IMG/VR virus record: IMGVR_UViG_3300022752_000019
Span: 1-64,000 of that record
Length of the DNA: 64,000 nt
Reading direction: 5' to 3' (one strand)
Source of the DNA: a virus
Shown here: one piece after another, positions 1-64,000 of the stretch
Numbering within the stretch: the stretch's first letter is position 1
Layout of the letters: each line of letters starts with the position of its first letter
Position numbers and translations under genes: made by a program
Notes under the pieces: generated by a model
Databases searched by the model: none
What the model saw: the letters and a program-made list of their open reading frames with translations, nothing else
Told to the model about the DNA's origin: nothing

Positions 1-623
1 ATCAGGCGGAAGCCTGGCGCATCTTAGAGGAGTTCACACAAGTCTGTGGCGGTGTGTACTACGGCCCGAACTTCGCGTTCATCGCCGACCGGCCCTCGCG
101 CCTGCACCTCCTCGACGCGGGCACTTCCCACGTCCTCCACAACCCGGACGGGCCCGCGATCGCGTGGGGCCGAGACGAGAACGGCGAGTACGACCCGAAT
201 CACCCGCTCGGGACGAGCCTCTATTACTGGGAGGGACTTCAGGTCCCTGCCGATTGGATCATGAACAAGCCCACCACGCCGGAGCAGGTGCGGAAGCGGG
301 CCCTCGAGGTCCTGAACAACAACAACGCCGACCGCCGCACCGCCGGGTGCGAAATCCTGGGGTGGGACGCCGTCCTCGGGGCGCTCGACCCCCGAGTCAT
401 CGACGAGCACCCGGACCCCAAGTTCGGGAAGCTGGTCGAGGTCGCCTTCCCGGTGGGCAACGGTTCACGGACCGCCCCCGCTCGGTTCCTCATCGCCCAG
501 TGCGGCACCGGCCGCACGATCGCACTCCCGGCCATGCCGGAAGCGCAGACGGCGGTGGAGGCGGGGGCCATGTCCTATGACATCCCGGTCGAGGAGTACG
601 AGGGCCTCGGGTACCGCTCCTGA
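1..623 (+). CDS. DUF6745-like protein (5' truncated by window edge)
   Basis: Frame open from position 3; RPSRLHLL..LHNPDGPAIAW..LYYWEGLQVP and C-terminal CGTGRTIALP pattern recalled for DUF6745. Confidence 0.7.
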   Translation, partial: QAEAWRILEEFTQVCGGVYYGPNFAFIADRPSRLHLLDAGTSHVLHNPDGPAIAWGRDENGEYDPNHPLGTSLYYWEGLQVPADWIMNKPTTPEQVRKRALEVLNNNNADRRTAGCEILGWDAVLGALDPRVIDEHPDPKFGKLVEVAFPVGNGSRTAPARFLIAQCGTGRTIALPAMPEAQTAVEAGAMSYDIPVEEYEGLGYRS

Positions 624-685
624 TTCGATAGATGCCCGGAGGCGCATGCCTCCGGGCGTATTCCCCCACTCCAACGAGAAGTGCC

Positions 686-1093
686 ATGACTGCCACCGAG
701 AACTACACCCAGAACCCCGCGTACGGTCATCTTCTGAACCGGCGCCCCACCTCGCAAGGTGACATCCTCATCCGATACCGGAGCGGGAAGGTTCCCGGCA
801 GCTTCAAGCCGGTCGCCCACACCAACTCGGGGGAGATGGTCGTCGCTCCGTCCGACAACCCCCACATCGCGGTGTTCTCCCCGGACGCCGACGTGACGTT
901 CCTGCGCCAGGACGGCAATCCCCGCATGACCCTCCTCGTGAACTCGGTTCCCGTGGAGATCCGTCATGTGCGGGCCCTGAAGCCCCACGAGTCGCATGTG
1001 ATCCCGGAGGTCACCGACGGCGAAGGATACTGGGAGATCCGACGGCAGCTGAAGCCGCAGCCCGGCGGCGGACGGACCCTGAACCAGGACTGA
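686..1093 (+). CDS. conserved partner of DUF6745 genes
   Basis: QGDILI..H..HESHVIP..GYWEIRRQ pattern matches the small gene usually adjacent to DUF6745. Confidence 0.6.
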   Translation: MTATENYTQNPAYGHLLNRRPTSQGDILIRYRSGKVPGSFKPVAHTNSGEMVVAPSDNPHIAVFSPDADVTFLRQDGNPRMTLLVNSVPVEIRHVRALKPHESHVIPEVTDGEGYWEIRRQLKPQPGGGRTLNQD

Positions 1094-1104
1094 TCCCTCC
1101 CATT

Positions 1105-1145
1105 GCCGCGCAGGCCCCTTCGGGGGCCTGCGCGGCTTTCTTTTT
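1105..1145 (+). terminator. intrinsic terminator
   Basis: 14-bp stem GCCGCGCAGGCCCC-TTCG-GGGGCCTGCGCGGC followed by T-tract. Confidence 0.9.
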
Positions 1146-1187
1146 ACGACGTACAAGGCTGGCGGGCTATCCCAGCCGGAGTGCCAC

Positions 1188-1466
1188 ATGCTCAATGACA
1201 GCCCTTGCACCATGCGCGTGCGCTTCTGGTGGTTCGTAGAATTCACCGTACAGGACGCCGTTCAAAGCGCCATGAGGTCGGCCCACCCAATCTCTCCCGT
1301 ATGGGTAGACACCGGGTACGGCATAGCCGATAGAGTGCACGACGCCGTGGGTGCTGCCCTGTGTTGGGGCGAAGAACGGGCCATGCGCAAATCAGACCAT
1401 CCGAGCCTCGATCGGTTCATCGACGAAATCGAACAGAAATGGAGTGCAGCATGCACAACCCGATGA
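1188..1466 (+). CDS. array paralogue 1
   Basis: GGAG RBS; ends HPSLDRFIDEIEQKW. Confidence 0.75.
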   Translation: MLNDSPCTMRVRFWWFVEFTVQDAVQSAMRSAHPISPVWVDTGYGIADRVHDAVGAALCWGEERAMRKSDHPSLDRFIDEIEQKWSAACTTR

Positions 1467-1705
1467 GCCCTTCGGGCATGGAGCGAGGTGTGAACGATAC
1501 CGTGTACGTGGCCGTGCACGCGGCCATGTACGATGCCGTGGGCTGGGCCGTGCACAATGTCACGCGCGACTCCGTGAACTTGCCCGTGCACGATGTCGTG
1601 GGCTGGTCCGTGTTCTATGCCGCGTTCTATGACGCGCACAAATCGGACCACACGGTCATTGACAAATTCGTCGAAGAAACCGAGCAGAATTGGAGTGCGA
1701 CATGA
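1451..1705 (+). CDS. array paralogue 2
   Basis: ATG after GGAG; ends HTVIDKFVEETEQNW. Confidence 0.8.
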   Translation: MHNPMSPSGMERGVNDTVYVAVHAAMYDAVGWAVHNVTRDSVNLPVHDVVGWSVFYAAFYDAHKSDHTVIDKFVEETEQNWSAT

Positions 1706-1959
1706 ACAGCCTGATGAGCCCTTCGGACATACAGTGGCTCGTGTACGTGTGGATGCAAGATGCCACGTACTACGTCACTTGCTACGCCGCGTACGAGGAC
1801 GTGTACGATGTCGTGTACGAGGACGTGGCCCGTGCCGTGCAGCGGGCCGTGCACGATGCTGCGCACGATGCCCTGTGGCAAGTCCTCCGAAATCATCTTC
1901 TGCACCCCAATATCGACAAATTCATCGAAGAAACCGAACAGAATTGGAGTGTTGCATGA
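1702..1959 (+). CDS. array paralogue 3
   Basis: ATGA overlap; ends HPNIDKFIEETEQNW. Confidence 0.85.
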   Translation: MNSLMSPSDIQWLVYVWMQDATYYVTCYAAYEDVYDVVYEDVARAVQRAVHDAAHDALWQVLRNHLLHPNIDKFIEETEQNWSVA

Positions 1960-2213
1960 ACCACGATCCGAGTCCCAAGTCCGTGCGCTTGGGCGTGAAC
2001 GACGCCGTGTACATTGTCGTGCGAGATGCCGTGAGCAAAGTCGCGAACTGGGACGTGTTCGACGCCATATGGGATGCTATGCACGATGTCGTGGACCGGA
2101 CCGCGTGCCGTGTCATGTACGTGGCCGTGCACGATGCCGTCATTGTCAGTTCTCCACATACGAACCTTGACAAATTCGTCAACGAAACCGAGCAGAGATG
2201 GAGTGTCACATGA
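1956..2213 (+). CDS. array paralogue 4
   Basis: ATGA overlap; ends HTNLDKFVNETEQRW. Confidence 0.85.
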   Translation: MNHDPSPKSVRLGVNDAVYIVVRDAVSKVANWDVFDAIWDAMHDVVDRTACRVMYVAVHDAVIVSSPHTNLDKFVNETEQRWSVT

Positions 2214-2446
2214 ACAGCCTGATGAGCCCTTCAAAAATAAGATGGGCCGTGCAGGAGGTCCTGTACGAGCGCGTTAACTATGCCGTATGGCGGGCCGTGC
2301 ACGATGCCGTGTACGATGCCATGTGCCGTGCCGTGTACGAGACCATGAGCTGGGCCGTGTTGGGCGTCGTTCGGGTCAACGAGACTCTGCACCCCAATGT
2401 CGACAAATTCATCAACGAAACCGAACAGAACTGGGATGTAGCATGA
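2210..2446 (+). CDS. array paralogue 5
   Basis: ATGA overlap; ends HPNVDKFINETEQNW. Confidence 0.85.
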   Translation: MNSLMSPSKIRWAVQEVLYERVNYAVWRAVHDAVYDAMCRAVYETMSWAVLGVVRVNETLHPNVDKFINETEQNWDVA

Positions 2447-2676
2447 ACAACATGCTGAGCCCCAAGGCCATGCACTTGGCCGTGTCCGGGACCGTGTACT
2501 GGGCCGTGTACTGGGCCGTAGACGTGGCCGTGGGCTGGGCCGTGGAAGGAGCCTTGCGGCGGAACGTGTCCAGGACCGTGTACTGGGTCGTGTCCGAGGC
2601 CGTCCGTGTCAGCCCCACACACCCGAACCTTGACAAGTTCATCAACGAAGTCGAACAAAAATGGGGTGTTGGATGA
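2443..2676 (+). CDS. array paralogue 6
   Basis: ATGA overlap; ends HPNLDKFINEVEQKW. Confidence 0.85.
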   Translation: MNNMLSPKAMHLAVSGTVYWAVYWAVDVAVGWAVEGALRRNVSRTVYWVVSEAVRVSPTHPNLDKFINEVEQKWGVG

Positions 2677-2924
2677 AAACGCTGAGTCCCAGATCCATGT
2701 TCGACAACATATACGAGGCGCTACGAGGCCCATTGCACACGGCCATGTCGGAGGCTGTAAGCGACTTCGTGGGTGGCCAAGTGGGGATTGGTGTAGTCTG
2801 GGAGGTGTCTACCATACACGAAGACATGCACTTGGCCGTGTTGTGGGATGCTCAGAAGGATTCCTGTCACCACAATCTCGACCAATTCATCAAGAACGTG
2901 CATACGACCTGGGGAACGAGATGA
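2673..2924 (+). CDS. array paralogue 7 (diverged)
   Basis: ATGA overlap; ends HHNLDQFIKNVHTTW. Confidence 0.8.
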   Translation: MKTLSPRSMFDNIYEALRGPLHTAMSEAVSDFVGGQVGIGVVWEVSTIHEDMHLAVLWDAQKDSCHHNLDQFIKNVHTTWGTR

Positions 2925-3142
2925 TTAAGGACCCACGTCACCTACGCGAATCCGTGGACGATGCCATACGTTCATCCGTGAACTACGCCGTGAACGCATC
3001 CGTGAGTTGGCCCGTGAATGTGAAGGTGCAGCAAGTTGTCTACCGGCGGTTCGTAAACGACATGTTCCTGTTCTCCACATATGCAGTCCATCCCGGCCTC
3101 GACAAGTTCGTGGCGGAGATCGAACTGACTTTCCTGGAGTGA
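2921..3142 (+). CDS. array paralogue 8 (diverged)
   Basis: ATGA overlap; ends HPGLDKFVAEIE. Confidence 0.8.
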   Translation: MIKDPRHLRESVDDAIRSSVNYAVNASVSWPVNVKVQQVVYRRFVNDMFLFSTYAVHPGLDKFVAEIELTFLE

Positions 3143-3145
3143 GGC

Positions 3146-3514
3146 ATGACGAACCAAGATCTGATCGAAGCCTTCCTCCCCGACGGGAGAAAAGTCGTCA
3201 ACCTGTATTCTCTCGTCCTTGGCGGAGCGCCGCTGGAGTCCTTTGTGGGCAAGACCTGCCACATCCCCGGCTTTCAGGTGGGGACCCCTCCTGGTAGCGT
3301 GGGCGTAGCTTGGACCGTCGGACAAATTCGAGACTTGGAAATCAAGACGCTCGGGAAGCCGTTCGATGACGAGTACGACCCGGCCGAGGCGGACCATCCA
3401 CATTTCCATTCTGGCGAGATCAACGGGCTCGAGTTCTGCGAGGACCTGCGCTACCCCAGGGTGCATGGCGAGGGCTTCGACAAGGCAATCGTCTTTGTGT
3501 GGGTGGAATCTTGA
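3146..3514 (+). CDS. hypothetical protein
   Basis: 122 aa ORF, GGAG RBS, in operon. Confidence 0.7.
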   Translation: MTNQDLIEAFLPDGRKVVNLYSLVLGGAPLESFVGKTCHIPGFQVGTPPGSVGVAWTVGQIRDLEIKTLGKPFDDEYDPAEADHPHFHSGEINGLEFCEDLRYPRVHGEGFDKAIVFVWVES

Positions 3515-3594
3515 GTGTGGGTGATGCCGCGTGTCCCGACTGCGGACACGCGCACCCAGGGCTTGATAAGTTCATCAGCGATCTTCAGATTTGA
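3511..3594 (+). CDS. 27 aa peptide MSVGDAACPDCGHAHPGLDKFISDLQI (minimal array member)
   Basis: TTGA overlap with upstream stop; carries HPGLDKFI motif and CxxC; followed by terminator. Confidence 0.5.
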   Translation: MSVGDAACPDCGHAHPGLDKFISDLQI

Positions 3595-3607
3595 GTAACT
3601 TCGAGAT

Positions 3608-3640
3608 GAGACGCCGGCGCTTTGCGCCGGCGTCTCTTTT
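3608..3640 (+). terminator. intrinsic terminator
   Basis: 13-bp perfect stem GAGACGCCGGCGC/GCGCCGGCGTCTC plus TTTT. Confidence 0.85.
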
Positions 3641-3645
3641 CTCAG

Positions 3646-3672
3646 TAAATTAGCTGGATATTTGCGACATAA
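3646..3672 (+). promoter_or_regulatory. putative phage promoter (TAAATT-N14-GACATAA)
   Basis: Instance of recurring intergenic motif; 28 nt before ATG 3701. Confidence 0.55.
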
Positions 3673-3700
3673 CAAGATCAGCACCCTTACTGGAGGTAGT

Positions 3701-4147
3701 ATGAAGATTCCTTCCTGGGTCGATGACTCGTACCACGTCGACCCGAACAACTTGTCGGTCGTTCGCTCCCATAATTCGGACAAGACGGACCTCTGGTCTG
3801 AGAAAGTCTACGTTCTCGACCATTCCATTCAGGAGATCCTGTTCAGAGGATCGATCGTGGAGGCGTACGACGCCATCTGCGGGTTCTGTACGAGGCGCGA
3901 CCTCGAACACCTGTTTGGGATGGACCTCCCGGACATCGAGCGCCGTTCACTGCTCAGCCCTCCGGAAGATGAGGAGGATTACCTCGATTACTTTGGAGGA
4001 CTCCCGGAGGAAGACTCAAAGGCCAAGAGTGGCAAGGGGGAGAAGTACAGCGTCTGCGGTACTTGTAGGGCCATTCTGGACGATGAAGAGTGCTGGAACT
4101 GCTCGGACATGGATCCCATTCTTCGCAATCCCTCGCATCAGGAGTGA
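3701..4147 (+). CDS. hypothetical protein with C-terminal Zn ribbon
   Basis: GGAGG RBS; CGTC..CWNC. Confidence 0.7.
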   Translation: MKIPSWVDDSYHVDPNNLSVVRSHNSDKTDLWSEKVYVLDHSIQEILFRGSIVEAYDAICGFCTRRDLEHLFGMDLPDIERRSLLSPPEDEEDYLDYFGGLPEEDSKAKSGKGEKYSVCGTCRAILDDEECWNCSDMDPILRNPSHQE

Positions 4148-4329
4148 CCGTGCGCCCTGCTTTCTACGTCCACGACGAGGGCGGCATCACCGCCATGAAC
4201 TACGAGTTGGGATGGATTGCCCGAGAGCCCTCCCGCGACGCCGCCGCCGACGCCGCCGCCGCCGCCTACGCCGCCGAGCGCGCCGCCCAACGTGCAGACC
4301 TGCTGGCGGCTCTGGAGGTGGCGCCGTGA
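4144..4329 (+). CDS. small Ala-rich protein, possibly chimeric
   Basis: GTGA overlap; C-terminus duplicates that of the next gene. Confidence 0.5.
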   Translation: MTVRPAFYVHDEGGITAMNYELGWIAREPSRDAAADAAAAAYAAERAAQRADLLAALEVAP

Positions 4330-4799
4330 CCCCCCGCCTCACCCTCTCCATCCGCGACCTTCGCCGCGCCAGCGCCTGCGACCTCGACGCGCGCATCGCG
4401 GACCTCCGGGCCGTCCTGCCCGACGTGGCCGACACCGACGCCGTGGACGTGCGCGTCTGGTGGTCGCTGCCCTCGACATCGACGGCCGATGCCATCTGGA
4501 GCCTCCGGGCTGCACGGCCCCGCGCTCGCGCCGCCGCCGTGGCGGTGCTGGTAGCGCAGTGCGCGGCGACGAGGGCGGAGGGCTACGCCCGCGCCGACGC
4601 CGCCGCCGCCGCCGTCGCCGCCGCAGCCCGCGCCGCCCGCGCCGCAGCCCGCGCCGCAGCCCGCGCCGCCGCCGCCGACGCCGCCTACGCCGCCGCCTGG
4701 GCCGCCTACGACGCCGCCGACGCCGCCGCCGCCGCCTACGCCGCCGAGCGCGCCGCCCAGATGGCGGACCTCCTCGCTGCTCTGGAGATCGCACCATGA
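4326..4799 (+). CDS. Ala-rich phage protein
   Basis: GTGA overlap; low-complexity AAAR/AAAY tract ending AAERAAQMADLL. Confidence 0.65.
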   Translation: MTPRLTLSIRDLRRASACDLDARIADLRAVLPDVADTDAVDVRVWWSLPSTSTADAIWSLRAARPRARAAAVAVLVAQCAATRAEGYARADAAAAAVAAAARAARAAARAAARAAAADAAYAAAWAAYDAADAAAAAYAAERAAQMADLLAALEIAP

Positions 4800-5485
4800 C
4801 CATCCGCATCACCTACACCCTCGCCCCCGGCGCCCACGCGCCGACCCGCGCAACCGCCGGCGCCGCCGGCATGGACCTCCACGCGTACCTCCCGGACGGC
4901 GCCAGCATCCGCATCCCGCCCGGGGAGTGGCGGCGCATTCGCACCGGAGTTTACCTCGCCCTGCCGCCCGGCTTCGAGGGGCAGATTCGCCCCCGGTCGG
5001 GGCTCGCCTGGAAACGGGGGATCACCGTCCTGAACAGCCCGGGCACCATCGACTCGGACTACCGCGGGGAGCTGGGGGTCATCCTCATCAACCACGGCGT
5101 TGCACACGACTTCGTTCACGACGGCGACCGCATCGCGCAGCTCGTGGTTTGCCCCGTGCCGGCGGTGCAGATGGTCCCGGCCAACTCCCTGCCCGCCACC
5201 GCGCGCGGGGCCGGCGGCTTCGGCAGCACGGGGACGGGGCCGGTGGACAGCGACGACCGCGCCCGGCTCGAAGCCCGCGTGCGCGCCCTCGAAGCGGAGT
5301 GCGCGGAGGCCCGCGCCGAGGCCGCACAGTGGGCCGCGAAGCTCGACGAGGAGCGCGCCGCCGTGGTGGCCTACCTGCGCAAATCTGCCGCCGTCGCCGA
5401 CGAGTTCGGCGCCGTGCCCTTCGCCATCGCCGAGGAAGCCGAGGCCATCGAGCGCGGCGAGCACCGCGCCGTGGGTGCCCGATGA
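4796..5485 (+). CDS. dut: trimeric dUTPase with about 80 aa C-terminal extension
   Basis: All five motifs: AGMDL, PRSGLA, GTIDSDYRGE, GDRIAQL, RGAGGFGSTG. Confidence 0.95.
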   Translation: MTIRITYTLAPGAHAPTRATAGAAGMDLHAYLPDGASIRIPPGEWRRIRTGVYLALPPGFEGQIRPRSGLAWKRGITVLNSPGTIDSDYRGELGVILINHGVAHDFVHDGDRIAQLVVCPVPAVQMVPANSLPATARGAGGFGSTGTGPVDSDDRARLEARVRALEAECAEARAEAAQWAAKLDEERAAVVAYLRKSAAVADEFGAVPFAIAEEAEAIERGEHRAVGAR

Positions 5486-5534
5486 CGCCGCCCTGCCTCG
5501 CCCCGCCCGACCTGCGCTCACAGTAGGAGGTCGT

Positions 5535-6200
5535 ATGCGACCAAACGGCCGCACCATTCGCAAGGTGCTCATGAAGAGCCGGAGGCTCCATTTGTGCGGG
5601 CCCCGGTCCTACATTCAAGTTCGCCTACCCATGTCTGTATTTCCTGTTCCGCCTCCGTCCCAGGAATACTCCCGTAAGTGGGGCCTCGAAAGCTTCAATG
5701 GGTTCTGGAAGAGGGAACTCGATAATGGCACCATTGAGTACCGCCACATCAGCAAGGTATCTTCTTCCGCGCCTCCCACGGCCGATGACGGCCGTTTCCA
5801 CTTCCTGGAAGAAGTAAATGAGCCTGGAGGTTCCAGATACGTCTGGTGGGAAGGAAAGTTTGCCGTCTATTCCAAGGGTGAGAAGCTCACGCGCACCGAC
5901 CTTCCCATAGAGGACATTGCGGCCCATCGGGCATGGTCGATCTGGAAGGAGGCCCATCTGTACGGATTCTTTCCGGAAAGCCGCGGTCCCGTCATGCGAG
6001 GGTTTCTGGAGACCGCGGACTTCGCCACGACTCATTTCGGCACGATCAGTGACCAGACAGACCTGTCCAGGTGCTACGCCTATCTGACGTACACGGTAAA
6101 GTGGTACGAGCGCGAGACCTTCCAGCAGTTCATTGCGAGCCTGAAACGCACGTTTCGTGTTGCGGACAAACATGGCGTGGATGCGCGCCTGATGCGGTAG
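5535..6200 (+). CDS. hypothetical protein
   Basis: AGGAGG RBS, 221 aa. Confidence 0.75.
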   Translation: MRPNGRTIRKVLMKSRRLHLCGPRSYIQVRLPMSVFPVPPPSQEYSRKWGLESFNGFWKRELDNGTIEYRHISKVSSSAPPTADDGRFHFLEEVNEPGGSRYVWWEGKFAVYSKGEKLTRTDLPIEDIAAHRAWSIWKEAHLYGFFPESRGPVMRGFLETADFATTHFGTISDQTDLSRCYAYLTYTVKWYERETFQQFIASLKRTFRVADKHGVDARLMR

Positions 6201-6221
6201 TGACAACTTTAGGAGAGCCCA

Positions 6222-6560
6222 ATGAAGATGGTTCAGTGCACGATTAGCTTCGAAAAAGTGATGGACGTAACAGCATACTTTCCGGAGGGAACGTCCGCGT
6301 CAGAGATCGAGCGGATTGCCCGCGCGGTTGCGGACGGTTCGATCAAAGAGTGGGACGAGCCAGACTGGGAAACCCACTGTAGTTTCGTCAAGACGGTGGA
6401 CATTCCGGACGACGAACTCCAGCCAGATCCTCCCAATCGGTTCGGATATCGCAAGCCGCCCAAGATCTTCACTGACGGGGACACCGTTACCGTAGACGAT
6501 GACGGTGAGGATCTGGTGGATCCATCGGACGCCACCTGGTGGATTCCCAGCGACACCTGA
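6222..6560 (+). CDS. hypothetical acidic protein
   Basis: AGGAG RBS, 112 aa. Confidence 0.75.
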   Translation: MKMVQCTISFEKVMDVTAYFPEGTSASEIERIARAVADGSIKEWDEPDWETHCSFVKTVDIPDDELQPDPPNRFGYRKPPKIFTDGDTVTVDDDGEDLVDPSDATWWIPSDT

Positions 6561-6566
6561 CGACAT

Positions 6567-6593
6567 TAAAAACAGACCGTAAGCAGGTCATAG
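6567..6593 (+). promoter_or_regulatory. putative phage promoter variant (TAAAAA-N14-GTCATAG)
   Basis: One mismatch to recurring motif; intergenic before 6611. Confidence 0.4.
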
Positions 6594-6610
6594 TATTGAT
6601 GGAGGTGTAG

Positions 6611-7000
6611 ATGAGTAAGTTGTCGAGATTCGCCGACAAAGTCGCTGCGGAGTTCCAGCTCCTGGACTCCGTGGGGACGAAGATCCCCGAAGCATCCGCC
6701 CACCGGCTCGCCGCCGCCTTCCTGCGTGACGCGAGTTACGCGTGGGAGTGGCAGAGAAAAGAACGACTCACCCGGCTCCAGGAGGAACTCGAGTTCTGGG
6801 TAGGAGTATGGGCACAGGATGGGGACCACGCTGACGCCCTCCAGAGGTACGAGACCCTGCTCAAGCAGGCTCGCGGCGGGGAGACCTTCGAGGTTCTCTT
6901 CGCCCGATTGGGCGAGATCGCCCGCGAGCTCAAGGGCGAGTACCCGATTCCCGGGCAACTCGACCCGGACTCGCTGTACTGGACCGACCAGGCCGAGTAG
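6611..7000 (+). CDS. hypothetical protein
   Basis: GGAGG RBS, 129 aa. Confidence 0.75.
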   Translation: MSKLSRFADKVAAEFQLLDSVGTKIPEASAHRLAAAFLRDASYAWEWQRKERLTRLQEELEFWVGVWAQDGDHADALQRYETLLKQARGGETFEVLFARLGEIARELKGEYPIPGQLDPDSLYWTDQAE

Positions 7001-7035
7001 TCGGATAGAGAGGGCCTCCGAAAGGGGGCCCTCTC

Positions 7036-7152
7036 ATGTGTCTCGGGGAATGCTCAGACAGCACTGGAATTTTCATCATTGTGGTTGTTTTAATCATCCT
7101 TCACATTCTGGGCTTTGCAGTCCAGAAGGAGATGACTCGTGGGAAAGAGTGA
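7036..7152 (+). CDS. small membrane peptide (38 aa)
   Basis: MCLGECSDSTGIFIIVVVLIILHILGFAVQKEMTRGKE, one hydrophobic helix; below ORF-track cutoff. Confidence 0.4.
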   Translation: MCLGECSDSTGIFIIVVVLIILHILGFAVQKEMTRGKE

Positions 7153-7279
7153 GTCAGAAAAGTTGGCAGGCACCGTGAACGGTTGCCTACAGGCGGCCAT
7201 GTTGCTCCTCGTCCTCTTGGTCGGCGGATGCTTCATTGGCCCCTGCATGATTCCACTTCTTGCTGGAGCTGGAGGTTGA
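7139..7279 (+). CDS. small membrane peptide (46 aa)
   Basis: AAGGAG RBS, GTG start; AAMLLLVLLVGGCFIGPCMIPLL helix. Confidence 0.5.
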   Translation: MGKSESEKLAGTVNGCLQAAMLLLVLLVGGCFIGPCMIPLLAGAGG

Positions 7280-7280
7280 G

Positions 7281-7811
7281 ATGGATACGTTCAAGGCCAT
7301 GGTTGCCATGGCTCCCATCGTCTGCGAAGAGACGGGGAAGCCGCACACCCACACCACCGCGGTCGAGTGGTTCGAGACGATCGTCGCGCGCGCCAAGAGC
7401 ATCTGGGAAAAGGAGAAGGAGACCGCCACCCGGTTCCCCGGGATGATCTTCTTCCTTCTCCCCGGGGACTCCGGAGAGGTCATGGGCGTCCCCGAGGCCG
7501 TGTTCCCTCCGAACATGCGACAGGACATCGTCCGGTCGCTCTCGGTGGACCTCGGTCCGTGCTTCGTGATCTACGTGGCAGAGGTCACGTTCGCTGAGGG
7601 GTCGGAGCAGGACCTCCTGGCGGTCAATGGCCGCATCCAGGACATGGAGAGCGCGCGCCGCGCGCTCTACGTCTCGGTGGACGGTGCCGGCCTGAACCGG
7701 TGTCGCCTCTACCCCTTCGAGGGGACGGCGATCTCGGAGGAGTTCAAGGAGATGACGGTTCCCGAGACCTCGCCCGTCTTCAACCTCAGCGGACAGCTGG
7801 GGCTGAACTGA
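7281..7811 (+). CDS. hypothetical protein
   Basis: GGAGG RBS; strong GC3 codon bias. Confidence 0.75.
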   Translation: MDTFKAMVAMAPIVCEETGKPHTHTTAVEWFETIVARAKSIWEKEKETATRFPGMIFFLLPGDSGEVMGVPEAVFPPNMRQDIVRSLSVDLGPCFVIYVAEVTFAEGSEQDLLAVNGRIQDMESARRALYVSVDGAGLNRCRLYPFEGTAISEEFKEMTVPETSPVFNLSGQLGLN

Positions 7812-7817
7812 CGGCTC

Positions 7818-7852
7818 AACTGCCCTGTCCCTACGGGACACGGCAGTTTTTT
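7818..7852 (+). terminator. intrinsic terminator
   Basis: AACTGCCCTGTCCC/GGGACACGGCAGTT stem plus T-tract. Confidence 0.75.
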
Positions 7853-7877
7853 AAATTGTACTATTTCGATGACATAA
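7852..7877 (+). promoter_or_regulatory. putative phage promoter (TAAATT-N13-GACATAA)
   Basis: Recurring motif directly after terminator, before ATG 7900. Confidence 0.55.
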
Positions 7878-7899
7878 CCTCTTGACGGAGGTAGTATAG

Positions 7900-8205
7900 A
7901 TGGATATTCGCACCCAAAGAACGGCGAAGAATTTCATCAAGATGCGAGGGCGCGAGAACTTCAAGCTGCTTCTGGACATGTTCCATCAGCAGCTGAGCGG
8001 CGAATACATCGCCGAGAAGTTCGAAGTCTCCCGTGAACGGGTGCGCCAATGGCGCGACATTTTTGGTCGTACAGTCAAAACCTACGAATTCGTCCCCGGC
8101 CTGTACCAGCTTACTCAAGAGGAACAAGATGAACGAGAAGCATCTGGCAGCGAGAATCGAGCACTGCCTGACGATTGCGAAGATGAGCTCGTGCACGCGC
8201 CGTAA
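7900..8205 (+). CDS. sigma-70 region 4-like HTH protein
   Basis: SGEYIAEKFEVSRERVRQ resembles sigma region 4.2. Confidence 0.65.
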   Translation: MDIRTQRTAKNFIKMRGRENFKLLLDMFHQQLSGEYIAEKFEVSRERVRQWRDIFGRTVKTYEFVPGLYQLTQEEQDEREASGSENRALPDDCEDELVHAP

Positions 8206-8833
8206 GTTCGGCGCGGTGCTGATCAATCCCGAAAGGAACACCATCATCTCGGATGGATACAATGGTGGTCCGCGAGGCGGCGGCCGCCTCTGCGGAGGTC
8301 AGGTCTGCCTGCGCGACGGAGTTCGTGAGGAAGACCTGACCTTCAGCTACTCGCCTGGAGATCGCTATACGGCCACTGCGGTCTCGGTCGTTGTGGCTGG
8401 AGCCGAGGTCTACAGGGAGAACATCACCTGGAGTGACAGGGCTTTGGACAGCCAGGGAGGCTATGTGAGCGCCCAGGGAGGCTATGTGAGCGCCCTTGAG
8501 AGAGCGAAAAAGTACTCGGATACTCTTCTTCGTCCTCCCATCAAGTCTGGAACCGAACTCCAGATCGGCTGCCACCATGCGGAGTCCAACGCCATCGCCA
8601 ACGCCGCCGCAGATGGGCGATCAACTGCGGGTGCCTGGCTCATCGTTACGGGCGAGCCCTGCTTGATGTGCGCGAAGCTGATCCATCACGCAGGCGTCAA
8701 GAGGGTGCTCTGTGTGAAGGGAGGATACGCCGGAAGCGCCGACGGGGTGCACTACCTGCAACAGCACGGGGTGCCCGTTCAGTACGTTGACGGTCCGCAG
8801 GACCCGAGGAGCAGCAGTGTCGAACGTCCATAA
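8129..8833 (+). CDS. dCMP deaminase family protein
   Basis: SSCTRRKFGAV, GYNG, HAE and PCLMCA zinc motifs. Confidence 0.9.
   Translation: MNEKHLAARIEHCLTIAKMSSCTRRKFGAVLINPERNTIISDGYNGGPRGGGRLCGGQVCLRDGVREEDLTFSYSPGDRYTATAVSVVVAGAEVYRENITWSDRALDSQGGYVSAQGGYVSALERAKKYSDTLLRPPIKSGTELQIGCHHAESNAIANAAADGRSTAGAWLIVTGEPCLMCAKLIHHAGVKRVLCVKGGYAGSADGVHYLQQHGVPVQYVDGPQDPRSSSVERP
8452..8493 (+). repeat. 21-bp perfect tandem duplication
   Basis: CCAGGGAGGCTATGTGAGCGC x2, in frame (QGGYVSA). Confidence 0.9.
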
Positions 8834-9043
8834 TCCCTCCCACTATGGAGGGGCGAACAATCCATACGAGACCATCAAGGTCATTCGGGCGTGGGATCTG
8901 GCTTCTGCCTGGGCAACGCGGTGAAGTACATCAGCCGGGCCGGAAAGAAGGACCCAGAGAAGCTCATTGAGGATTTGGAGAAGGCCGTGTGGTACCTCCA
9001 GGAGGCCATCCGTCAGGCCAAGAGCGGAGTCAAGCCATGCTGA
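8817..9043 (+). pseudogene. DUF3310 (SaV / T7 gp1.7-like) gene with a 1-nt frameshift near 8900
   Basis: VHNPSHYGG..YETIKVI in one frame; FCLGNAVKYISRAGKK..EDLEKAVWYL in another. Confidence 0.8.
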
Positions 9044-9909
9044 GAGATCAACTCCTCGAAGAGTTCGGCTACAAGAATCGCTTCCCGGTTCTCGATCACG
9101 GACATGTGTTCGTGGTCGATGTCATGGGAGACGACGAGACGGTAGAGCGCGCGGCGCGCGTCTCGTACCAGAAGGGAACTCGTGCCAAGAGGGACACCGA
9201 GCACCTCATTCGCTACCTGATGAAGCATCGGCACACCACCCCATTCGAGCAGTGTGTCATCACGCTCGACATGAAGATGCCAATCTTCGTCGCAAGGCAG
9301 TTCGTTCGGCACCGGACGCAGAGCATCAACGAAATCTCGGGGCGCTACTCCGAGCTGCCCGAAGAGTTCTACGTCCCCGAGCCTCGCAACCTCTGCTACC
9401 AGAGCAAGAAGAACAAGCAGGGAAGGGCGGAGGCATACCCGCCCGAAGAGGCCGACGCTCTGCTGCTTCAGATGACCGACGAGTCGCAGGAGTCTTTCCG
9501 CACGTACAAGCAGTTCCTCGATGCCGACATGGCCCGCGAGACTGCGCGGATTCAGCTGCCGCTGTCGACGTACACGCAGTGGCAGACGACGATGAGCCTG
9601 CACAACCTGTTTCACTTCCTCAAGTTGAGGCTGGATCCACATGCCCAGTGGGAAGCGAGGCAGTACGCGAATGCGATCTTCAAGATCGTGATGGCGTGGG
9701 TACCGCTGTCGGCGCAAGCATGGGTCGAGTATCAGTACGGAGCACACACATTCAGCCTGACGGAAGTGCAGGCATTGCGTGAGTTGGTGAAGAGAGTGGA
9801 CGAGGATGACTTTCGCCACGCTCTCAGCGGACTCGACATGAGCGATCGTGAGATTCGCAGTTTCCTCGAGGTCCTCGGAGTACCGCATGTTCGTCATCGT
9901 TCTGAATGA
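9037..9909 (+). CDS. thyX: flavin-dependent thymidylate synthase
   Basis: HTTPFE, RHRTQSINEISGRY (RHRx7S), RETARIQLP, HAQWEAR. Confidence 0.95.
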   Translation: MLRDQLLEEFGYKNRFPVLDHGHVFVVDVMGDDETVERAARVSYQKGTRAKRDTEHLIRYLMKHRHTTPFEQCVITLDMKMPIFVARQFVRHRTQSINEISGRYSELPEEFYVPEPRNLCYQSKKNKQGRAEAYPPEEADALLLQMTDESQESFRTYKQFLDADMARETARIQLPLSTYTQWQTTMSLHNLFHFLKLRLDPHAQWEARQYANAIFKIVMAWVPLSAQAWVEYQYGAHTFSLTEVQALRELVKRVDEDDFRHALSGLDMSDREIRSFLEVLGVPHVRHRSE

Positions 9910-10102
9910 TGGAGAGACGTTCTCGGAACTCTCCGGAACTCGGATCATCGAGGTTCCCGAGGATGTTCACAGGGAAGACCTCGACGAGTGGGTCAAGGAC
10001 GCCTACGAGATGGGGCAGGGTGTGCCTTTGGGAGAGACCGCCGTCAAAAAGGCGATGGACCTGGAAACTCTCATCAAAAAGGCGCTGGAGAAGAAGTCAT
10101 AA
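9887..10102 (+). CDS. hypothetical protein
   Basis: GGAG RBS, 71 aa. Confidence 0.6.
   Translation: MFVIVLNDGETFSELSGTRIIEVPEDVHREDLDEWVKDAYEMGQGVPLGETAVKKAMDLETLIKKALEKKS
10075..10102 (+). promoter_or_regulatory. putative phage promoter (CAAAAA-N15-GTCATAA)
   Basis: Recurring motif overlapping a stop codon, 27 nt before ATG 10130. Confidence 0.4.
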
Positions 10103-10129
10103 GCCCGATGGACAGCAATAGGAGATTGA

Positions 10130-10603
10130 ATGTCCGACAAACTTGAACTGGCGGTAATCGAGGAACGTCAACTGGCGGTGGTCAAGCACAATGCCTCGAC
10201 CATCTTCGCGGCGCTGTTGGCGGCGGATGTACCGGCTGCCACGGTCGTCTTCTACGGAGGAGGGGACAGCGGAAGCACGGAGTTCGATGGCCCCTCGTCT
10301 ATGCCGGAGGCTGTGCTGGAGTCGCTGCACCAGATGCAGTCCCTTCATCGACACTGGGGCCCATTGGAAGAGGGCGGATTCGGATACGTCGGAACGTCGG
10401 TGATCGAGAGAGATTGCACCCTGCGACAGCTGCTGTGCGACATGGCAGCTCAGGTCGTGTACGCAAAATTCGGAAATTGGTATGACGGAGACATCCGAAC
10501 CCATGGACAGGTGAGATTTGATGCGGTCGAGCGCACGATTGTCACTGATATGACTTCGTACGAACCGAAAGATATGACTTTTTCCATCGAGGTGGCCAAA
10601 TGA
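10130..10603 (+). CDS. DUF6878-like protein
   Basis: FYGGGDSG..NWYDGD..GQVRFD pattern. Confidence 0.55.
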   Translation: MSDKLELAVIEERQLAVVKHNASTIFAALLAADVPAATVVFYGGGDSGSTEFDGPSSMPEAVLESLHQMQSLHRHWGPLEEGGFGYVGTSVIERDCTLRQLLCDMAAQVVYAKFGNWYDGDIRTHGQVRFDAVERTIVTDMTSYEPKDMTFSIEVAK

Positions 10604-11100
10604 ACAGCGTTGACCTTCTGAAGAAGTTCATGGAATCGCGCGAAGAAACCCTGGGCGCCGTCCTGGATTGCCTGAAGGAGCGGCTGTCCACCCCGGGGTC
10701 GACACTGGTCTACCGGGGCTACACGCCGTCCTTCAACGATGGCGACCCGTGCACGCACGGATGGTCCTACTTCGGATTCGGACCGGGGTGGCACGACGAC
10801 GGCACGCACTTCGTCACGGACGACGGTGTCGTCCTTGACGCCTACATCGACAGCGACGAGCTCGAAAGGATGGGGATCGCCGTGCCGGAAGAGCGCGTCC
10901 CTCTTCACGAGCAGGACAGCGCGCTCCTCAGCCTGGTTCAAATCTTCTGGGACGACATCGCCGATGCTGTGCCGAGCGCCAAGATCCGCTGGGCAAGTGA
11001 CTCCCCGCGGCAATTCGACGTCACGAACTGCGAGGGGAAGTTCTACGTGAACACGAAGGGCGACCTCTGCGTGACCCAAAAAGATTACTGCTGCGACTGA
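10600..11100 (+). CDS. conserved phage protein (YTPxFNDGDPC family)
   Basis: GYTPSFNDGDPCTH motif; ATGA overlap. Confidence 0.65.
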   Translation: MNSVDLLKKFMESREETLGAVLDCLKERLSTPGSTLVYRGYTPSFNDGDPCTHGWSYFGFGPGWHDDGTHFVTDDGVVLDAYIDSDELERMGIAVPEERVPLHEQDSALLSLVQIFWDDIADAVPSAKIRWASDSPRQFDVTNCEGKFYVNTKGDLCVTQKDYCCD

Positions 11101-11531
11101 TGGTACCCGCCCAGCTCTTCCAGGCTCACCCGAGCCTGGAAGGGCTGCCCATCGGGCAGCTCAAGTACGCAAGCCTGGAGTACGCAACCGACAGCCTGAC
11201 ACCACTGAAGGAGCTGATCCTTCGGATGGCGGCAGGCATCCGCGAACCCAGGGTCTCCTATACCTTCCGACACCTTGCGCCCGGTGGGTGCTTCGGGCAC
11301 GGCCGCTGGCACAAAGACGGCCGGGAGCAGCCCGAAGAGGTCCACAGGTTGCTAACGATCGGCGGCTGCCCGACAGAAGGGCAGGGAGGCTTCATTCTTC
11401 ACGCCGGAACGGTGTGGGAGTACAGCGGCGCGTATCTACATCGCGCAGTCCCCTCAACAATGGGAGGGCCTCGGCTGATGCTGAGGATCAGCCAGACCGA
11501 GATGCACTACCGAAACTTCTGGAACACATGA
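11100..11531 (+). CDS. 2OG-Fe(II) oxygenase / cupin-like protein
   Basis: WHKD..LHRA..RLMLR spacing fits HxD...H...R. Confidence 0.5.
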   Translation: MVPAQLFQAHPSLEGLPIGQLKYASLEYATDSLTPLKELILRMAAGIREPRVSYTFRHLAPGGCFGHGRWHKDGREQPEEVHRLLTIGGCPTEGQGGFILHAGTVWEYSGAYLHRAVPSTMGGPRLMLRISQTEMHYRNFWNT

Positions 11532-12331
11532 TGGACATTCAGTGGACGGTTCCAATCTCCGGCTCGACGGCAAGTAACGGCGTTGGGAAGGTCATGATCG
11601 ACGGGGAGTCGCATACCGTACGGTTCCACTCTGCCGCAGGGCGGTGGCAGATGACGGTTCACGACCTGAGCGGCGAAATGAGGTGGATCTGGAAGGGATC
11701 CAACGATTACGCGTGGAGCGTGCAGGATCCCGAGGCGTCGGATCTCTGCAACACACTGCTCGAGATGCCTCGGTCCAAGTGGATCCCGCCGGTTGACTAC
11801 CATTCTATGATTCACATTGTGATGCCGCTCCGGCTCCAGGTGTGCCGGGACAGAGCGCCTCAGTCACGCGGTCCTGAGTTGACGGACGGCGGACCGGACT
11901 GGGATCTCCGCATGTCCCATCGACAGCTTCGACTCCTGGCCGAGGCACTCGAGTTCTACGAGCGTACGGTGGGGCTCGGACAGCTTGAGGAGTTCGCATG
12001 GGCCCTCACCATGCGGGAAAACTCTCGGTACGATCCCGATAAGCAGCGGGACGTGGAGAATCTCCTTGTCCTGCTCAAGAAGCGAGTCTTCGATTTGGAT
12101 CGAAACCAGAGCTTCGGGATCTACAGTGCGGAGGTCCCGGAGAAGTTCCGCGTTGTCTACGACATGTTCAAGGTGGCGCGGAAGCGACTGGCAGAGACTG
12201 AGATCGCCAGGCTCAGGATGAACGGAGACAACAAAGGGGCCGAGCGAGTTGCGATGACTGTCTGGAACGACGAAGTCTACGCGTCCTCGTCAGAACAGCC
12301 CCTCATCACGGTCAAGAAGGAAGACCTGTGA
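11528..12331 (+). CDS. hypothetical protein
   Basis: ATGA overlap, 267 aa. Confidence 0.7.
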   Translation: MMDIQWTVPISGSTASNGVGKVMIDGESHTVRFHSAAGRWQMTVHDLSGEMRWIWKGSNDYAWSVQDPEASDLCNTLLEMPRSKWIPPVDYHSMIHIVMPLRLQVCRDRAPQSRGPELTDGGPDWDLRMSHRQLRLLAEALEFYERTVGLGQLEEFAWALTMRENSRYDPDKQRDVENLLVLLKKRVFDLDRNQSFGIYSAEVPEKFRVVYDMFKVARKRLAETEIARLRMNGDNKGAERVAMTVWNDEVYASSSEQPLITVKKEDL

Positions 12332-12334
12332 TGT

Positions 12335-12369
12335 GACGGTCCCCAGGAGTTCCTGGGGACCGTCTTTTT
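12335..12369 (+). terminator. intrinsic terminator between convergent genes
   Basis: GACGGTCCCCAGGA/TCCTGGGGACCGTC plus TTTTT. Confidence 0.85.
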
Positions 12370-12372
12370 AGC

Positions 12373-12645
12373 TCAAGAACGAGCCTTCTTCCACAGCTTC
12401 CGGCCCAGGAAACCCGAGAGCAGCAGCGCGCCGAGAATGAGGAAGCCGGTGAGCAGGTCGCCCCCAGCCAGCGTCGAGACGGCCTCGGCCTTCTCGTCGG
12501 TCAGCGCGACTTCCTGCGCAGCTTCAGGGGCAGGGGCCGCCTCGGCGGGAGCAGCAGGAGCAGGGGCTTCTGCGGCAGGCGCAGGCTCGACAGCCGGAGC
12601 GGGGGCGGGAGGAGTAGACTCAGGAGCGGGTGTTGCTTGGTCCAT
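12373..12645 (-). CDS. Pro/Ala-rich protein with C-terminal TM helix and basic tail
   Basis: GGAG RBS; LLTGFLILGALLLSGFLG-RKLWKK. Confidence 0.7.
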   Translation of the reverse strand: MDQATPAPESTPPAPAPAVEPAPAAEAPAPAAPAEAAPAPEAAQEVALTDEKAEAVSTLAGGDLLTGFLILGALLLSGFLGRKLWKKARS

Positions 12646-12673
12646 GGAGGTCTCCGTGGGAGGTTGGTGGTCT

Positions 12674-12699
12674 CAAATTACCTTACTTTTGCGACATAA
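12674..12699 (+). promoter_or_regulatory. putative phage promoter (CAAATT-N13-GACATAA)
   Basis: Recurring motif in divergent intergenic gap before ATG 12725. Confidence 0.55.
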
Positions 12700-12724
12700 G
12701 GTTCTATGTGGGAGGGAAGATAGC

Positions 12725-13192
12725 ATGCAGACGGAGTTGGTGCGAATCCTCGAAAAGCTCATGGATCTTCAGAAGGAGATCCTTTCTCTCATGGCAAGCC
12801 CGAAGACGGATGACATCGAAGAGAAAGATGTGAAGACGGAAAGTGTGGTCCCTCTTCGTCCCAAGCCGGGTTCGCGCCTCATTTGGCGAGATCACCATGA
12901 CTCGGAATGGGGCCGAAAGGTGCGCGCGATCATTGGACTCTCTGAGTACGGCGCTGACTTCCATCCTGCCATCGGGATCGCCTACCTCAAGACCGAGTTC
13001 ACGCGCGAAGTCGCGTGGGCCTCGGCTCAGCGCGCGTGGCGACAGCTGCGTGCGGAGAACCGAGTGCCCTCCGTGCCGTACAACTGCCTGCGCAAGGCAC
13101 ACACGAAGGACTGGTACATCTGGGTCTACGACCCGGAGATGAGCAAGAAGAAGTGGGTGAGCGAGAGGATTCAGCAGAGGAAGGAGGAGTGA
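12725..13192 (+). CDS. hypothetical protein
   Basis: GGAGG RBS, 155 aa. Confidence 0.7.
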   Translation: MQTELVRILEKLMDLQKEILSLMASPKTDDIEEKDVKTESVVPLRPKPGSRLIWRDHHDSEWGRKVRAIIGLSEYGADFHPAIGIAYLKTEFTREVAWASAQRAWRQLRAENRVPSVPYNCLRKAHTKDWYIWVYDPEMSKKKWVSERIQQRKEE

Positions 13193-13644
13193 TGGGAACG
13201 TACACGGCACTGCGGTTCAAGGCCAAGCTCACCCCTGAAGCAACGAAGGCGATTCGCTCTGCGAATGGGCATCGCAGCCAACTACACAAAGACTTCTGGG
13301 ACGTCGTGACGGATCACCTCGACAACATCAGCCCAGACTTCCTTGCTTATGGAAGAAGGAACTTCATTCCGCGTGGCGCAGTCTTTGGGTTTGGCGACTG
13401 GGGAGAGCAGAGGTCCTGGGTGTCGAAGGATGGCATCTGGGAGGTGGTGTGTAGTGCAAAGGACGTGGGGCACCATCCGGTGTCCATGATGGAACTGTTT
13501 GTCAACGATGTGCTGCCCGATCTCATCGCGGAAGATTGCCGCGCAGAGATCTGGTGCGAAGAATGGGATTCACCCAAAATATACGAGGTTGTACCCACAT
13601 GCGTCATCCCGAAATCATGCTCGGAGCCTCCGGAGCAAGAGTAG
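13192..13644 (+). CDS. hypothetical phage protein
   Basis: TGATG overlap, GGAGG RBS. Confidence 0.7.
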   Translation: MGTYTALRFKAKLTPEATKAIRSANGHRSQLHKDFWDVVTDHLDNISPDFLAYGRRNFIPRGAVFGFGDWGEQRSWVSKDGIWEVVCSAKDVGHHPVSMMELFVNDVLPDLIAEDCRAEIWCEEWDSPKIYEVVPTCVIPKSCSEPPEQE

Positions 13645-13646
13645 GT

Positions 13647-14711
13647 GTGGAGTTCCTGCTTCACAAGATGGAGGAAGTCCGCAAGGAGAGGCCGGACCTC
13701 CCCATGTCAACGCTTCTGGCCCAGGAGGCGGTTCCCCTGAACCCCACCACGGGCGAGCGGGCATCGGTCCGAGAGATGCCCTACATCCTCGGACTGCTCA
13801 GCAAGCACCCGATCTACTGGGAACTGGATCCCGCGCTGGCAGCCGCCATGCTGGCTACGGACCCTCCCGATGATCCCGGCCTGCGCGGGCTTCGACTTCC
13901 TCATCCGGCGATCTGGGTCGGCGTCCCGCCGATCTTCGAGATCTGGAACGAGGAGACGGGCATGCACAAGGTCGAGGGCTTCTACATTGCGGAGGACTGG
14001 ATCCCCTCCCGCAACAAGCTCTTCGAGAAGCTGAGTCGGAAGAACGTGCAGCTCCACGAACTGCACAGCACCGAAAGGAACATCGTCGCAGAGGCGTTCC
14101 AGGAGGCGATGGACAGCGGCCAAGCCGGTGACGTGCTCGAGCGCGCAGTGCTCGTGCTCGTGGTCGGTGAGAGCCGCTCGAAGCCGGCCGTCCGAAACGT
14201 GATGGCCTACGGGCACAGCTACGAGGTGGTCACGCGAGATGACGCGCTCCTCTCGTTCTGGATCTTCACTGAGGACCCCGAGCGGAAGCAGGAGGAGTAC
14301 ACTCCGGGATCCGATCTCGCGCGGAAGACCGTGATCAACTTCCTCATGGCGCTGCAATCGGACTACCTCTCGCACGAGAAGGTGGTGCCGAAGAAGCCCA
14401 AGAGCCCGAAGAAGGTCGCGCGCGCGGAGAGGCGCGGAGAGTCCTACTCCGAGTACTCCGTGATTCGCCTCGGGAAGAGGTACTCCTCCTCTGAGACGGC
14501 GAAGGGCACCAAAGCGAAGCCTGGGGAGCAGCGAGATCGCATCATCCGGGGTCACTGGGCTCACTACTGGGTCTTGGAAGAGAACGTCGGCTCACAGGTC
14601 CGCATCGAAATGCGCGAACGTGAAGACCGTCGTCCGCTGTACAAGATTCGGCGGTGGATCCGGCCGGTGATCATCGGGAACCCGCCGATCAAGACCTACC
14701 TCGTCAAGTAA
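13647..14711 (+). CDS. phage protein with C-terminal RGHW..W.RP motif
   Basis: IIRGHWAHYW..RRWIRPVIIG; start uncertain. Confidence 0.7.
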   Translation: MEFLLHKMEEVRKERPDLPMSTLLAQEAVPLNPTTGERASVREMPYILGLLSKHPIYWELDPALAAAMLATDPPDDPGLRGLRLPHPAIWVGVPPIFEIWNEETGMHKVEGFYIAEDWIPSRNKLFEKLSRKNVQLHELHSTERNIVAEAFQEAMDSGQAGDVLERAVLVLVVGESRSKPAVRNVMAYGHSYEVVTRDDALLSFWIFTEDPERKQEEYTPGSDLARKTVINFLMALQSDYLSHEKVVPKKPKSPKKVARAERRGESYSEYSVIRLGKRYSSSETAKGTKAKPGEQRDRIIRGHWAHYWVLEENVGSQVRIEMREREDRRPLYKIRRWIRPVIIGNPPIKTYLVK

Positions 14712-14726
14712 ACCCTCACGGGTTTC

Positions 14727-14750
14727 GGGCAGCCTATGGCTGCCTTTTTT
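14727..14750 (+). terminator. intrinsic terminator
   Basis: GGGCAGCC-TAT-GGCTGCCT plus T-tract. Confidence 0.75.
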
Positions 14751-14805
14751 AGATTACAAGTTCCACAGAAACGTGCAATAACTCAGATAGACAGGAGGTA
14801 ATTAC

Positions 14806-15393
14806 GTGATTCCACTAAATATCGCCAGGGCAATCAGTCGGATTTGGGACATGGGAGATCCAGTGCTGGGCAACAAGGTCCATCTGGGCCTGCACATTCA
14901 GTTCGACCCGGAAGACGAGGTAGTTCAGATGGAGACGGCGTGCAAGATTGCCGCGATTCAGATTTTCTTCGATAGCTCGCTATTGACCGATACGACTGCC
15001 CTTGATGGCCTGCACGACATCCTCATTCCTGAGAAGGAGGTGCGAAAGTACATTCGGAGCAAGGGCAAAGGCCCCTTGGAGTTCGAGCCGTTCGACGAAA
15101 ACTCGTATCAGTGGAGAGACATCAACGAGGCCCTTCGCGCGTCACACGTCGTACGAAGCCCGCGCGGGATCGAGTTGCCGACAACCGGAGTGAGGATCAA
15201 CAACCTCATCGCCGTCGGCAAGATCTTCGATGACATCTACGATGGAGAAGACGCTTCTCAGGTTATCAAGGTTGGACAAGAAACCCCGTTAGGAGTTATT
15301 CACTTTCACGTTGACATCGAAACGCAGGACACGACAGTGGACTGCTCGGTGTACGTCATGCCGTGCAGACTGGAGGTAGCAGATGAAGAGTAG
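14806..15393 (+). CDS. hypothetical protein
   Basis: AGGAGG RBS, GTG start. Confidence 0.75.
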   Translation: MIPLNIARAISRIWDMGDPVLGNKVHLGLHIQFDPEDEVVQMETACKIAAIQIFFDSSLLTDTTALDGLHDILIPEKEVRKYIRSKGKGPLEFEPFDENSYQWRDINEALRASHVVRSPRGIELPTTGVRINNLIAVGKIFDDIYDGEDASQVIKVGQETPLGVIHFHVDIETQDTTVDCSVYVMPCRLEVADEE

Positions 15394-15715
15394 CCTGGAA
15401 GAACTCCTGGACGAGGTTCGAGACGCAGAAGACGTGGTGCCGCTGCTACTGAAGCTCCGATGGTTTGCGGAGGAGCACGGCGTAATCTCACATCGAGTCC
15501 AAGATCTGATCAACAACACCAGCGAAGCACGCACGCTCTCAGTGGACCTCGAGGCAATCTACGAGGAGCTGGATGTCTTCCACACCGATGAGGCGATTCG
15601 CGAGATTCGCCGAATGATCGACGAGATCGACTCACTTCACGAGAACGTGAAAGAGTTGGGCGAGTCGCTGGAGCGCGCAGAAGCCGAGATCGCGCGCCTC
15701 AACGAGGGGGCATGA
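15383..15715 (+). CDS. coiled-coil hypothetical protein
   Basis: GGAGG RBS; acidic heptad pattern. Confidence 0.7.
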   Translation: MKSSLEELLDEVRDAEDVVPLLLKLRWFAEEHGVISHRVQDLINNTSEARTLSVDLEAIYEELDVFHTDEAIREIRRMIDEIDSLHENVKELGESLERAEAEIARLNEGA

Positions 15716-15792
15716 AAAATGGGCCCGGAGGGTGGGAGCAGTCCCTCCGGGCCCGGCCTCGACGGAGCGGAGCGAACTCCGGAGGCCCTGTG

Positions 15793-15817
15793 TAGATTAC
15801 TCAAGTTGGCGTCATAA
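15793..15817 (+). promoter_or_regulatory. putative phage promoter (TAGATT-N12-GTCATAA)
   Basis: Recurring motif upstream of the topoisomerase operon. Confidence 0.5.
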
Positions 15818-15863
15818 GCAAAGGGACAGGGTGCCTCCTGTCTTACTACTGGCAGGGAATACG

Positions 15864-16076
15864 ATGGACGACGTGGTTACCAACTTCATGACGGCGGACG
15901 AGGTCCGCGCTCACCTCAAGGCGCACCCAGGGGCGATGCCTGCAATGGACGACGCAATCGGAGACATGGTCGAGGAGGGCCTGCTCGTTGCCCTCTTGGT
16001 GGACGGAGAGATCTGCATCTCCATCACGGATACCGGACGCGGGCTCTACGAGCAGATGTACCTGGTCGAGACATGA
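15864..16076 (+). CDS. small hypothetical protein (winged-helix-like end)
   Basis: MVEEGLL..ISITDTGR; ATGA-coupled to next gene. Confidence 0.55.
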   Translation: MDDVVTNFMTADEVRAHLKAHPGAMPAMDDAIGDMVEEGLLVALLVDGEICISITDTGRGLYEQMYLVET

Positions 16077-17962
16077 GCTACGACGCCAGCAGCATTGAGA
16101 TCCTCGAGGGACTTGCTGCGGTTCGCAAACGCCCAGGGATGTACATCGGAGGTACGGACGCCGCTGGCTTTCATCACCTCCTCTGGGAGATCCTCGACAA
16201 CTCGGTTGACGAGGCCATCGCGGGCCATGCCAAGAACATCAGCGTCGAGATCGAGGACGACTTTGCCGAGGTCGTTGATGACGGCCGCGGCATTCCATTC
16301 GACATTCACCCGAAGACCAAAACCTCTGCGCTCGACGTCATCTTCACGACGTTGCACGCAGGAGGTAAGTTCGGGGACGGAGCCTACAAGAACTCGGGCG
16401 GCCTCCACGGCGTCGGCAGCAGCGTGGTCAACGCCCTGTCCGAAAGCCTTACGGTCTCATCTCGTAGAGATGGGAAGGAGGCTACTCGAGAGTTCTCTCG
16501 CGGCGACCCGGTTGGCAAGCTTCGCCTTGTCGCCTGCAAGGCCACACGCGGAACAACCGTAAGCTTCAGACCCGATCCGGACATCTTCGGAGAACAGGTC
16601 TTCGACCCAGACCTCGTTCGCGCGAGGATGAAGGTCCGCGCCTACCTGACGCCCGGCGTGTCCTTCACGCTGTTCTCCGGTACGGAGGAAGAGATCTTCG
16701 TGTTCTCGGGCGGGCTGGCCGATTACCTTGCCGAGATTCTCGAGAAGGATGGGTCGGAGCCGGTGACGGACTTCCCGTTCGTCATCAGCACCGCTGAGCC
16801 TCGGGTGCAGGTTGCGCTCACCTGGACAGGCGGGACCAGTACGGAGATTCGATCGTTCGCCAATGCCATCCCGACGAGAGACGGAGGGACGCACGAGAAG
16901 GGACTGGATGCTGTCGTCGTCTCTGTTCTCAAGGATCTCCTTGAGGACCACAAGGAGGTGCCCAAGAAGCTGAAGATCACTCCTGCGGACATTCGGGAGG
17001 GCCTCCTCGCCCTCATCTCGGTGTTCGTGGGGGAGCCGCAGTTTCAAGGGCAAACGAAGGATCGGCTCAACAACCCCGAGGTTGTCAAGACGGTCGAGTC
17101 TGCCATCCGCGGGCCCTTCCGTGATTGGCTGAACGCCAACCAGCGACAGACGACGGAGCTGGTGAAGCGCATCGTCAAGGCTGCACAGGCCAGGGCCGCT
17201 GCTCGCGCAGCAAGCGACGCAGTGACTCGGTCTGGTCCCGTCAACAGGTTGCGCTTGCCGGGCAAGCTGTCGGATTGCAGCTCGAGCGACCGCGAGACCA
17301 CTGAGCTGTTCCTCGTGGAAGGAGACTCCGCAGGAGGCTCTGCGAAGATGGCACGCGATCGCAAGACGCAGGCCATCCTCGCGCTGCGCGGCAAGATCAT
17401 GAACACCGAAAGCCTTCCGCTCTCAAAGGTTGTCCAGAACGAGGAGATCAAGAACATCATCGACGCACTTGGGTGCGGAGTTGGCGCTTCGTTCGACATC
17501 CGAAAACTGCGCTATGGGAAGATCATCCTGCTGATGGACGCCGACAGCGACGGTGATCACATCGCGGTTCTGGCGCTGACGTTCTTCTTCCGCTTCCTAC
17601 CTGACCTCATCCTCGACGGAAGGATCTACCTCGCGGTGCCTCCGCTCTATCGAGTGGACATCGGCAAGAAGACGCTGTGGGTCAGAGATGACCGGAGGCT
17701 GGCGAAGGTACAAGAGGAGCATCCGCGCAGTCACTTGCAGGTCACTCGGTTCAAGGGCCTTGGAGAGATGCCGCCGCAAATGCTGTGGCAGACCACCATG
17801 GACCCGAGAACGCGCGTCCTCGAGCGGGTGACTGTTGCAGAGGAGGACGTTGACGTCACCGAAGAGACGATCAACGGCCTGCTCGGCAAAGATGTAGAGG
17901 TTCGATACGAGATGCTGATGGAGTTACTCCAGCAGGAAGCCTCGATTGAACTCTCAATTTGA
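16073..17962 (+). CDS. type IIA topoisomerase B subunit (GyrB/ParE family)
   Basis: VRKRPGMYIG, EILDNSVDE, LHAGGKF, GLHGVGSSVVNALS, VEGDSAGGS, LRGK, DADSDG, RFKGLGEM. Confidence 0.95.
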   Translation: MSYDASSIEILEGLAAVRKRPGMYIGGTDAAGFHHLLWEILDNSVDEAIAGHAKNISVEIEDDFAEVVDDGRGIPFDIHPKTKTSALDVIFTTLHAGGKFGDGAYKNSGGLHGVGSSVVNALSESLTVSSRRDGKEATREFSRGDPVGKLRLVACKATRGTTVSFRPDPDIFGEQVFDPDLVRARMKVRAYLTPGVSFTLFSGTEEEIFVFSGGLADYLAEILEKDGSEPVTDFPFVISTAEPRVQVALTWTGGTSTEIRSFANAIPTRDGGTHEKGLDAVVVSVLKDLLEDHKEVPKKLKITPADIREGLLALISVFVGEPQFQGQTKDRLNNPEVVKTVESAIRGPFRDWLNANQRQTTELVKRIVKAAQARAAARAASDAVTRSGPVNRLRLPGKLSDCSSSDRETTELFLVEGDSAGGSAKMARDRKTQAILALRGKIMNTESLPLSKVVQNEEIKNIIDALGCGVGASFDIRKLRYGKIILLMDADSDGDHIAVLALTFFFRFLPDLILDGRIYLAVPPLYRVDIGKKTLWVRDDRRLAKVQEEHPRSHLQVTRFKGLGEMPPQMLWQTTMDPRTRVLERVTVAEEDVDVTEETINGLLGKDVEVRYEMLMELLQQEASIELSI

Positions 17963-17998
17963 CATCTGTTCCCACTATGGGACGGGGTCGATTATACT

Positions 17999-18018
17999 GA
18001 GGGTCTCGGCCCTCTTTT
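17999..18018 (+). terminator. probable intrinsic terminator
   Basis: GAGGGT-CTCG-GCCCTC plus TTTT. Confidence 0.55.
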
Positions 18019-18030
18019 AGCTGGTGTTCC

Positions 18031-19182
18031 ATGTATCGTGAAGAGTCCGTTTCGTCCTCGTTCAGCTCCGTAAATGGAAGAAGTCGCGGAGCGGTGGATC
18101 GAAAGGTGCGCGTGAACGGAGCAACTCTTCGAGAGAAAATTCGCACCAAAGACGGGAAGATCACAAAGGCCAAGGCACAGATGCGTAAGAATGCGGCAGC
18201 GCCGATGTACCACGTCGCCGGCGCGTTGGGTGGCGGGGCTCTCGGGGCTGGCGCCGGCTACCTGTCTTCGGAAGATGAGAAAACACGTAAGAAGCGGGCA
18301 CTCATCGGAGGGAGTGTTGGGGCGACTGGTGGCGCATTGTTGCCCTTCCTAATGCGCAGAGGAGTGAATGGGGCCGAACCTACACCTCCCAGTTCCGTAC
18401 ATAAAGGCGATATTCCTCCTGAAGCACCGAATATCACGGATGTAGGCGCATCGGCTGTGTCGAAGCAGCCGGCTGAATCGTTGCGTTCTTTCTTAAATAC
18501 AAGATTTTACGGCATTCAAGAGGACTATGGCACAATGGGTACCGACGATCCTTTCTTCACTAAGTACCCTAATATTCGTAGTTTGAATCCAGACTTTCCT
18601 GGGGTCCACGAAATGCCCTACGGGAATTTCCTTCTCAGAGATCCAGAGCTTAGAAAAAAGTTACACAAGATCGAGGAAAGCAGAGGACCGGTGCATGGCC
18701 CAAATCCAGCGGCCTTTGGAGTCGTTTACGACCCGACGAGGAACTCAACTGTCGTGCTCGACGTCCGTACGACGCCACGACAGGATAATTACGGACGACC
18801 GATACGTCAAACCGCTGCATACGAGTTTCCGGGAGGGGACTACACTGAGGAGTTTGCAGCACATCCTCCCAGTCGAGCAGCGATACAGAGAAAATTAGAA
18901 GAGCTGGATGAGTTTGAGCCTATCGCAGCGCAGCACAGAATACGGCAGAGTAAATCTGGGGTGATCCAGCCTCTGACAGCCGAGGAAAAGAACGAACTGG
19001 GAAGAAGGATGCAGACTACCACCGTAGAGGATCTCTACCCGGATGGGCTGCCAGAGTTCCTAAAGCACCTCGGGCAACCCAAGACTGCCTCCATTCTGAG
19101 TCCGGAGGCTCTTTACTTCTTCCGCGATGAGATGCAGAAAGGTCCGCCTATGCGTCACTCGGCGGAACGCGCAGACATCTGA
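18031..19182 (+). CDS. glycine-zipper putative head cargo protein
   Basis: KNAAA then GALGGGALGAGAGYLSSEDEKTRKKRALIGG; C-terminal KTAS and FFRDEMQK; start may be 18181. Confidence 0.7.
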   Translation: MYREESVSSSFSSVNGRSRGAVDRKVRVNGATLREKIRTKDGKITKAKAQMRKNAAAPMYHVAGALGGGALGAGAGYLSSEDEKTRKKRALIGGSVGATGGALLPFLMRRGVNGAEPTPPSSVHKGDIPPEAPNITDVGASAVSKQPAESLRSFLNTRFYGIQEDYGTMGTDDPFFTKYPNIRSLNPDFPGVHEMPYGNFLLRDPELRKKLHKIEESRGPVHGPNPAAFGVVYDPTRNSTVVLDVRTTPRQDNYGRPIRQTAAYEFPGGDYTEEFAAHPPSRAAIQRKLEELDEFEPIAAQHRIRQSKSGVIQPLTAEEKNELGRRMQTTTVEDLYPDGLPEFLKHLGQPKTASILSPEALYFFRDEMQKGPPMRHSAERADI

Positions 19183-19463
19183 ATCTCGGGAATCGAAGCC
19201 AGGATTAGCGCGGCGACAGTTGCCGCGGCGTCCTGAACTCGGCCGCGCTCGACGGCATCTGCCAGCTCGTCCATGATGTCGGCCGCAAGCAGCGCGATGT
19301 CTTGGGCGAGCTCGATCTCGTTCAGGTCAGCGCCTTGCTGCGCGCTGAGATGCTGAAGCAGCGCCGAGGGCGCTTCGTCAGGGCCAACCTGCGTCCGCAG
19401 GAGGGCAGAGACCAGTTTTACAGTCTTGACGGACTTACCGAAGGTACGACGAAGGCGAGCCAT
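19155..19463 (-). CDS. hypothetical helical protein
   Basis: AGGA RBS; preceded by sigma70-like promoter. Confidence 0.6.
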   Translation of the reverse strand: MARLRRTFGKSVKTVKLVSALLRTQVGPDEAPSALLQHLSAQQGADLNEIELAQDIALLAADIMDELADAVERGRVQDAAATVAALILASIPEIQMSARSAE

Positions 19464-19515
19464 TGTTGGTGCTTTCCTGTGGTTTGGAAAATCGGCCCCC
19501 GATGGGGACAGGTAT

Positions 19516-19544
19516 ATGTTAAAGTAGCAAGGAATCCTTGTCAA
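19516..19544 (-). promoter_or_regulatory. sigma70-type promoter
   Basis: TTGACA-N17-TAACAT on the minus strand. Confidence 0.6.
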
Positions 19545-19690
19545 CCTGACCCTGATCTGGCCGGCGCGAGGCCCGGTTTACTGGAAAACCGCTCTTCCAT
19601 CGGAAACACTATTTCCATCATTTCCGCTTGAGATCAGCAGGGTGCACGACGCTTCTTGTCGCGCTATGATTGGGCACTTCTGGAGACTTC

Positions 19691-20062
19691 ATGGCAACGA
19701 AGGTCAATGTTCGCTCGGCGATCCCTGGAGCCACGGCGGCCTCCCGACGGATCTTGAGCGGAGTCACCGCCGCAACCTCGGCGCCGACACTTCCTGGTGA
19801 TGGCGTCCTCCTTCAGCGCAACGAGTTCATCCATCTCTTCTTTGAGGTGGCTGGCACGAACCCTGTGTTCTCTGTTCAGATCTGGTGGTTCACCCCAATC
19901 AGTGGCAAGTGGCACAAGGGCGAGGCGCTCAACGTCAACGCGAACGATCTGGCCACCATCGAGGTGCAGGGACTCAGTCGGGTTGCGCTACAGGTGACGG
20001 CAGTCTCGGGAACAGGTACTCCAACTCTTGATGCCTGGCTTGGCCTTGTGGTGCCGGTATGA
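19691..20062 (+). CDS. putative virion beta-sandwich protein
   Basis: GGAG RBS; beta-rich; coupled to next gene. Confidence 0.6.
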   Translation: MATKVNVRSAIPGATAASRRILSGVTAATSAPTLPGDGVLLQRNEFIHLFFEVAGTNPVFSVQIWWFTPISGKWHKGEALNVNANDLATIEVQGLSRVALQVTAVSGTGTPTLDAWLGLVVPV

Positions 20063-21117
20063 GCCGCCGAATCTTCCGTCGTCGTGCGGGCATCGTGACT
20101 GGAGATCTGGTTCAGGATCCAGTGACTGACATTGCAACCCTGCGAACGCTTCCGGCCCGAGACGTCGACAACGGGCAGATCGTCCTGGTGCGTAGCGTCA
20201 ATCAGATCTACTCGTTCAAGTATGGGGACACGACCGCTGATGACGGAGACCTGTCCGTCGCGCCGACCTACGACTCCGCAGTTGGCCGCTGGCTCAAGGT
20301 CACCACTCCGATCCCCGAAGTCTCATTCGCACTTGGGGAACTGGAAGATGTTGACATCGATGGGGTGACTGACGGCGCAGTTCTGACCTACAACGATGGA
20401 ACGGAGACTTGGGGCTTCTCTACGCCCTGCGAATGCCCTGATCTCGAAGCCGCCGAGGAGGTGACATTCACGGGCGATGTCGAGGTCGAGGGAGACCTCA
20501 CCGTCGGCATGGGCCTCGGAAGCTCTGGAGGTGTCCTCGTTGGATCTGCCCACGAGTCAGACCTCGCGGTCGCCGACATGACCGGGACGTTCTCGGTCAA
20601 GCTTGGGACGCGCCGGCAAGTTCCCAACAGCATCGGCTCAAGAACTCACATCGTCATCAGCGGCGTTGTCGCCAAGATTGGCAGCCCAGTCGCGCAGCTG
20701 TCGCTCGGAGTGAACATCTCGGACTCAGCGGGTGTCACGGCCGGACTGTTCATCAGTGGCAATCTTGGAGATGCCGCCGGACTCGGAGTTGCAAACAACA
20801 GTGAGGTCGTGGCGCAGATCACGGTCCTCTTTGGCCCTGCGACAAGTGGAAGCCCGACGCAGCGAAACATTCATGTCAGTGGAACCTGCATTCAGGATCG
20901 AAGCGGAACAATCAACTCCTCATTCCTGCGTCGCTTCGTGACTGGCAGTCCTCCTGGCCCCGCTTCCTACGGCCAAGGGCTCACGATCGAGAACGTCGAC
21001 ATCTCGAATGATAGGATCCAGATGTCGCTGGAGACCAACAACAACGGGCAAACTGCCCCGAGTCACTACGAGTTCCGGACCAAGATGATCTCGATCGACT
21101 GCGCGAAGGGAAGCTAA
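20059..21117 (+). CDS. putative tail fibre / appendage protein
   Basis: DIATLR..ADDG..GRW head-binding-like N-terminus; LGELEDVDI..DGAVLTYN..W repeat typical of fibres. Confidence 0.55.
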   Translation: MSRRIFRRRAGIVTGDLVQDPVTDIATLRTLPARDVDNGQIVLVRSVNQIYSFKYGDTTADDGDLSVAPTYDSAVGRWLKVTTPIPEVSFALGELEDVDIDGVTDGAVLTYNDGTETWGFSTPCECPDLEAAEEVTFTGDVEVEGDLTVGMGLGSSGGVLVGSAHESDLAVADMTGTFSVKLGTRRQVPNSIGSRTHIVISGVVAKIGSPVAQLSLGVNISDSAGVTAGLFISGNLGDAAGLGVANNSEVVAQITVLFGPATSGSPTQRNIHVSGTCIQDRSGTINSSFLRRFVTGSPPGPASYGQGLTIENVDISNDRIQMSLETNNNGQTAPSHYEFRTKMISIDCAKGS

Positions 21118-21119
21118 AA

Positions 21120-21785
21120 ATGAACAAAACCGCGGCGTATCACTTGCTTCTTTCTCAGCATCCGCTGTGGCAGAAAACTGCGTTCGCGCCTTCTTCGCTT
21201 TTGCCCGCCGGAGGGGCCGCCATTGGGGGCGCCCTTGGTGGCATCGGTGGATATTTATCCACCGATGACAAAGAAAAGAGAAAGAAGCGTGCAGTTATTG
21301 GGGCGATCACCGGCGGAGCACTTGGAGGCGTGGGAGGAGAGGCAGTACGAAGATTTAGTATGCCCTCTGAGCCGCCGTTTAAACCTCCATTCGATCTTCC
21401 CCCTCCTGATCCCACTCGAAACAACATTCCGTTACGAACAAAGTTCTTACACGATGCCATTGATAAGCATCGTGAAGATTACCTGAGATATGAACTGGGA
21501 CTACTTGGAGTAAAGAACCGACTCACCCCTGATGAAGTTAGAGGACTTTTAGGTGGAATGGACGCCCTGGACTCAGCTCCGGTTTTAAACCTTTTGAGAG
21601 AAGGCGCTCCGAGGTGGAGGGCCGGTGAAGTTGAGAGACTATCCGGGGAATACAAAGGACTTAACATACCTGCCGGTGGATCTCTCATTGATGCACGACT
21701 GAGCAGAGCAGCCCGTGATGACGCCCGTGTTGAGGCCAAGAGGCGGGTAGACGAGTTCCTGGCTAACAGACCGAAGTCTCCATAA
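21120..21785 (+). CDS. glycine-zipper putative head cargo protein
   Basis: MNKTAAY..HPLWQKTA leader; GGALGGIGGYLSTDDKEKRKKRAVIG. Confidence 0.75.
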   Translation: MNKTAAYHLLLSQHPLWQKTAFAPSSLLPAGGAAIGGALGGIGGYLSTDDKEKRKKRAVIGAITGGALGGVGGEAVRRFSMPSEPPFKPPFDLPPPDPTRNNIPLRTKFLHDAIDKHREDYLRYELGLLGVKNRLTPDEVRGLLGGMDALDSAPVLNLLREGAPRWRAGEVERLSGEYKGLNIPAGGSLIDARLSRAARDDARVEAKRRVDEFLANRPKSP

Positions 21786-21790
21786 GGTGC

Positions 21791-21826
21791 TAAAAAAGAG
21801 CCCCGTCGTAAGACGGGGCTCTTAGT
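21791..21826. terminator. bidirectional terminator
   Basis: A-tract, AAGAGCCCCGTC-GTAA-GACGGGGCTCTT, between convergent genes. Confidence 0.85.
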
Positions 21827-21946
21827 TTACAGGTACCCGAGCAACGCGAGCCGGATGTACCCGTCCCCCTGGACCACCTCGAAGATCCCGATGCGGCTGC
21901 CAACCTTCTTGTAGGTGATCACGAGTTGTCCAAGGAGTTCGTCCAT
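21827..21946 (-). CDS. 39 aa hypothetical peptide
   Basis: TGATG overlap with ParB-like stop, GAGGAG RBS, ends at terminator. Confidence 0.5.
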   Translation of the reverse strand: MDELLGQLVITYKKVGSRIGIFEVVQGDGYIRLALLGYL

Positions 21947-22767
21947 CACTTCTCCTCTTCGAACGCGATCATCTCGGACATCTCCTCGTCCTCGAGGTAG
22001 CCGTCGACCCAGCGCAGCGCGAGGGAGACGCCGCGTCCGAGAAGGCTGCCATTGGCCTCGAGATCATCGGCGCGCTTCAGCATCTTCTTGCGCGCGGCTG
22101 CCGAGGGCTTCTTGCTCTTGTCGGGGTCTCCTGCATTGGCCGCGGACTCGACCGAGATCTTCTCGTTGAGCTTGCGGGCCTTTTCGATCCACTTGATCTG
22201 CTCGGCCTGAGAGAGGTTCTTTGCGAGCTGGTACGCGGCCGAGAAGGAGATCAGCCCCTCACGGACTGCGGCCTTGACGTCGTCCGCCGCACGCTCGTGG
22301 AACACGATGCGGAAGTTGACCCAGGAGGTCGAGCGGTGAAGACGCTCACCCACTTCGGTCTGCGTGACGCCCTCCGCAACGCGCCCGTGAACCCACGCGG
22401 ACAGGTCCACGTCATCGATGTTCTCGCGCTCGACGTTCTCGACCGCGTTCATGTACTTGGCTTCGTGGATGTTCCCTTCGAACATGATGCAGGGAACACC
22501 GGACTTCATGAAATCCGGATCTTGCGCACGGATCATCTTGATCGCGCGCAGCCGGCGCTCGCCGGCAATCAGCTCGTTGACGGGATCTCCGTTCTCGTCC
22601 TCGGACTCCATGATGACGAGCGGCTGCATCAAGCCGTCGCGACGAATGCTGTCCGCCAACTGTTCCATTCCCTCTTGAGGGAACACGGTGCGGATGTTCT
22701 TGATGTTCAGACCGACAACGATCTGGTCTACGGGAATGTTGACGGTCTGGTTATCGAACAGGCTCAT
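21946..22767 (-). CDS. ParB/Spo0J-like protein
   Basis: LADSIRRDGLMQPL, LIAGERRLRA, ENVERE, followed by HTH. Confidence 0.9.
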   Translation of the reverse strand: MSLFDNQTVNIPVDQIVVGLNIKNIRTVFPQEGMEQLADSIRRDGLMQPLVIMESEDENGDPVNELIAGERRLRAIKMIRAQDPDFMKSGVPCIMFEGNIHEAKYMNAVENVERENIDDVDLSAWVHGRVAEGVTQTEVGERLHRSTSWVNFRIVFHERAADDVKAAVREGLISFSAAYQLAKNLSQAEQIKWIEKARKLNEKISVESAANAGDPDKSKKPSAAARKKMLKRADDLEANGSLLGRGVSLALRWVDGYLEDEEMSEMIAFEEEK

Positions 22768-22801
22768 GCCCTGGGCCTCCTATGGCTGTGGGGCATTAGG
22801 A

Positions 22802-22826
22802 TTTTGACAGAAAATACTACTTTTTA
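22802..22826 (-). promoter_or_regulatory. putative phage promoter variant (TAAAAA-N12-GTCAAAA)
   Basis: One mismatch to recurring motif, upstream of ParB-like gene on same strand. Confidence 0.4.
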
Positions 22827-23113
22827 GTAAGTAGCTCTTTGTACACCAGAATCGAGAACTGGCATCGGCCGACGACGGTGTCAGTCATGACCGTCACAAT
22901 CTTGCCGAGCTTCGTCTCCTCTACGTCGTACCCGTCGTAGCCCTGAATGCGGGTAGCGACCTCATCATCGAAATGATCCCACATCTTTTCGGTATCGGAG
23001 CCGTAGACATCCACGAGCTCTCGAACCAACTGAACGACCCGTCGAAGGTCTACCGCGTGACCTGGCATCACGCTGATCTCCGCCGATGTCGGGAATTCTA
23101 TGAGCTTACCCAT
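22817..23113 (-). CDS. hypothetical protein
   Basis: GGAG RBS; overlaps upstream stop. Confidence 0.6.
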   Translation of the reverse strand: MGKLIEFPTSAEISVMPGHAVDLRRVVQLVRELVDVYGSDTEKMWDHFDDEVATRIQGYDGYDVEETKLGKIVTVMTDTVVGRCQFSILVYKELLTKK

Positions 23114-23354
23114 AGACGTGCTCCAGCATCTCGGCGACTTTGTCTTCGGGCCAGGACTCGAGGAGCGCGTTTGCAAGTGCTTCTGCTGGCAGGTCCCGCA
23201 GCAGAATGGGGTTGAGGAACGTAATGACTCCATCGTCTCGGCTGACAAGCAAGGCAACACGGTGACTCTGCAAGAGCGAGATCACCATATCCGCGATGCC
23301 CTGGAACAGCTGTTCCTGAGACAAGCCGGTAAGGTCAACTTCGTTGCCCTTCAT
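23106..23354 (-). CDS. hypothetical protein
   Basis: 82 aa, AGGTG RBS. Confidence 0.6.
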   Translation of the reverse strand: MKGNEVDLTGLSQEQLFQGIADMVISLLQSHRVALLVSRDDGVITFLNPILLRDLPAEALANALLESWPEDKVAEMLEHVYG

Positions 23355-23458
23355 TGTTCACCTGATAGGTGACGCCCCTCCCCGGACGCCGGGGGATGGA
23401 CCGAGGCTCGATGGGGTGAAAGCCCGACGCCCGGAGAGGGGAGCAGTTGGTAGTTACC

Positions 23459-23905
23459 CTACTTCGACAGGATCGGCAAGAAGTCGGGATTCGACAATGC
23501 CACAGATGCACAAGCCCACATTCGCGCGGAAGTCAGGGCATCGTAGGCGAGCTGGAGGTTGTGGCGAGGAGTGAACGCATCTCCGACACGAGACGCCACC
23601 AAAGCCTCATTTGCCCACATGCGGGCTTCGCGAACCTTCGTGAGCGCAGTCTCCTTGTCGACTGATTCCGGGCAAATGGCGAGGATGCGGTCGTACATCT
23701 CCTTGGTCGCCGCGTTGATCTTGGAGAAGTCTTCCTGAATCGGGAGGCGGCCTGCGCCAACCATCACCACGTTTGGGTCTACGAGAGGCTCCACCACATT
23801 CCGGAAAACGTGTCGAACTGCGGCCTCGTGCGCACGAAGAAGCTCGTAGCGCGGGGCTGTGTCCTCGTTCGGCGGCTGGTACACAAACGGGTCGCGCGGG
23901 GTCAT
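23459..23905 (-). CDS. Acb2/Tad1-like cyclic-nucleotide sponge
   Basis: FVYQPP..RYELLR..CPESVDKETALTKVREARMWANEALV matches the recalled FxYHxP..CPxSREKSLALTKLEEAxMWAN signature. Confidence 0.7.
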   Translation of the reverse strand: MTPRDPFVYQPPNEDTAPRYELLRAHEAAVRHVFRNVVEPLVDPNVVMVGAGRLPIQEDFSKINAATKEMYDRILAICPESVDKETALTKVREARMWANEALVASRVGDAFTPRHNLQLAYDALTSARMWACASVALSNPDFLPILSK

Positions 23906-23964
23906 GTGTTGTACTCCTGGCATGACTATATGCAGGGGTTCCAACGAGAGCAAGAGCATGGCGA

Positions 23965-23988
23965 TAAAAAACTCAGAAGATGTCATAA
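23965..23988 (+). promoter_or_regulatory. putative phage promoter (TAAAAA-N11-GTCATAA)
   Basis: Recurring motif in divergent gap before ATG 24018. Confidence 0.5.
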
Positions 23989-24017
23989 GTCTTGTGGCGA
24001 GAGCCATAGGAGCTGTA

Positions 24018-24875
24018 ATGAAGATCGTAAAGATGCCTCCAGGCCAACTGATCCCGAGCACTGACCCGAACTACGTGGATACTGGCCTCCTTGGTCTGGT
24101 CGAAGAACTGGCATGGGGAGAGGCTCTCATTCTCAAGGGCCCGAAGGGCTCTGGCAAGACGTTGGCGATTGAACAGTGGTGTGCGGCTGCTGAGATTGCG
24201 ATGGTCCGCGAGAACTGCAACAGCGGGACTGACGAGACCCAGCTTCTCGGGTCCTTCGGCATGGAGGGCAACGACGTCCACTTCACGCTGGGGGCACTCC
24301 CTCTGGCCATCGAAACGGCCAACAGCGAGGGTGGCTGCGTCCTCGTCCTGGAAGAAATCAACACGCTGCGCCCGCAGGTGCAGTCGATGGTCTTCTCCGT
24401 TGCGGACTACCGGAAATCGGTGGAGTGCCCGCACCTCGGAAGGAAGTTCACGCTCAGCCCCGATGCACAGCTTTGGGTACTGGGCACCATGAACCCCGGC
24501 TACGCCGGCACCTACCAGTTGAACGAGGCGCTCCGCAGCCGCTTCGACTTCATCGAGGTTGGCTACATGAGTCAGGCCAAGGAGAAGGAACTGCTCGAGC
24601 TGACGTTCCCCAACAAGCCGGATGTGGAGGAGCGTCGAATCGCGGCGCGTCTTCTCACCTTCGCGGAAGAGAGCCGGGCGTACCAGTGGGAGTACGCGCT
24701 CTCAACACGCGACCTGGTCCACACCATTCGTAAGATTCACCGCATCGGTCTTCCTCGGGCGCTCAAGCTCCTGGTCAACAAGTTTGATCCCGAGCACAAG
24801 CAGGCCATCGAAGCCCGCGTACAGTCCATGTTCAACATCAATCTTCAGGAGGTCGCCCTCTATGGAAAAGTTTGA
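24018..24875 (+). CDS. MoxR/CbbQ/CobS-type AAA+ ATPase
   Basis: GPKGSGKT, LVLEEIN, TMNPGYAGT..LNEALRSRF. Confidence 0.9.
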   Translation: MKIVKMPPGQLIPSTDPNYVDTGLLGLVEELAWGEALILKGPKGSGKTLAIEQWCAAAEIAMVRENCNSGTDETQLLGSFGMEGNDVHFTLGALPLAIETANSEGGCVLVLEEINTLRPQVQSMVFSVADYRKSVECPHLGRKFTLSPDAQLWVLGTMNPGYAGTYQLNEALRSRFDFIEVGYMSQAKEKELLELTFPNKPDVEERRIAARLLTFAEESRAYQWEYALSTRDLVHTIRKIHRIGLPRALKLLVNKFDPEHKQAIEARVQSMFNINLQEVALYGKV

Positions 24876-25200
24876 GAGCTACGACAGCATGCTGAAGTGG
24901 ATGACGACTCGCGGCCGCAAGTCGAAGTACTCCAGCCTGGTCCAGTACATCGAGATTGAGGTCGAGCGCGAGGCCGCAGTGCTTCTGCGTCGCGCGGTGC
25001 TGAACAGCACTCGGACTCAGGAGGAGCTCGAGAACGAGTGCCTCCAGGATGCCAAGGAGCACTACCTGGAGGAAGTCAACGAGTACCTCGACAGCGATGT
25101 GCCGCCGCCTCCGATGGACCATCGGGTGCTCATGGCCTACCGGCGCAAGCCCGTGGCTTGGGCGATCGCCTGTGAGATCTTCCGACTGGAGAGCGAATGA
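24862..25200 (+). CDS. hypothetical protein
   Basis: AGGAGG RBS, in operon. Confidence 0.7.
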   Translation: MEKFESYDSMLKWMTTRGRKSKYSSLVQYIEIEVEREAAVLLRRAVLNSTRTQEELENECLQDAKEHYLEEVNEYLDSDVPPPPMDHRVLMAYRRKPVAWAIACEIFRLESE

Positions 25201-27032
25201 CTCGGCCTCCTCTGAACCTCGGTGCGATGGCGGCATCTTCCGTAGAGGAAAATGTAGAGCGGATGCAGAACCTTGTTGAGACCTTCAACAAGATGCTGGG
25301 CACAGAGGTGGCGCTACAAGATGACCCCAACGGAGGCTGCACGGACTGCAAGACGTTCGTGCGAGTTCCGTTCGTAGATCCCGAGGCGTACCTCATCTGT
25401 GAGCATGAGCTGTCCCATCTTTTCGGGGAGACGGACCTCGACCTCACAAAGGAGTTCGTAACGAAGGCGGTTGAGCGGCTGCTGAATCGCGCGAAGATCC
25501 CGATCACGTCCCCCGATGCGACCCCTTACAAGGGAAAGCTCACGAAAATCGTTCAGACGCTGTGGAACGTCCTCGAGGACTGGAGATGCTGTAGCATCTG
25601 GGGAGAGATCTACTTCGGAGGCGCGTCCCTCCTTTCGCAGAGATGGAAAGACATCGCGCAGTACCAGCGTGAGGACGAGGCCCGGAAAGACCTCGTCCCC
25701 TATCTCATGCGCGCAGCCGCAGGCTTTGAGACAGACGGAGCCCCTCCCGAGTTCAAAGCCTGCCGCCCGCACATGGACAAGGCGCGGGCCATGGTGGAGT
25801 TGGTGGACAACTCCGCCTGCCTTGCGATCACGGCGCGACTGGTAGACGACATTGCCGACGAGCTTCTGCGGCAGAACCCGCCGAATAGTTCGTTGAACCA
25901 AAACAGTCCGCAGCAGCGAGGGCTCAACGCACTGGCAGCTCTTGGAAATGCGGTGGCACCTCCAAGCTCAGCACCGCCCAACCCATCGAACAAGCCCTCG
26001 GAGCAGGGGATTGGCGCTCCAGATGTACTGCCAGATCAGTCAAACAAGAACTTGGTCGGCTCTCGGGTCTCCGCTGCAACAATGCGGCAGATTCGCAAGC
26101 TGATGACCGCGAGTGATGACGACCCGGATCAGGACGGAGTCACCAGCTTTCAGAAGATGGTGCAGGCCGGCGCAGAGAAGATGAACGAGCGGATTGCTGC
26201 GGCAAAGGCTGAACTCGGCAAGAACCGCAAGTCGGAGAAGGAGCAGAGCACGGAGCAGTTGTCGGGTGCCGCAGTCTCTTGTGGAATCCGGGCAACGCAC
26301 GTCACTCCTCCCTTCAAGCTGCCGAAGCCCAGCAAGAACGCAGGCAACGTTCGGCGGTATCTCGAGCAGGTTCGACTCGAGCAAGAGCGGATCTCGAGTG
26401 CCTCCGGTACGCGGGTGAATGTTCAGAAGATCATTCAGGCGAAGGCAGCCGGAAACTTGGGCTCAATGCCCCTGTTCCAGCGCAAGCATGAGGTCGGCGG
26501 GATGCAGCTCCTCATCCTCGCTGACGTCAGTGGGTCAATGGCCGGCAGTGGGCTTGAGATCCTCGACCAGGCGATCGCCGATGTCGAGTTCTCCTGCAAG
26601 GGACTCAAAGTCGACCTGAACCTCTGGACCTTCTCAACCGACCTGTACTTCTTCACGAAGATCGGATCGGTGTGCTCCGTGCCTGGGATGTACATGAGCC
26701 TCACCAACATGGTCCGCGCACTGGACACCGCCATTGAGTGGCAGAAGCAGGGAACGGGAGATCGCGCAGTCATCCTGATGACTGACGGTCTGCCCACTCA
26801 CCTCCGCGGAAGAAAGTCTACGGGCTCCGCGCTCGAAGACCTTGCGGCGGTGATGAAAGAGATCCGCCGCGAGGGAGTCGTGCTCACAACCCTTGCCATC
26901 GGAGGGCACGTCGATCTCTTCAACAAAGTCTTCGGCGCAGGGCGCTATGGACTGGTCAGGAACATTGAAGACCTTCCCGCCGCGCTTACAAACGCGGTAA
27001 AGGTCATCATCGAAGCTCATCTGAAGAGCTAA
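25197..27032 (+). CDS. VWA domain protein with N-terminal HExxH (CobT-like)
   Basis: HELSH, NVLEDWR, MIDAS DVSGS, MTDG. Confidence 0.85.
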   Translation: MTRPPLNLGAMAASSVEENVERMQNLVETFNKMLGTEVALQDDPNGGCTDCKTFVRVPFVDPEAYLICEHELSHLFGETDLDLTKEFVTKAVERLLNRAKIPITSPDATPYKGKLTKIVQTLWNVLEDWRCCSIWGEIYFGGASLLSQRWKDIAQYQREDEARKDLVPYLMRAAAGFETDGAPPEFKACRPHMDKARAMVELVDNSACLAITARLVDDIADELLRQNPPNSSLNQNSPQQRGLNALAALGNAVAPPSSAPPNPSNKPSEQGIGAPDVLPDQSNKNLVGSRVSAATMRQIRKLMTASDDDPDQDGVTSFQKMVQAGAEKMNERIAAAKAELGKNRKSEKEQSTEQLSGAAVSCGIRATHVTPPFKLPKPSKNAGNVRRYLEQVRLEQERISSASGTRVNVQKIIQAKAAGNLGSMPLFQRKHEVGGMQLLILADVSGSMAGSGLEILDQAIADVEFSCKGLKVDLNLWTFSTDLYFFTKIGSVCSVPGMYMSLTNMVRALDTAIEWQKQGTGDRAVILMTDGLPTHLRGRKSTGSALEDLAAVMKEIRREGVVLTTLAIGGHVDLFNKVFGAGRYGLVRNIEDLPAALTNAVKVIIEAHLKS

Positions 27033-27039
27033 CCATTCT

Positions 27040-27057
27040 GGGGCCTCGGCCCCTTTT
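27040..27057 (+). terminator. probable intrinsic terminator
   Basis: GGGGC-CTCG-GCCCC plus TTTT. Confidence 0.55.
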
Positions 27058-27066
27058 AGGTGGTAC

Positions 27067-27336
27067 ATGCCAAGCATGACGATTCGCAACGACCAGAAGG
27101 CATACCTCGAGCGCACCGCGCGTCAGCTTTCAGAGAAGCTGGGAGTGAAGGTGACTCCTACTGAGGTGCTTCAGCAGGTCCTGGACATGTGCATTCGCGA
27201 CGAAGCAGTGTACGAGCCGCGGTCATCGTCGCCAGTGAAGCCTGAGACCAGAGAGATCTACGTCGCGGAGAGATCTTCCCGGTCTCAGGCTTTTACGCTG
27301 CCGGAACTTTTAGCTAATATACGGTCTGAGGATTGA
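27067..27336 (+). CDS. ribbon-helix-helix-like protein
   Basis: SMTIR strand followed by two helices. Confidence 0.5.
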   Translation: MPSMTIRNDQKAYLERTARQLSEKLGVKVTPTEVLQQVLDMCIRDEAVYEPRSSSPVKPETREIYVAERSSRSQAFTLPELLANIRSED

Positions 27337-27898
27337 AGCCCTGCTGCTGGGATCTCATCACCTCTGCCTGACCCTCGCCCCATCCGCGAAGGCCTCCATA
27401 TGCAGTAAGGCCTCCGGCGACTCCCATTGGAGTATACCGAACGGTCTTGGACAGAATCCCATCGGCAGTACCGGGGACTGTTGTAGGAGGGGTCGGCGGG
27501 GCAGCGGTAGCCCGAGCCGGCTGCGCTACACTCACTGAGCTACTTGTAGCCGTTCGGGGTAGCCCCATGTCTTGGAGTGCATCTGGGACATTCATAAGCC
27601 TTCGCGGACCCATGGTTGCCTTCTGCGGAACCTTGAGCCCCGCCGGAAGAGCGCGCTGTGCCCGCGCAACGCTTGCAGCGGCGTTTGCACCGCCTTTGGC
27701 CACCATAAGACCGGCCGTCTTCTCCTCCTGCCGAGCCTGCAAGAATTCTCGTAGGGTCCTGCCTTCGGAGAGGGAGCCCTCCTTGACCGTGACCTTATTT
27801 GCGCCAAATGGGTTTTTTACCGGCTTACCCTTGGTGGACAAGCCCAGGCGAGGGGTCGCAAGTCTGGGCATACGAAGTCCTCGAACCTTCGGAAGCAT
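27314..27898 (-). CDS. putative head cargo protein
   Basis: EEKTAG; C-terminal Gly-rich hydrophobic helix. Confidence 0.65.
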   Translation of the reverse strand: MLPKVRGLRMPRLATPRLGLSTKGKPVKNPFGANKVTVKEGSLSEGRTLREFLQARQEEKTAGLMVAKGGANAAASVARAQRALPAGLKVPQKATMGPRRLMNVPDALQDMGLPRTATSSSVSVAQPARATAAPPTPPTTVPGTADGILSKTVRYTPMGVAGGLTAYGGLRGWGEGQAEVMRSQQQGFNPQTVY

Positions 27899-28152
27899 TA
27901 GCGATACCCGCCGTAGGTGTAGGAGGTTCCGGTAGAGATGCGCTGACGCTGGCGAATCATCCCAGACTTTAGCTTGGAACGATACGCCTTCTGCTTCTTA
28001 GAGATCATCGCGCTGTTCTTCACACGATACTGCTTCTGCTGCTGCAAAATCTTGTTCCGGTTTCGCAGATAGTAGTTGTGCTGCTTGCTGGGGTCGCCCC
28101 CAGCAAGCTTCACCAACTCATCGGAAAAGAAGTGCCACAGCAGGGAGTTCAC
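27898..28152 (-). CDS. small basic putative head protein
   Basis: FFSDELVKLAG leader then K/R/Q-rich segment. Confidence 0.65.
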   Translation of the reverse strand: MNSLLWHFFSDELVKLAGGDPSKQHNYYLRNRNKILQQQKQYRVKNSAMISKKQKAYRSKLKSGMIRQRQRISTGTSYTYGGYR

Positions 28153-28159
28153 AGAAGCC

Positions 28160-28714
28160 TCAGAACGCGAATGCCGGCCCGAAGGACATGCGTCCCATAG
28201 TGGGCCTTTCTCCGCGAACCAGATTTGAGCGTCCCATCGGAGCAGCTCCGGAAGATCTCGCGGGTAGAAGCTCGCTCGCAGAACGCGTATCAACTACAGC
28301 AGGTCTCCGGGTTGGCAAGGCTGCCCTGACCTGAGCGTTACCGCGGCCAATTACGTTTCTAAGAACGTCCTCGTTTTGGAGCGCACGGAGGCTACCCGTG
28401 TTCAGCATGTTTTGTGCCGACCGCACGCCAGCAACCGAGGCCCTCCTGCCCAGGCCAGTCAGACCGACACGGTTTAGCGCGCCACCCAGGGCAGTCAGCC
28501 CACGGGCCATGAGGCCGCCTTCCTTGTCAAGCCCAGCCGCGTATGCCTCGCGGAGAGCTTGATGGATCTCCTCTTCCGATCCGTATTCCGCCACCTTGAC
28601 AAGGTACTCGTAGACCTCAACTTCATCAGCCGAAGCAGACTTGATGAGATCCTCGTCCGATACCCAGAGGGGATGAGCAGAAAGGACGTAGTTGTAGGCT
28701 GCGATCTTATCCAT
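28160..28714 (-). CDS. putative head cargo protein
   Basis: MDKIAAY..HPLW leader; KSAS, KVAE, KEGG. Confidence 0.7.
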   Translation of the reverse strand: MDKIAAYNYVLSAHPLWVSDEDLIKSASADEVEVYEYLVKVAEYGSEEEIHQALREAYAAGLDKEGGLMARGLTALGGALNRVGLTGLGRRASVAGVRSAQNMLNTGSLRALQNEDVLRNVIGRGNAQVRAALPTRRPAVVDTRSASELLPARSSGAAPMGRSNLVRGERPTMGRMSFGPAFAF

Positions 28715-28723
28715 GTTCTCTCC

Positions 28724-29422
28724 TCAACCTGTGATGAGCCCGACGACCTGCGTGTTCACAGGAACCATCCGCTCGAACTGGATCGCGCACTGTTCTTGGA
28801 TGAGGGTGCCCATCGCGTCAGTGGCAATCGAGTGGTTGGGGATGTAGCAGGACTCGAAGTATCCCGCCCCGAGGGTATCCTCGTTGCTATCCTTCATCAA
28901 CGTCAGCAGCCCGATGGGCTGCGTGAAGAGGTCGGAAGCCAGGTTGAGGAAGATGTTCTCATACCCCGGAGGGATGATGACATCGTGCGGGTTTGCGACA
29001 GTCGCCGCGCCAATGTTGGAGAACACGGGGTTCACGAACGTCGGCGGGATGATGTCCTGGTAGTAGGCGTACAGAACACGTAGGAGTGACGGACCGTGGT
29101 AGAGCACGCGGCCCAGTCCGATCTGCCCCATCACCCGGCCGGGGATGTGGTAGCTGCGGACGGAGCCAAGCTCGAAGATCCGGTTGACCTGCATGTTGTG
29201 GCTCAGGTTGAAGTTCTGGACGACCCCGATGGGGTAGGCCAGCATGTCTTCAGCCGTAGAGCCGGCGGTGAGGGCAGCACCGAGGAACTCGGGACCGCCC
29301 ACATTGGCAAGTCGAGGAGGACCAGCGCAGATGACGGTGTACGCACCGCTCATGAACCGGCCGTCGACCATTCCGCCCTGTACGAAATCTTCGTAGGGGG
29401 ACCATTGTGAAAGAGATGCCAT
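28724..29422 (-). CDS. tail tube protein
   Basis: Downstream of sheath; IGVVQNF..NRIFELGS..IPG pattern. Confidence 0.65.
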   Translation of the reverse strand: MASLSQWSPYEDFVQGGMVDGRFMSGAYTVICAGPPRLANVGGPEFLGAALTAGSTAEDMLAYPIGVVQNFNLSHNMQVNRIFELGSVRSYHIPGRVMGQIGLGRVLYHGPSLLRVLYAYYQDIIPPTFVNPVFSNIGAATVANPHDVIIPPGYENIFLNLASDLFTQPIGLLTLMKDSNEDTLGAGYFESCYIPNHSIATDAMGTLIQEQCAIQFERMVPVNTQVVGLITG

Positions 29423-29451
29423 GAGTGCTGCCCTCTAAGGGTGAAGAAGAA

Positions 29452-29901
29452 TCAGGCCAGAAGGACCGTCATCGCGACAGGCGGGAGAAGCACGCCATCG
29501 ATGCGGACCATCAGCATGAGCTGGGTGCCGATTGCGTTGGCAGCATCATCCGTGATGGCATTGACTGCGGCCCCCGGAAGGGTGAGGGTCTGTGCTCCGA
29601 CATTCCTGGTTGGAGTAACAGAAGTACCTCCAAGAGTGACGGTGATTACGGATTCGGCAGTGAAGTCAGCACCGACTACCGAAATCACTACGTCCGACGC
29701 GCCAGACGCCTTGTTGTAGGCAAAGCCGGCAACCTTGGAGATGGACGGGTAGACCGCGGGATCCCACTCTTCGATGGTCTGGAGAGCGGCCTCGAGGACC
29801 GAGTCACGGTCATCGAGACGGCGGTGAAGGCGCTTCTGGTGCCAACGCTCGCCAACGGAAGGAACGGCAAGGACGGCCTTTGAGGTAGGTGCAGCGGGCA
29901 T
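29452..29901 (-). CDS. putative virion protein (Ig-like)
   Basis: GGAGG RBS; between sheath and tube; beta-rich. Confidence 0.55.
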   Translation of the reverse strand: MPAAPTSKAVLAVPSVGERWHQKRLHRRLDDRDSVLEAALQTIEEWDPAVYPSISKVAGFAYNKASGASDVVISVVGADFTAESVITVTLGGTSVTPTRNVGAQTLTLPGAAVNAITDDAANAIGTQLMLMVRIDGVLLPPVAMTVLLA

Positions 29902-29928
29902 GATGTCCTCCAATCAGGAGATGGGGGT

Positions 29929-32900
29929 TCAGGAGACGATGGTGACGCGGATCTTGTTGCACGGGTAAGCGGGCTGCACCGTCACCTCAATCAGCACTGT
30001 ATCAGGAGCAGAGCTGTCCTGAAGCACGCTGTTGAGGGCGGCCCCGTTCACGACACCGGCCTGTACGGAGCGGGCAAGGAAGCCCTCGTTCGCCATGACC
30101 AGCTGATCGATGAACCCGGGGTTGATCACGAACCGGCCGATGAAGACGCGGTTCGTGGCCCGAAGACCCTTGGCAAGGAAGTCGATCGACTTCGTGATGC
30201 TGAGCTCGCGCGCTTCGATCGACGTGCTCTTGGTCGACCTCTGATGGCGGGATGCGATTCGACCACCCTGGTTGATCAGGATGTACCGGCCACCATCAGC
30301 AATGGTGTCCATCTGGTTCTCGCTGAAGGTGTCATCTGTCCCGTACACCTTCGAGAAGCCAGTCATCGAGACCTGGGTGAAGGGCTGCTGCGGGCTCTGT
30401 TCCGCGATCATCGCGGCGATCGCGGCGCAGGTGTAGTAGCCCGGGACCGGAGTCACGATGCCGTCGATGCTGGTGTCCACGTTGCCGCTGAACACGAGGA
30501 AGGTGCGGCGGCTGTTGTACGCCTCACCCTGCGCAGCAGCGGTCGCTGCAACGGCAGCCTTGTCCGTCAGCGTCGTACCCGGGATCAGAAGCTTGCTGCC
30601 GCGCTGCTTGAGCACGTACTGCATGCCAGAGAGGTTCTCGTCATCCGTCCAGTTGAGGGCGGGCGTGTCGTAGAAGCCGTCTGTGTTCTCATCCGAGGCG
30701 AACGTGCTGCGGAGCGTGAGCGCCGTTCCGTTCACTGCGGAGACGGAGAACTTGTAGACGTTCGTCTCCCCGAGGACGGAGACGACGAGCTCCAGGAACA
30801 CGTTGTCGCTGAAGTCGAGTTCCGCAGGGTTCAGGCCGAGCGCAGCAAGGCCCTCGATCGGCGTAGAGCCGAGGGTGATGCTGTTTGTCGAGCCGTTGAC
30901 CTCGGCATCGTTGCCCGCCAGGATGGAGGTATCCATCCTACGAGTGGGCACGCCCTGCCACAGCAGCGCGATGCGCTCGCCCCGCTGCTCCGGAGCAGAC
31001 ATGCTGTCCGCATGGAGCGAGTAGAGCTGCTGAACGAAGGGGTCATCCGTCATCGGAGCGATGGCGTAGACATCCTTGCTCTCGAGGAACGTCAGCGCGG
31101 ACAGGTGCGCTGTGGTCGTGCCCATCGGCGCGGCGTCGTTGACTGCGCTCACACCCAGCGCCGAGACCGACTGAGACGGCGCGTTCTGGAGCATGAGGAA
31201 GCAGGCCAGAGCCAGCGGGTTCTCGGTGGAGATGGGGCCGATCGCAGCATCCATCGTGTCTACATCTTGGAAGGTCAGCAGCGCAGGGTTTCGCGCCGCC
31301 GCCGTCACGTCGAGCCGGAGGCCGACATACTCGATGTAGACCCTTGCCCCGCTTGCCGACAGGTCCAGAGGAGCGCCGGTGCTGCGGTTGCGGAGCGCAT
31401 GCGGGCTGATGTGCGCGATGCCCTCGCCGTCCACGTAGAAGCTGGGATTGGGGCGGCCCTCGCCAGTTGCAGATGACGAACCGAACAGCACATCGTACGC
31501 GCTGCTGTCCTCGTCGACATTGACGGAGGAGGCTGCGCCCGCAAACGCGGAAGTGAGGACGAGCGCGAGGTCGTCCTCGCTGGCGACGTCTACCGCACCG
31601 CCGACGGTCTCGTTGATCGCATCAACGGCCTCTCGCAGAGAGTTCGAAGTGAAGTCCACTTCGTAAACGTGCGGGTTGCTGTCGAGGGTGAACTCGATGC
31701 GAGTGCCCTTGAGGATGTCGTCGCCAGCCCCAGTACCGGTTCCACTGCCGCCTTCAAATGCAACACGGGTGACGGCGGGAACCGAGACCGTGAGGTCATT
31801 TGTGTCGCCGCCCCGAACTAGCGTAAACACTAAGTTTCCGCCGTCGATTGTCATGTCGATCAGGTGGGTCAGCTGCGAGTCGTTCTTGAAGTAGATCTTG
31901 TACACACCGCCGACCGCTGCCGATCCTGCAAGAGTTTCAGCAAAGTCTGCAAGGCTTGCTTCTGCTCCCGGGACTGTCGCGGTCCATGAGGGCAGCGAAA
32001 CATCGTCATGAGTCACGGCAAAGGTGAATGTCACCGAAGTTGCCAACGCGTGGTCTACGACAGTCGTAGCTACGGAGGCACGCTCCGCGTACTCTACGTC
32101 GACGCCAGTTGCACTGTCACCGGCTGCAAGGCCGAAGATGGTGTGGACGGCGGCCGACCCACCCGGAAGGATGGTCACGCTTTGGTCCGCGCCGGTCTTG
32201 ACGGTCTTGATCAGTAGGATCTTGTCTGACCCGACCGTGCCGAGCGAGAACACGAGACCTGCGAGATCTGCGTTGTCGTTCAGGCTGTCGCGTGCTTCTG
32301 TAAGATCTGCCCCCACAGCGGCAGTGAACGTATGCGTCACGTCATCCAGTGTGACACCGTCCTCTACAATCCGGAAGGAGATGGTTCCGCCAGTGAGCGC
32401 GGGAATTGTTGCCGAGAACTCTGCGCCCATCAGCTGTGCCGGAAGGGCCGCAATCGCGTCAGTGTCGTCTCCGACAAGCTCCGCTGCAACTGGAGCCGGA
32501 GTCACAGAGCCCCACACCAGGTTGTTTGCGATGAAGTAGGCAAACACGGGAGCGAAGGGAACACCGGCAGAAGGCGTGCTGACCTCGATGGTCGAGTAGA
32601 CGGACGAGGTGATGTTTCCGTCCGCATCGAAAGTCGAGCGCGCAGAGTCAAGCACTCCCAGCTTGAAGCGGGACGACTCGACAGCGGTAACCACCGCGCC
32701 GCCGACCTGAGTTCCGTCTGCCCAGAACTCATCGCCCGGAGTGGTTGCAGTTGCCGCCTTCAGCGGAATGGTGGCACCGGAGCCGGTGAATACCGGAGCA
32801 GATGCCGTTCCGGCAAACAGTCTCCCATCCTTACCGCGAAGGAAGAAAGGACCGGAAGGAAGATCCCCGACATGGAACTCAACCCAGGGAGTAGTCAAGT

Positions 32901-33657
32901 CTCCGTCCAGGTCATCCTGACCTCGGAATCCCGAGCCTTCTACGCGGTAGGTTGTGGCAGAGGCAAGTGGCGACCCCTCCCCTGCGGTGAGTGCGGGGAG
33001 GGCACTTCCGGTAATGAACAGGGACGACGACGCCCCGTAGGCTCGGCTCTGAACAACGACACCTGCGTCACTGCTCAGATCTTCATCGAAATCGGAAAGG
33101 TCACTAAACGCAGTAGCGGTGATTCCAGGAACCGAGCTAAGCGCGAGGGCGACGGCTTCTGCGCTCATCGTTCCGCTGAAAGGGATCACAGTCGGGTTGG
33201 CGTTGCTCGGCGAGTTCGCCTTGATGTTGAGCAGAACCGTAGTGCTGCCGAAGACAAAGGATCCTCCACCAGAGTCGAAGACAACCAGCGCGCTGCGCGC
33301 GTCGTTGAGCGCCGCAAGGAAGGCGGAGCCCGTGCTGCCGTGGCTTCCGCGCGGAAGCGTGGTCATCGCACCCGCGTAGAGGAGGCGCGCGCCAACCTGC
33401 GCTTCGTCGACGTTGATCTCGTCGATGTTGTCACGCGGGTCGGGGAACTCTGCCTGAGTGATCGCCAGCGCAGCTTGCGTGTACCGCTGCGTCGTGTACT
33501 CGGCGTCGCTGTTCACGCCGCCAGAGTTGTCCAGGGCCCGGACGATCTGGTAGCACGGAGCCACGACAACCGGGTTGAGGGTCGGAGTCGCAACCGCGGC
33601 AGGAGTCTCACGAAGCTCCTGAACAACGATCACACCGGGGCGATTTTCACTTGCCAT
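29929..33657 (-). CDS. contractile tail sheath protein (1242 aa)
   Basis: N-terminal RPGVIV; C-terminal RELSI..DF..FIGR..PAYPCNKIRVTI. Confidence 0.85.
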   Translation of the reverse strand: MASENRPGVIVVQELRETPAAVATPTLNPVVVAPCYQIVRALDNSGGVNSDAEYTTQRYTQAALAITQAEFPDPRDNIDEINVDEAQVGARLLYAGAMTTLPRGSHGSTGSAFLAALNDARSALVVFDSGGGSFVFGSTTVLLNIKANSPSNANPTVIPFSGTMSAEAVALALSSVPGITATAFSDLSDFDEDLSSDAGVVVQSRAYGASSSLFITGSALPALTAGEGSPLASATTYRVEGSGFRGQDDLDGDLTTPWVEFHVGDLPSGPFFLRGKDGRLFAGTASAPVFTGSGATIPLKAATATTPGDEFWADGTQVGGAVVTAVESSRFKLGVLDSARSTFDADGNITSSVYSTIEVSTPSAGVPFAPVFAYFIANNLVWGSVTPAPVAAELVGDDTDAIAALPAQLMGAEFSATIPALTGGTISFRIVEDGVTLDDVTHTFTAAVGADLTEARDSLNDNADLAGLVFSLGTVGSDKILLIKTVKTGADQSVTILPGGSAAVHTIFGLAAGDSATGVDVEYAERASVATTVVDHALATSVTFTFAVTHDDVSLPSWTATVPGAEASLADFAETLAGSAAVGGVYKIYFKNDSQLTHLIDMTIDGGNLVFTLVRGGDTNDLTVSVPAVTRVAFEGGSGTGTGAGDDILKGTRIEFTLDSNPHVYEVDFTSNSLREAVDAINETVGGAVDVASEDDLALVLTSAFAGAASSVNVDEDSSAYDVLFGSSSATGEGRPNPSFYVDGEGIAHISPHALRNRSTGAPLDLSASGARVYIEYVGLRLDVTAAARNPALLTFQDVDTMDAAIGPISTENPLALACFLMLQNAPSQSVSALGVSAVNDAAPMGTTTAHLSALTFLESKDVYAIAPMTDDPFVQQLYSLHADSMSAPEQRGERIALLWQGVPTRRMDTSILAGNDAEVNGSTNSITLGSTPIEGLAALGLNPAELDFSDNVFLELVVSVLGETNVYKFSVSAVNGTALTLRSTFASDENTDGFYDTPALNWTDDENLSGMQYVLKQRGSKLLIPGTTLTDKAAVAATAAAQGEAYNSRRTFLVFSGNVDTSIDGIVTPVPGYYTCAAIAAMIAEQSPQQPFTQVSMTGFSKVYGTDDTFSENQMDTIADGGRYILINQGGRIASRHQRSTKSTSIEARELSITKSIDFLAKGLRATNRVFIGRFVINPGFIDQLVMANEGFLARSVQAGVVNGAALNSVLQDSSAPDTVLIEVTVQPAYPCNKIRVTIVS

Positions 33658-33663
33658 GGGAGA

Positions 33664-34509
33664 TTACTCCTGGTCGTCCTGGAAGGCTTCGAGACCCGAG
33701 ATTTGGAAATCTTCGATCCCGCTGTGAATGACTTCGGTAACTGGTCTGTGTGAGGTCTGGATACCGTTGCTTCGGTTGACGATTCTACCACCACCAAGAC
33801 GACGTACGCGGACATCGTCGGTGTTCATCGCCAATCTTATTGAAGAGATGGTCTCATCCTCTCGGAACTCGTACTCAGAGGCTCTTCTCGAGCCGGTGAT
33901 TAGATCAAGCGATCTAAACTGAGGGGATTGTTTCGGCGTGGTTTCCCACGTCCACTGAAGCTGGAACGGAATGTTAACCTGACACATGATCAGCTGCCCG
34001 GGATCTCCCATGACAAGCTGACCCGGAGGACTCGGTGAGTTTACAGTCGGGGAGGGCCGTGCGATAGAGTAAAAGCCACCAGGGCTCTCCAACAGTCGCT
34101 GATTCACCCGAGTGTGGTGTGCGACGAGATGTGCAAGACGCATCGCGGTGATGTCAGAGTCCGCGAGCGTGTAGACAACAAGGTGACCAGCCAGCAGGTC
34201 GGTGCGCTTCCGGGCCCCAGTATTGGGGTTGTAGGACAACAAGTTGTCGATGCCGATGCCGGCGAACTGGTACGGGCCCATCACGACAGTGATTGCCGGC
34301 CGCTTGCCAACTACTTCCGTATTTAGGGGAGCCTGGCCCCGGATCATGATCTCCGTAACTTCATCATCGGGCTCCCAATGGAAGGTGCCCTTGGGCATCC
34401 AGTTAAAGAGTCCTTGAAGGTACTGCACATACAAACGCATGGCAAAGACGGCAGGGTCGTCACCTCTGCCGATCTCGAGTGCTGTGCGTCTGGTATGCGC
34501 GAAGCTCAC
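33664..34509 (-). CDS. putative tail terminator / neck protein
   Basis: Position before sheath; KRPAITV motif. Confidence 0.5.
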   Translation of the reverse strand: MSFAHTRRTALEIGRGDDPAVFAMRLYVQYLQGLFNWMPKGTFHWEPDDEVTEIMIRGQAPLNTEVVGKRPAITVVMGPYQFAGIGIDNLLSYNPNTGARKRTDLLAGHLVVYTLADSDITAMRLAHLVAHHTRVNQRLLESPGGFYSIARPSPTVNSPSPPGQLVMGDPGQLIMCQVNIPFQLQWTWETTPKQSPQFRSLDLITGSRRASEYEFREDETISSIRLAMNTDDVRVRRLGGGRIVNRSNGIQTSHRPVTEVIHSGIEDFQISGLEAFQDDQE

Positions 34510-34823
34510 TTACGACTCTTCTCCTCAATCTCGCGGCGCTTGTCCATTCTATCCCTGATGTACTCGGAAAGCGCGTAACTTCCGACCGCAGATGCAGCTC
34601 CGGCCGCTCCGGCTCCGAGAGATTGAAGGTGCTTTAGAACTTCAGCCTTTCTCTCCGGGCTCATCTTTGCGAGCCGGGAGGAGATGCCGGGCGTATCGAG
34701 GAGGCGGCGCGTTAGCGCGCCTCCTCCGATACCTCCAATCAGGGAGCCAGCTCCTGCTGCCAGAGTAGGAAGACCGACGATCTTGACGATGCTTTCCTTC
34801 TTTTCGGGTTTCTTTTCACTCAT
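34506..34823 (-). CDS. small glycine-zipper protein
   Basis: Two Gly/Ala helices and a basic tail. Confidence 0.6.
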   Translation of the reverse strand: MSEKKPEKKESIVKIVGLPTLAAGAGSLIGGIGGGALTRRLLDTPGISSRLAKMSPERKAEVLKHLQSLGAGAAGAASAVGSYALSEYIRDRMDKRREIEEKSRK

Positions 34824-35698
34824 AGTTTCACCCCGTACATCCCAAATACGTCGACGGTCGTTGCCTTGGAGGCTTCCTGCGTGTGTGCATGTTGGTAGTT
34901 CCGAGGAGGGACGAGCACCACTGTGGAAGTATCTACCTTGAGGGGGATCTTGTCCTCAATCGATCCTTTCTGGATCAATGCCATTTTGATCTCGGCGCGA
35001 ACCAGGGAGCCGGACATCGTTGTTCCACCGGACTCAACGACTCTGTACCTACGGTTCTGGTTATCAACGATCAAGTCAAGAGGCTTGATGCCAGGGCTCG
35101 GGCCGCACCGAAGCTGTGCCATCTGAACCCGGCGATGATCTTCGACCATAACTTGCTCAGTCTCAGGCATTGCGTCAATCTGCGCCCAGAAGGATGTCGG
35201 GTAGTGATATCCGCCGCTAAATCCTGTACCCCAGCACGTAGGACAGCGTGCGTCTATGGTCTTTCCAAGAACTGTGTCGTAGCAGGAGGGGCACCGCTGA
35301 CCAAATGACCTACGTGGAAACAGCCAACACTTGACTCCCACGAACTCCTCGAACAAGACGCGTTCGAGTCGAATCATCTCCGTGGCGAGGATGTTCGGAG
35401 CACCTTCCTTGTCAAACGTATCGGAGTAGATGCTGCGGTCCGTTGGGACGTGTCGGCAGCGAATTCGGTAGTACAGAGTTCTCGCATTGGTAGTAATTGC
35501 GTGAACGCTATTGTCTCGAATGAAGTACTGATCAATGAGCGGCCCAGCGATAGAGTCCCATGGTCCCGCCTCGGCCTCCGAGCGTTCCACGTAGAACTCA
35601 TACTGCTGAATGTCCTCCGTCGTCGGCTCAATCTCCCAAAACACGTCATTGTGGTTCAGAGAGAAGGAGACAACACGCTCATTTCTAATTTGCAGCAT
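34820..35698 (-). CDS. putative head closure / neck protein
   Basis: CPSC..CPTCWGTGFSGGY zinc motif; position in neck cluster. Confidence 0.55.
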   Translation of the reverse strand: MLQIRNERVVSFSLNHNDVFWEIEPTTEDIQQYEFYVERSEAEAGPWDSIAGPLIDQYFIRDNSVHAITTNARTLYYRIRCRHVPTDRSIYSDTFDKEGAPNILATEMIRLERVLFEEFVGVKCWLFPRRSFGQRCPSCYDTVLGKTIDARCPTCWGTGFSGGYHYPTSFWAQIDAMPETEQVMVEDHRRVQMAQLRCGPSPGIKPLDLIVDNQNRRYRVVESGGTTMSGSLVRAEIKMALIQKGSIEDKIPLKVDTSTVVLVPPRNYQHAHTQEASKATTVDVFGMYGVKL

Positions 35699-36176
35699 TG
35701 GTTGCCTTCTTTAGTGCACGACGAGTTAGTCCCGCAGAAAGAAGGCCTGCCCCAATAGCCGACAAGCCAGCGGCTGCGTATGGGTTATCCGCGCGCATCT
35801 TTGCAATACGCTGTCTGAGGTCCAGAACTGCACGAGACAACTTGGAGGGCTTGCCTTCCTGTCTCTCGACCTCCCTCAAGCGAGCCGCATCCGCAGCCAG
35901 TTCAGCCTGTTCCTTGCTCAAGCCCGACTTGGTTTTCTTTGACTGATACCCCGAGTAGCCTGCGCCAATCAGGCTCATGATGCCCCCTGCAATGAGCTCA
36001 GGGCCATTCTCTTTTAGAAGAGCGTGACGAATCTTTTCTTTTACAGGAGAAGACGCTGCGACTTTGGTTGTATCCGCCCAAAATTGAACAGCCGCAAGTT
36101 GGCGCTCACGCGGTGATACCGCCCTCCAAATTTCGTCCGGAATCTCGGAATGCGAATGAAGAAATAAGTCTTCCAT
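35685..36176 (-). CDS. putative head cargo protein
   Basis: TKVAAS followed by two Gly-rich hydrophobic helices. Confidence 0.6.
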   Translation of the reverse strand: MEDLFLHSHSEIPDEIWRAVSPRERQLAAVQFWADTTKVAASSPVKEKIRHALLKENGPELIAGGIMSLIGAGYSGYQSKKTKSGLSKEQAELAADAARLREVERQEGKPSKLSRAVLDLRQRIAKMRADNPYAAAGLSAIGAGLLSAGLTRRALKKATNAAN

Positions 36177-36183
36177 GCCGGCC

Positions 36184-36684
36184 TCAGAAGTTGGAGAAGT
36201 AGACGCCATTGATGACGAAGTACTCGGACTCTACACCGCCCCCTTCGAATGCGTACTCCACATTCAGGGAGGACTTCACACGCAGTTTTTTCTGCTCATA
36301 GCTGTTGCGAAGCATCTGAATCCAGCCCAGAAGAAACTGAGACTTGTCGGAGACAGAGACAGAGATGCCGCCGTCCGAGTAGTTCATTTGGTTCCGGAGC
36401 TGGAGAAGTCCAACAGACTCAAGGATGCGGATGACCGCCCCTTCCCGAAGCATGCTGAGAGACGGAAAGTTCTTCAGCCCCACGTTCCCGATAAAGGGCG
36501 GGGTCGAGTTGTAGTCATCGATCGCGTCTACGACAGCCCACGCGATCATTCGATCACTCGTTTCCTCTCCCGAGATGAGTCGGTTGAGCTCGGGGAAGTC
36601 CCGAAGGTAGAGACGGATCACCGCAACGACTTCGTTCATCCGCTTGCTGGCGGATGGGATGGTTGTCGTAGACTCGAAGGACAT
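36184..36684 (-). CDS. putative head-tail adaptor
   Basis: IRLYLRD..YSDGGISVS; downstream of capsid gene. Confidence 0.55.
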   Translation of the reverse strand: MSFESTTTIPSASKRMNEVVAVIRLYLRDFPELNRLISGEETSDRMIAWAVVDAIDDYNSTPPFIGNVGLKNFPSLSMLREGAVIRILESVGLLQLRNQMNYSDGGISVSVSDKSQFLLGWIQMLRNSYEQKKLRVKSSLNVEYAFEGGGVESEYFVINGVYFSNF

Positions 36685-37151
36685 TAGTCACGCTCCTCGT
36701 ACTCATTACCATGCCGGGTCCAGCGCCGCAGCCAGAAGAAGGACTCAGGGCTGACCGCGACCTCTGGGTTGAACAGGGCACGGGAAAGCAGAATCGCAAG
36801 CATCGCCTTGCCCGGCTGCCGTGCGAAGCTGAGCGAAGGAGAGACCTGCTGGCAGAGCTCCAGCAGCTCCTCGCGCTCCAGCGAGCGCAAGTACTCGAGG
36901 GCCTCAGTCGGCGTCATCGGGTTCGCCGCAACCGCAAGGTTGCGAAGCGCGGAGCGACTGGTCGACGTGAGCTTGGGGGGAAGGGTGCGACCAATCCACA
37001 GGTGGGTTCCATGGAGAGCGCGTACCTTGGGCGTGATTTCCGACTCCGGCACGTCTGCAAACTTACCGGGTCGGATGAGCGTGGTGCCCACGCAAATCGC
37101 GGAAGGAGTCGACTCGGTGTTGGGCCGGTCGCTGATGTTGTGGACGATCAT
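36684..37151 (-). CDS. hypothetical virion-module protein
   Basis: Coupled ORF, 155 aa. Confidence 0.65.
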   Translation of the reverse strand: MIVHNISDRPNTESTPSAICVGTTLIRPGKFADVPESEITPKVRALHGTHLWIGRTLPPKLTSTSRSALRNLAVAANPMTPTEALEYLRSLEREELLELCQQVSPSLSFARQPGKAMLAILLSRALFNPEVAVSPESFFWLRRWTRHGNEYEERD

Positions 37152-37696
37152 GCGAGCCTCTCCAGGATGGCGTCAACAAGTTGGGCCTTCGAGAGGCCAG
37201 TTCCATTGCCACCGCCGAGTTCCGCCAGCTTGGTCCGAAGCTCTGCGTTCTTGAGCTCGAGGAGTTCGTCCCGCGATGTCCTCTCCGGTACGGGCTCAGC
37301 GATTGGCTCTGGTGACACGTCGTCCGCCAAGGCACCCGTGACGACTTCGGTCGCTACCTCAGTAGCAACCACAGTCTCCACGATCTGCGGAGGCACCTCT
37401 TCTACGAGGACCTGCGGCTCAGGCTGGACTGATGCCTTTACCATCGCGCGCAGAGCATCCTCCGTAATCTGCTGATACGGGGACGCCGAGAACACGCGCA
37501 GGACGCCACACCGCGTCATCTCGGCGAGGGTCAGAAAGTCTCTGTCGTCAAGGACAGCAGTCTCGACAGTTCGGCTGCGTCGCGGCGGAAGCCTGTGACC
37601 TCCGATCAACGGAGCGGGGATTACGCTGCCGGGGTTGCGGCGACGAATCTCAAGTGTAGACGGCTCTCTGACGACGTTCTGGATGACGATCTTCAT
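37148..37696 (-). CDS. protein with C-terminal Rho-N/HeH-like motif
   Basis: LLELKNAELR..LG..GLSKAQLVDAIL. Confidence 0.6.
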   Translation of the reverse strand: MKIVIQNVVREPSTLEIRRRNPGSVIPAPLIGGHRLPPRRSRTVETAVLDDRDFLTLAEMTRCGVLRVFSASPYQQITEDALRAMVKASVQPEPQVLVEEVPPQIVETVVATEVATEVVTGALADDVSPEPIAEPVPERTSRDELLELKNAELRTKLAELGGGNGTGLSKAQLVDAILERLA

Positions 37697-37715
37697 GTCA
37701 TCTCCTGTGTAAGTG

Positions 37716-37747
37716 AAAAGCCCCGGCCCGATGACCGGACCGGGGCT
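37716..37747 (-). terminator. terminator after major capsid gene
   Basis: AGCCCCGG..CCGGGGCT stem with TTTT on minus strand. Confidence 0.7.
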
Positions 37748-37770
37748 AAAGACCGCCAGGGCCTCAACGA

Positions 37771-38898
37771 TCAGAAGACGTTGATGCTCGGGAAGGTCAG
37801 ACCCTCGGCGACCTTGTTGTTGAGTGCGCCGATGGCGGACTCTTCGACAGGGCGCACGGCCGAACCGCTCGCGTGGGTAGCGTCACCAGGGTAGAGCTCG
37901 AGCTTCACCACCGCAGCGATGTTGCCGAAGCCCATACCGACGTCCATCCAGGCCTGCCAGAAGATTCGGTTCGCCACCTTGTCGATGTAGAACTTCACAT
38001 CGTTCAGGGTGTAGTTGCGGCCGAAGAACTCCGGAGCCGTGAAGACGTAGACGTTCCCCTCGCGGAGAATGTCGTTCTTGATGGTGCGGATGATGCGGAG
38101 GCCGAGGACCTTGTTGTAGGTGTAGCCGTCCAGGGCGGTCTCGCTCTGGAGACGATCACCATAGTCCTCGTGGGTCCACTGGTCGAAATCGTCCGTGTCA
38201 GACTCAGTCATGAGCATGAGCGCGGGACGAAGACGGCCAGCGCGGATGGTCTCCGAGCCGACGACGATCTGGCGCTTGAGGAGCTTCTTGATGTTCACGA
38301 TGTCAGCGCGCTGAATCGCGTACGTCTCGAAGTCCGTTTGCCCACCGCCCGACTGGGTGGCGAGCACGCCCTTGATCTTCGAGATCGACACACCCGTGCC
38401 GACGTAGAATGCAGAGGAGCCGGAGTTGCCCTCAGCCTGCATGGCGTCGATGCAGGACTCAACGTGGTTCAGGAACTCGCGGTCCTTCACCTCGACCATG
38501 TCCTTGAGCGAGTTCTCCTCGATGATGCGCGTGATCGGCATCTCGTAGGCCATCAGCTCCTGCTCAACGATCTCGAACTTGAGGGACGAGATGGTGAAGA
38601 AGCCGATCGCGTACCGCTTGCCGTTCACGTACTCAGCGGTGGGCTGCCCACGGAAGTTGACGGACATCGCCCGGCTGCCCGGCTCAATGTCGACGATCTT
38701 CACGAGGGTGTCGTGCTCGGTGCTGCGCTGAAGGTCGCCACGCACAACACGCTCGTTCGGGACGATCATGTCGGCAAAGCTGGACTCGCGTAGGCGGTCC
38801 TTGATGTAGTTCAGGCTGGCGGCGGCGGTCTTCGTCGGTCCCTCAGTCTCGAGGCGCTCGATGAAGCCCGAGTTCACCATATCGGCAGAGTAGTCCAT
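37771..38898 (-). CDS. major capsid protein
   Basis: 375 aa, extreme codon bias, downstream of protease/scaffold genes, followed by terminator; KTA at residues 23-25. Confidence 0.75.
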   Translation of the reverse strand: MDYSADMVNSGFIERLETEGPTKTAAASLNYIKDRLRESSFADMIVPNERVVRGDLQRSTEHDTLVKIVDIEPGSRAMSVNFRGQPTAEYVNGKRYAIGFFTISSLKFEIVEQELMAYEMPITRIIEENSLKDMVEVKDREFLNHVESCIDAMQAEGNSGSSAFYVGTGVSISKIKGVLATQSGGGQTDFETYAIQRADIVNIKKLLKRQIVVGSETIRAGRLRPALMLMTESDTDDFDQWTHEDYGDRLQSETALDGYTYNKVLGLRIIRTIKNDILREGNVYVFTAPEFFGRNYTLNDVKFYIDKVANRIFWQAWMDVGMGFGNIAAVVKLELYPGDATHASGSAVRPVEESAIGALNNKVAEGLTFPSINVF

Positions 38899-38923
38899 GG
38901 TGTTCTCCTACGGGGCTGGGGGA

Positions 38924-39517
38924 TCAGAACTGGTAGCCGGGCTGGAACAGCACGGTGGCGTCGTTGGTGCCGTGGACCTGGAGGATGGTCCCGGCGTACC
39001 AGGAACCAGCCGTCGGAGCAGGGGCCGTCGTAGCTGCGTCTGCGGCAGAGGCCGACACCAGCGCAGAGACCAGGCGACCGTTGGCATCCTCGCAGATGTA
39101 CACGTACACCTGCTCACCCTCGTCGCCCGTGTCGCAGACGATCATCTTCGTCCGGAACTCAAAGCCAGAGGGGCCAGTGATGCAGTGCGCCTTGCGGGTC
39201 AGCTGGGCGTCGTAACGGCCGCGCTCCTGGAAGTACAGGAAGCAGGGACGGGACGCAGCAGCGTTCTGTGCGTCATTTACGATCGAGAGGGCCGATGCCG
39301 CGCCAGACCCGGTGACTGCGCCAGAGGCGAGGCTGCGCGTGAACTTGCCGCCAGACATCTGAAGCCACTCACCCTCCTGGAGAGGATGTGCGACGTCAGG
39401 GTTGAACACGTTCATCGAGGCGCTGCCCTCGACGTTCGCGCTCGCCTGGAAGGCCAGGTCACGCGTGTAGAGGGTAGAGTACCCAGGGTTCAGGATGGTA
39501 ACGAACTGACCAGCCAT
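38924..39517 (-). CDS. putative capsid decoration protein
   Basis: Immediately upstream of capsid gene, high codon bias. Confidence 0.5.
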   Translation of the reverse strand: MAGQFVTILNPGYSTLYTRDLAFQASANVEGSASMNVFNPDVAHPLQEGEWLQMSGGKFTRSLASGAVTGSGAASALSIVNDAQNAAASRPCFLYFQERGRYDAQLTRKAHCITGPSGFEFRTKMIVCDTGDEGEQVYVYICEDANGRLVSALVSASAADAATTAPAPTAGSWYAGTILQVHGTNDATVLFQPGYQF

Positions 39518-39529
39518 GGTTGTCTCCGT

Positions 39530-39898
39530 TCATTCGCCAGTGAGGCAGAAAGAGGTGAGGGGGTCGAGGGCCGATGATCTACCCGGGCGATCGGATGGAT
39601 CACCAATGCGGATGGTACCCGCACTCGCCATCTTGACAGCCTCTCTGACATTCTCGAGCTGCGCATGACCCCTGAGATGCGCAACCTTCTCTTCGAACGT
39701 CATGTGAGCATTCAAGCCCTTTTCCTCCATCTCCCGCGCGAGCTCAGCTACCTGAGAGTCGCGGGCGATGGAGGCAAGCTTTGTGCGGAGCTGGATGTTC
39801 TCCTGCTCAAGACTCGCGACCTTTTCGGTCAGCGAGCGAATGACCGTAGCACTCTTCGCGGAGACTACAGCCAGTTCTGCACTACCGATCTTTAGCAT
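39530..39898 (-). CDS. putative scaffold protein
   Basis: Coiled coil with KVAS, KLAS, KVAH, KMAS. Confidence 0.5.
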   Translation of the reverse strand: MLKIGSAELAVVSAKSATVIRSLTEKVASLEQENIQLRTKLASIARDSQVAELAREMEEKGLNAHMTFEEKVAHLRGHAQLENVREAVKMASAGTIRIGDPSDRPGRSSALDPLTSFCLTGE

Positions 39899-39912
39899 TG
39901 CAGTCCTCGCGG

Positions 39913-41043
39913 TCAGAACTTTCTCAAGAGTTGATTCAGGCGGGCTTGCCTGGCTTCCTCTTCTGTATGCACTGGCGAAGATGCAATCTTCGCATGGAGC
40001 GATTGTAGCGAAGAACTCATGCCTTCGCAAACCCCAATTAGTGCTTCCTTGACATGACTGCCGAGGGCGCCACTATCAATGGCATCAAAGAGGACGGAGT
40101 ACTCAGCCAAGGATGCCTCCTTTACTCCTTTGAAGCCAATTCCAAACGGATAAAAGCCATCGTCCATGGCATTGATGGCCCGTACCTGCGCAGGGTCAGT
40201 GACAAACTCCGGGGGGTTGAAAGGCAGCCCTGCTTTGTTCATCCTGCGTGCATGGCCTCCTACCCCTCCAGCTACTGCTCCTATAGCGCCACCGGAGAGT
40301 GTCCTCAGACCCACTTTCCGCTTTCCCGTCACTGGGTCCTTTTTCTCCGACGCGTATCCGGCAGCTGCGCCAAGTGCGCCGCCAGCAGCATGCTCAGCCA
40401 ACTGCGCCTTGATCTGACCTGAAATGGATGCCATTTTGGTGCTCCTTGCAGAAGGATGGCAGTCATTGCCACCCAGTGCGCCGCCAGCCTCTTTGGTTGT
40501 ATCAAAAGGGGGTTTCTTTCCCTGTTTGAGGCTTTCTTCTACCCTGCTTAGCTTCTTGTCGAGGGAGGGCAATCCGATGCCGAAAGGAGCAAACTTTAAC
40601 TTATCCTCGTTGATACTTCTCTTTAAGTTATTCAGGATGCGCAAATCGTCGGAGAGTTGACTCCGTGACGGAGGATTATACCCGACCCTTCCCCGGATAT
40701 CGCTCAGCTTACGCCACAACGATGACTCCAACATTCCAGCGCGGGCATCATCAGGATCGAAGCCCTCTCGTCTAGCCCTAAAGTATACCTGGTAGTCGTC
40801 TGGGGATAACGACCCGTAATACCTCTTGTTTCGGAGGACTCCTCCAGTAAGAAGTCCTCCGAGCGTCCCGCCTGCTCCGCCTACAAGTGTTCGCGCGCCT
40901 ACCCTACGCTTTCCTGTCTTTTCGTCTTTTTTCTCCGAAAGATACCCGGCACCGCCACCCAAAGCCGCGCCTACCGCGGCCTCGGTAGCCGGCGTCAAAT
41001 ACCTCGAGAGATCGCCCATCCCGTGGGCTAACGACGGAGACAT
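39913..41043 (-). CDS. head cargo protein with two glycine-zipper modules
   Basis: GAALGGGAGYLSEKKD..GKRRVG and GGALGAAAGYASEKKD..GKRKVG; KEAG, KMAS, KEAS, KIAS. Confidence 0.7.
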   Translation of the reverse strand: MSPSLAHGMGDLSRYLTPATEAAVGAALGGGAGYLSEKKDEKTGKRRVGARTLVGGAGGTLGGLLTGGVLRNKRYYGSLSPDDYQVYFRARREGFDPDDARAGMLESSLWRKLSDIRGRVGYNPPSRSQLSDDLRILNNLKRSINEDKLKFAPFGIGLPSLDKKLSRVEESLKQGKKPPFDTTKEAGGALGGNDCHPSARSTKMASISGQIKAQLAEHAAGGALGAAAGYASEKKDPVTGKRKVGLRTLSGGAIGAVAGGVGGHARRMNKAGLPFNPPEFVTDPAQVRAINAMDDGFYPFGIGFKGVKEASLAEYSVLFDAIDSGALGSHVKEALIGVCEGMSSSLQSLHAKIASSPVHTEEEARQARLNQLLRKF

Positions 41044-41083
41044 AGGGACCTGCTGCCGAGAGGATCAGTCAAGTTAGGCGCCT

Positions 41084-42049
41084 TCAAGATTTCTGTTTTG
41101 TGCGGCGATTAGCGTCCTTGCGCTTCTTTAGGTAGTACCCTCCGCCGAGCGCAGTCGCGGCAGCGGTGCCACCCAGAAGCTTACCCTTATGTTTCGAGAG
41201 GAATGACGGGACTTCCTGCGCGGGTTCGGCAGCAGGAGGTGCCTTACGCGACCTCATCTCTGAAATCTTTTTCTTGAGCGCAGAGAACATCTCTTCCATC
41301 TTTTGGGTGTTGAGCCGCGTAGGACCGGCCTGCCCACTGCTGGCGATCTTCAGATTTCCGCGTGCCGCAGCTTGAGGGAAGATCTGAGCAGCAGTCGCAT
41401 CCCCAAGGGTATCGTTCGTATGAGCAAACGCCTCGGCAAGACGGGCGCGCGTACTCTTCTTCAGCTCTCGCCGATTGGCATTGACCGGACCCTCGTTGGT
41501 GTGGAGAGTCTTGCGGTACGTCGAGTTCTCGTTGGCAGTGCCAACACCCGCCATCGTCTCGGAATCGTGCTCGGCAGGACCACCCGCAGCGGCAGTCTTG
41601 TTGCCCATCAGCACGTCGTAGAGAGACTGACCTCCCGCCTGCTTGAACGACTCCAGTAGCGCCTTTTCGCCATCCTTGGTCGCCGCAGAAACCGTGCTCT
41701 GTGCGGGAGAGTTGCCTCCGACCAGCCCCCTCGGAGCAAGCTTGGTCTTGCCCTCTGAGGGAGCGACACCCTGAGTGCCAGAAGCGGAGGTCGGACCCTG
41801 CGCAGGGCTGGAGGCAGTTGCGCTCTTGTAGAAGTCGCGGATCATCTCCTGGCGAAAGGCGGCGACGGTGTCGTTGCCAGAGGCAGACAGAGAGATGAAC
41901 TCCAACGCGCTTGCGACTTCTTGTGCTTCCTTGATCAGCGAGGACTCGGTCCGAAAAGCGGAAGCTGACTTTTCTGTTTCGACAGGAGAGTGGGCCCGGG
42001 CACGAGCAGCCTCGAGGGCCTGATCAATCATGCTTCTGTAGTTGCTCAT
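41084..42049 (-). CDS. putative internal head protein
   Basis: KSAS, KSAT, KTAA, KIAS; C-terminal Gly helix and basic tail. Confidence 0.7.
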   Translation of the reverse strand: MSNYRSMIDQALEAARARAHSPVETEKSASAFRTESSLIKEAQEVASALEFISLSASGNDTVAAFRQEMIRDFYKSATASSPAQGPTSASGTQGVAPSEGKTKLAPRGLVGGNSPAQSTVSAATKDGEKALLESFKQAGGQSLYDVLMGNKTAAAGGPAEHDSETMAGVGTANENSTYRKTLHTNEGPVNANRRELKKSTRARLAEAFAHTNDTLGDATAAQIFPQAAARGNLKIASSGQAGPTRLNTQKMEEMFSALKKKISEMRSRKAPPAAEPAQEVPSFLSKHKGKLLGGTAAATALGGGYYLKKRKDANRRTKQKS

Positions 42050-42057
42050 GGGGACCT

Positions 42058-42342
42058 CTACTCGACAGGAGGTGGCGCTGGAGTACCGACGAATCCCGTG
42101 GTACCCGCAGTGATGGTTGAAGATGGATTTGTGACTGATCTACTCGTGCCGGTCGTCATCGGTTTCCCGGGACCAGCAGCCTGAAAGCGGGCGAGATTTT
42201 GTCCGGATGCACGGAAAGGCTTCGCGAGTCCTGGAGGAGTAATTCCATTTGCCGTCCCTGGAACACGGAGTCCGTCGGACTGGCTGTTGGACGAAAGTTT
42301 GATCATTTCATCCAGGAAAAAACTCCATACTGTCTCACGCAT
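42058..42342 (-). CDS. small putative head protein
   Basis: FFLDEMIKLSS leader. Confidence 0.65.
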   Translation of the reverse strand: MRETVWSFFLDEMIKLSSNSQSDGLRVPGTANGITPPGLAKPFRASGQNLARFQAAGPGKPMTTGTSRSVTNPSSTITAGTTGFVGTPAPPPVE

Positions 42343-42384
42343 GGCACCGCCTCCGAGTATTCAAAGACGGTGCCATGCTCGTCA

Positions 42385-43674
42385 TCAGACGTCGTAGCCT
42401 GCGTCCGCAAGCAGCCGAAGTGCAACCTCGTTCACGGCGTCGTCGTAGTCATACGCCGAAGACCGCTTCTCCTGGCCCTTCTTCCTGCGATCGTACAGCT
42501 TCTTGCCGCCGTAGGCGAGGCCGGTGGCAGCGACGGCCGTGCCGCCGCGAGCGCCGAGGATCTGACGCGCACGCTTTACCTTGTCCGGATCAAGGTCCTT
42601 GCCGTCCAACTTGCCATAGGCGGACCGGAAGAGACCTGGACCGTCCTTACCCGCGTCGAAGCCTTCGCCCTTCATGGCACTCATGTACGACCTGCCATAC
42701 CCCTTGATCTTATCCATGATGCCTTCCTTGGCATCGGCCGCAGCCTTGGGGTCCTCTGCTGCGATCTTCAGAAGCGCGTCGACCTCCATCTCGGTGAAGC
42801 CGGAACGCTTCTCCTGACCCTTCTTCCTACGGTCGTACAGCTTCTTGCCGCCGTAGGCGAGGCCAGTGGCAGCGACGGCCGTGCCGCCGCGAGCGCCGAG
42901 GATCTGACGAGCACGCTTGACCTTATCCGGATCAAGATCCTTGCCGTCCAACTTGCCGTACGCGGACCGGAAGAGGCCCGGACCATCCTTACCTGCTTCG
43001 AAGCCCTCACCCTTCATGGCGCTCATGTACGACCTGCCGTATCCCTTGAGCTTGTCCATGATGCCTTCCTTGGCATCATCCGCGGCAATCTTGTCAATCT
43101 CATCGGCGTAGGCGCGGGCCATGTGGCGACCCAGAATCTCTGCCTCGGCAAGCTTTTCCTGGGCGTCAGCTACCTTGTCCGTGGCGCTTTCGTCGCCGAG
43201 TTGCAGCGGAAGCACGTTCTCGACGTAGTGCTCGAAGAGCGCGGCGACGTCCTCTTCATCCATCTCCGAGAGATCGATACCCTCGGCAGATGCCGTCTTC
43301 TGGAAGAGATTAACGACCTCGTTGGATGCCGCTTCCTTTTCGGAGCCCTCAATCTGCTCCGGAAGCACATTCTCGACGTAGTGCTCGTAAAGAGCAACGA
43401 GCTCTTCCTCGCTCATCTCATCCAGGTCGATGCCTTCGGCGGCAGCGGTCTTCTCAAACAGTGCAACAATCTGCTCGTCCATGGCGGATGCCTCTTTCTT
43501 GGTGGAAGGTTGGGAAATGAACTGAGTGAACAGAGAACGGACCTGACCCTGGCTCAGGTCATCGAGATTGACTCCCTCTGCGGCAGCGGCCTTTTCGAAA
43601 AGGCGCACAGCGGCAGCTTTTTCGAGGTCCTCGGTCGTGACGCCCCGTACTTCAAGCTCCCGGAGGAGTGACAT
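42385..43674 (-). CDS. putative scaffold/core protein with internal repeats
   Basis: 3x LF(E/Q)K(A/T)A(A/S)AEG(I/V)(D/N)L units and 2x about 90 aa C-terminal module. Confidence 0.7.
   Translation of the reverse strand: MSLLRELEVRGVTTEDLEKAAAVRLFEKAAAAEGVNLDDLSQGQVRSLFTQFISQPSTKKEASAMDEQIVALFEKTAAAEGIDLDEMSEEELVALYEHYVENVLPEQIEGSEKEAASNEVVNLFQKTASAEGIDLSEMDEEDVAALFEHYVENVLPLQLGDESATDKVADAQEKLAEAEILGRHMARAYADEIDKIAADDAKEGIMDKLKGYGRSYMSAMKGEGFEAGKDGPGLFRSAYGKLDGKDLDPDKVKRARQILGARGGTAVAATGLAYGGKKLYDRRKKGQEKRSGFTEMEVDALLKIAAEDPKAAADAKEGIMDKIKGYGRSYMSAMKGEGFDAGKDGPGLFRSAYGKLDGKDLDPDKVKRARQILGARGGTAVAATGLAYGGKKLYDRRKKGQEKRSSAYDYDDAVNEVALRLLADAGYDV
42464..43076 (-). repeat. near-identical direct repeat (about 270 bp x2) inside CDS
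   Basis: About 42464-42735 and 42805-43076 both encode DAKEGIMDK..GQEKRS. Confidence 0.9.
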
Positions 43675-45334
43675 GGTATCTCTCGGTGTGTGAGGAAACG
43701 GTTGGAGGGGCGTCTTCGGGAGCGTGTCCCTCAGCCTGCTGGCTCAATCCTAATCTAAGACCCGGCCAGTAGGCAACATGTAGCATGATGTTTGATAGCG
43801 CAACAGAGTCGTCAGCGACTTTTACATCATCGCCAATGTTGTCCGTAAACGCGGCAGGAAGGCTAACCGCTGCCAGATCTGGCTTCTTGTCTACAAGGCC
43901 CAGTCTATACATGTTGTACAGATCTGCAATCTCGTCCAGACCTTCAACCTCTTGTTCTTGCGGAAGCGGAAGAGCGGAGGAGTTTTTAATCATCCGAATC
44001 CGAATTGCAGCGGGCGCAAATGACCGCTGCTCAAGGAACGGACTCAGTAGCTCCATTACGGACTGCATGGCATCCTGCGGCACGAACGATGTCGCGTCGA
44101 ATGGAGAGGATGCCATACGGATTGGCCGGGGCGCAAACACGCAGTTGTTCTCGTAGAGATCATTTGCTAAATCTGGGTCTTTGCGAAGCAAAATAACCCG
44201 CATGAACTCACGAGGGCGAAGAATGAACCCAAGCCGGGCGGCTGCGCGAATGTTCGGACCTGGGTTGAGGGCCAGCGCGTCGAGGACATCGCGCGGCAAC
44301 ATTGGCAGACTCTCCTCTTCCTTGCGAAGGAGGCTCATCTGCGCGGGCGACGGAGCCGGGATGCGCTTCAGCATCTCAGCAACTTTGGAGAACCCGGCTT
44401 CCTTTTCTGTATGGAGATGGGGTGTATCTGCCTGAACTTCTGACGCGGATGCGATCTTCATCCCCATTGGTTGAAATGGGTAGATCGTCTGCGTGTACGC
44501 GTTGGAGCCGGACATCATCGGGGTGACGTTGGACATCACCTTTGCCGACCTCTCTGCTCCGACGAACACGAAGGAGTCATCGAAGAATCGGGGGTAGTCG
44601 TTGTAGACTCCGCACACTCTCCCATCCGGCAACATGGCCTTCATACCGTAGGGAGGGGCTGCTCCGCGCTGAACGTGCTTGCAGTACTCCATGGGAGTAC
44701 GCGCAATGAACCCACAGATCGAACAGCGATCATAGGGCACCTTGCTGCCCATACTCGAGTCTGGAAACTCTCCGTTCTCGATTCTTGAGTAGAGATCGAG
44801 CGCGCCCTGTTCCGCGCACATGCTTCGGATCAACTCGGAGACCAGAATGACGCGCTTCATGCGGTCATCCCAGAAGGCTCCGAGAATGAAGCCGTACGCC
44901 TTGTTCGGATCCTTATTTATGTGGTGCCGAAAACGATGCGCGTTGTAAAAGGTGGGGTATCCCCAGGTCAGAGATCCCCACCGAGGCAGTGCCTCAGTCT
45001 GGTTTGCAGCACGCCTCCTGGCATCGACGTCCCAAACAGGGATCTGTTCGAAACCCGGAGGAGTTCTTCTAAGCCCAGCTTCGGTGAACCAGTCACCTCG
45101 AAGATTGAACCCGACGTACTCTCCAGCACCCAGCGCCGAGTTCACGAGGTAGAGTCGACCCGGCTGGGCCTGGATCGACTCGATGAGCTCGATAACTTCG
45201 GGAAGATGCTCTCCGGAGGCAGTCTTGGAAAGACCATCGGTCTCTCCAAGGCCGTAAGACGATCCAGGCTCCACTCGATGAATGAGTGGAGCACCGGAAT
45301 CTGCTTTGCCGGAGAATAGAGAGTACTTCTCCAT
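43652..45334 (-). CDS. prohead (capsid maturation) protease with Zn finger
   Basis: NLRGDWF, FRHH, DSSMG, CSICG..YCKH, FFDDSFV..GA; heads the capsid cluster. Confidence 0.7.
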   Translation of the reverse strand: MEKYSLFSGKADSGAPLIHRVEPGSSYGLGETDGLSKTASGEHLPEVIELIESIQAQPGRLYLVNSALGAGEYVGFNLRGDWFTEAGLRRTPPGFEQIPVWDVDARRRAANQTEALPRWGSLTWGYPTFYNAHRFRHHINKDPNKAYGFILGAFWDDRMKRVILVSELIRSMCAEQGALDLYSRIENGEFPDSSMGSKVPYDRCSICGFIARTPMEYCKHVQRGAAPPYGMKAMLPDGRVCGVYNDYPRFFDDSFVFVGAERSAKVMSNVTPMMSGSNAYTQTIYPFQPMGMKIASASEVQADTPHLHTEKEAGFSKVAEMLKRIPAPSPAQMSLLRKEEESLPMLPRDVLDALALNPGPNIRAAARLGFILRPREFMRVILLRKDPDLANDLYENNCVFAPRPIRMASSPFDATSFVPQDAMQSVMELLSPFLEQRSFAPAAIRIRMIKNSSALPLPQEQEVEGLDEIADLYNMYRLGLVDKKPDLAAVSLPAAFTDNIGDDVKVADDSVALSNIMLHVAYWPGLRLGLSQQAEGHAPEDAPPTVSSHTERYHVTPPGA

Positions 45335-45876
45335 CAGTCAGAACTCAAGAGCGAGCTGGTGGCCGCGCGCGCTCCCGTCTCTGCGGCGATATCGCGCGGG
45401 GCCTTCATCCTATTTTGGATGCTGGACAGCAACGCCGGGTCAAAGCGCGGTGCACTCGACGGATCGTCTGGATCCATGCGATTCGTCATGACCATGTCCA
45501 GGATCGTGCCGGCAATCAGTGGATCCTTAGAGTACTCAGGATTCATGCTTCTCAGTGTCTTAAATGCCATCCGTAGATTCGGATCATCGGGAGAGCCCAA
45601 CTGAGGGTTTACTTGTACGACTCTGCGTAGGTCACGGCTGAAGGTCAGCGCCCCCATCGTTGACTCAATGGCCCCAGGAACTTGTGACCCGGCGTACGCC
45701 AAAGTCGGCGCAGCTACTGCGAGTCCTCCAATCGCGGCCATGTTGGCCGGGGTCATAGAGATTCCAGCAACCTTGTTTAGCGAAGATGCCATCTTCTCCA
45801 GCTGCAAAAGGTCATGCTGACTCAGTTCACCACGGGCGTAGGCTGCGTACGCCTCTGCTGGCACGTTTACAGTCAT
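45334..45876 (-). CDS. putative head protein
   Basis: KMAS, KVAG then hydrophobic helix. Confidence 0.65.
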   Translation of the reverse strand: MTVNVPAEAYAAYARGELSQHDLLQLEKMASSLNKVAGISMTPANMAAIGGLAVAAPTLAYAGSQVPGAIESTMGALTFSRDLRRVVQVNPQLGSPDDPNLRMAFKTLRSMNPEYSKDPLIAGTILDMVMTNRMDPDDPSSAPRFDPALLSSIQNRMKAPRDIAAETGARAATSSLLSSD

Positions 45877-46949
45877 TTGGACTTTCCTCCTGGAGCCTTC
45901 TTAGGGTCCAATAAGCCAGACTTCTTGGCCGCAATCGCGCCCCCAACAAGTCCGACTCCAGCGACGGTCGAAAGAACCGGATGATCGCTAATTACCCGTC
46001 CGGCAGACTTTAACGCAGACGGGGAGATCTTACTGGCCGTCTTCTCTCCAAACAGCATAGAGGTCAGCGCACGATTCGCACCCTCAAGATCGTTCTCGAT
46101 CTCACCGAGTGCGATCTCAAGGTGAATGTGCCGCTCCTCAACCGCGGCGACCTTGGTAAACGCCGCCGGAAGAGGATGGTCCGGGTTGACGTCCCCATAC
46201 GATGCCGTCTTGGAGAGGTGCAGACCCGCAGTACGACCTTCCTTCGACAGAAGGTAAGCTGACAGATCGGACGCCACCTTTGTCGCAGTCTGCTGAGACG
46301 CGACACTCCAGTCCATGCCCGAGAAGCAGGCATGAAGTACGTCCTCAACAGCAATGCCATCTTTCACAGTGGCGTACGCAACCTTGGACAGCTCTCGGCG
46401 TGCGTGGAGGATCTCTCCCTCAGTCGACGCCAACTCCGCGCGAAGTGAGGCCGACGCCTCCTTCAGTGCGTCGTGGATTCGCTTCAAGTCGTGAAGACCC
46501 TGCGCCTGAGCAAACGGAGCACTGTGCTCGGTGTCTGCCTGCTTGATCACCTGGTCAAACGCATTCGCGGGCCTGAACTTGGGGGCACGAGGTGCTTCGG
46601 CTGAAGCAGTCTTTTCTGTCATAAGTCCACCAGCGAAAGAAGATGTACGCTTAGGCGCCGAAGCTACTTTTTCTGCGCGCAGAACTTCAGCCGCAACTTC
46701 CGCGTCCGGAGGATCGAACACGATGTACCGATCGGCGGAAGTACCCTCTTGCCTGTGCATTCGCTCGTATGTGTCGTGGTAGGTCATCTCGCAGATACGA
46801 CGAACATGCTCGGCTGTCAAGTTTGCGCCACACGCGTTTGCCTGCTTGACCACGGCCTCCGTCAGGGGCGTCCCGTTTGACAAGAAATCCGTGGTCGCCG
46901 CTTGCGCGAGACCCTGAAGGTATTCCTTGGTTACAGGATTTCCGAACAT
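45873..46949 (-). CDS. putative internal head protein
   Basis: About ten K-x-A motifs; C-terminal Gly helix and basic tail. Confidence 0.7.
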   Translation of the reverse strand: MFGNPVTKEYLQGLAQAATTDFLSNGTPLTEAVVKQANACGANLTAEHVRRICEMTYHDTYERMHRQEGTSADRYIVFDPPDAEVAAEVLRAEKVASAPKRTSSFAGGLMTEKTASAEAPRAPKFRPANAFDQVIKQADTEHSAPFAQAQGLHDLKRIHDALKEASASLRAELASTEGEILHARRELSKVAYATVKDGIAVEDVLHACFSGMDWSVASQQTATKVASDLSAYLLSKEGRTAGLHLSKTASYGDVNPDHPLPAAFTKVAAVEERHIHLEIALGEIENDLEGANRALTSMLFGEKTASKISPSALKSAGRVISDHPVLSTVAGVGLVGGAIAAKKSGLLDPKKAPGGKSK

Positions 46950-46967
46950 CGCCGACCCGGAGTGGAG

Positions 46968-47648
46968 ATGAAGTACACGATGAGTATAGCCGAGGCCGCA
47001 AGGTTTCTCGGCAAGACGGAACGAACCATCCGAAACTATATCAAGACGGCGCAACTTACAAGTGCCAGAAGAGGAAGATCTCGATTTCTCGACCCGGAAG
47101 AGGTCCAAGAATTGCTGGTCGAGGCAGACTCTTCTCGGGTAACCGCTGCCGAGATGCGCGCACTGCGTGCAACTGTACGCCGCCTCGAGGCACACGTCAG
47201 TGTCATTCAGCAAATGCTCGACCTCAAGAACGAGCCACTCGGAATGACTGACGAGTATGCACGAAGCCTACTGAGTGCTGCACTTGAGCAGTATGGTCGG
47301 CCGCACGGCAGCTACTCCATCAAAGAGCTCGAGGCGTGGGCAGGCATCTTTGCGCGCATGGATGAGTCGGACCTCCAGACACTCTGCGCCGCAACCTCGG
47401 CAACATCCTGGAAGCCCCTACTTCGCCTCAGTAGTCGAATGGTCTCTGAGGTTGCCGGCCGTGAAGACTACAAGACGTCACTTGAGGCGCAGCAAGTTCA
47501 TCGACTTCTGGCAGACGGCAGACGGAGGTTAAAAATCAGCATCTTCATCTACCTGGAGATGACGAGTCAGATCTTTTCAGAGATTGAAGAGACAGAGGTC
47601 AAGACCACGTTATTCGAGTCGCTAAAAAAACAGGTAAAACCGTCATAA
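46968..47648 (+). CDS. excisionase/MerR-type HTH DNA-binding protein
   Basis: MSIAEAARFLGKTERTIRNYIKT..L followed by coiled coil. Confidence 0.75.
   Translation: MKYTMSIAEAARFLGKTERTIRNYIKTAQLTSARRGRSRFLDPEEVQELLVEADSSRVTAAEMRALRATVRRLEAHVSVIQQMLDLKNEPLGMTDEYARSLLSAALEQYGRPHGSYSIKELEAWAGIFARMDESDLQTLCAATSATSWKPLLRLSSRMVSEVAGREDYKTSLEAQQVHRLLADGRRRLKISIFIYLEMTSQIFSEIEETEVKTTLFESLKKQVKPS
47623..47648 (+). promoter_or_regulatory. putative phage promoter (TAAAAA-N13-GTCATAA)
   Basis: Recurring motif before 47674. Confidence 0.5.
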
Positions 47649-47673
47649 CTACTTTGCGCACGGGAAGTGTAGC

Positions 47674-48132
47674 ATGAAGAAAACCCCCATTCGAAAGATG
47701 AAGCAACCGGTGGAAGCACCTGTCGCAGATGACGTGATTGAGCAGACACAAACAACGGAGAGTCGTACCGCCATGGCAAAGAAAGAGATGAACGCGTACA
47801 CCAGCTACAGCAACCTCATCGAAAACAAGATGGGCATCGGCCGCAACGGCAAGCGTGCGTTGCACGGGGGCATCGCTGCTGCGGGAACCTGGGCTGCTGG
47901 CCATTATGGCGGCGTCGGCATCATCGCTACCAACATGCCGACTGCGATTGGCATCGGGGCGGCAACGGGCTTCCTCGCCACTGTCGCCGCCGACAAGCTC
48001 TTCATCGACGACACGCAAGAGTTCCTGCTCGAGCTCTCTCGTGTCGAGTCCCTCAGCGAGGGCTCGAAGGATGCGCTGCGGGAGTGGGCGGCTTCGGACG
48101 AGGCCGCCAAGCTGTTCCGCAAGACCGGCTGA
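47674..48132 (+). CDS. hypothetical membrane-associated protein
   Basis: Two Gly/Ala hydrophobic segments; start uncertain. Confidence 0.65.
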   Translation: MKKTPIRKMKQPVEAPVADDVIEQTQTTESRTAMAKKEMNAYTSYSNLIENKMGIGRNGKRALHGGIAAAGTWAAGHYGGVGIIATNMPTAIGIGAATGFLATVAADKLFIDDTQEFLLELSRVESLSEGSKDALREWAASDEAAKLFRKTG

Positions 48133-48138
48133 TTCGTC

Positions 48139-48172
48139 GACTGACGCCCTGGCTTCGGCCAGGGCGTCAGTC
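48139..48172. terminator. hairpin between convergent genes
   Basis: 15-bp stem GACTGACGCCCTGGC-TTCG-GCCAGGGCGTCAGTC. Confidence 0.7.
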
Positions 48173-51100
48173 CGTATCCAACTCTTTGTCAATTTTAGCA
48201 CTTGGAACGATGATGTCCGGCCTCGGATTGTCAATCATCGATACGACAAAGCAAAGCAGCAGCGCGTGAAAGCTGTCGTCTGTCGTATTGGGAGACTTCT
48301 TGTACTCCGTCATGCGCGTCCTCTCGTTGTACTCGGAGAAGATCGCAAGCATGTCAGAGCCAAAAGGACTACCAAACTCAGACCACTTCGGGAACCGGAA
48401 CACAGAGCGACGCTTGATGGCGTTGAACACCGCGCTCATGACTTCGGAACGATGAATCAAGAAGCGGCCCTTCGCCGAATCGAACTGCATGATCGTCTTT
48501 GGGGTCGAGTACTGATACCGGACGACTCGCTGTGATCCGTACAGCCTCAGCAGCTCATCGTTGGGCCAGTATCCTCCGCCGTAGTCCACTCCGACTCGAG
48601 TGACCTCAAAGGCCGCAAGAAGCTTCTTGATCTTCTCGATTTGCTGCTTCGGCTCTGCTTCTGCGCCAGAGAATCGGTGCGCAAAGATGATGCGAAAGAA
48701 CCCTTCGATGTACGCGCCGATCATCACGATCGTGTACGAGTTGTTTGAGTCCTGTCCCCAGTCAATCCCAGCGTACACCTGCTTGCCGCGAATTTTGGGC
48801 ATGATCTCTTTTAGCTTCTCTGCCTTAAACGAGAAGTCGGGATCACAGCAGGACTGGACATCGCCCTGAGTCAGCGGGCGCTGCCCGGAGTCAAAGCTTG
48901 CTCCCAGCACCTCGTTGTAGAACTTGGCTCGAGGGTATTGGTTGTACTTCGTGAGGATGTTGCTCCACTCAAGCCAGGGCACCATCAACTGCGGAATGCG
49001 GAAGCCCTCGAACACATCGAACTTTGGGTTCGGGTTTCCCGTGCGCACCCACTGGGCCATTGGATGATCTGGCCGAATGACCTCTCCGCACTTGTCGCAA
49101 GAGAGGCCACGGATGCCAATGTTTCGCTCCCCCAGGATGTTCCAGTGCCACGACCCGGGGTTGTTGGGCAGCCCGTGTCTCTCACACGGAACTGCCCACT
49201 CGTTCTGCGTAGAGTACGCGTCCCAGTAGACTTGGATCGAGTTGTCCAGGCTCTTTGGAGTGCCGCTATAGATGAACCACTTGAACGGGCTGTGAGAAGC
49301 TGCCTCCTCGATGACGGGGATGTTGTCCAGCAGCAAGTCCTGAAACTCGTCCATGCAGATCAGGTCTGCCGAGAGTCCGCGGCACCTGTCTGCATTGAGG
49401 AACGCATACCGAAGTTTGATCTCACTTCGGTTGATCGCCTTCTTCTCAAAGACGTTGTCCGTCAGATGCTGCGGGAACCAAGTCTTGAGGTCAGGGCAAG
49501 TCTCCAGCGGCTCCTTGAGGCGCGTCTTGGAAAACTCCTTGGTCTGTTGACTGGACGGAGAGACGTAGAGGATGCGGAAGTGCGGAATCAGACAAGCGTA
49601 AGAGAGCGTCTTGTTTCCCAGCGTGGTGCTGTTGTGCGTAAAGAGTGCTCCTGCAACAAAGTTGTGGTGTCCACGCACTGTCAGGTCAAAGCACCACTGC
49701 TCTCCTACATTCACAACCTCCTCAACTTCGTCCCAATAAATATCGGAGCGAAGATGAGCGCGAAGTAGGGCTACTTTCTCTGCGTCATACCGAACATCTC
49801 CCTCAAAAAAGACGACGAATTCTTCGAGCTTCTTCCGGGTAAGCGTGTACTTCGCCCGTGGGAGGCGCTCGATTCCGGCGGCACGCAAGGTTCTGTCGCC
49901 CTTCGTGGGCCGCACCGAGTTGTAGATGTCTCGGACAATGTGAGTCACCTCCTCCGGATACGTGTCACGATTGGAGTTGGTGTCCCAGTTGGCGAGGTCC
50001 TGTCGCTCAATCTTCCCCAGAGCGCCGATCTCACGCACAAACGCCCGGACCCCATCCTGAGTCTCCACACGAAGAATAAATGCGACCTTTTCTTCTCCGC
50101 GCCTCTTATAGATCGCGGGCCAGTTCTTTCGAATGGAAGACGGAATTCCGAACTTCCACAGCAGGGCCTGGATCTGTCGAATCATGGTGTGCGACATCGA
50201 GCAGTACTCGATGGACCACTTTGAGGTCGTGTCTTGCTTTACATGCCCATCAGTCGCCCATAGTCGATTCAAAAACAGCGCAGTCTGGGGGCGCGAGAGA
50301 TGAAAGACCCATTTCGGGATGAACTTGGTGTAGGAGGTCTTCCCCAGGAGGTCGTCTTCTTCAAACCAGTCGTAGAGCTTCTGGGCGCGGTACTTCGGAA
50401 GCCGGAGAGCTACTGCCTCTGTTCCCGGTTTGTCCGAAACACCGTAGGTCATCCCCTCCAGTGCCAACTCATTGATAAAGTCGGACAGTACTACATCTGT
50501 CGCGTTCGTGAACGACATTCCAGATGAAGAACAATGGCCGTCTCCGAGCATGAACGCCGTGAGCTTGACCCGAGAGTCTGGCTGCGCAGAATCGGCGAAC
50601 TCCCCCGCACGCCGCACGACTGCGATCCGGTCTCCTACGCGTACATTTCCCGCATCACGCCAACCACCCCATCTGCGGATGGGGTGGGTCGTTGCAAGCG
50701 TGGCCTCATGTCCTTGCCGGGTACGAACACGAACACAGGGCTTGCTGTATCGAGCCGACTTCCAGGTCACCTCAGACGAAGTGGCTAAGTGCCCACTCCC
50801 GAGCTCTACTCCCGGCGCCACCTCGTCAGTGTTGAGACAAACAAGGCGGTCCCCGGGCTGGACGTCCTTGATCGGAACGTGTTGGCCGGTCGAAAGGAGG
50901 ACAAGCTCGTCCTCGTGAACCGTTTTTTCCACCTGTCTTCCGCACATGAGAAGTACGCGCGGAGACTGAATGTCGTAGATCTGTCGAAGGTAACGGCGCT
51001 CTGCGAATGAGAAGTTCTCCAACTGCCGTGTATGTGGGTTGGGCATCATCATCGTCGTCTCGATGAACTGAGACGGCGTCAGAGGGATCTGCGCGTTGCG

Positions 51101-51187
51101 CAGATCCTGCTCGGAGATCTTTACTGTGTCTCCTCGTGGAGCGGCGTAGTCCCATGGACCTGCCAGGAGGGAGTTAGAAAAACTCAC
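48167..51187 (-). CDS. terL: terminase large subunit (intein-containing)
   Basis: Walker A GRQVEK|ST, RCRGLSADLICMDEFQD, SGTP, nuclease GIDWG and DDSFHA. Confidence 0.9.
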   Translation of the reverse strand: MSFSNSLLAGPWDYAAPRGDTVKISEQDLRNAQIPLTPSQFIETTMMMPNPHTRQLENFSFAERRYLRQIYDIQSPRVLLMCGRQVEKTVHEDELVLLSTGQHVPIKDVQPGDRLVCLNTDEVAPGVELGSGHLATSSEVTWKSARYSKPCVRVRTRQGHEATLATTHPIRRWGGWRDAGNVRVGDRIAVVRRAGEFADSAQPDSRVKLTAFMLGDGHCSSSGMSFTNATDVVLSDFINELALEGMTYGVSDKPGTEAVALRLPKYRAQKLYDWFEEDDLLGKTSYTKFIPKWVFHLSRPQTALFLNRLWATDGHVKQDTTSKWSIEYCSMSHTMIRQIQALLWKFGIPSSIRKNWPAIYKRRGEEKVAFILRVETQDGVRAFVREIGALGKIERQDLANWDTNSNRDTYPEEVTHIVRDIYNSVRPTKGDRTLRAAGIERLPRAKYTLTRKKLEEFVVFFEGDVRYDAEKVALLRAHLRSDIYWDEVEEVVNVGEQWCFDLTVRGHHNFVAGALFTHNSTTLGNKTLSYACLIPHFRILYVSPSSQQTKEFSKTRLKEPLETCPDLKTWFPQHLTDNVFEKKAINRSEIKLRYAFLNADRCRGLSADLICMDEFQDLLLDNIPVIEEAASHSPFKWFIYSGTPKSLDNSIQVYWDAYSTQNEWAVPCERHGLPNNPGSWHWNILGERNIGIRGLSCDKCGEVIRPDHPMAQWVRTGNPNPKFDVFEGFRIPQLMVPWLEWSNILTKYNQYPRAKFYNEVLGASFDSGQRPLTQGDVQSCCDPDFSFKAEKLKEIMPKIRGKQVYAGIDWGQDSNNSYTIVMIGAYIEGFFRIIFAHRFSGAEAEPKQQIEKIKKLLAAFEVTRVGVDYGGGYWPNDELLRLYGSQRVVRYQYSTPKTIMQFDSAKGRFLIHRSEVMSAVFNAIKRRSVFRFPKWSEFGSPFGSDMLAIFSEYNERTRMTEYKKSPNTTDDSFHALLLCFVVSMIDNPRPDIIVPSAKIDKELDTD
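49631..50923 (-). mobile_element. 431 aa intein with LAGLIDADG homing endonuclease
   Basis: Begins TVHEDELV, block B TTHP, AFMLGDG and LWATDG, block F CFDLTV..HNF, ends THN|S. Confidence 0.9.
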
Positions 51188-51203
51188 AGTTTCTCCGTCA
51201 TAA
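51175..51203 (+). promoter_or_regulatory. putative phage promoter (A-rich box then GTCATAA)
   Basis: Recurring motif before the + strand island at 51242. Confidence 0.45.
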
Positions 51204-51241
51204 GAACTTTGCTCACGATGAGCATAAGGGGGTTTCTTTCA

Positions 51242-51832
51242 ATGAGCAACCACAACACCGTTGTCGCCGGATATGAGGTCCGGCAGATCAGGGGCGAGCA
51301 GTCACTCGCCCTCGTTCTCCACGTCATGAACGTGGAGGACTTCACGAGCTGGACGACCATCCGGCTCGTCACGGAAGAGCCGCGCGAGATCGCGGCGTTC
51401 CTCGCGGCTCGCGCCGACAAGTTCGGCCAGAGCCTCCGCATCAGCGAGAGCGCGCGCCCGCTCAAGCTCAACATCAAAGGCAAGGAGACGGTCGGAAAGG
51501 TGGCGGGTCACTCGGTGACGTACGACACCTGGTTCGGCCTCCGCGCGTGGGTGTGGGTCGACATGGCTGGCGAAGGCGGGCAGGTTAACGTCCCGGCTCT
51601 CGTGACGGAGGTCGCCGCAGGCGAGATCCGAAAGGAAGCCGAGAAGACGGGATGCACCGTCGGCGATATACTCAAAGAGTACATCGCCGGTACGGTGCCC
51701 GAGCTTCAAACCCAATACAAGCTCCGGGACGTGTACCCGGTTATGCTTGATGGGCATGGCCGATACCACCTCGCCAACTTCACCCCCGAGCCTGCGGTGG
51801 GTTCCGCTGGCAGCGAAGAGCTTCCAGCGTAG
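51242..51832 (+). CDS. hypothetical protein
   Basis: AAGGGGG RBS, GC3 bias. Confidence 0.7.
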   Translation: MSNHNTVVAGYEVRQIRGEQSLALVLHVMNVEDFTSWTTIRLVTEEPREIAAFLAARADKFGQSLRISESARPLKLNIKGKETVGKVAGHSVTYDTWFGLRAWVWVDMAGEGGQVNVPALVTEVAAGEIRKEAEKTGCTVGDILKEYIAGTVPELQTQYKLRDVYPVMLDGHGRYHLANFTPEPAVGSAGSEELPA

Positions 51833-51845
51833 CCTCCTCGGAGAC

Positions 51846-52085
51846 ATGTACGGATGGGATCTGTTGCCGCAGGTGGACCCCCTCAAGTGGGTGTTCCACC
51901 TGCGGCTGTGTCGCCACATTAACCAGCAAGAGGTCCCTTTTTTTAGGTCACTCCTCAAGGAATGGTGTGAGGCGAACGACGCCGTATACAAAAAGTCCCA
52001 CTGGGAAAAGTGGGACTTTAAGGCGGTTATCCTAATCAAGGGCCTTGGGCCTGTTCGCGAAAACGACCCGTTTCAGGCCTCCTGA
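51846..52085 (+). CDS. hypothetical protein
   Basis: GGAG RBS, 79 aa. Confidence 0.55.
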   Translation: MYGWDLLPQVDPLKWVFHLRLCRHINQQEVPFFRSLLKEWCEANDAVYKKSHWEKWDFKAVILIKGLGPVRENDPFQAS

Positions 52086-52429
52086 AGGCACCTGTCTACC
52101 AGCCCAAGAAACTTCTCGGTGTAATGCAGGTAGTTGAAGAAGGGCGTGTCACAGACCCCCTTTGCGCGGACTGCGAGAGACTCAAACTCCGGGACATACG
52201 CCGCGCTGAAGTCGTCGGTCTTCCCGAAGTGGGCTTCGATGATCTCGGCGAGTAGCGTCTGGAAGTCCGCATGGCGGACATTGAAGAACTGGTAGATCAG
52301 ATCGTCTCCCTTGGAGACGATGACCGCCTTGAACTTCTTCCCTCGGTACTCTGCGCGGGGAGGAACGGTGACCTTGAGTTCGTGTCCCGGCTCTGAGCGC
52401 GCGGGATCTTTCATGAAGTCAGGTGTCAT
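52073..52429 (-). CDS. hypothetical protein
   Basis: TAATG-coupled ORF. Confidence 0.65.
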   Translation of the reverse strand: MTPDFMKDPARSEPGHELKVTVPPRAEYRGKKFKAVIVSKGDDLIYQFFNVRHADFQTLLAEIIEAHFGKTDDFSAAYVPEFESLAVRAKGVCDTPFFNYLHYTEKFLGLVDRCLQEA

Positions 52430-53007
52430 TAGCCAATGTCCGCGTAGAGCCGAAAGCGCGCGTCGGTGTGCGCGTGATGGAGTACGAAGCTTGCCCAGTT
52501 TGCCGAAACGGGGAACTCGAATGTGTACTTCTCACCGACAGTGAGCAGGCTGCTCTTGAAGACGTACTCGGCGACGTCAGCGTTGTACTTTGACGACGAA
52601 TACTCCGGAGCAGTCAGCTGCCGGAACCAGTCTGACGCAGTGGCGAGATCTGGATCCCCGAGGTTTGAAAGACGTAGGTTGAGATGGAGGTCGGCAGACG
52701 ACGCCGCCAGTACCTCAATGCCGAAGATGATCTTTGAGGCATTGGCAACGTTGATCTTGTCTGAGTAGTGCCCGGCTGCAATGGCAGCGGCGTAGTTCGC
52801 CGTACTGGCTGGGCTGCCTCCAGTAACCGCTCCGTAGATTGGAGTAGTGCCTCGATCTTTGTGCGCATCGTTGCAGAAGATCGAAAGCCAGCCCGAGCTA
52901 TTGCCCGTGTAGTCAGGTCCGCCCACAAGGCCGGGAATGTTCTCTTCTTCCAAGAACGCAATCATCGCGTTCTCATCGCGGACAGTCTTAGAACGCAGCG
53001 CAGGCAT
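52429..53007 (-). CDS. putative virion protein
   Basis: TAATG-coupled, beta-rich. Confidence 0.6.
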   Translation of the reverse strand: MPALRSKTVRDENAMIAFLEEENIPGLVGGPDYTGNSSGWLSIFCNDAHKDRGTTPIYGAVTGGSPASTANYAAAIAAGHYSDKINVANASKIIFGIEVLAASSADLHLNLRLSNLGDPDLATASDWFRQLTAPEYSSSKYNADVAEYVFKSSLLTVGEKYTFEFPVSANWASFVLHHAHTDARFRLYADIG

Positions 53008-53867
53008 TACTTCTTCTCCGTGAGCAGGATCTCTTCGCGCGAGCGATTTGAGATCGAACCAGTGGGGGAGAGATCTAACAAGCTTGGGATCTTCTTGGTG
53101 CCGTGAAGCACCTTGAACTTCTCGAACTTCTTAAGCGTCTCTTGAAGTGCAGTATCTCCCGCCTGCACCCGCTCGTCAATGCGCGCAAGACCACGCGCAA
53201 GGTTGCCGAGCATTTCCACCTTCTTGTCGGAGAGCGGAAGGCTCCGAGTCTCGAGGAAGGTGTGGTACAGCTCGGCGCGGACCTCCATCATGATCTTCTT
53301 GCCGTCGAGCTCTCGCCGAATGCCCATCCGGTAGGACGCGGCCTCGGGGCCGGCACGGACAGCAAGTTGGTACGCGTCGCGAAGAGTGAATGTCCTCTTC
53401 GTCGAGTCTCCGCGGAGGTACTCAACCCAGTCGCCGACACCCATGATGTCGGAGTTCCAGAAGTAGTGCTTGAACTCGGCGATGGCGAGTTCGGACACCT
53501 CGAAGCCAATCTCCTTTATCTGGGACGATGCTTCGTGGAATGGAACTCCTGCCATCACCAGAGTCTCGACCTTCTCTCTCAGCGGGGCAGAGAGGAGGAT
53601 CTTCTCGCGCATCTCAATGGTGTGCTTGTCTGGGAACACCAGTGAGTAGAGCTTGTTCTTGCGCAGCCATGACGATGTCGGGCGATGCTTTGAGTCCCAC
53701 GGACGAAAATCCGCAGGAGGCTTCAGAGATTCACGGCACCGCTTGAAGTCCTCTTCGGAGATCTCCGAGAGTCCGTGCATCTCCAGGTTCAGGTTGACAT
53801 CGTCATACGACAACGCCGCCCCGATTACGAGGAGATACTTGACGAAGAATTCAGCGGGATGGGCCAT
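53007..53867 (-). CDS. hypothetical protein (terminase small subunit candidate)
   Basis: 286 aa helical protein near terL; function is a positional guess. Confidence 0.5.
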   Translation of the reverse strand: MAHPAEFFVKYLLVIGAALSYDDVNLNLEMHGLSEISEEDFKRCRESLKPPADFRPWDSKHRPTSSWLRKNKLYSLVFPDKHTIEMREKILLSAPLREKVETLVMAGVPFHEASSQIKEIGFEVSELAIAEFKHYFWNSDIMGVGDWVEYLRGDSTKRTFTLRDAYQLAVRAGPEAASYRMGIRRELDGKKIMMEVRAELYHTFLETRSLPLSDKKVEMLGNLARGLARIDERVQAGDTALQETLKKFEKFKVLHGTKKIPSLLDLSPTGSISNRSREEILLTEKK

Positions 53868-53868
53868 C

Positions 53869-55374
53869 TCAGACCTGGTACGTCTTGAGACTCTTTAGCC
53901 CATTGATCACGTCCTCGAGAGCGAACATCGCCCGAACAGCCGCAGTCTTTGGGATGCTCTGGAGACCGATCTGTGCGGCAAGCACTACGCTCGCAAGCTT
54001 GGTGGACGCCTCCTCAAGCTGAGGCAGGAACTCGATGAACGTCTCAACGTTCTCGGGGTTGAGGAAGTTGAGAGCCAGGACAGCATCAACCGAGGCAGTG
54101 TCTACCAGGGCAGATGCCTTCTTGTCGAACGTGATCGCGGAGATCTCCTTCAAAAGGTTCACCCTCTGAGGGAACTGTGTCTCCAACAGCTCGACTGCCG
54201 CTTCCTTTAGAGCATCCTCGTACACCTCTTCCCGAGAAGAGAGAGGACGTAGCCCGAAGAGGCGAATGGGCTGTCCGGTGGACGCTGCCTTCTCGAGACA
54301 CGCGGCGCTGAGGTTCTGAGGCATGCCGGCAGCGGCAAGCCAGAACACCCCGTCTACCCAGTCATGCTCGCCCGATCCAATCTTCTCAAAGACCGGACCG
54401 CTGAGGCGACATCCTCCTTCCCAGGCACGAATCTCCACCATCGTCTCATAGGCGTTCGCCTGTGCCGCCTTCATCAGCTCGTTACCAGACGCAAGCTGAA
54501 TGGGGTTCTCGAGCGGCATGAACTTGTAGTCTGGAGGAATCGCGATGTCCGTCGTCGAGGACGCGGTTGGGCGTAGCAGCCCAGGAGAGGGAATGATGCG
54601 GATGTCGTTCCCATTCATGTCCTGGGCGGCGAAATAGCCATTCCCCTCTACAGTTACCTTGGTCACGATGTTGTAGGGCACTGTGCAGATGATCGCCTTG
54701 CCATTGGTCTTGACGAATACGCCAAGACCGCGGACATCCGGGTTCTCGGGAATCGGCAGATTGTGGCTAACGCCGATGAGAGATCCGGAGATACCCGGCT
54801 GTGCCGAGTAAGCGGACCCGTTTGTGAACAGTGCAATCCCGGTGGGCCCGCCCTGAATGGGATCGAACAGATTGGGAATGACGTGCCCGATGACCTGCTT
54901 TCCCGTTTCCGCGTTGGTGACCTTGTAGAGTCCGAAGGCCGTAACGGGAGCCATCTGTTCAACCAGAGGGTCCGGCTCAGCCTGAACGCCGGTTACAGTC
55001 GCAGCCCCCTGCTGATCCGCTGCCTGGAGCATCTCAGGAGGAAGCACCTGCTGCGCCTGTTGCGCGGAGACCTGTGTCTCCTGTGGCGCCATTCCGGCAG
55101 GAGCTGCGGATACCTTGATGACGTAACCGTAGCCCTGGGGCCGTACCTGAACAACATCGGTACCCGGGGTAAACCGAGTGGACGCAATCTTCGCCAGGGC
55201 GCCGTGCTCAATAATCGGCTTCGATGTTACTCGACGCAGGCATTCCATAACAGAAGCGTTTTTCTCAATCATTCTACGAACGTCAGCATCGGCGAAGGTA
55301 TCGTCAAAGCGAGCAAAATCGCTCCGGTTGATTGTACCGGCAATCGCGGAGCAGAGGCTGGCAGGCGTTTTCAT
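53869..55374 (-). CDS. putative internal head protein
   Basis: 501 aa with KNAS, KIAS, KAAS, KEAA, KKAS, KLAS, KTAA. Confidence 0.7.
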   Translation of the reverse strand: MKTPASLCSAIAGTINRSDFARFDDTFADADVRRMIEKNASVMECLRRVTSKPIIEHGALAKIASTRFTPGTDVVQVRPQGYGYVIKVSAAPAGMAPQETQVSAQQAQQVLPPEMLQAADQQGAATVTGVQAEPDPLVEQMAPVTAFGLYKVTNAETGKQVIGHVIPNLFDPIQGGPTGIALFTNGSAYSAQPGISGSLIGVSHNLPIPENPDVRGLGVFVKTNGKAIICTVPYNIVTKVTVEGNGYFAAQDMNGNDIRIIPSPGLLRPTASSTTDIAIPPDYKFMPLENPIQLASGNELMKAAQANAYETMVEIRAWEGGCRLSGPVFEKIGSGEHDWVDGVFWLAAAGMPQNLSAACLEKAASTGQPIRLFGLRPLSSREEVYEDALKEAAVELLETQFPQRVNLLKEISAITFDKKASALVDTASVDAVLALNFLNPENVETFIEFLPQLEEASTKLASVVLAAQIGLQSIPKTAAVRAMFALEDVINGLKSLKTYQV

Positions 55375-55385
55375 TGGAATTCCTG

Positions 55386-56390
55386 TTAGTTCTTAGACTT
55401 GCGGAACTTTTCGTGTTCCTTGGATCGATGGGAAACTCCGAAGCCAAGTCCAGCCCCTACAAGGCCAGAAAGAGTCGGAACTCCGTACCTCTCCAGGGCC
55501 TTAGCATCGGAAATATCCTTGTAATTAGGCTCAAACGTTAGTAGTCTTAGCTCTTCTATCTTAGCTCTTCTGTCTCCCACTGACGCGACGGCCTCGTTCT
55601 TGCTCTCAAGAATGTCCGCCCTGTCCTTCTTCATCTTCTGAAGTTCAGACCGAAGACTCATGACCTGCTGCTCTTTGGCCCGTAGCTCCTTTAAATGCTC
55701 ATTGAGATAGGCCTTTGCAATTAGCGTATTCTGATCTTTTGGTCCCTTGGCTTTTCTTAGATCTCGATATGCAGTTTGTGAATTGCTTACAGACTGCTTT
55801 AAGGATTGAATATCGTTGGTCATGAGGTCGTTGATCTGCGACATCGTCGAGGAGTATGCCTTCTTGAGATCCTCCGTCTGTGAGGCATAGCTTGCGATGC
55901 TTTTTTGTAGATCAGAGATAGCCTTTTTGTGGTCTCCCATCTCTGTCTGTACAGTCTTTGAAAAGGCAGACCGCGCCTTAGATAGTCGAGACGTCGGACC
56001 AATACCGCCAAGAACAGCTCCGGCGATACCTCCAACAGCCGCTCCCCGTGCTCCTTCTCTTACCGCATCATCGCCAGAGCCCTTTGCGCCGACTCCGGCA
56101 CCTGCCAGCGCCCCCGCTCCAGCGGACAGCCCAACGCGATGAGTAACCGGATTCTTGAAGATCTCCGAAAGTCGCGAAGTCACGGAAGCTACCTTGGCGC
56201 GACCTGCCTCAAGGAAGTCGTCGCAAACACTTTCCGGTTCCGCCTCAAACGAGAACTTCTCGCAGTATCCTGCGCCGTCATTTAGCGCCCGGAAGTACGA
56301 GCAGGTCTCACAGCGAGCATCGGAGGCGGTTGGGCGATAGTTGGGAGCATCTTCTACTCCGGCAATCTTTGGCCAAAACGGAATCATCAC
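55386..56390 (-). CDS. modular head cargo protein (Cys4 domain, glycine zipper, coiled coil)
   Basis: KIA-[CETC..C..C]-KVAS, GAGALAGAGVG, long coiled coil, C-terminal hydrophobic helix. Confidence 0.7.
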   Translation of the reverse strand: MMIPFWPKIAGVEDAPNYRPTASDARCETCSYFRALNDGAGYCEKFSFEAEPESVCDDFLEAGRAKVASVTSRLSEIFKNPVTHRVGLSAGAGALAGAGVGAKGSGDDAVREGARGAAVGGIAGAVLGGIGPTSRLSKARSAFSKTVQTEMGDHKKAISDLQKSIASYASQTEDLKKAYSSTMSQINDLMTNDIQSLKQSVSNSQTAYRDLRKAKGPKDQNTLIAKAYLNEHLKELRAKEQQVMSLRSELQKMKKDRADILESKNEAVASVGDRRAKIEELRLLTFEPNYKDISDAKALERYGVPTLSGLVGAGLGFGVSHRSKEHEKFRKSKN

Positions 56391-57643
56391 ATACCTCCGC
56401 CGGAAGGAGAGACCAGTTTATACGAGCTTCCGTCCTTGTAGAAGAGCAAGAACATGCCCTGAATCGGCCGACCAGATCGATGAGCGTCTACTTCTGCCTT
56501 CATGAGCGGTCCGAGGATCTTACGCAACGCCGTCTGGTCCTTTTCCTTCTCGAGATTAGCTGCTACAGACTTAGGAACGCCAACTGTATAAGGAGTGCCG
56601 CTAATCTCGTAGTACTGTAGGTCCATTGGCGCTACACCCGCAGCCACCTTAAACTTACTACCCTTGAGAACCACGGACGCCGGAACCCTGTTTGCGGAAC
56701 CAAATGCAAGCTGAGCAGCGGCCCCCTTGAATTCCTCTACACCTTCCTCCCTGGTTCCGACTCTGGGCAGGCCCAGCCTTTCACGTTCGCGCTGTCTGCT
56801 CATTAGGCCGTATTCTTTTAGACCGATGTTGACAGCACTGACTCCCGATGAGATAGTAGCAGAGCCTTTTGCGCCCTTGAGCGCACCTTCTACCAAGGAG
56901 GACCCTGCCTCTCTGGCGGATTTTGCTCCTCGATACCCTCCGAGAGATAGACCAACACCCATCGGCAGCATGATTGACTTAAGGCTATCCTTGGTTCGAG
57001 CTACCAAGCCTTGTTGCGTAAGAAATCGATCCTTGGCCTCTGCTTTACGAAGGTTGGCGAGATTTTCAAGCTGCAAAGGCGTCATCTGAAATGCGTCAGT
57101 AGTCCGCAACTCTGCTGAGCTCAGCTTGTTGATGCCCATGGACGATGCGCCGTCGCCAACCACACGTCCAAAACCCTGACGCTGTTGGTATGGCGGATAC
57201 ATCTGATCGATCAGGGACTTCTGCCTCTGTGGCTGATCCGCCGGACCCTGGAACATGGCAGGGTTGAGAAGAGACGCCTGAACCCTTTCGGCAGTCAGTG
57301 GGTAAACGTTTCCGCCGAGTTCGAAGGTGTGAAATGGCTGAAGTTGGCGGTCTGCCACAATGATCGGGATGCGCACGATGTTCTGCGGGTTCTTCGAGGC
57401 AGTGGCCGCAGCGGGATCGTTCTTCGCCATCACAAGAGCATGGCCGAAGGCAAAGCCCGCTTCGGGCTCTACCCGCTGCATGTGAAGGTCAATCTCGTAC
57501 TGAGATAGGAACGGGAGCTGAAGGTGCAGGTTTGACAGAACGTGCGCCGGCCACTTCGCATCATCATCGGGCATGGCTGCGATCGACGCCTGCTTCTCGA
57601 AGAACGCATGCGGATTGACCGGCTTGAGGAACAGGGACGTCAT
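56387..57643 (-). CDS. putative internal head protein
   Basis: FFEKQAS leader; after INKLSS a glycine-zipper segment. Confidence 0.7.
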   Translation of the reverse strand: MTSLFLKPVNPHAFFEKQASIAAMPDDDAKWPAHVLSNLHLQLPFLSQYEIDLHMQRVEPEAGFAFGHALVMAKNDPAAATASKNPQNIVRIPIIVADRQLQPFHTFELGGNVYPLTAERVQASLLNPAMFQGPADQPQRQKSLIDQMYPPYQQRQGFGRVVGDGASSMGINKLSSAELRTTDAFQMTPLQLENLANLRKAEAKDRFLTQQGLVARTKDSLKSIMLPMGVGLSLGGYRGAKSAREAGSSLVEGALKGAKGSATISSGVSAVNIGLKEYGLMSRQRERERLGLPRVGTREEGVEEFKGAAAQLAFGSANRVPASVVLKGSKFKVAAGVAPMDLQYYEISGTPYTVGVPKSVAANLEKEKDQTALRKILGPLMKAEVDAHRSGRPIQGMFLLFYKDGSSYKLVSPSGGGM

Positions 57644-57655
57644 GCAGACCTCGTA

Positions 57656-58762
57656 TCAATCGGCTTCGAGCACGGTTGACAGGAACGGACTTCGAGTAGC
57701 GAGAGACGCTACGATATCACTAAGAAGCGCGTCTGTCGCAGGAGTAGCAGGAATGCCGAGAGACGCCAGGGCACCCTTAATCTCGGTGAGCGAGTCTTGT
57801 AGCTTCCCGAGAAAGTCTGTGCCCAGTAGGACAGGCTGAGATTCCGAACCAGAATTACTTGTGATTCGGATTTTCCCATCCAGTGTTACTCGCGCGTCTC
57901 CCTTACGTGCGATTTCGCACACAAACGATCGACTTGCGCTCTCGTCTGCGCTCTCATCTGGACACACGCTGAATCGGTAGACCACTGCCGCCGTATCGAA
58001 AGACGCCGGCTTCTTCATCGTGACGACCAGTGGAGTGAGGACTCCGAGTTCTCCCTCCACCTGTAGTGTGACTGGAGTATCGACCAGTGCCGGGACTGCG
58101 ATCGGCCCGTCGAGCTCAAGACGACTTAGTGCTCCGCTTGCGGGGTCGCGGATTGATCCAGCCTCAGAGCTGACTGTCCATCCTCCTGAGTTGACGTACT
58201 CCCTGGCTCTGAAAGTATACGCACACGTCAGGTCTCCGAACGCATCTTCCTCTCTGCCATAGGACTTCCACTCCATTGAGCCGCCGAACGTCTCGACTTT
58301 CCAATTCTCTGCAATTGTTAGGATCTGGTTGATGAATGGATTTGTGACGATGCGGGATAGAGCGGTCCCGCGGAACTCAGTCACACCACCTCTACGCGCG
58401 ATGATCCCATTCCCATCCCGGGTCAGGATCGCCATGTCTCCTGGGGAGAGGTAGGGTCTTCCTGAATGATAGGAGCCGGGCTGCCCGTCCTGCGTGGCAG
58501 CGGAGGGCTGAGGTGCTGACAACAGCAAGAACGCCCCAGCACCGTCCGAAGGCGCGCAGACGAAGCACAGAGCGCCCACCTCGGGCATGTAGTGAATCCC
58601 CTCCCCCGACGGAGTCGAGTAGAGAGAGGGGATGATGACGTTGGTAAACTCCCTCTTTACCGTGTCGCAGTAGACCACACAGGTCCAGCGTGCCGAATCG
58701 ACGAGAACAACTCGGCCCTGAAGGACTGTGGGTTGCGATGGCCGTAGAGGCTTACTCGTCAT
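57656..58762 (-). CDS. baseplate spike/hub protein (gp5/gpV-like)
   Basis: N-terminal OB-fold pattern GRVV..GIHYMPEVGALCFV followed by beta-strand repeats. Confidence 0.55.
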   Translation of the reverse strand: MTSKPLRPSQPTVLQGRVVLVDSARWTCVVYCDTVKREFTNVIIPSLYSTPSGEGIHYMPEVGALCFVCAPSDGAGAFLLLSAPQPSAATQDGQPGSYHSGRPYLSPGDMAILTRDGNGIIARRGGVTEFRGTALSRIVTNPFINQILTIAENWKVETFGGSMEWKSYGREEDAFGDLTCAYTFRAREYVNSGGWTVSSEAGSIRDPASGALSRLELDGPIAVPALVDTPVTLQVEGELGVLTPLVVTMKKPASFDTAAVVYRFSVCPDESADESASRSFVCEIARKGDARVTLDGKIRITSNSGSESQPVLLGTDFLGKLQDSLTEIKGALASLGIPATPATDALLSDIVASLATRSPFLSTVLEAD

Positions 58763-59182
58763 TCAGCGGTCCGACGAAGGGCGGCCCAGCAGATATCCAG
58801 TTCCAAGAGCCCCAGCACCCAGCGCCCCAGCTCCGAGAGTTCCGGCTCCAATAAGAGCCGCCGTGTCTCTATTGGCAGCAACTCCATCTGATGCGCGGGT
58901 CAGCGCCTTGCCGAGTGTTTCACGCACTCCTCCGGCAGTAGCCCCTCCCGATAGCATTCTGCCCAGACCACCGGCTGCATTTCCGACTGCGTCGCCGACC
59001 GCAGCTAAGCCGCGTCCTGTCGCCGATAGAACAGCCTCTTTCTGCATGTGTGCGTCGAATGCTCGAAGATAAGCTTCCGGCATCTGCCCGTCGCAAGTGC
59101 CAAAATTTCTGATGATGAACTCTGCACGCTTTTCTTGTTCCACGAGTTGAAGAGCAACCCGATACGCTGCAATCTTGTTCAC
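58763..59182 (-). CDS. glycine-rich head cargo protein
   Basis: MNKIAAY leader, QKEA, GAGTLGAGALGAGALGTGYLLG. Confidence 0.7.
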   Translation of the reverse strand: MNKIAAYRVALQLVEQEKRAEFIIRNFGTCDGQMPEAYLRAFDAHMQKEAVLSATGRGLAAVGDAVGNAAGGLGRMLSGGATAGGVRETLGKALTRASDGVAANRDTAALIGAGTLGAGALGAGALGTGYLLGRPSSDR

Positions 59183-59191
59183 GAGGGCCTC

Positions 59192-62100
59192 TCAGAAAAA
59201 GGAAAGAAAACCAGAGGTTTTTCTCTCGGAGGGAGTTGTTGGGGCAGGCTTTCCAGGCAAAGTTGCCTTCGGCACGTTCACCATTCTATCAGGAACGCCC
59301 GGGGCGTTCGGAAGCTTAACAGCGCCCGGGGGCTCTAATCCGAACTCGGCTCCGTGCGCGATTCCCGCGATCGGATGGCCGTGGATGTCAGACTTCCAGT
59401 TTTGAGCAGCACCTTCGACGTAGGTCTCCTCGAGGCGCTGGAAGTTCAGGCGAGCCATCCAGTCCTCCTGACCGGCCAGCGGCATCTTGTTCATCGCCTT
59501 GAGCTGTGGCGTGTGCTTGATCTCGCGCTTGTTCATGGAGCGAAGCTCCTTGTTTTTGCGCTCAATCTCCGACATGGGAACAAGTTGCCCACGCAAGTAT
59601 GCGTGATCGTCGCCAGGGTCATCTACCCGAGTAAGGTCCGTCATTGCGCGAATGACGGTCTCGATGTTCCTACGACGCTCGTTGCCGGTCGTCTCGACGT
59701 ATAGCTCGTTGAGGCTGTCCGCGATGTGCGTGCGAACCGCGCCCATGTTCTTCGTGATGGCAAGGATGTCGTGCGGGTTCTTTCTCCCCTCAGAGAGGGC
59801 CTCTGCCTTGTCGACTTCAACTCCAACTCGGATCGAGGGGAGAAGCGGACTTGTGAACGGAACGACGTGCTGTTTCCCGTCAATGGTGACAATCTTTCCG
59901 CCGAGCGCGTCGTTTTCGATCTTCTCGACCTTGCCCGCAACGGTAGATAGGACTGCTGCTCCCTTGAGCTTCTTGGGAACCTTGAACAAGTCCTCGGCAG
60001 CGGTGAAGTAGTCGCCCACGCCGCTTGTCCCTCCGACACCTCCGGTGTGGAAGGTGCGCATCTGCATCTGCGTGATGGGCTCGCCGAGTGCGTGGCCTGC
60101 GATGATGCCAACGTTTGTGCCGATTGGGTATAGGGAGCCGCGCTCACTGAGTCCGTAGCAAGTGGCGCAGATCCCCTTGACCTCGTTGCAGTGGAGGGGA
60201 GAGCGAACAAGGATCTTCTTCGGCCCGTCGTTCTTGATCTTGGAACGGATCTGCGGAGTGATGAGCGTTCCCTTGGGAATGGCCTCCCCTCCCTTGAGCG
60301 GAACTTCTCCGGCAAGGAAGCGCCCCTCGATGTCTGCCTCCATCGAAGAAAGCAGCGCACCGCGAATCGTTCCGCAGTCCTTCGACTTGATCGTGTTGTC
60401 GATGACGGTGTTGATGAGCTCCTTGGTCAGCGCACCAGGCTTGGCCGTTGCCGAGGCGCGATCGATGGTTCCTTTCCGAGCACCATGCAGCGACGCATAG
60501 TACTGCGAGACTGGAAGTCCCTCTCCAAAGGACTTGGTGATGGCAAAAGGCACGGTCTGATTCATCGGATCCTGCACCAGCATGGGCCCCATGACCATCT
60601 GACCGAACTGGTTCCAGTCGCCCTTTGCGCCAGACCGTGCCCAGTCCCACATGCGGTTGTCGAGGCGAGAGTTGTACCTGGCCTCCCCAACCTGCTTCAG
60701 CTCCTTCTGCGCCTTTTGGTACAGCGCGATGATCTTCTCATCCTTCTGCTGCTTGGAGCCCGAACCCTTGAGGATGGAGTCCTCTTCCTTCTTGTACTTG
60801 ACGAGAACCTCGTCCCGAAGCTTGAAACCGTCGTGGAAGTCGTTGATAGATACGCTGGACCCATTCTTGAAGGCAAGGTTGAACCCAATCGTCTTCCACT
60901 GGTCGATCATCTTTGAGAACTCTTCTGGTTCCGCGCGAGCTACACGCGTGGCAAACCGCTTCATGGAGCCTTTCGCCATACGGAAGCTCGGATCGTAGAG
61001 GAGATCCTCATCGCCCTTGAACTGCTGCGGAAGGGTCGCATTAATCATCAACCGACCAGCCGTAGTGGGTTTCTTTAGCCCCTTGACTTTGATGACGTTG
61101 TACGACTTAATCTTGCCAGCCTTCACAGCCTGGATCGCCTGTTCTTCCGTAAATTCTCCCGAAACCGGCTTGCCCCATTCCGTCGCCTGGAAGATGCCGA
61201 GCACCGAGTCCTGGCTCGGAGTCACCATGAGACCTCCACTCGTCGGAGAGAAGAGGTTCTTCGAGGGCATCATGTTCTTGGCTTCTTGTACTGCGGCATC
61301 CGTGATGGGCACGTAGAGGGCCATCGTGTCACCGTCGAAGTCCGCGTTGAAGCCTCCAGTCACGAGGGGATGGATCTTGATGGACTTGCCCTCAATCAGC
61401 CGAGGACGGAAAGCCAAGATTGAGAACAGGTGAAGCGCGGGGTCACGCTTCATCATCGCAGGACGATCGCGGACAACTCTCTCGAGTGCCTCATTTGCGG
61501 CAGGATGGTTCTTCTTGATCATCATACGCGCCTCGCCCGGAGACGTGGCCCGCCCCATGTTGCGCCACAGCTCCTTGATGACGAAGGGCTTGTACATCTC
61601 CATCGCCATCTCTCGAGGGACGCCGACCTCATCAAGCGGCATTTCGGGGTCGGGCGTGATGACCGAACGACCCGAGAGATCTTGACGCTTCCCGAGAACA
61701 CCTGACTGGAAGAACGACTGCTTCGGCTGCCGAAGGCCCGTCATCTTGTCCATGAGGGAAGGGACCTGCTTGCCTTCCATCTGCATGCCGGTGACACGCA
61801 GCGCCTTGGTCGTCTCATAGATCTGTGCCTGGACCTTCTGAATCTCTCCAATCGGCATCTTCTCTTTTTCTGCCTGCTCGAGCTGCTTCACCATCTGCCC
61901 AATGATGGCGTACATCTTGTTCGCAGGGTCGATGATCTGTGTGCCATCGAAGCCAATGCTTACGCGGCGCAGAGAGGGGGGAAGAACAGGCAGGACCTTG
62001 TTGGTGTACGCATCAACCGGCTTGATACCAAGTTCTTTCAGCGCCCGAAGGTAGCGCACCCTCTTGTACGCGACGTTCAGCTCGTTCTCGCTTGCCTCAG

Positions 62101-64000
62101 CAAGCTCTTTCTCGGATGCCTTTAGTTCCTTGTTAACGTCGATGTCCCTTAGCTTCTCCTCGATGATGGCAAAGCCGGACTTCCGTCCAACCGCGCCCGA
62201 CTCGGTCAACAGCTTCTGGAACTCAGGCTTGGGCATCTTGAGGAGTAGGCGAATCGGCTCCTCAAACATGGGGTTGGGAATGCGCACACCCAACTCCATG
62301 TGTGTCCACTTGGTTCCCTCAAGGCCGCCAGTCTTGGCCTTATCGAATAGGCCGCCACGTTCTTCTTTGGTCAAAGAGCCCTTGGCTGCGAGTGTCTTCT
62401 CGGGGAATGCAAGGGCTCCCGAACTCTGGGCAATCGTCTGCTTGTCCGTCATCGGCATGAGCGAGTACTCGCGGCCCTTACGGTCCGTGTAGACGCCCAT
62501 CGCGCGAAGGTAGTGAGTGAACTGCTCCATTGAGCGCGGAACTTTCGGAGGAGGCGGACGCTCTCCACGCATGATGCGTGTCCACACGTCCTCCGCCTGT
62601 TCGCGGTCGGACTTGTAAGTCTGCATCTCACGAAGGTTCTGCTTGGCCCCGTGGGCAAGCAGGGTGTAGGTGTCCAGGCCGCCAATGCGCTGACCGCCCT
62701 CTCCGAGGCCCGATCCCTGTGATGCCTCGCCGGTGGTCTTGTACGCATAGCCGAAGCCGCCAGCACGAGCAGAGATCTTTTTCTCGGCCTGATGGTCCAG
62801 CTTCAGGATGTACTGATGGCCCGTGAGAACCTGTCCCAGGCTCTCGCCTGTCTCCGGATCAAAAAGCTCATCGGTATCGGAGATCTTGTGCTTCTTGAGT
62901 TCCTCCTTGACGAGAGCTGCGTAGTCAGTGCCCGGCTCAAAGTTGTTGATCACGAAAGGCTTGCCGGTCTTGAGGGCAACCTTGCTGACCGCAGTCTCGA
63001 GCACCTGTCCAGGGTTCATACGCGAAGGAATGCCCGCTGGAGACAGCAGGACGTGAACTGGATTACCGTCCTTGTCCTTCGGCATCTTGTCATCGGGCAG
63101 AATCTTAGTAACAATGCCCTTGTTTCCGTGACGACCAGAGAGCTTGTCGCCGACCTCCATGGTCTGCTCGGTGCGAATGAACACGGCGATCTTGCGGCCA
63201 TTGTTCGACACGCGAGCTACGGTTCCGCCGTACTCGTGATCCCAGCGAACGCCTGCATCGGTGTAGTCCTGAATGGCTCCCTTTAGCCGGCGACGGATGT
63301 CCTCGGTATCCTTGGACATGACCTGCTTCTGGAGCTTGGCGATCAGTACGTCACCAGGCTCAACTTTCTGCCCTACGCGGATCACTCCATCGTCGTCGAG
63401 CTTCTGAAGGATCTCTGGGGTCGCCTTGACGGGACCAGCGTACTGACGCCACATCTTCTTGTTGACGACAACGTTCGGGTGCATCTCGGCTTCTGCCGAG
63501 TGCAGATGGCTGGAGATCAACTTCTGCGCGGCTGACTCCGAGATGACGACGCCGTCCTCGAAGTTGTACCCACGGTACGGGATGTACGCGACACGCAGAT
63601 TTGTACCAAGCGCCAGCTTGCCGCCCTTGGTGAAGTTGGAGTCCGCGAGAAGCTGCCCTCTACGAACTTTGTCTCCTACTGCGACCTTGGGCTCCGAGTG
63701 GAGCATGTGCTTCGCGCCGTTGAGCGGGAAGTTCTCATACAGCGCGTGGGTGTACCGCTTCTTATCGTCGCCCTCGACAACAATGCGCTGCTTAGAGACC
63801 TCGATGACTTTACCGTCCGCGTCCGAGGTGATTGCCGCGGTCGCGCCTACGATGTCTTCGTAGGACGCTCCACCGGAAGCCTGGGTCTGAACAAGGGGGG
63901 CCTCTCTTTCGCGAAGTCCTACAGCTTGCTCCTGGTGCTTGGCCGCCATCATTGCGCGGTTGCCGTTGTCGTTTTGGACGAACGGGATCAGGTTCGCGCT
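59192..64000 (-). CDS. DNA-directed RNA polymerase, fused beta-beta' polypeptide (5' truncated by window edge)
   Basis: Beta motifs LIPF..NRAMM, GYNFEDG, GDKLSGRHGNKG, PSRMN; beta' motifs GKRQDLSGRSVI, RDPALH, FNADFDGD, GARKG, GEP..MRTFH in one frame. Confidence 0.95.
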   Translation of the reverse strand, partial: SANLIPFVQNDNGNRAMMAAKHQEQAVGLREREAPLVQTQASGGASYEDIVGATAAITSDADGKVIEVSKQRIVVEGDDKKRYTHALYENFPLNGAKHMLHSEPKVAVGDKVRRGQLLADSNFTKGGKLALGTNLRVAYIPYRGYNFEDGVVISESAAQKLISSHLHSAEAEMHPNVVVNKKMWRQYAGPVKATPEILQKLDDDGVIRVGQKVEPGDVLIAKLQKQVMSKDTEDIRRRLKGAIQDYTDAGVRWDHEYGGTVARVSNNGRKIAVFIRTEQTMEVGDKLSGRHGNKGIVTKILPDDKMPKDKDGNPVHVLLSPAGIPSRMNPGQVLETAVSKVALKTGKPFVINNFEPGTDYAALVKEELKKHKISDTDELFDPETGESLGQVLTGHQYILKLDHQAEKKISARAGGFGYAYKTTGEASQGSGLGEGGQRIGGLDTYTLLAHGAKQNLREMQTYKSDREQAEDVWTRIMRGERPPPPKVPRSMEQFTHYLRAMGVYTDRKGREYSLMPMTDKQTIAQSSGALAFPEKTLAAKGSLTKEERGGLFDKAKTGGLEGTKWTHMELGVRIPNPMFEEPIRLLLKMPKPEFQKLLTESGAVGRKSGFAIIEEKLRDIDVNKELKASEKELAEASENELNVAYKRVRYLRALKELGIKPVDAYTNKVLPVLPPSLRRVSIGFDGTQIIDPANKMYAIIGQMVKQLEQAEKEKMPIGEIQKVQAQIYETTKALRVTGMQMEGKQVPSLMDKMTGLRQPKQSFFQSGVLGKRQDLSGRSVITPDPEMPLDEVGVPREMAMEMYKPFVIKELWRNMGRATSPGEARMMIKKNHPAANEALERVVRDRPAMMKRDPALHLFSILAFRPRLIEGKSIKIHPLVTGGFNADFDGDTMALYVPITDAAVQEAKNMMPSKNLFSPTSGGLMVTPSQDSVLGIFQATEWGKPVSGEFTEEQAIQAVKAGKIKSYNVIKVKGLKKPTTAGRLMINATLPQQFKGDEDLLYDPSFRMAKGSMKRFATRVARAEPEEFSKMIDQWKTIGFNLAFKNGSSVSINDFHDGFKLRDEVLVKYKKEEDSILKGSGSKQQKDEKIIALYQKAQKELKQVGEARYNSRLDNRMWDWARSGAKGDWNQFGQMVMGPMLVQDPMNQTVPFAITKSFGEGLPVSQYYASLHGARKGTIDRASATAKPGALTKELINTVIDNTIKSKDCGTIRGALLSSMEADIEGRFLAGEVPLKGGEAIPKGTLITPQIRSKIKNDGPKKILVRSPLHCNEVKGICATCYGLSERGSLYPIGTNVGIIAGHALGEPITQMQMRTFHTGGVGGTSGVGDYFTAAEDLFKVPKKLKGAAVLSTVAGKVEKIENDALGGKIVTIDGKQHVVPFTSPLLPSIRVGVEVDKAEALSEGRKNPHDILAITKNMGAVRTHIADSLNELYVETTGNERRRNIETVIRAMTDLTRVDDPGDDHAYLRGQLVPMSEIERKNKELRSMNKREIKHTPQLKAMNKMPLAGQEDWMARLNFQRLEETYVEGAAQNWKSDIHGHPIAGIAHGAEFGLEPPGAVKLPNAPGVPDRMVNVPKATLPGKPAPTTPSERKTSGFLSFF

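Follow-up and report, generated by a model that had tools for sequence, protein, structure and literature searches.

Within 64,000 nucleotides of an uncultured phage (the window analysed here; the genome is about 165 kb, 164,603 bp) lie four copies of a glycine-zipper hairpin embedded in otherwise dissimilar proteins, which raises the question of how such proteins are assembled and where they act. As judged from alignments, related phages exchange the parts of these proteins (leader, zipper, payloads and tail) exactly at short Lys-x-Ala(-Ser/Ala) joints, hereafter K-x-A, and the hairpin itself is a real, lineage-restricted protein module.

Results

The module is about 50 residues long and consists of a helix, a charged loop and a second helix, both helices being Gly/Ala-rich with GxxxG spacing. 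A regular-expression search of the 164,603-bp genome in all six frames found exactly four sites in three genes (P0001, P0002 and, twice, P0003; Table 1), and a profile of any three copies re-found the omitted one among 2,426 six-frame ORFs (iE 2.6e-8 to 6.5e-12), the sole extra match being weak (34506-34823, iE 0.0075); both results agree with the four copies of a preliminary description made from the DNA letters. The start given there for the first gene, 18181, is internal; the true start is 18031. With 38-58% protein and 45-54% DNA identity among them, the copies are old and not the product of recent duplication. The helix register and the charged loop, which is rich in Lys and Arg, are conserved among the copies, and homologues from independent metagenomes keep identical columns. 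The profile matches only 37 of 1.84 billion protein representatives, zipper-type proteins are patchily present among close relatives, and the subfamily is absent from the cultured relative Arash.

Table 1. Positions of the zipper genes, their parts and associated virion genes in the window.
Feature	Coordinates	Strand	Basis or remark
P0001, 383 aa, small carrier with inserted zipper/payload cassette	18031..19182	+	translation; L039-L042 comparison
K53-N-A joint, start of insertion in P0001	18187..18195	+	
Zipper hairpin copy 1 (P0001)	about 18199..18360	+	regex, leave-one-out profile
P0001 payload, 240 aa, acidic	18361..19080	+	GC 0.518; pI 5.6
K351-T-A-S joint, end of insertion in P0001	19081..19092	+	homology to relatives restarts exactly here
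P0002 gene	21120..21785	+	translation
P0002 leader, M-x-K-x-A-A-Y ... H-P-L-W, ends K19-T-A21	21120..21182	+	alignment
Zipper hairpin copy 2 (P0002)	21192..21359	+	regex, profile; AF2 helices 28-46 and 51-79
P0002 payload, helical, about 140 aa	21357..21785	+	AF2; homology to P0007 cassette
Second window gene with P0002-type leader, tail-proximal virion block	28160..28714	-	
Virion-module carrier, 174 aa, Gly helices and basic tail	35685..36209	-	
Major capsid protein, K23-T-A near N-terminus	37771..38898	-	38 related loci; GC3 0.87
P0003, 376 aa, head operon, two zipper modules and conserved tail	39913..41043	-	
P0003 C-terminal tail (70 residues), from invariant K308-x-A-S; second invariant K352-x-A-S	39916..40122	-	
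Zipper hairpin copy 4, module B (P0003)	40234..40395	-	regex, profile
K203-M-A-S, just upstream of module B (P0003)	40429-40437	-	
Zipper hairpin copy 3, module A (P0003)	40828..40995	-	regex, profile
Head-operon protein, conserved N-terminal 237 aa, variable C-terminal Gly helix and basic tail	41084..42049	-	
Candidate head-maturation protease, 560 aa, tentative	43652..45334	-	invariant K37-x-A39, H137, H138, S194-M-G
Protein with divergent fifth zipper-type hairpin, C-terminal Gly helix and basic tail	55386..56390	-	

K-x-A closely precedes three of the four copies, as had been claimed (K53-N-A in P0001, K19-T-A in P0002 and K203-M-A-S, about 17 residues upstream of zipper B, in P0003), while zipper A of P0003 is N-terminal with no K-x-A ahead of it. 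Sites of this kind are the boundaries at which relatives differ. The P0001 homologue of L039-L042 is only 187-189 aa long and matches P0001 at residues 1-56 and 351-370 alone; relative to it, residues 54-350 are an insertion between K-N-A and K-T-A-S. The P0002 family keeps leader and hairpin, and diverges totally past the Arg-Arg that closes helix 2: a portable N-terminal leader of about 21 residues and the zipper together bear at least six different C-terminal payloads, other sequences taking the place of the P0002 payload in P0008, P0012, P0013, P0022, P0025 and P0028. The leader type recurs on at least three proteins of the source genome and at least eight in relatives, and in P0009 it is joined to a P0001-type zipper at K-E-A-S. 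Homologues of the 35685-36209 carrier include P0007, in which a P0002-type zipper-and-payload cassette (39% identity to the P0002 payload, E 7e-16) sits between two K-T-A-S joints, and that of L013, whose three zipper modules belong to another subtype. Because no K-x-A site lies between them, a zipper and the payload that follows it stay together; the codons of the K-T-A-[SA] sites vary, so that the signal resides in the peptide and not in the DNA.

Of P0003, relatives conserve only the tail, at 73-77% identity against 92-94% for the capsid protein; the N-terminal stretch that precedes the tail is 0 to 307 aa long, zipper modules being gained or lost between relatives, and module B is the only one retained in L006 and P0004. 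Its two modules are unequal in length and share a P-F-G-I-G ending. The search of relatives for a conserved zipper with exchanged payloads, which the preliminary description had proposed, thus returned cassettes that move between K-x-A joints, and fixed zipper-payload pairings of ordinary composition, the outcome named there as contrary, were not found. The proposed order of leader, K-x-A, zipper and swappable payload describes the P0002 family well but not P0003, where the zippers vary and the 70-residue tail is constant, nor P0001, which is an insertion in a carrier. An unrelated segment does follow the hairpin in P0001 and P0002, while the two modules of P0003 have their ending in common. 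The lower GC had been ascribed to the payloads (GC 0.51-0.52); GC and GC3 are indeed reduced, but over the whole genes (GC 0.53-0.55 and GC3 0.46-0.55; the values for 151 genes are 0.590, sd 0.038, and 0.665, sd 0.092), a modest shift of 1.2-2.2 sd. The full proteins have pI 9.3-9.8.

Among the looser Gly-helix modules with basic tails listed earlier, those at 34506, 35685, 41084, 45873 and 55386 were recovered and that at 58763 more weakly; the gene at 42385 has two, both internal, and the ends at 27314 and 56387 were unconvincing. The C-terminal tails of these modules are basic, and relatives' homologues of 41084..42049 are fused to long mosaic extensions bearing other zipper types.

K-x-A is also a feature of the head genes. 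The motif K-x-A-[SA] occurs 81 times where 35.6 would be expected, and the surplus is concentrated in minus-strand head-module genes (9 vs 1.1, 8 vs 0.4, 7 vs 0.4 and 7 vs 0.8), and the K-x-A at capsid residues 23-25 is conserved in relatives with 37-94% capsid identity. P0003 lies within this region, flanked by the head-operon gene 41084-42049 and by scaffold-like and capsid genes, whereas P0001, whose small carrier gene comes after a GyrB-like gene, and P0002 are on the plus strand in replication-type surroundings (GyrB-like, ParB, AAA_5 and VWA genes), outside the virion operon. The product of 43652..45334 may be a gp21/HK97-like head protease: its best structural match, a weak one, is T4 gp21 (Z 3.0-3.3; model pLDDT 57), and hhalign sets S194 on HK97 gp4 S114 (P 0.19), but neither Pfam S77 nor S78 matched, and hhalign did not match it with gp21. 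The Arash homologue of this candidate, gp222, was detected in virions, as were the K-x-A-rich, Gly-helix-rich gp220, gp221 and gp224 encoded between it and capsid gp226, in a proteome that is permissive, since 116 of 252 proteins are on its list, replication enzymes among them. The source phage has a sheath gene and hence a contractile tail.

Pfam Gly-zipper, Rick_17kDa and TraT models match the hairpin below threshold (for copy 1, Gly-zipper_YMGG at E 8.8e-5, 22.6 bits, under the cut-off of 28.9). The best structural match of the P0002 hairpin is SlyB (Foldseek probability 0.91; VIA Z 7.0 over 68 residues, rmsd 5.0), with other membrane hairpins and TraT next, in a segment whose AF2 pLDDT is only 54-66 and at Z values (5-7) where helical-hairpin matches are common. 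In the same model K19-T-A21 lies in a low-confidence linker, and payload helices 103-132 and 192-215 have pLDDT of about 90. The zipper helices peak at 1.1-1.6 Kyte-Doolittle and are thus not classical transmembrane segments; the P0001-P0003 translations contain no signal peptide and no lipobox. In sequence and structure searches the payloads resembled no known effector, fold or function; in a search of 5.8 billion proteins that of P0001 matched only itself, and the Atlas was also blank.

Discussion

The likeliest of the readings considered here is that these proteins, built on shuffled zipper modules, are packaged in the head, trimmed at K-x-A, ejected and inserted into the envelope; taken by itself, we consider it about evenly poised between right and wrong. 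A leader or tail would take them into the assembling head, where the head-maturation protease would cut at K-x-A; we take K-x-A for its site because the capsid N-terminus has the same motif and scaffold-like head proteins are full of it. The trimmed zipper-payload units would then exit with the DNA via the contractile tail, and the hairpin, marginally hydrophobic and soluble, might oligomerise in the host envelope, tethering the payload there or carrying it across, as the Tde1 N-terminal glycine zipper does. We infer packaging, cutting, insertion and ejection from K-x-A in head genes, the weak protease candidate, the SlyB/TraT-like model and the permissive Arash proteomics; P0003, a head-operon gene, would make the strongest case, and P0001 and P0002 a weaker one.

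The closest precedent is that of the T4 internal proteins IPI-III and Alt, whose capsid targeting sequence is removed by prohead protease gp21. In both systems a short N-terminal leader is common to otherwise unrelated proteins, its closing motif also marks capsid and scaffold proteins, and the genes are split between the head operon and elsewhere. The phage system described here, known from sequence alone, differs in its motif (T4 uses Leu/Ile-x-Glu), in its multi-module chains with internal joints and a glycine-zipper hairpin after the leader, and in a candidate protease not recognisably gp21 by sequence. SlyB and TraT are outer-membrane lipoproteins whose hairpins form oligomeric membrane rings. 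The phage hairpin is similar to theirs (SlyB, glycine zipper 2TM, PF05433; PDB 7ojf, 9e2v, 9fs5) in length and in its two GxxxG helices, but has a longer, conserved, highly charged loop, scores below Pfam cut-offs, is phage-encoded and fused to variable payloads, and is accompanied by neither signal peptide nor lipobox cysteine. Polymorphic toxins combine, as these proteins do, a conserved delivery part with swappable C-terminal parts, unrelated modules in a chain and a composition that departs from core genes; here, however, there is no recognisable toxin or enzyme domain and no immunity gene was seen, and the modules are small (50-250 aa) with a specific tripeptide at the joints. The same likenesses and differences hold for the 'polyvalent proteins' of phages and conjugative elements, reportedly described by Iyer, Burroughs and Aravind in 2017. 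Glycine zippers permeabilise membranes, and one takes a T6SS effector into prey cells (PMC10240207; PMC12955049): in Agrobacterium Tde1 the N-terminal zipper is required to bring the C-terminal DNase into prey (PMC10240207). Tde1 resembles the phage proteins in a zipper placed N-terminal to the payload, marginally hydrophobic and soluble before delivery, and in a contractile injection machine (as proposed here); there is no sequence relationship, the phage payloads have no recognisable function, and translocation would be an analogy only. Short-tailed phages have ejection proteins (P22 gp7/16/20, T7 gp14/15/16; PMC8954989), head-internal proteins that exit with the DNA and rebuild in the host envelope, which, with their mosaic conservation, recalls what we propose; they are not homologous, and the modules described here, from a phage with a contractile tail, are far smaller and occur in greater numbers.

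Alternatively, the zipper proteins could be unpackaged, being made in the infected cell and attaching to the cytoplasmic face of the inner membrane for superinfection exclusion, lysis timing or anchoring of a replication or partition complex, with K-x-A as flexible linkers or sites of another protease. The neighbours of P0001 and P0002 would fit, as would the likeness to TraT, an exclusion protein, and the glycine-zipper holin-like proteins of phages (PMC9025707). We nevertheless think this rather unlikely, since the missing signal peptide and lipobox close the SlyB/TraT outer-membrane route, hydrophobicity is under the Sec-type insertion level, the same cassette occurs in virion-module carriers and in the head operon, the leader and K-x-A code are common to head proteins, and these proteins, of 221-383 aa and with long soluble payloads, do not resemble holins.

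A role inside the capsid, in which K-x-A-trimmed structural or DNA-condensing proteins would pack zipper helices into a core or inner body and bind packaged DNA through their basic parts, with no function at membranes, would agree with the head-operon position of P0003 and most looser modules, the basic loop, tails and overall pI, the low helix hydrophobicity and the Gly-helix proteins in Arash virions. We judge it improbable, because the best look-alikes in sequence and structure are membrane-embedded hairpins, rapid payload exchange, patchy presence and low GC3 suit accessory host-directed cargo better, and the P0001 payload is acidic. Chance likeness of low-complexity segments, which Gly/Ala richness and sub-threshold Pfam matches might suggest, is refuted by homologue searches with the same columns conserved, by the alignment of loop and helix register and by leave-one-out recovery (E 3e-8 to 7e-12), and is extremely improbable.

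The hairpin probably marks proteins that the virus head takes up and that are released into the envelope of the host.

Results

The three open reading frames singled out in the preliminary description (P0001 to P0003) translate as it reported, and a regular-expression search of the complete genome, translated in six frames, returned exactly four zipper hairpins, each of about 50 residues forming a helix, a charged loop and a second helix. Each copy was found by a profile of the other three among 2,426 ORFs (iE 2.6e-8 to 6.5e-12), and these leave-one-out profiles gave only one extra match, a weak one. The four copies share invariant glycines (at i, i+4 and i+8 in alignment A1), a closing arginine and a conserved loop rich in Ser, Asp, Lys and Arg. 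Because they are only 38–58% identical in protein and 45–54% identical in DNA, we consider the copies old, and the DNA figure also led us to reject a recent duplication. A profile of five hairpins found 37 proteins at E ≤ 1e-3 among 1.84 billion representatives, and a cluster look-up returned singletons on short contigs. Whole-record searches of eight related virus records and of the cultured relative Arash found strong copies in one fragment (G006, in the P0003 and P0002 slots), weak matches only in three records, and none in the remaining four or in Arash; presence of the zipper is thus patchy even at 90–94% capsid protein identity. Judged from these alignments and searches, the hairpin is a real, rare and old module.

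Three of the four copies do follow a K-x-A, as had been observed, and the observation of AT-richer composition also held: the P0001–P0003 genes rank with those of lowest GC3 (0.46–0.55, vs 0.665, sd 0.092), and their payloads, the segments C-terminal to the zippers, have a GC of 0.51–0.52 vs 0.59. Nine looser modules combining a Gly helix with a basic tail had also been proposed; five are clear and one is weaker, whereas one proved internal and two were unconvincing.

The genome is a single virus record of 164,603 bp (GC 58.3%), the window being its first 64 kb. Among 50,697 deposited phages, megablast of the 18–42 kb region found none closely related, tblastn with P0003 gave no match in the same records, and the cultured relatives (Salmonella phage Arash and Vibrio phages D69, D181 and D148) are distant. 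Many genes of the virion block could not be annotated, and PHROG and Pfam scans of approximately 45 neighbouring proteins left most without annotation. ParB lies on the strand opposite the GyrB-like gene, and an AAA_5/VWA pair occupies the same 11–27 kb plus-strand stretch. The architecture originally proposed was largely right, except that two of the three zipper genes lie outside the virion operon.

Features of the genome discussed in the text (G000 is the whole genome record)
Feature	Coordinates	Strand	Remarks
dUTPase ORF	4217-5485	+	C-terminal half a trimeric dUTPase by reading; 5' half a 75% GC simple-repeat tract, probably non-coding in that frame
GyrB-like gene	16073-17962	+	within plus-strand 11-27 kb
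P0001	18031-19182	+	383 aa; one zipper
Three-gene unit	19670-21785	+	tight; P0002 last
P0002	21120-21785	+	221 aa; one zipper
AAA_5/VWA pair	23859-27032	+	MoxR-like AAA_5 ATPase, then VWA-domain protein; pair kept in relatives
Virion block	~27-65 kb	-	
Second leader gene	28160-28714	-	
Sheath	29929-33657	-	virion block
Carrier gene	35685-36209	-	virion module
Capsid protein	37771-38898	-	virion block; GC3 0.87
197-aa protein	38924-39517		beside the capsid gene
P0003	39913-41043	-	376 aa; two zippers (A, B)
Scaffold-like gene	42385-43674	-	three acidic repeats, K-x-A in each; two near-identical ~92-aa modules, both closing with a Gly helix and a basic stretch; K-x-A-[SA] 9 observed vs 1.1 expected
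Protease candidate	43652-45334	-	560 aa
Terminase	48167-51187	-	virion block; 1006 aa; terminase profile spans residues 521-981 only; over residues 112-521 the matches are to an unknown PHROG and a primase-like family, so an insert or intein is possible
Four-cysteine gene	55386-56390	-	four-cysteine mini-domain, divergent zipper hairpin, coiled coil, C-terminal Gly helix/basic tail; same arrangement in relatives (L063, L064); matches phrog_5880
Third leader gene	152015-152452	-	in G000

P0001 carries its zipper on an inserted cassette. At four loci with GyrB 74–75% identical, the next gene encodes 187–189 residues, and these homologues match P0001 solely at residues 1–56 and 351–370. Since these stretches adjoin one another in the relatives, residues 54–350 (the zipper and a 240-residue payload) represent an insertion, and its edges are K-N-A and K-T-A-S. 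The final ~110 residues of the relatives are missing from P0001. Its payload had no relative but itself among 5.8 billion proteins and no usable match in the Atlas.

Ten proteins of the P0002 family, drawn from independent assemblies, share both the 21-residue N-terminal leader, which ends in K-T-A, and the hairpin. Conservation in alignment A2 extends through R77; past the Arg-Arg that follows helix 2 the sequences continue into at least six C-termini unrelated to one another, several of which resemble coiled coils by eye. A word search found only three close relatives of P0002, and a scan for leader plus zipper turned up a single locus among viral contigs, and JGI metagenomes gave none. Parts of this family also occur in other contexts: P0007, a homologue of the carrier gene, holds between two K-T-A-S joints a cassette of zipper and payload that shares 39% identity with P0002 residues 25–210; in P0009 a leader of the P0002 type is followed, at a K-E-A-S joint, by a zipper of the P0001 type. 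Another homologue of the carrier gene (locus L013, 13106–14287; 394 aa) has three tandem zipper modules of another subtype, each beginning at K-E-A followed by Ala or Ser. A leader profile identified three genes in this genome, P0002 and two others in which the sequence downstream of the leader is unrelated; in relatives the leader is found on at least eight different proteins, sometimes in tandem, and again what follows it is unrelated.

P0002 closes a three-gene unit. At a related locus, L043, the homologue of the middle gene matches a tail-fibre PHROG weakly (E 4.5e-4) and is followed by a 686-aa repeat-rich protein, so this islet may be structural rather than replicative. No relatives of 20059–21117 were found in viral contigs, and the early promoter core GTCATAA does not occur near P0001 or P0002.

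The arrangement is reversed in P0003. Gene order is strictly kept across 38 loci around capsid homologues, and within P0003 the last ~70 residues alone are conserved (73–77% identity), beginning at an invariant K-x-A-S, with a second K-x-A-S inside and a conserved Arg/Leu-rich C-terminus. The segment ahead of this tail ranges from 0 to 307 residues and holds one zipper (locus L006, P0004 and P0010), two (this phage and P0011), another Gly-rich module (L008), an unrelated domain (L003) or nothing, and P-F-G-I-G closes each zipper module of the family. Of the gene preceding P0003 only the first 237 residues are conserved, with other zipper types on the C-terminus in some relatives. The notion of a conserved zipper with a swappable payload therefore describes the P0002 family, but in P0003 it is the tail that is conserved and the zipper modules that vary.

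With one exception, the boundary between zipper and payload, the homology breakpoints in the cases that we read fall on K-x-A. Codons at K-T-A-[SA] vary as they do in the genome at large, which places the joint signal in the peptide rather than the DNA and led us to reject DNA microhomology as its source. K-x-A-[SA] was counted 81 times where 35.6 were expected, the surplus residing in a few minus-strand head-module genes, and K-x-A is kept at residues 23–25 of the capsid protein in relatives with 37–94% capsid identity, as well as in Arash gp226. At the level of sequence comparison, these data demonstrate a portable leader, a conserved tail, exchange of leader, zipper, payload and tail at K-x-A, and a zipper that stays with variable payloads.

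Discussion

A short conserved leader on unrelated proteins of one phage, as found here, is the arrangement of T4-type capsid-targeted internal proteins. Their leaders end in a head-protease cleavage motif that capsid and scaffold proteins carry as well, and the K-x-A that ends this leader, recurs in the capsid protein and is enriched in head-module genes may be its equivalent. Such phages encode a prohead protease of the gp21/HK97/assemblin type in the head operon, and the protein at 43652–45334 is a tentative candidate for one. Its K37-x-A39, His137, His138 and Ser194-Met-Gly are invariant, and it has relatives in D69, in Bacillus phage G and in Arash, where the homologue, gp222, was found in virions and is annotated only as 'structural protein'. 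The AF2 model of the candidate is poor (pLDDT 57). Its Foldseek list contains many herpesvirus assemblins together with T4 gp21 at E 0.4–1.4, T4 gp21 came first in both VIA-align searches at a Z of only 3.0–3.3 (3.0 against 48,161 chains), and hhalign aligned Ser194 with Ser114, the catalytic serine of HK97 gp4 (P 0.19). Pfam families S77 and S78 had no match in the genome, hhalign against T4 gp21 was negative, and a PDB profile search with the candidate gave only chance cytochrome matches. Assemblins cut between Ala and Ser in (V/L/I)-x-A-S and HK97 gp4 cuts after a Lys preceding Ser, so K-x-A-S would be a plausible site for an enzyme of the gp21/assemblin/HK97 fold. These resemblances are no more than suggestive of the candidate being the head-maturation protease of the clade. 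The 197-aa protein was considered for this role and dropped: it lacks a leader and resembles a capsid accessory protein, and a PDB profile search with it gave no match.

Arash offers a proxy for the virion. Between gp222 and its capsid gene, in the equivalent position, are gp220, gp221 and gp224, which are K-x-A-rich with Gly helices and were detected in purified particles, in a permissive proteome (116 of 252 proteins, replication enzymes included) from a phage without the zipper subfamily.

What the hairpin might do is suggested by its resemblances. The AF2 model of the P0002 family has two consecutive GxxxG-rich helices (28–46 and 51–79; pLDDT 54–66) joined by a short loop, preceded by a helical leader with K19-T-A21 in a low-confidence linker and followed by a confident helical payload. 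The top solved look-alike is SlyB (Foldseek probability 0.91; VIA Z 7.0 over 68 residues, rmsd 5.0, a Z common for helical hairpins), followed by other membrane-embedded hairpins, TraT and alpha-pore-forming toxin heads. The best Pfam matches were to Gly-zipper_YMGG (PF13441) at 22.6 and 22.5 bits, under the gathering cut-off of 28.9; PF05433 (Glycine zipper 2TM, SlyB type) reached 13.7 against a cut-off of 24.2, and TraT matched the zipper copies faintly. SlyB and TraT are outer-membrane lipoproteins with a Sec signal peptide and a lipobox cysteine, whereas the phage proteins have neither: in the P0001–P0003 translations, none of the four zippers is preceded by a cysteine or a hydrophobic signal region. 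A Lys at -3, as in K-x-A, is also unsuited to a signal-peptidase site, and we rejected the leader as a Sec signal peptide or lipoprotein on sequence grounds. The zipper helices are below transmembrane grade (Kyte-Doolittle 1.1–1.6), which, with the missing signal peptide and lipobox, would fit a protein that stays in solution until membrane contact. Such behaviour has been described for glycine-zipper toxins (PMC12955049) and for the translocation zipper of Tde1 (PMC10240207). Holins and pinholins, which are shorter than ~150 aa, have transmembrane-grade helices and sit in a lysis cassette, do not correspond to proteins of 221–383 aa with best 19-residue Kyte-Doolittle means of 1.1–1.5 and GyrB, ParB and head genes as neighbours.

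One could envision a portable leader that would load proteins into the head, a Lys-x-Ala-specific head protease that would trim them, and a SlyB/TraT-like hairpin that would act as a self-inserting device at infection, lodging an exchangeable payload in the inner membrane of the host or taking it across. We infer that the proteins are loaded into the head, trimmed by the head protease and released at infection, and that the hairpin acts on membranes; we think it unlikely, taken as a whole, that contractile-tailed phages of this uncultured clade carry polymorphic head-packaged effectors that work in this way. Such a system would parallel, in phages, the T6SS delivery of effectors that depends on a glycine zipper. 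Polymorphic toxin and effector systems likewise pair a conserved N-terminal part with exchanged C-terminal parts, as the P0002 family does. The C-terminal parts of such systems are recognisable toxin or enzyme domains beside an immunity gene; the payloads here had no significant match in Pfam, PHROG, PDB or BFVD. Our searches of the open literature brought up no account of glycine zippers in the head cargo of phages.

Whatever the mechanism, the joints provide a clean natural case in which domains are shuffled only at a peptide signal of three residues. If the effector reading is true, it would show how phages exchange host-directed proteins at protease-site joints and would assign a first role to the abundant glycine-zipper proteins of their head operons, and the virion cargo of a large group of uncultured phages, as well as of cultured ones like Arash, would become legible in the sequence from leader, K-x-A joints and zipper.

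What the first reader, a model, noticed from the sequence alone, without database searches (positions are those of the whole stretch)
59192..64000. Single-chain beta-beta' RNA polymerase lacking the beta' N-terminal zinc-binding domain
Seen: one open frame carries the beta C-terminal half (GDKLSGRHGNKG about 63130), a direct junction near 62480 (PRSMEQFTHYLRAMGV-..-YSLMPMT..SSG) and all of beta' (NADFDGD 61328-61348, bridge helix, trigger loop, second Zn site). Between GGLFD and HMEL the CxC..CxxC zinc domain of cellular beta' is replaced by about 11 residues. Known: phiKZ and AR9 RNAPs are split into several diverged subunits, and beta-beta' fusions occur in Helicobacter and Wolbachia. Inference: a streamlined, cell-like RNAP captured by the phage. 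Its position in the virion operon suggests it may be packaged.
Basis: partly seen in the sequence, partly recalled or inferred. Interest (0 to 1): 0.7.

Follow-up and report, generated by a model that had tools for sequence, protein, structure and literature searches.

The report
One-chain phage RNA polymerase, zinc finger lost
An uncultured 165-kb phage encodes both large subunits of a bacterial-type RNA polymerase as one 2119-residue protein that lacks a zinc finger found in nearly all sampled bacterial enzymes; with the phage's own sigma factor it may form a two-protein transcription machine, possibly carried inside the virus particle.

Summary
The frame runs past the window end. The whole gene is 59192-65551 (minus strand) and encodes 2119 aa, a complete beta followed directly by a complete beta'.

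- **Zinc sites.** The beta' zinc-binding domain (E. coli C70/C72/C85/C88) is deleted: 13 residues stand where E. coli has 45. The protein's only four cysteines form the second zinc site.
- **Not an artefact.** At least 120 protein clusters, 80 IMG/VR contigs examined and the cultured phages Arash and Vibrio D69 share the junction and the deletion.
- **Not a recent capture.** The clade sits across a long, fully supported branch from 23 bacteria of about a dozen lineages.
- **Partners.** The record shows no alpha, omega or second polymerase. It does encode a sigma70-family protein, which co-occurs with the polymerase in relatives and is predicted to dock on its clamp helices.
- **Context.** The gene lies between the portal gene and other conserved genes of the head and packaging block. 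Arash's homologue was the most-detected protein in virion mass spectrometry, so packaging is plausible but unproven.

The uninterrupted single chain occurs only in metagenomic contigs, and I found no paper describing it. This scan already noted the enzyme elsewhere on this genome.

The parts
59192..64000 (-). In-window part of the RNA polymerase gene: aa 518-2119 plus the stop codon. The full gene is 59192-65551; record coordinates continue the window numbering. Three related features lie beyond the window and cannot be listed as parts. (1) Nt 64001-65551 encode aa 1-517, the beta N-terminal lobes, including the rifampicin-pocket equivalent at aa 356-387 (nt 64391-64486), where E. coli D516, H526 and S531 align with T, N and T. 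(2) The portal gene is at 66328-68394 (-), 688 aa, E 5e-89 to Arash gp204. (3) The sigma70-family gene is at 113885-114718 (-), 277 aa, P0242.
62474..64000 (-). Beta module, in-window part (whole module aa 1-1026). It carries the double-psi barrel with GDKLSGRHGNKG at nt 63116-63151 and the flap region at aa 738-770.
62441..62539 (-). Fusion junction, aa 1005-1037. A beta C-terminal helix is followed by a strand, a G1026-R1027 turn and the first beta' strand. There is no linker, and beta' residues 14-31 of E. coli are absent.
   Evidence: alignment; AF2 model with strands 1020-1025 and 1028-1033, block pLDDT 83-94
62291..62356 (-). Site of the lost zinc-binding domain, aa 1066-1087 (GGLFD, 13 residues, HMEL). 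It contains no cysteine.
61781..61933 (-). Beta' clamp helices, aa 1207-1257, the predicted docking site of the phage sigma.
61328..61348 (-). Catalytic NADFDGD, aa 1402-1408.
60401..60511 (-). Bridge helix, aa 1681-1717.
60158..60376 (-). Second zinc site: C1726, C1788, C1795 and C1798, the only cysteines in the protein.
60023..60112 (-). Trigger loop, aa 1814-1843. Much of the E. coli SI3 insertion is absent.
59195..59374 (-). Variable proline-rich C-terminal tail, aa 2060-2119, ending GFLSFF. It is not conserved beyond close relatives.
57656..58762 (-). Conserved 368-aa gene just downstream of the RNAP, after a 139-aa ORF at 58763-59182. Function unknown.
37771..38898 (-). Major capsid protein homologue, same strand, downstream in the same block.
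   Evidence: tblastn to Arash gp226, E 6e-22
48167..51187 (-). Large terminase (1006 aa), same strand, within the block.

Best explanation
This is the catalytic core of a phage-encoded, bacterial-type RNA polymerase made as one polypeptide.

**Shown from sequence**
- The beta module (aa 1-1026) runs straight into the beta' module (aa 1027-2119).
- All catalytic elements are intact: the beta lysine motif, NADFDGD, the bridge helix, the trigger loop and the second zinc site.
- The zinc-binding domain that lines the RNA exit channel in cellular enzymes is missing.
- No alpha, omega or second polymerase gene was found in the 165-kb record.

**Inferred**
1. Covalent tethering of beta to beta' takes over the assembly role of the alpha dimer.
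2. The phage's own sigma70-family protein (113885-114718) binds the clamp helices. It would direct the enzyme to phage promoters; the TAAA-N15-GGTCATAA motif is a candidate.
3. The gene sits in the head and packaging block between the portal gene and the terminase and capsid genes, so the enzyme would be made late. It would then be packed into the capsid and delivered with the DNA to start early transcription in the next host.
4. Without the zinc-binding domain, the exit channel loses the surface that NusA and put RNA use on bacterial RNAP. The enzyme should then respond differently to hairpin-dependent pausing and termination and to such factors.
5. The rifampicin pocket is substituted at three classic resistance positions, so the enzyme should resist rifampicin.
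For: **Core identity.** Pfam domain order, bacterial beta' as best PDB matches at E 1e-120, and conserved catalytic motifs.

**Real and selected.**
- At least 120 protein clusters of 40-88% identity were found; 98 of them are 2031-2163 aa, and most of the rest are longer forms, several with intein or homing-endonuclease domains.
- 235 IMG/VR stretches match, and the best 80 span the junction in one frame.
- None of 120 homologues has a CxC..CxxC motif, against 20 of 22 bacterial beta'.
- Split forms are rare.

**Junction fold.** The AF2 model of aa 930-1330 has pLDDT 80 and places a confident two-strand hairpin at the join. It resembles the N-terminal part of bacterial beta' (Foldseek probability 1.0, TM 0.52-0.57).

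**No other subunits found.** Searches for alpha, omega, a second two-barrel RNAP or a T7-like RNAP found nothing.

**Sigma.**
- It hits Sigma70_r3 above Pfam's cut-off and r4 just below it, and matches SigA and RpoS in the PDB.
- Homologues occur in Arash and Vibrio D69.
- Homologues also lie on four contigs whose lengths equal those carrying RNAP homologues.
- Predicted complex: ipSAE 0.76 against a best control of 0.00. That mark was reached by 58 of 80 solved complexes and 2 of 110 mismatched pairs. The runs agree in at least 56% of contacts and the partner's pLDDT is at least 70.
- The predicted interface joins clamp helices 1205-1247 to sigma residues 54-100. This pair resembles solved holoenzymes, so the pass shows likeness and not binding.

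**Packaging.** The order portal, RNAP, conserved downstream genes and (where the fetched stretch reaches it) terminase is kept in four relatives with 41-52% RNAP identity, and portal next to the RNAP also in Arash. Arash gp206 gave 3516 spectra, the most of any protein, and gp216 and sigma gp10 were also in the virion preparation (PMC10585845).

**Role of the zinc-binding domain.** It forms part of the RNA exit channel, contacts the NusA S1 domain and most likely anchors put RNA (PMC8632103).

**Promoter motif.** There are 6 TAAA-N14-16-GGTCATAA sites, all on the plus strand; GGTCATAA alone occurs 10 times against 3.2 expected.

**Rifampicin pocket.** E. coli D516, H526 and S531 align with T, N and T.
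Against: - No experiment exists on this phage or on any unsplit member.
- The Arash virion list has 116 proteins, including ribonucleotide reductases and a dNMP kinase, and its authors allow for carry-over of abundant enzymes.
- Arash and D69 make the enzyme as two chains, beta plus beta' N-terminal part and beta' C-terminal part, so they are imperfect stand-ins.
- With only one polymerase, the phage would still need something to transcribe its late genes.
- The record is an estimated 89% complete, so a missing alpha, omega or second RNAP cannot be excluded.
- The sigma could instead serve the host core enzyme.
- The functional effect of losing the zinc-binding domain is inferred from E. coli work only.
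Confidence: 0.6

Rival explanations
1. The same single-chain polymerase is not packaged. It is made during infection and transcribes middle or late phage genes inside the cell, while host RNAP reads the early genes. Its place in the head block would then be historical.
For: - Only one polymerase is encoded, so some enzyme must act after entry as well.
- The Arash virion preparation contains obvious cytoplasmic enzymes, which suggests carry-over.
- No capsid-targeting signal was recognised in the protein. A K-x-[AS]-[SAG] scan gave seven scattered hits with no pattern.
Against: - A gene placed between the portal gene and the other head and packaging genes would be expected to be expressed late, which suits an enzyme loaded for the next round of infection.
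- That position is kept over a wide span of divergence.
- Arash gp206 out-scored the capsid protein in spectra, and the sigma was found with 100% coverage.
Confidence: 0.3
2. The polymerase works without the sigma70-family protein, either alone or with an unrelated phage factor as in phiKZ and AR9. The phage sigma instead redirects the host core enzyme.
For: - Many phages encode sigma factors that act on host RNAP (own knowledge: T4 gp55, SPO1 gp28).
- The predicted docking uses the universal sigma region 2 and clamp-helix contact, so it could equally fit a host core.
Against: - Sigma and the fused polymerase co-occur in all three nearly or fully complete genomes examined, and on four contigs matched by length. 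Their identities fall in step: RNAP 84, 75, 71 and 65% against sigma 81, 72, 59 and 61%.
- Clamp helices and a flap region are retained.
- Arash sigma was found in the same virion preparation as the polymerase.
Confidence: 0.15
3. The fusion or the domain loss is an artefact: a mis-assembly, a chimera with host DNA, or a decaying recently captured host gene.
For: None was found.
Against: - The same continuous frame and the same deletion occur in independent assemblies from JGI, ENA, Logan and NCBI, and in two cultured phage lineages.
- GC content is even across the window, 0.56-0.64.
- Phage genes flank the gene on both sides in conserved order.
- The catalytic residues are intact.
- No bacterial locus exceeds 47% identity in the conserved core.
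Confidence: 0.02

Closest known systems
Salmonella phage Arash gp206 + gp216 with sigma gp10 (PMC10585845), and Vibrio phages D69, D181 and D148
   Same: - They belong to the same clade.
- They share the direct beta-beta' junction and the loss of the zinc-binding domain.
- The portal gene lies just upstream.
- A homologous sigma is present.
- Arash's proteins were detected in a virion preparation.
   Different: - Identity is only about 29%.
- Their gene is cut after the catalytic barrel into a 1525-1527-aa chain and a 606-609-aa chain. In Arash nine genes lie between the two. In D69 the first part ends in a stop followed by a hairpin and T-run, then two small ORFs.
- The published paper annotates subunits but does not describe the fusion or the missing zinc domain.
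Bacterial RNAP core (alpha2-beta-beta'-omega), for example E. coli and B. subtilis
   Same: - Domain order, catalytic motifs, second zinc site, clamp helices and flap region are shared.
- A sigma70-family partner gene is present.
- Identity to E. coli is 29% over 2013 positions.
   Different: - It is a single chain.
- No alpha or omega gene was found.
- The zinc-binding domain is deleted.
- The lineage-specific insertions are absent.
- The clade sits outside the sampled bacterial lineages.
Natural rpoB-rpoC fusions of Helicobacteraceae and Wolbachia (Zakharova 1999 and Lane & Darst 2010, as cited in PMC7483510)
   Same: Beta and beta' are joined head to tail in one polypeptide.
   Different: - Those are cellular enzymes that work with alpha and omega.
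- They are much longer; the H. pylori protein is about 2890 aa (own knowledge).
- None appeared among the 120 best matches of similar length or the 80 nearest genome loci.
- Their sequences were not placed in my tree.
mReC phages (Weinheimer & Aylward 2020, PMC7481178)
   Same: They are uncultured tailed phages with recognisably cell-like beta and beta' that branch apart from cellular enzymes, and their genes sit among structural genes.
   Different: - Every listed mReC that I read has beta and beta' as two proteins (about 920-1563 aa and 900-1300 aa, one listing reversed), and some contigs carry two sets.
- Their capsids match Pfam PF07068, whereas this phage's capsid protein has no Pfam hit.
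- The phylogenetic relation between the two groups was not tested.
Virion RNAPs of crAss-like phages (gp66), phiKZ/AR9 jumbo phages and N4
   Same: They offer a functional analogy: a phage-encoded polymerase carried in the particle for early transcription. crAss gp66 is also a single-chain two-barrel enzyme (PMC7481178 introduction; PMC7598289).
   Different: - crAss gp66 is too diverged to hit the COG beta and beta' HMMs used by the mReC authors (PMC7481178).
- The phiKZ and AR9 enzymes are split into four or five chains, and no sigma factor is found in those phages (PMC7824862).
- N4 vRNAP is T7-like.
Rhizobium phage RHph_Y65 beta' (Kleczkowskaviridae)
   Same: It is a phage-encoded, cell-like beta' with NADFDGD, about 30% identical over aa 1178-1835.
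   Different: It is a separate 1127-aa beta' that keeps the CxC..CxxC zinc-binding domain. The loss is therefore not general to phage enzymes.

Membership tests
Two-barrel (multisubunit-type) DNA-dependent RNA polymerase, bacterial lineage | Beta double-psi barrel with the conserved lysines (GDK..GNKG) | tested here: met
   Rpb2_6 at E 5e-63; GDKLSGRHGNKG at aa 801-812
Two-barrel (multisubunit-type) DNA-dependent RNA polymerase, bacterial lineage | Beta' double-psi barrel with NADFDGD, plus bridge helix and trigger loop | tested here: met
   Rpb1_2 at E 3e-31 and Rpb1_5 at E 2e-24; motif alignment
Two-barrel (multisubunit-type) DNA-dependent RNA polymerase, bacterial lineage | Beta' N-terminal zinc-binding domain (four Cys, E. 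coli 70/72/85/88) | tested here: not met
   A 32-residue gap at beta' 66-97, with no Cys before aa 1726. None of 120 homologues has the motif, against 20 of 22 bacteria.
Two-barrel (multisubunit-type) DNA-dependent RNA polymerase, bacterial lineage | Second zinc site (E. coli C814/C888/C895/C898) | tested here: met
   C1726, C1788, C1795 and C1798 align with it and are kept in relatives
Two-barrel (multisubunit-type) DNA-dependent RNA polymerase, bacterial lineage | Alpha dimer and omega as assembly subunits | tested here: not met
   No RNA_pol_L, RNA_pol_A_bac or Rpb6 match in the 165-kb record, while the controls rang in 14 of 14 genomes. The record is about 89% complete, and use of host alpha was not testable.
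Two-barrel (multisubunit-type) DNA-dependent RNA polymerase, bacterial lineage | Initiation through a sigma70-family factor bound to the clamp helices and flap | tested here: inconclusive
   A sigma gene is present and co-inherited. Predicted docking scored 0.76 against controls of 0.00, but it resembles solved complexes. No biochemistry exists.
Arash/D69-like phage RNAP clade | Direct beta-beta' junction with loss of the zinc-binding domain; monophyly with Arash and D69 | tested here: met
   Alignment; tree with 100% SH-aLRT support
Arash/D69-like phage RNAP clade | Portal gene immediately upstream and a homologous sigma elsewhere in the genome | tested here: met
Arash/D69-like phage RNAP clade | Presence of the polymerase in virions | not testable with these tools
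   Only Arash mass spectrometry exists, and nothing exists for this phage.
mReC (PMC7481178) | Separate beta and beta' genes; T4-type capsid (PF07068) | tested here: not met
   This enzyme is fused. Listed mReC entries are two proteins. The capsid homologue has no Pfam hit.
crAss gp66 / YonO-type single-chain two-barrel RNAPs | Extreme divergence with a DFDxD motif and no hit to cellular beta or beta' profiles | tested here: not met
   Strong Pfam and PDB hits to cellular subunits, and a canonical NADFDGD

The most novel reading that the evidence does not exclude
A self-sufficient bacterial-type holoenzyme built from only two polypeptides, a beta-beta' single chain plus a phage sigma70-family factor. 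It would be packed into the capsid and injected, giving host-independent and rifampicin-resistant early transcription. Among the phage systems reviewed here it would be the only virion-carried polymerase that depends on a sigma70-family factor. Its exit channel, lacking the zinc-binding domain, would make it deaf to host termination and pausing factors.
Probability: 0.35. Interest if true: 0.8.

Novelty: new variant of a known kind. Interest (0 to 1): 0.62.

Why it matters
Cellular RNA polymerases need an alpha dimer to bring beta and beta' together, and in my sample 20 of 22 bacterial beta' carry the four-cysteine N-terminal zinc-binding domain; the other two keep the segment without cysteines. 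This enzyme is a natural, widespread and clearly functional-looking relative that dispenses with both, yet it stays close enough to bacterial RNAP to align residue by residue.

If it is active as one chain plus one sigma, several things follow:
- It would be the smallest bacterial-type holoenzyme I know of.
- It would be a convenient system for structural and single-molecule work.
- It would test directly what the alpha platform and the zinc-binding domain contribute to assembly, pausing, termination and factor binding.
- It could serve as an orthogonal transcription module.

For phage biology, it would add a cell-like, sigma-dependent member to the short list of polymerases that phages carry in their particles. 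The clade appears in hundreds of environmental contigs, but only two-chain forms exist in culture.

Tried and rejected
Continuity rests on independent assemblies instead.

**Searches that gave nothing usable**
- PHROGs and Pfam on the neighbouring genes gave almost nothing apart from the terminase.
- The AF2 model of the 368-aa downstream protein, built from a 5-row alignment, had pLDDT 38.7. It was unusable and was not searched.
- A scan for a capsid-targeting or protease motif (K-x-[AS]-[SAG]) in the polymerase gave seven scattered hits with no pattern.
- Literature searches for a description of a fused phage beta-beta' enzyme of this kind found none. The library lacks most subscription journals, so this is weak evidence of absence.

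**Ideas tested and rejected**
- A group I intron as the cause of the split in Vibrio phage D69. Rfam found none, and the first part ends in a stop followed by a hairpin and T-run.
- Membership of the published mReC set. Every listed entry that I read has two proteins, and the supplements do not mention a fusion.
- A close bacterial donor. The genome scan returned only ordinary bacterial rpoB and rpoC genes, separate wherever both lay within the locus, at 47% identity or less.

**Not done**
- The tree has no archaeal, eukaryotic or Campylobacterota sequences, so rooting and the relation to the Helicobacter fusions were not tested.
Full report
**What is there.** The window is the first 64 kb of a 164,603-bp IMG/VR virus record with an estimated completeness of 89%. 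In the record it continues to an ATG at 65551, giving a 2119-aa protein, P0002.

Pfam reads the beta domains first: Rpb2_2 and Rpb2_3 (weak), Rpb2_6 at E 5e-63, and Rpb2_7. The beta' domains follow: Rpb1_2 at 3e-31, Rpb1_3, Rpb1_4 (weak) and Rpb1_5 at 2e-24. Rpb1_1, the domain that holds the zinc finger, gives no hit. The best solved relatives are bacterial beta' chains (E 1e-120), and their alignments begin only at about E. coli beta' residue 176.

**Anatomy against E. coli.** I aligned P0002 with E. coli RpoB plus RpoC and 19 relatives. P0002 is 29% identical to E. coli over 2013 positions.
- The beta C-terminus (...LRAMGVYTDRKG) joins beta' (REYSLMPMTDKQ...) with no linker. Beta' residues 14-31 are absent.
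- The gap at beta' 66-97 removes C70, C72, C85 and C88. Thirteen residues (KAKTGGLEGTKWT) stand where E. coli has 45.
- The other absent segments are the E. coli lineage-specific insertions: beta 229-358, beta 934-1047, beta' 146-176 and much of beta' 945-1186.
- The protein has only four cysteines, and all four align with the second zinc site.
- The lysine motif, NADFDGD, bridge helix, trigger loop, clamp helices, lid and flap region are present. The rudder is shortened.
- In the rifampicin pocket, D516, H526 and S531 align with T, N and T, in a stretch of equal length between the anchors NPL and LG. From the well-known resistance positions, I infer rifampicin resistance.

An AF2 model of aa 930-1330, built from 45 sequences, has mean pLDDT 80 and values above 90 over most of 1009-1269. 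It puts the join in a two-strand hairpin (strands 1020-1025 and 1028-1033) after the last beta helix. Foldseek matches the model to the N-terminal part of bacterial beta' (probability 1.0, TM 0.52-0.57).

**Is it real and selected?** Yes.
- A search of 5.8 billion proteins lists at least 120 clusters at 40-88% identity. Ninety-eight are 2031-2163 aa; most of the rest are longer forms, several with intein or homing-endonuclease domains. They lie on contigs of up to 220 kb from JGI, ENA, Logan and NCBI.
- Shorter, possibly split forms are a handful, most of them on short contigs where they may simply be cut off by a contig end. After them the list falls to ordinary bacterial beta or beta' at about 30% identity.
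- In IMG/VR, 235 stretches encode a relative, and the best 80 cross the junction in one frame. One of them is an open frame of at least 2328 aa.
- None of 120 homologues carries a CxC..CxxC motif, against 20 of 22 bacterial beta' from about a dozen lineages.
- The two exceptions, a Saccharibacteria MAG and a Patescibacteria-group MAG, keep the segment but without cysteines.
- Rhizobium phage RHph_Y65, a different phage lineage with a cell-like beta', keeps the domain. The loss is therefore a trait of this clade and not of phage enzymes in general.

**Origin.** A scan of 185,579 species genomes found only ordinary bacterial rpoB and rpoC genes, separate wherever both lay within the locus, at 47% identity or less in the most conserved 231 residues. 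I built a maximum-likelihood tree (LG+G4, 1990 columns). It puts the 28 phage sequences, Arash and Vibrio D69 included, on one side of a branch with 100% SH-aLRT support. That branch is about 1.3 substitutions per site from 23 bacteria, and divergence within the phage clade is at least as deep as among the bacterial lineages sampled. The tree is unrooted and lacks archaea, eukaryotes and Campylobacterota. It rules out a recent capture from the sampled lineages and nothing more.

The published mReC clade is similar in spirit. Its tables list beta and beta' as two proteins in every case I read, and the supplements never mention a fusion. This fused clade is therefore not what that paper describes.

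**Relatives in culture.** The nearest annotated phages are Vibrio phages D69, D181 and D148 and Salmonella phage Arash, at about 29% identity. They share the junction and the zinc-domain loss. Their gene, however, is cut after the catalytic barrel into chains of 1525-1527 aa and 606-609 aa. In D69 the first part ends with a stop followed by a hairpin and T-run, and Rfam finds no intron. No record in the phage collection holds the enzyme as one uninterrupted chain.

**Partners.** The record has no match to alpha (two Pfam families) or omega, although the same searches rang in all 14 control genomes. It has no second two-barrel polymerase and no T7-type match, though that last search had no positive control.

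It does encode a 277-aa sigma70-family protein at 113885-114718.
- It hits Sigma70_r3 at 40.3 bits, above the cut-off, and r4 at 21.2 bits, just below.
- It matches SigA and RpoS over regions 2-4 (E 6e-10).
- It is homologous to Arash gp10 (E 3e-22) and to a D69 gene (E 1.5e-17).
- Its 46 homologues include four on contigs whose lengths equal those carrying RNAP homologues. Sigma and RNAP identities fall together.
- A complex prediction of sigma with aa 930-1330 scored ipSAE 0.76 against a best control of 0.00. That mark was reached by 58 of 80 solved complexes and 2 of 110 mismatched pairs. The runs agree in at least 56% of contacts and the partner's pLDDT is at least 70.
- The interface joins the clamp helices (1205-1247) to sigma residues 54-100. 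Sigma-core complexes are solved, so the pass shows that the canonical interface is preserved, not that these two proteins bind.
It occurs six times (spacing N14-16), always on the plus strand. GGTCATAA alone occurs 10 times against 3.2 expected. I did not test it further.

**Context and packaging.** The 688-aa gene just upstream (66328-68394) is the portal homologue (Arash gp204, E 5e-89). Downstream on the same strand lie conserved genes, the large terminase, a homologue of an Arash structural protein and the capsid protein. Four relatives with 41-52% RNAP identity keep the order portal, RNAP, 368-, 418-, 501- and 286-aa genes, with the terminase beyond in the three whose fetched stretch reaches it. 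A polymerase gene placed inside the head and packaging block would be expected to be expressed late, which makes most sense if the enzyme is loaded for the next infection.

In Arash, gp206 was the most-detected protein in virion mass spectrometry (3516 spectra, against 1333 for the capsid protein). Gp216 and sigma gp10 were also present (PMC10585845). That list has 116 proteins, including ribonucleotide reductases, and the authors themselves allow for carry-over. I put packaging at somewhat better than even.

**What losing the zinc-binding domain may mean.** In bacterial RNAP the domain is a wall of the RNA exit channel. It contacts the NusA S1 domain and most likely anchors HK022 put RNA (PMC8632103). 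From my own knowledge, deletion of the domain in E. coli leaves an active enzyme with altered termination and antitermination (King et al. 2004). I therefore infer an active enzyme whose pausing, termination and factor responses differ from the host's. This is untested.

**Verdict.** The family is visible in databases and in two cultured phage groups. The unsplit chain without alpha, omega or the zinc-binding domain, together with its co-inherited sigma, is not described in the papers I could search. A follow-up of this scan on another stretch of the same genome had already noted the one-chain polymerase and sigma. I reached Arash and the sigma independently and took only the promoter motif from that note.

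Noticed in passing
65552-65578 (+) and 65686-66090 (+), just beyond the window end: A TAAA-N15-GGTCATAA site abuts the polymerase start codon and points away from it, toward a 134-aa plus-strand ORF between the portal and RNAP genes. That ORF is conserved, antisense to the block, in three of four distant relatives.
   Followed up: partly
57656-58762 (-): A 368-aa gene lies downstream of the polymerase after a 139-aa ORF. In relatives its orthologue starts at or within about 30 nt of the polymerase stop codon. Two orthologues give sub-threshold Pfam hits to the Phage_base_V injector OB domain (E 0.005 and 0.012), and one hits DUF2345. The AF2 model was too poor to use.
   Followed up: partly
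48167-51187 (-): The large terminase is 1006 aa. The terminase homology covers only aa 520-981. The N-terminal 500 aa hit phrog_9666 and, weakly, a DNA primase family.
   Followed up: no
L076, L080, L081 (bacterial rpoC loci): Beta' from two Saccharibacteria MAGs and one Patescibacteria-group MAG keeps a segment the length of the zinc-binding domain but has no cysteines in it. The four-Cys site is therefore not universal even in bacteria.
   Followed up: partly
P0034, P0038, P0040, P0046, P0048, P0051 and others (RNAP homologues of 2294-2829 aa): Many longer homologues carry LAGLIDADG, homing-endonuclease or intein-splicing Pfam domains. The polymerase gene appears to be a frequent intein target in this clade.
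   Followed up: no
68391-70304 (-), beyond the window: The 637-aa protein upstream of the portal gene, conserved in relatives, has a weak Pre-toxin TG (PF14449) hit at aa 535-563 (E 7e-4).
   Followed up: no
L176 (Rhizobium phage RHph_Y65, 154425-157808): A cultured Kleczkowskaviridae phage encodes a 1127-aa cell-like beta' with an intact zinc-binding domain. The 16 kb examined shows no annotated beta gene next to it.
   Followed up: partly
59195-59374 (-): The polymerase ends in a proline-rich tail of variable length. In close relatives the tail finishes with an aromatic patch (GFLSFF, RFFSFL, FGSFFGG). More distant relatives lack it.
   Followed up: no
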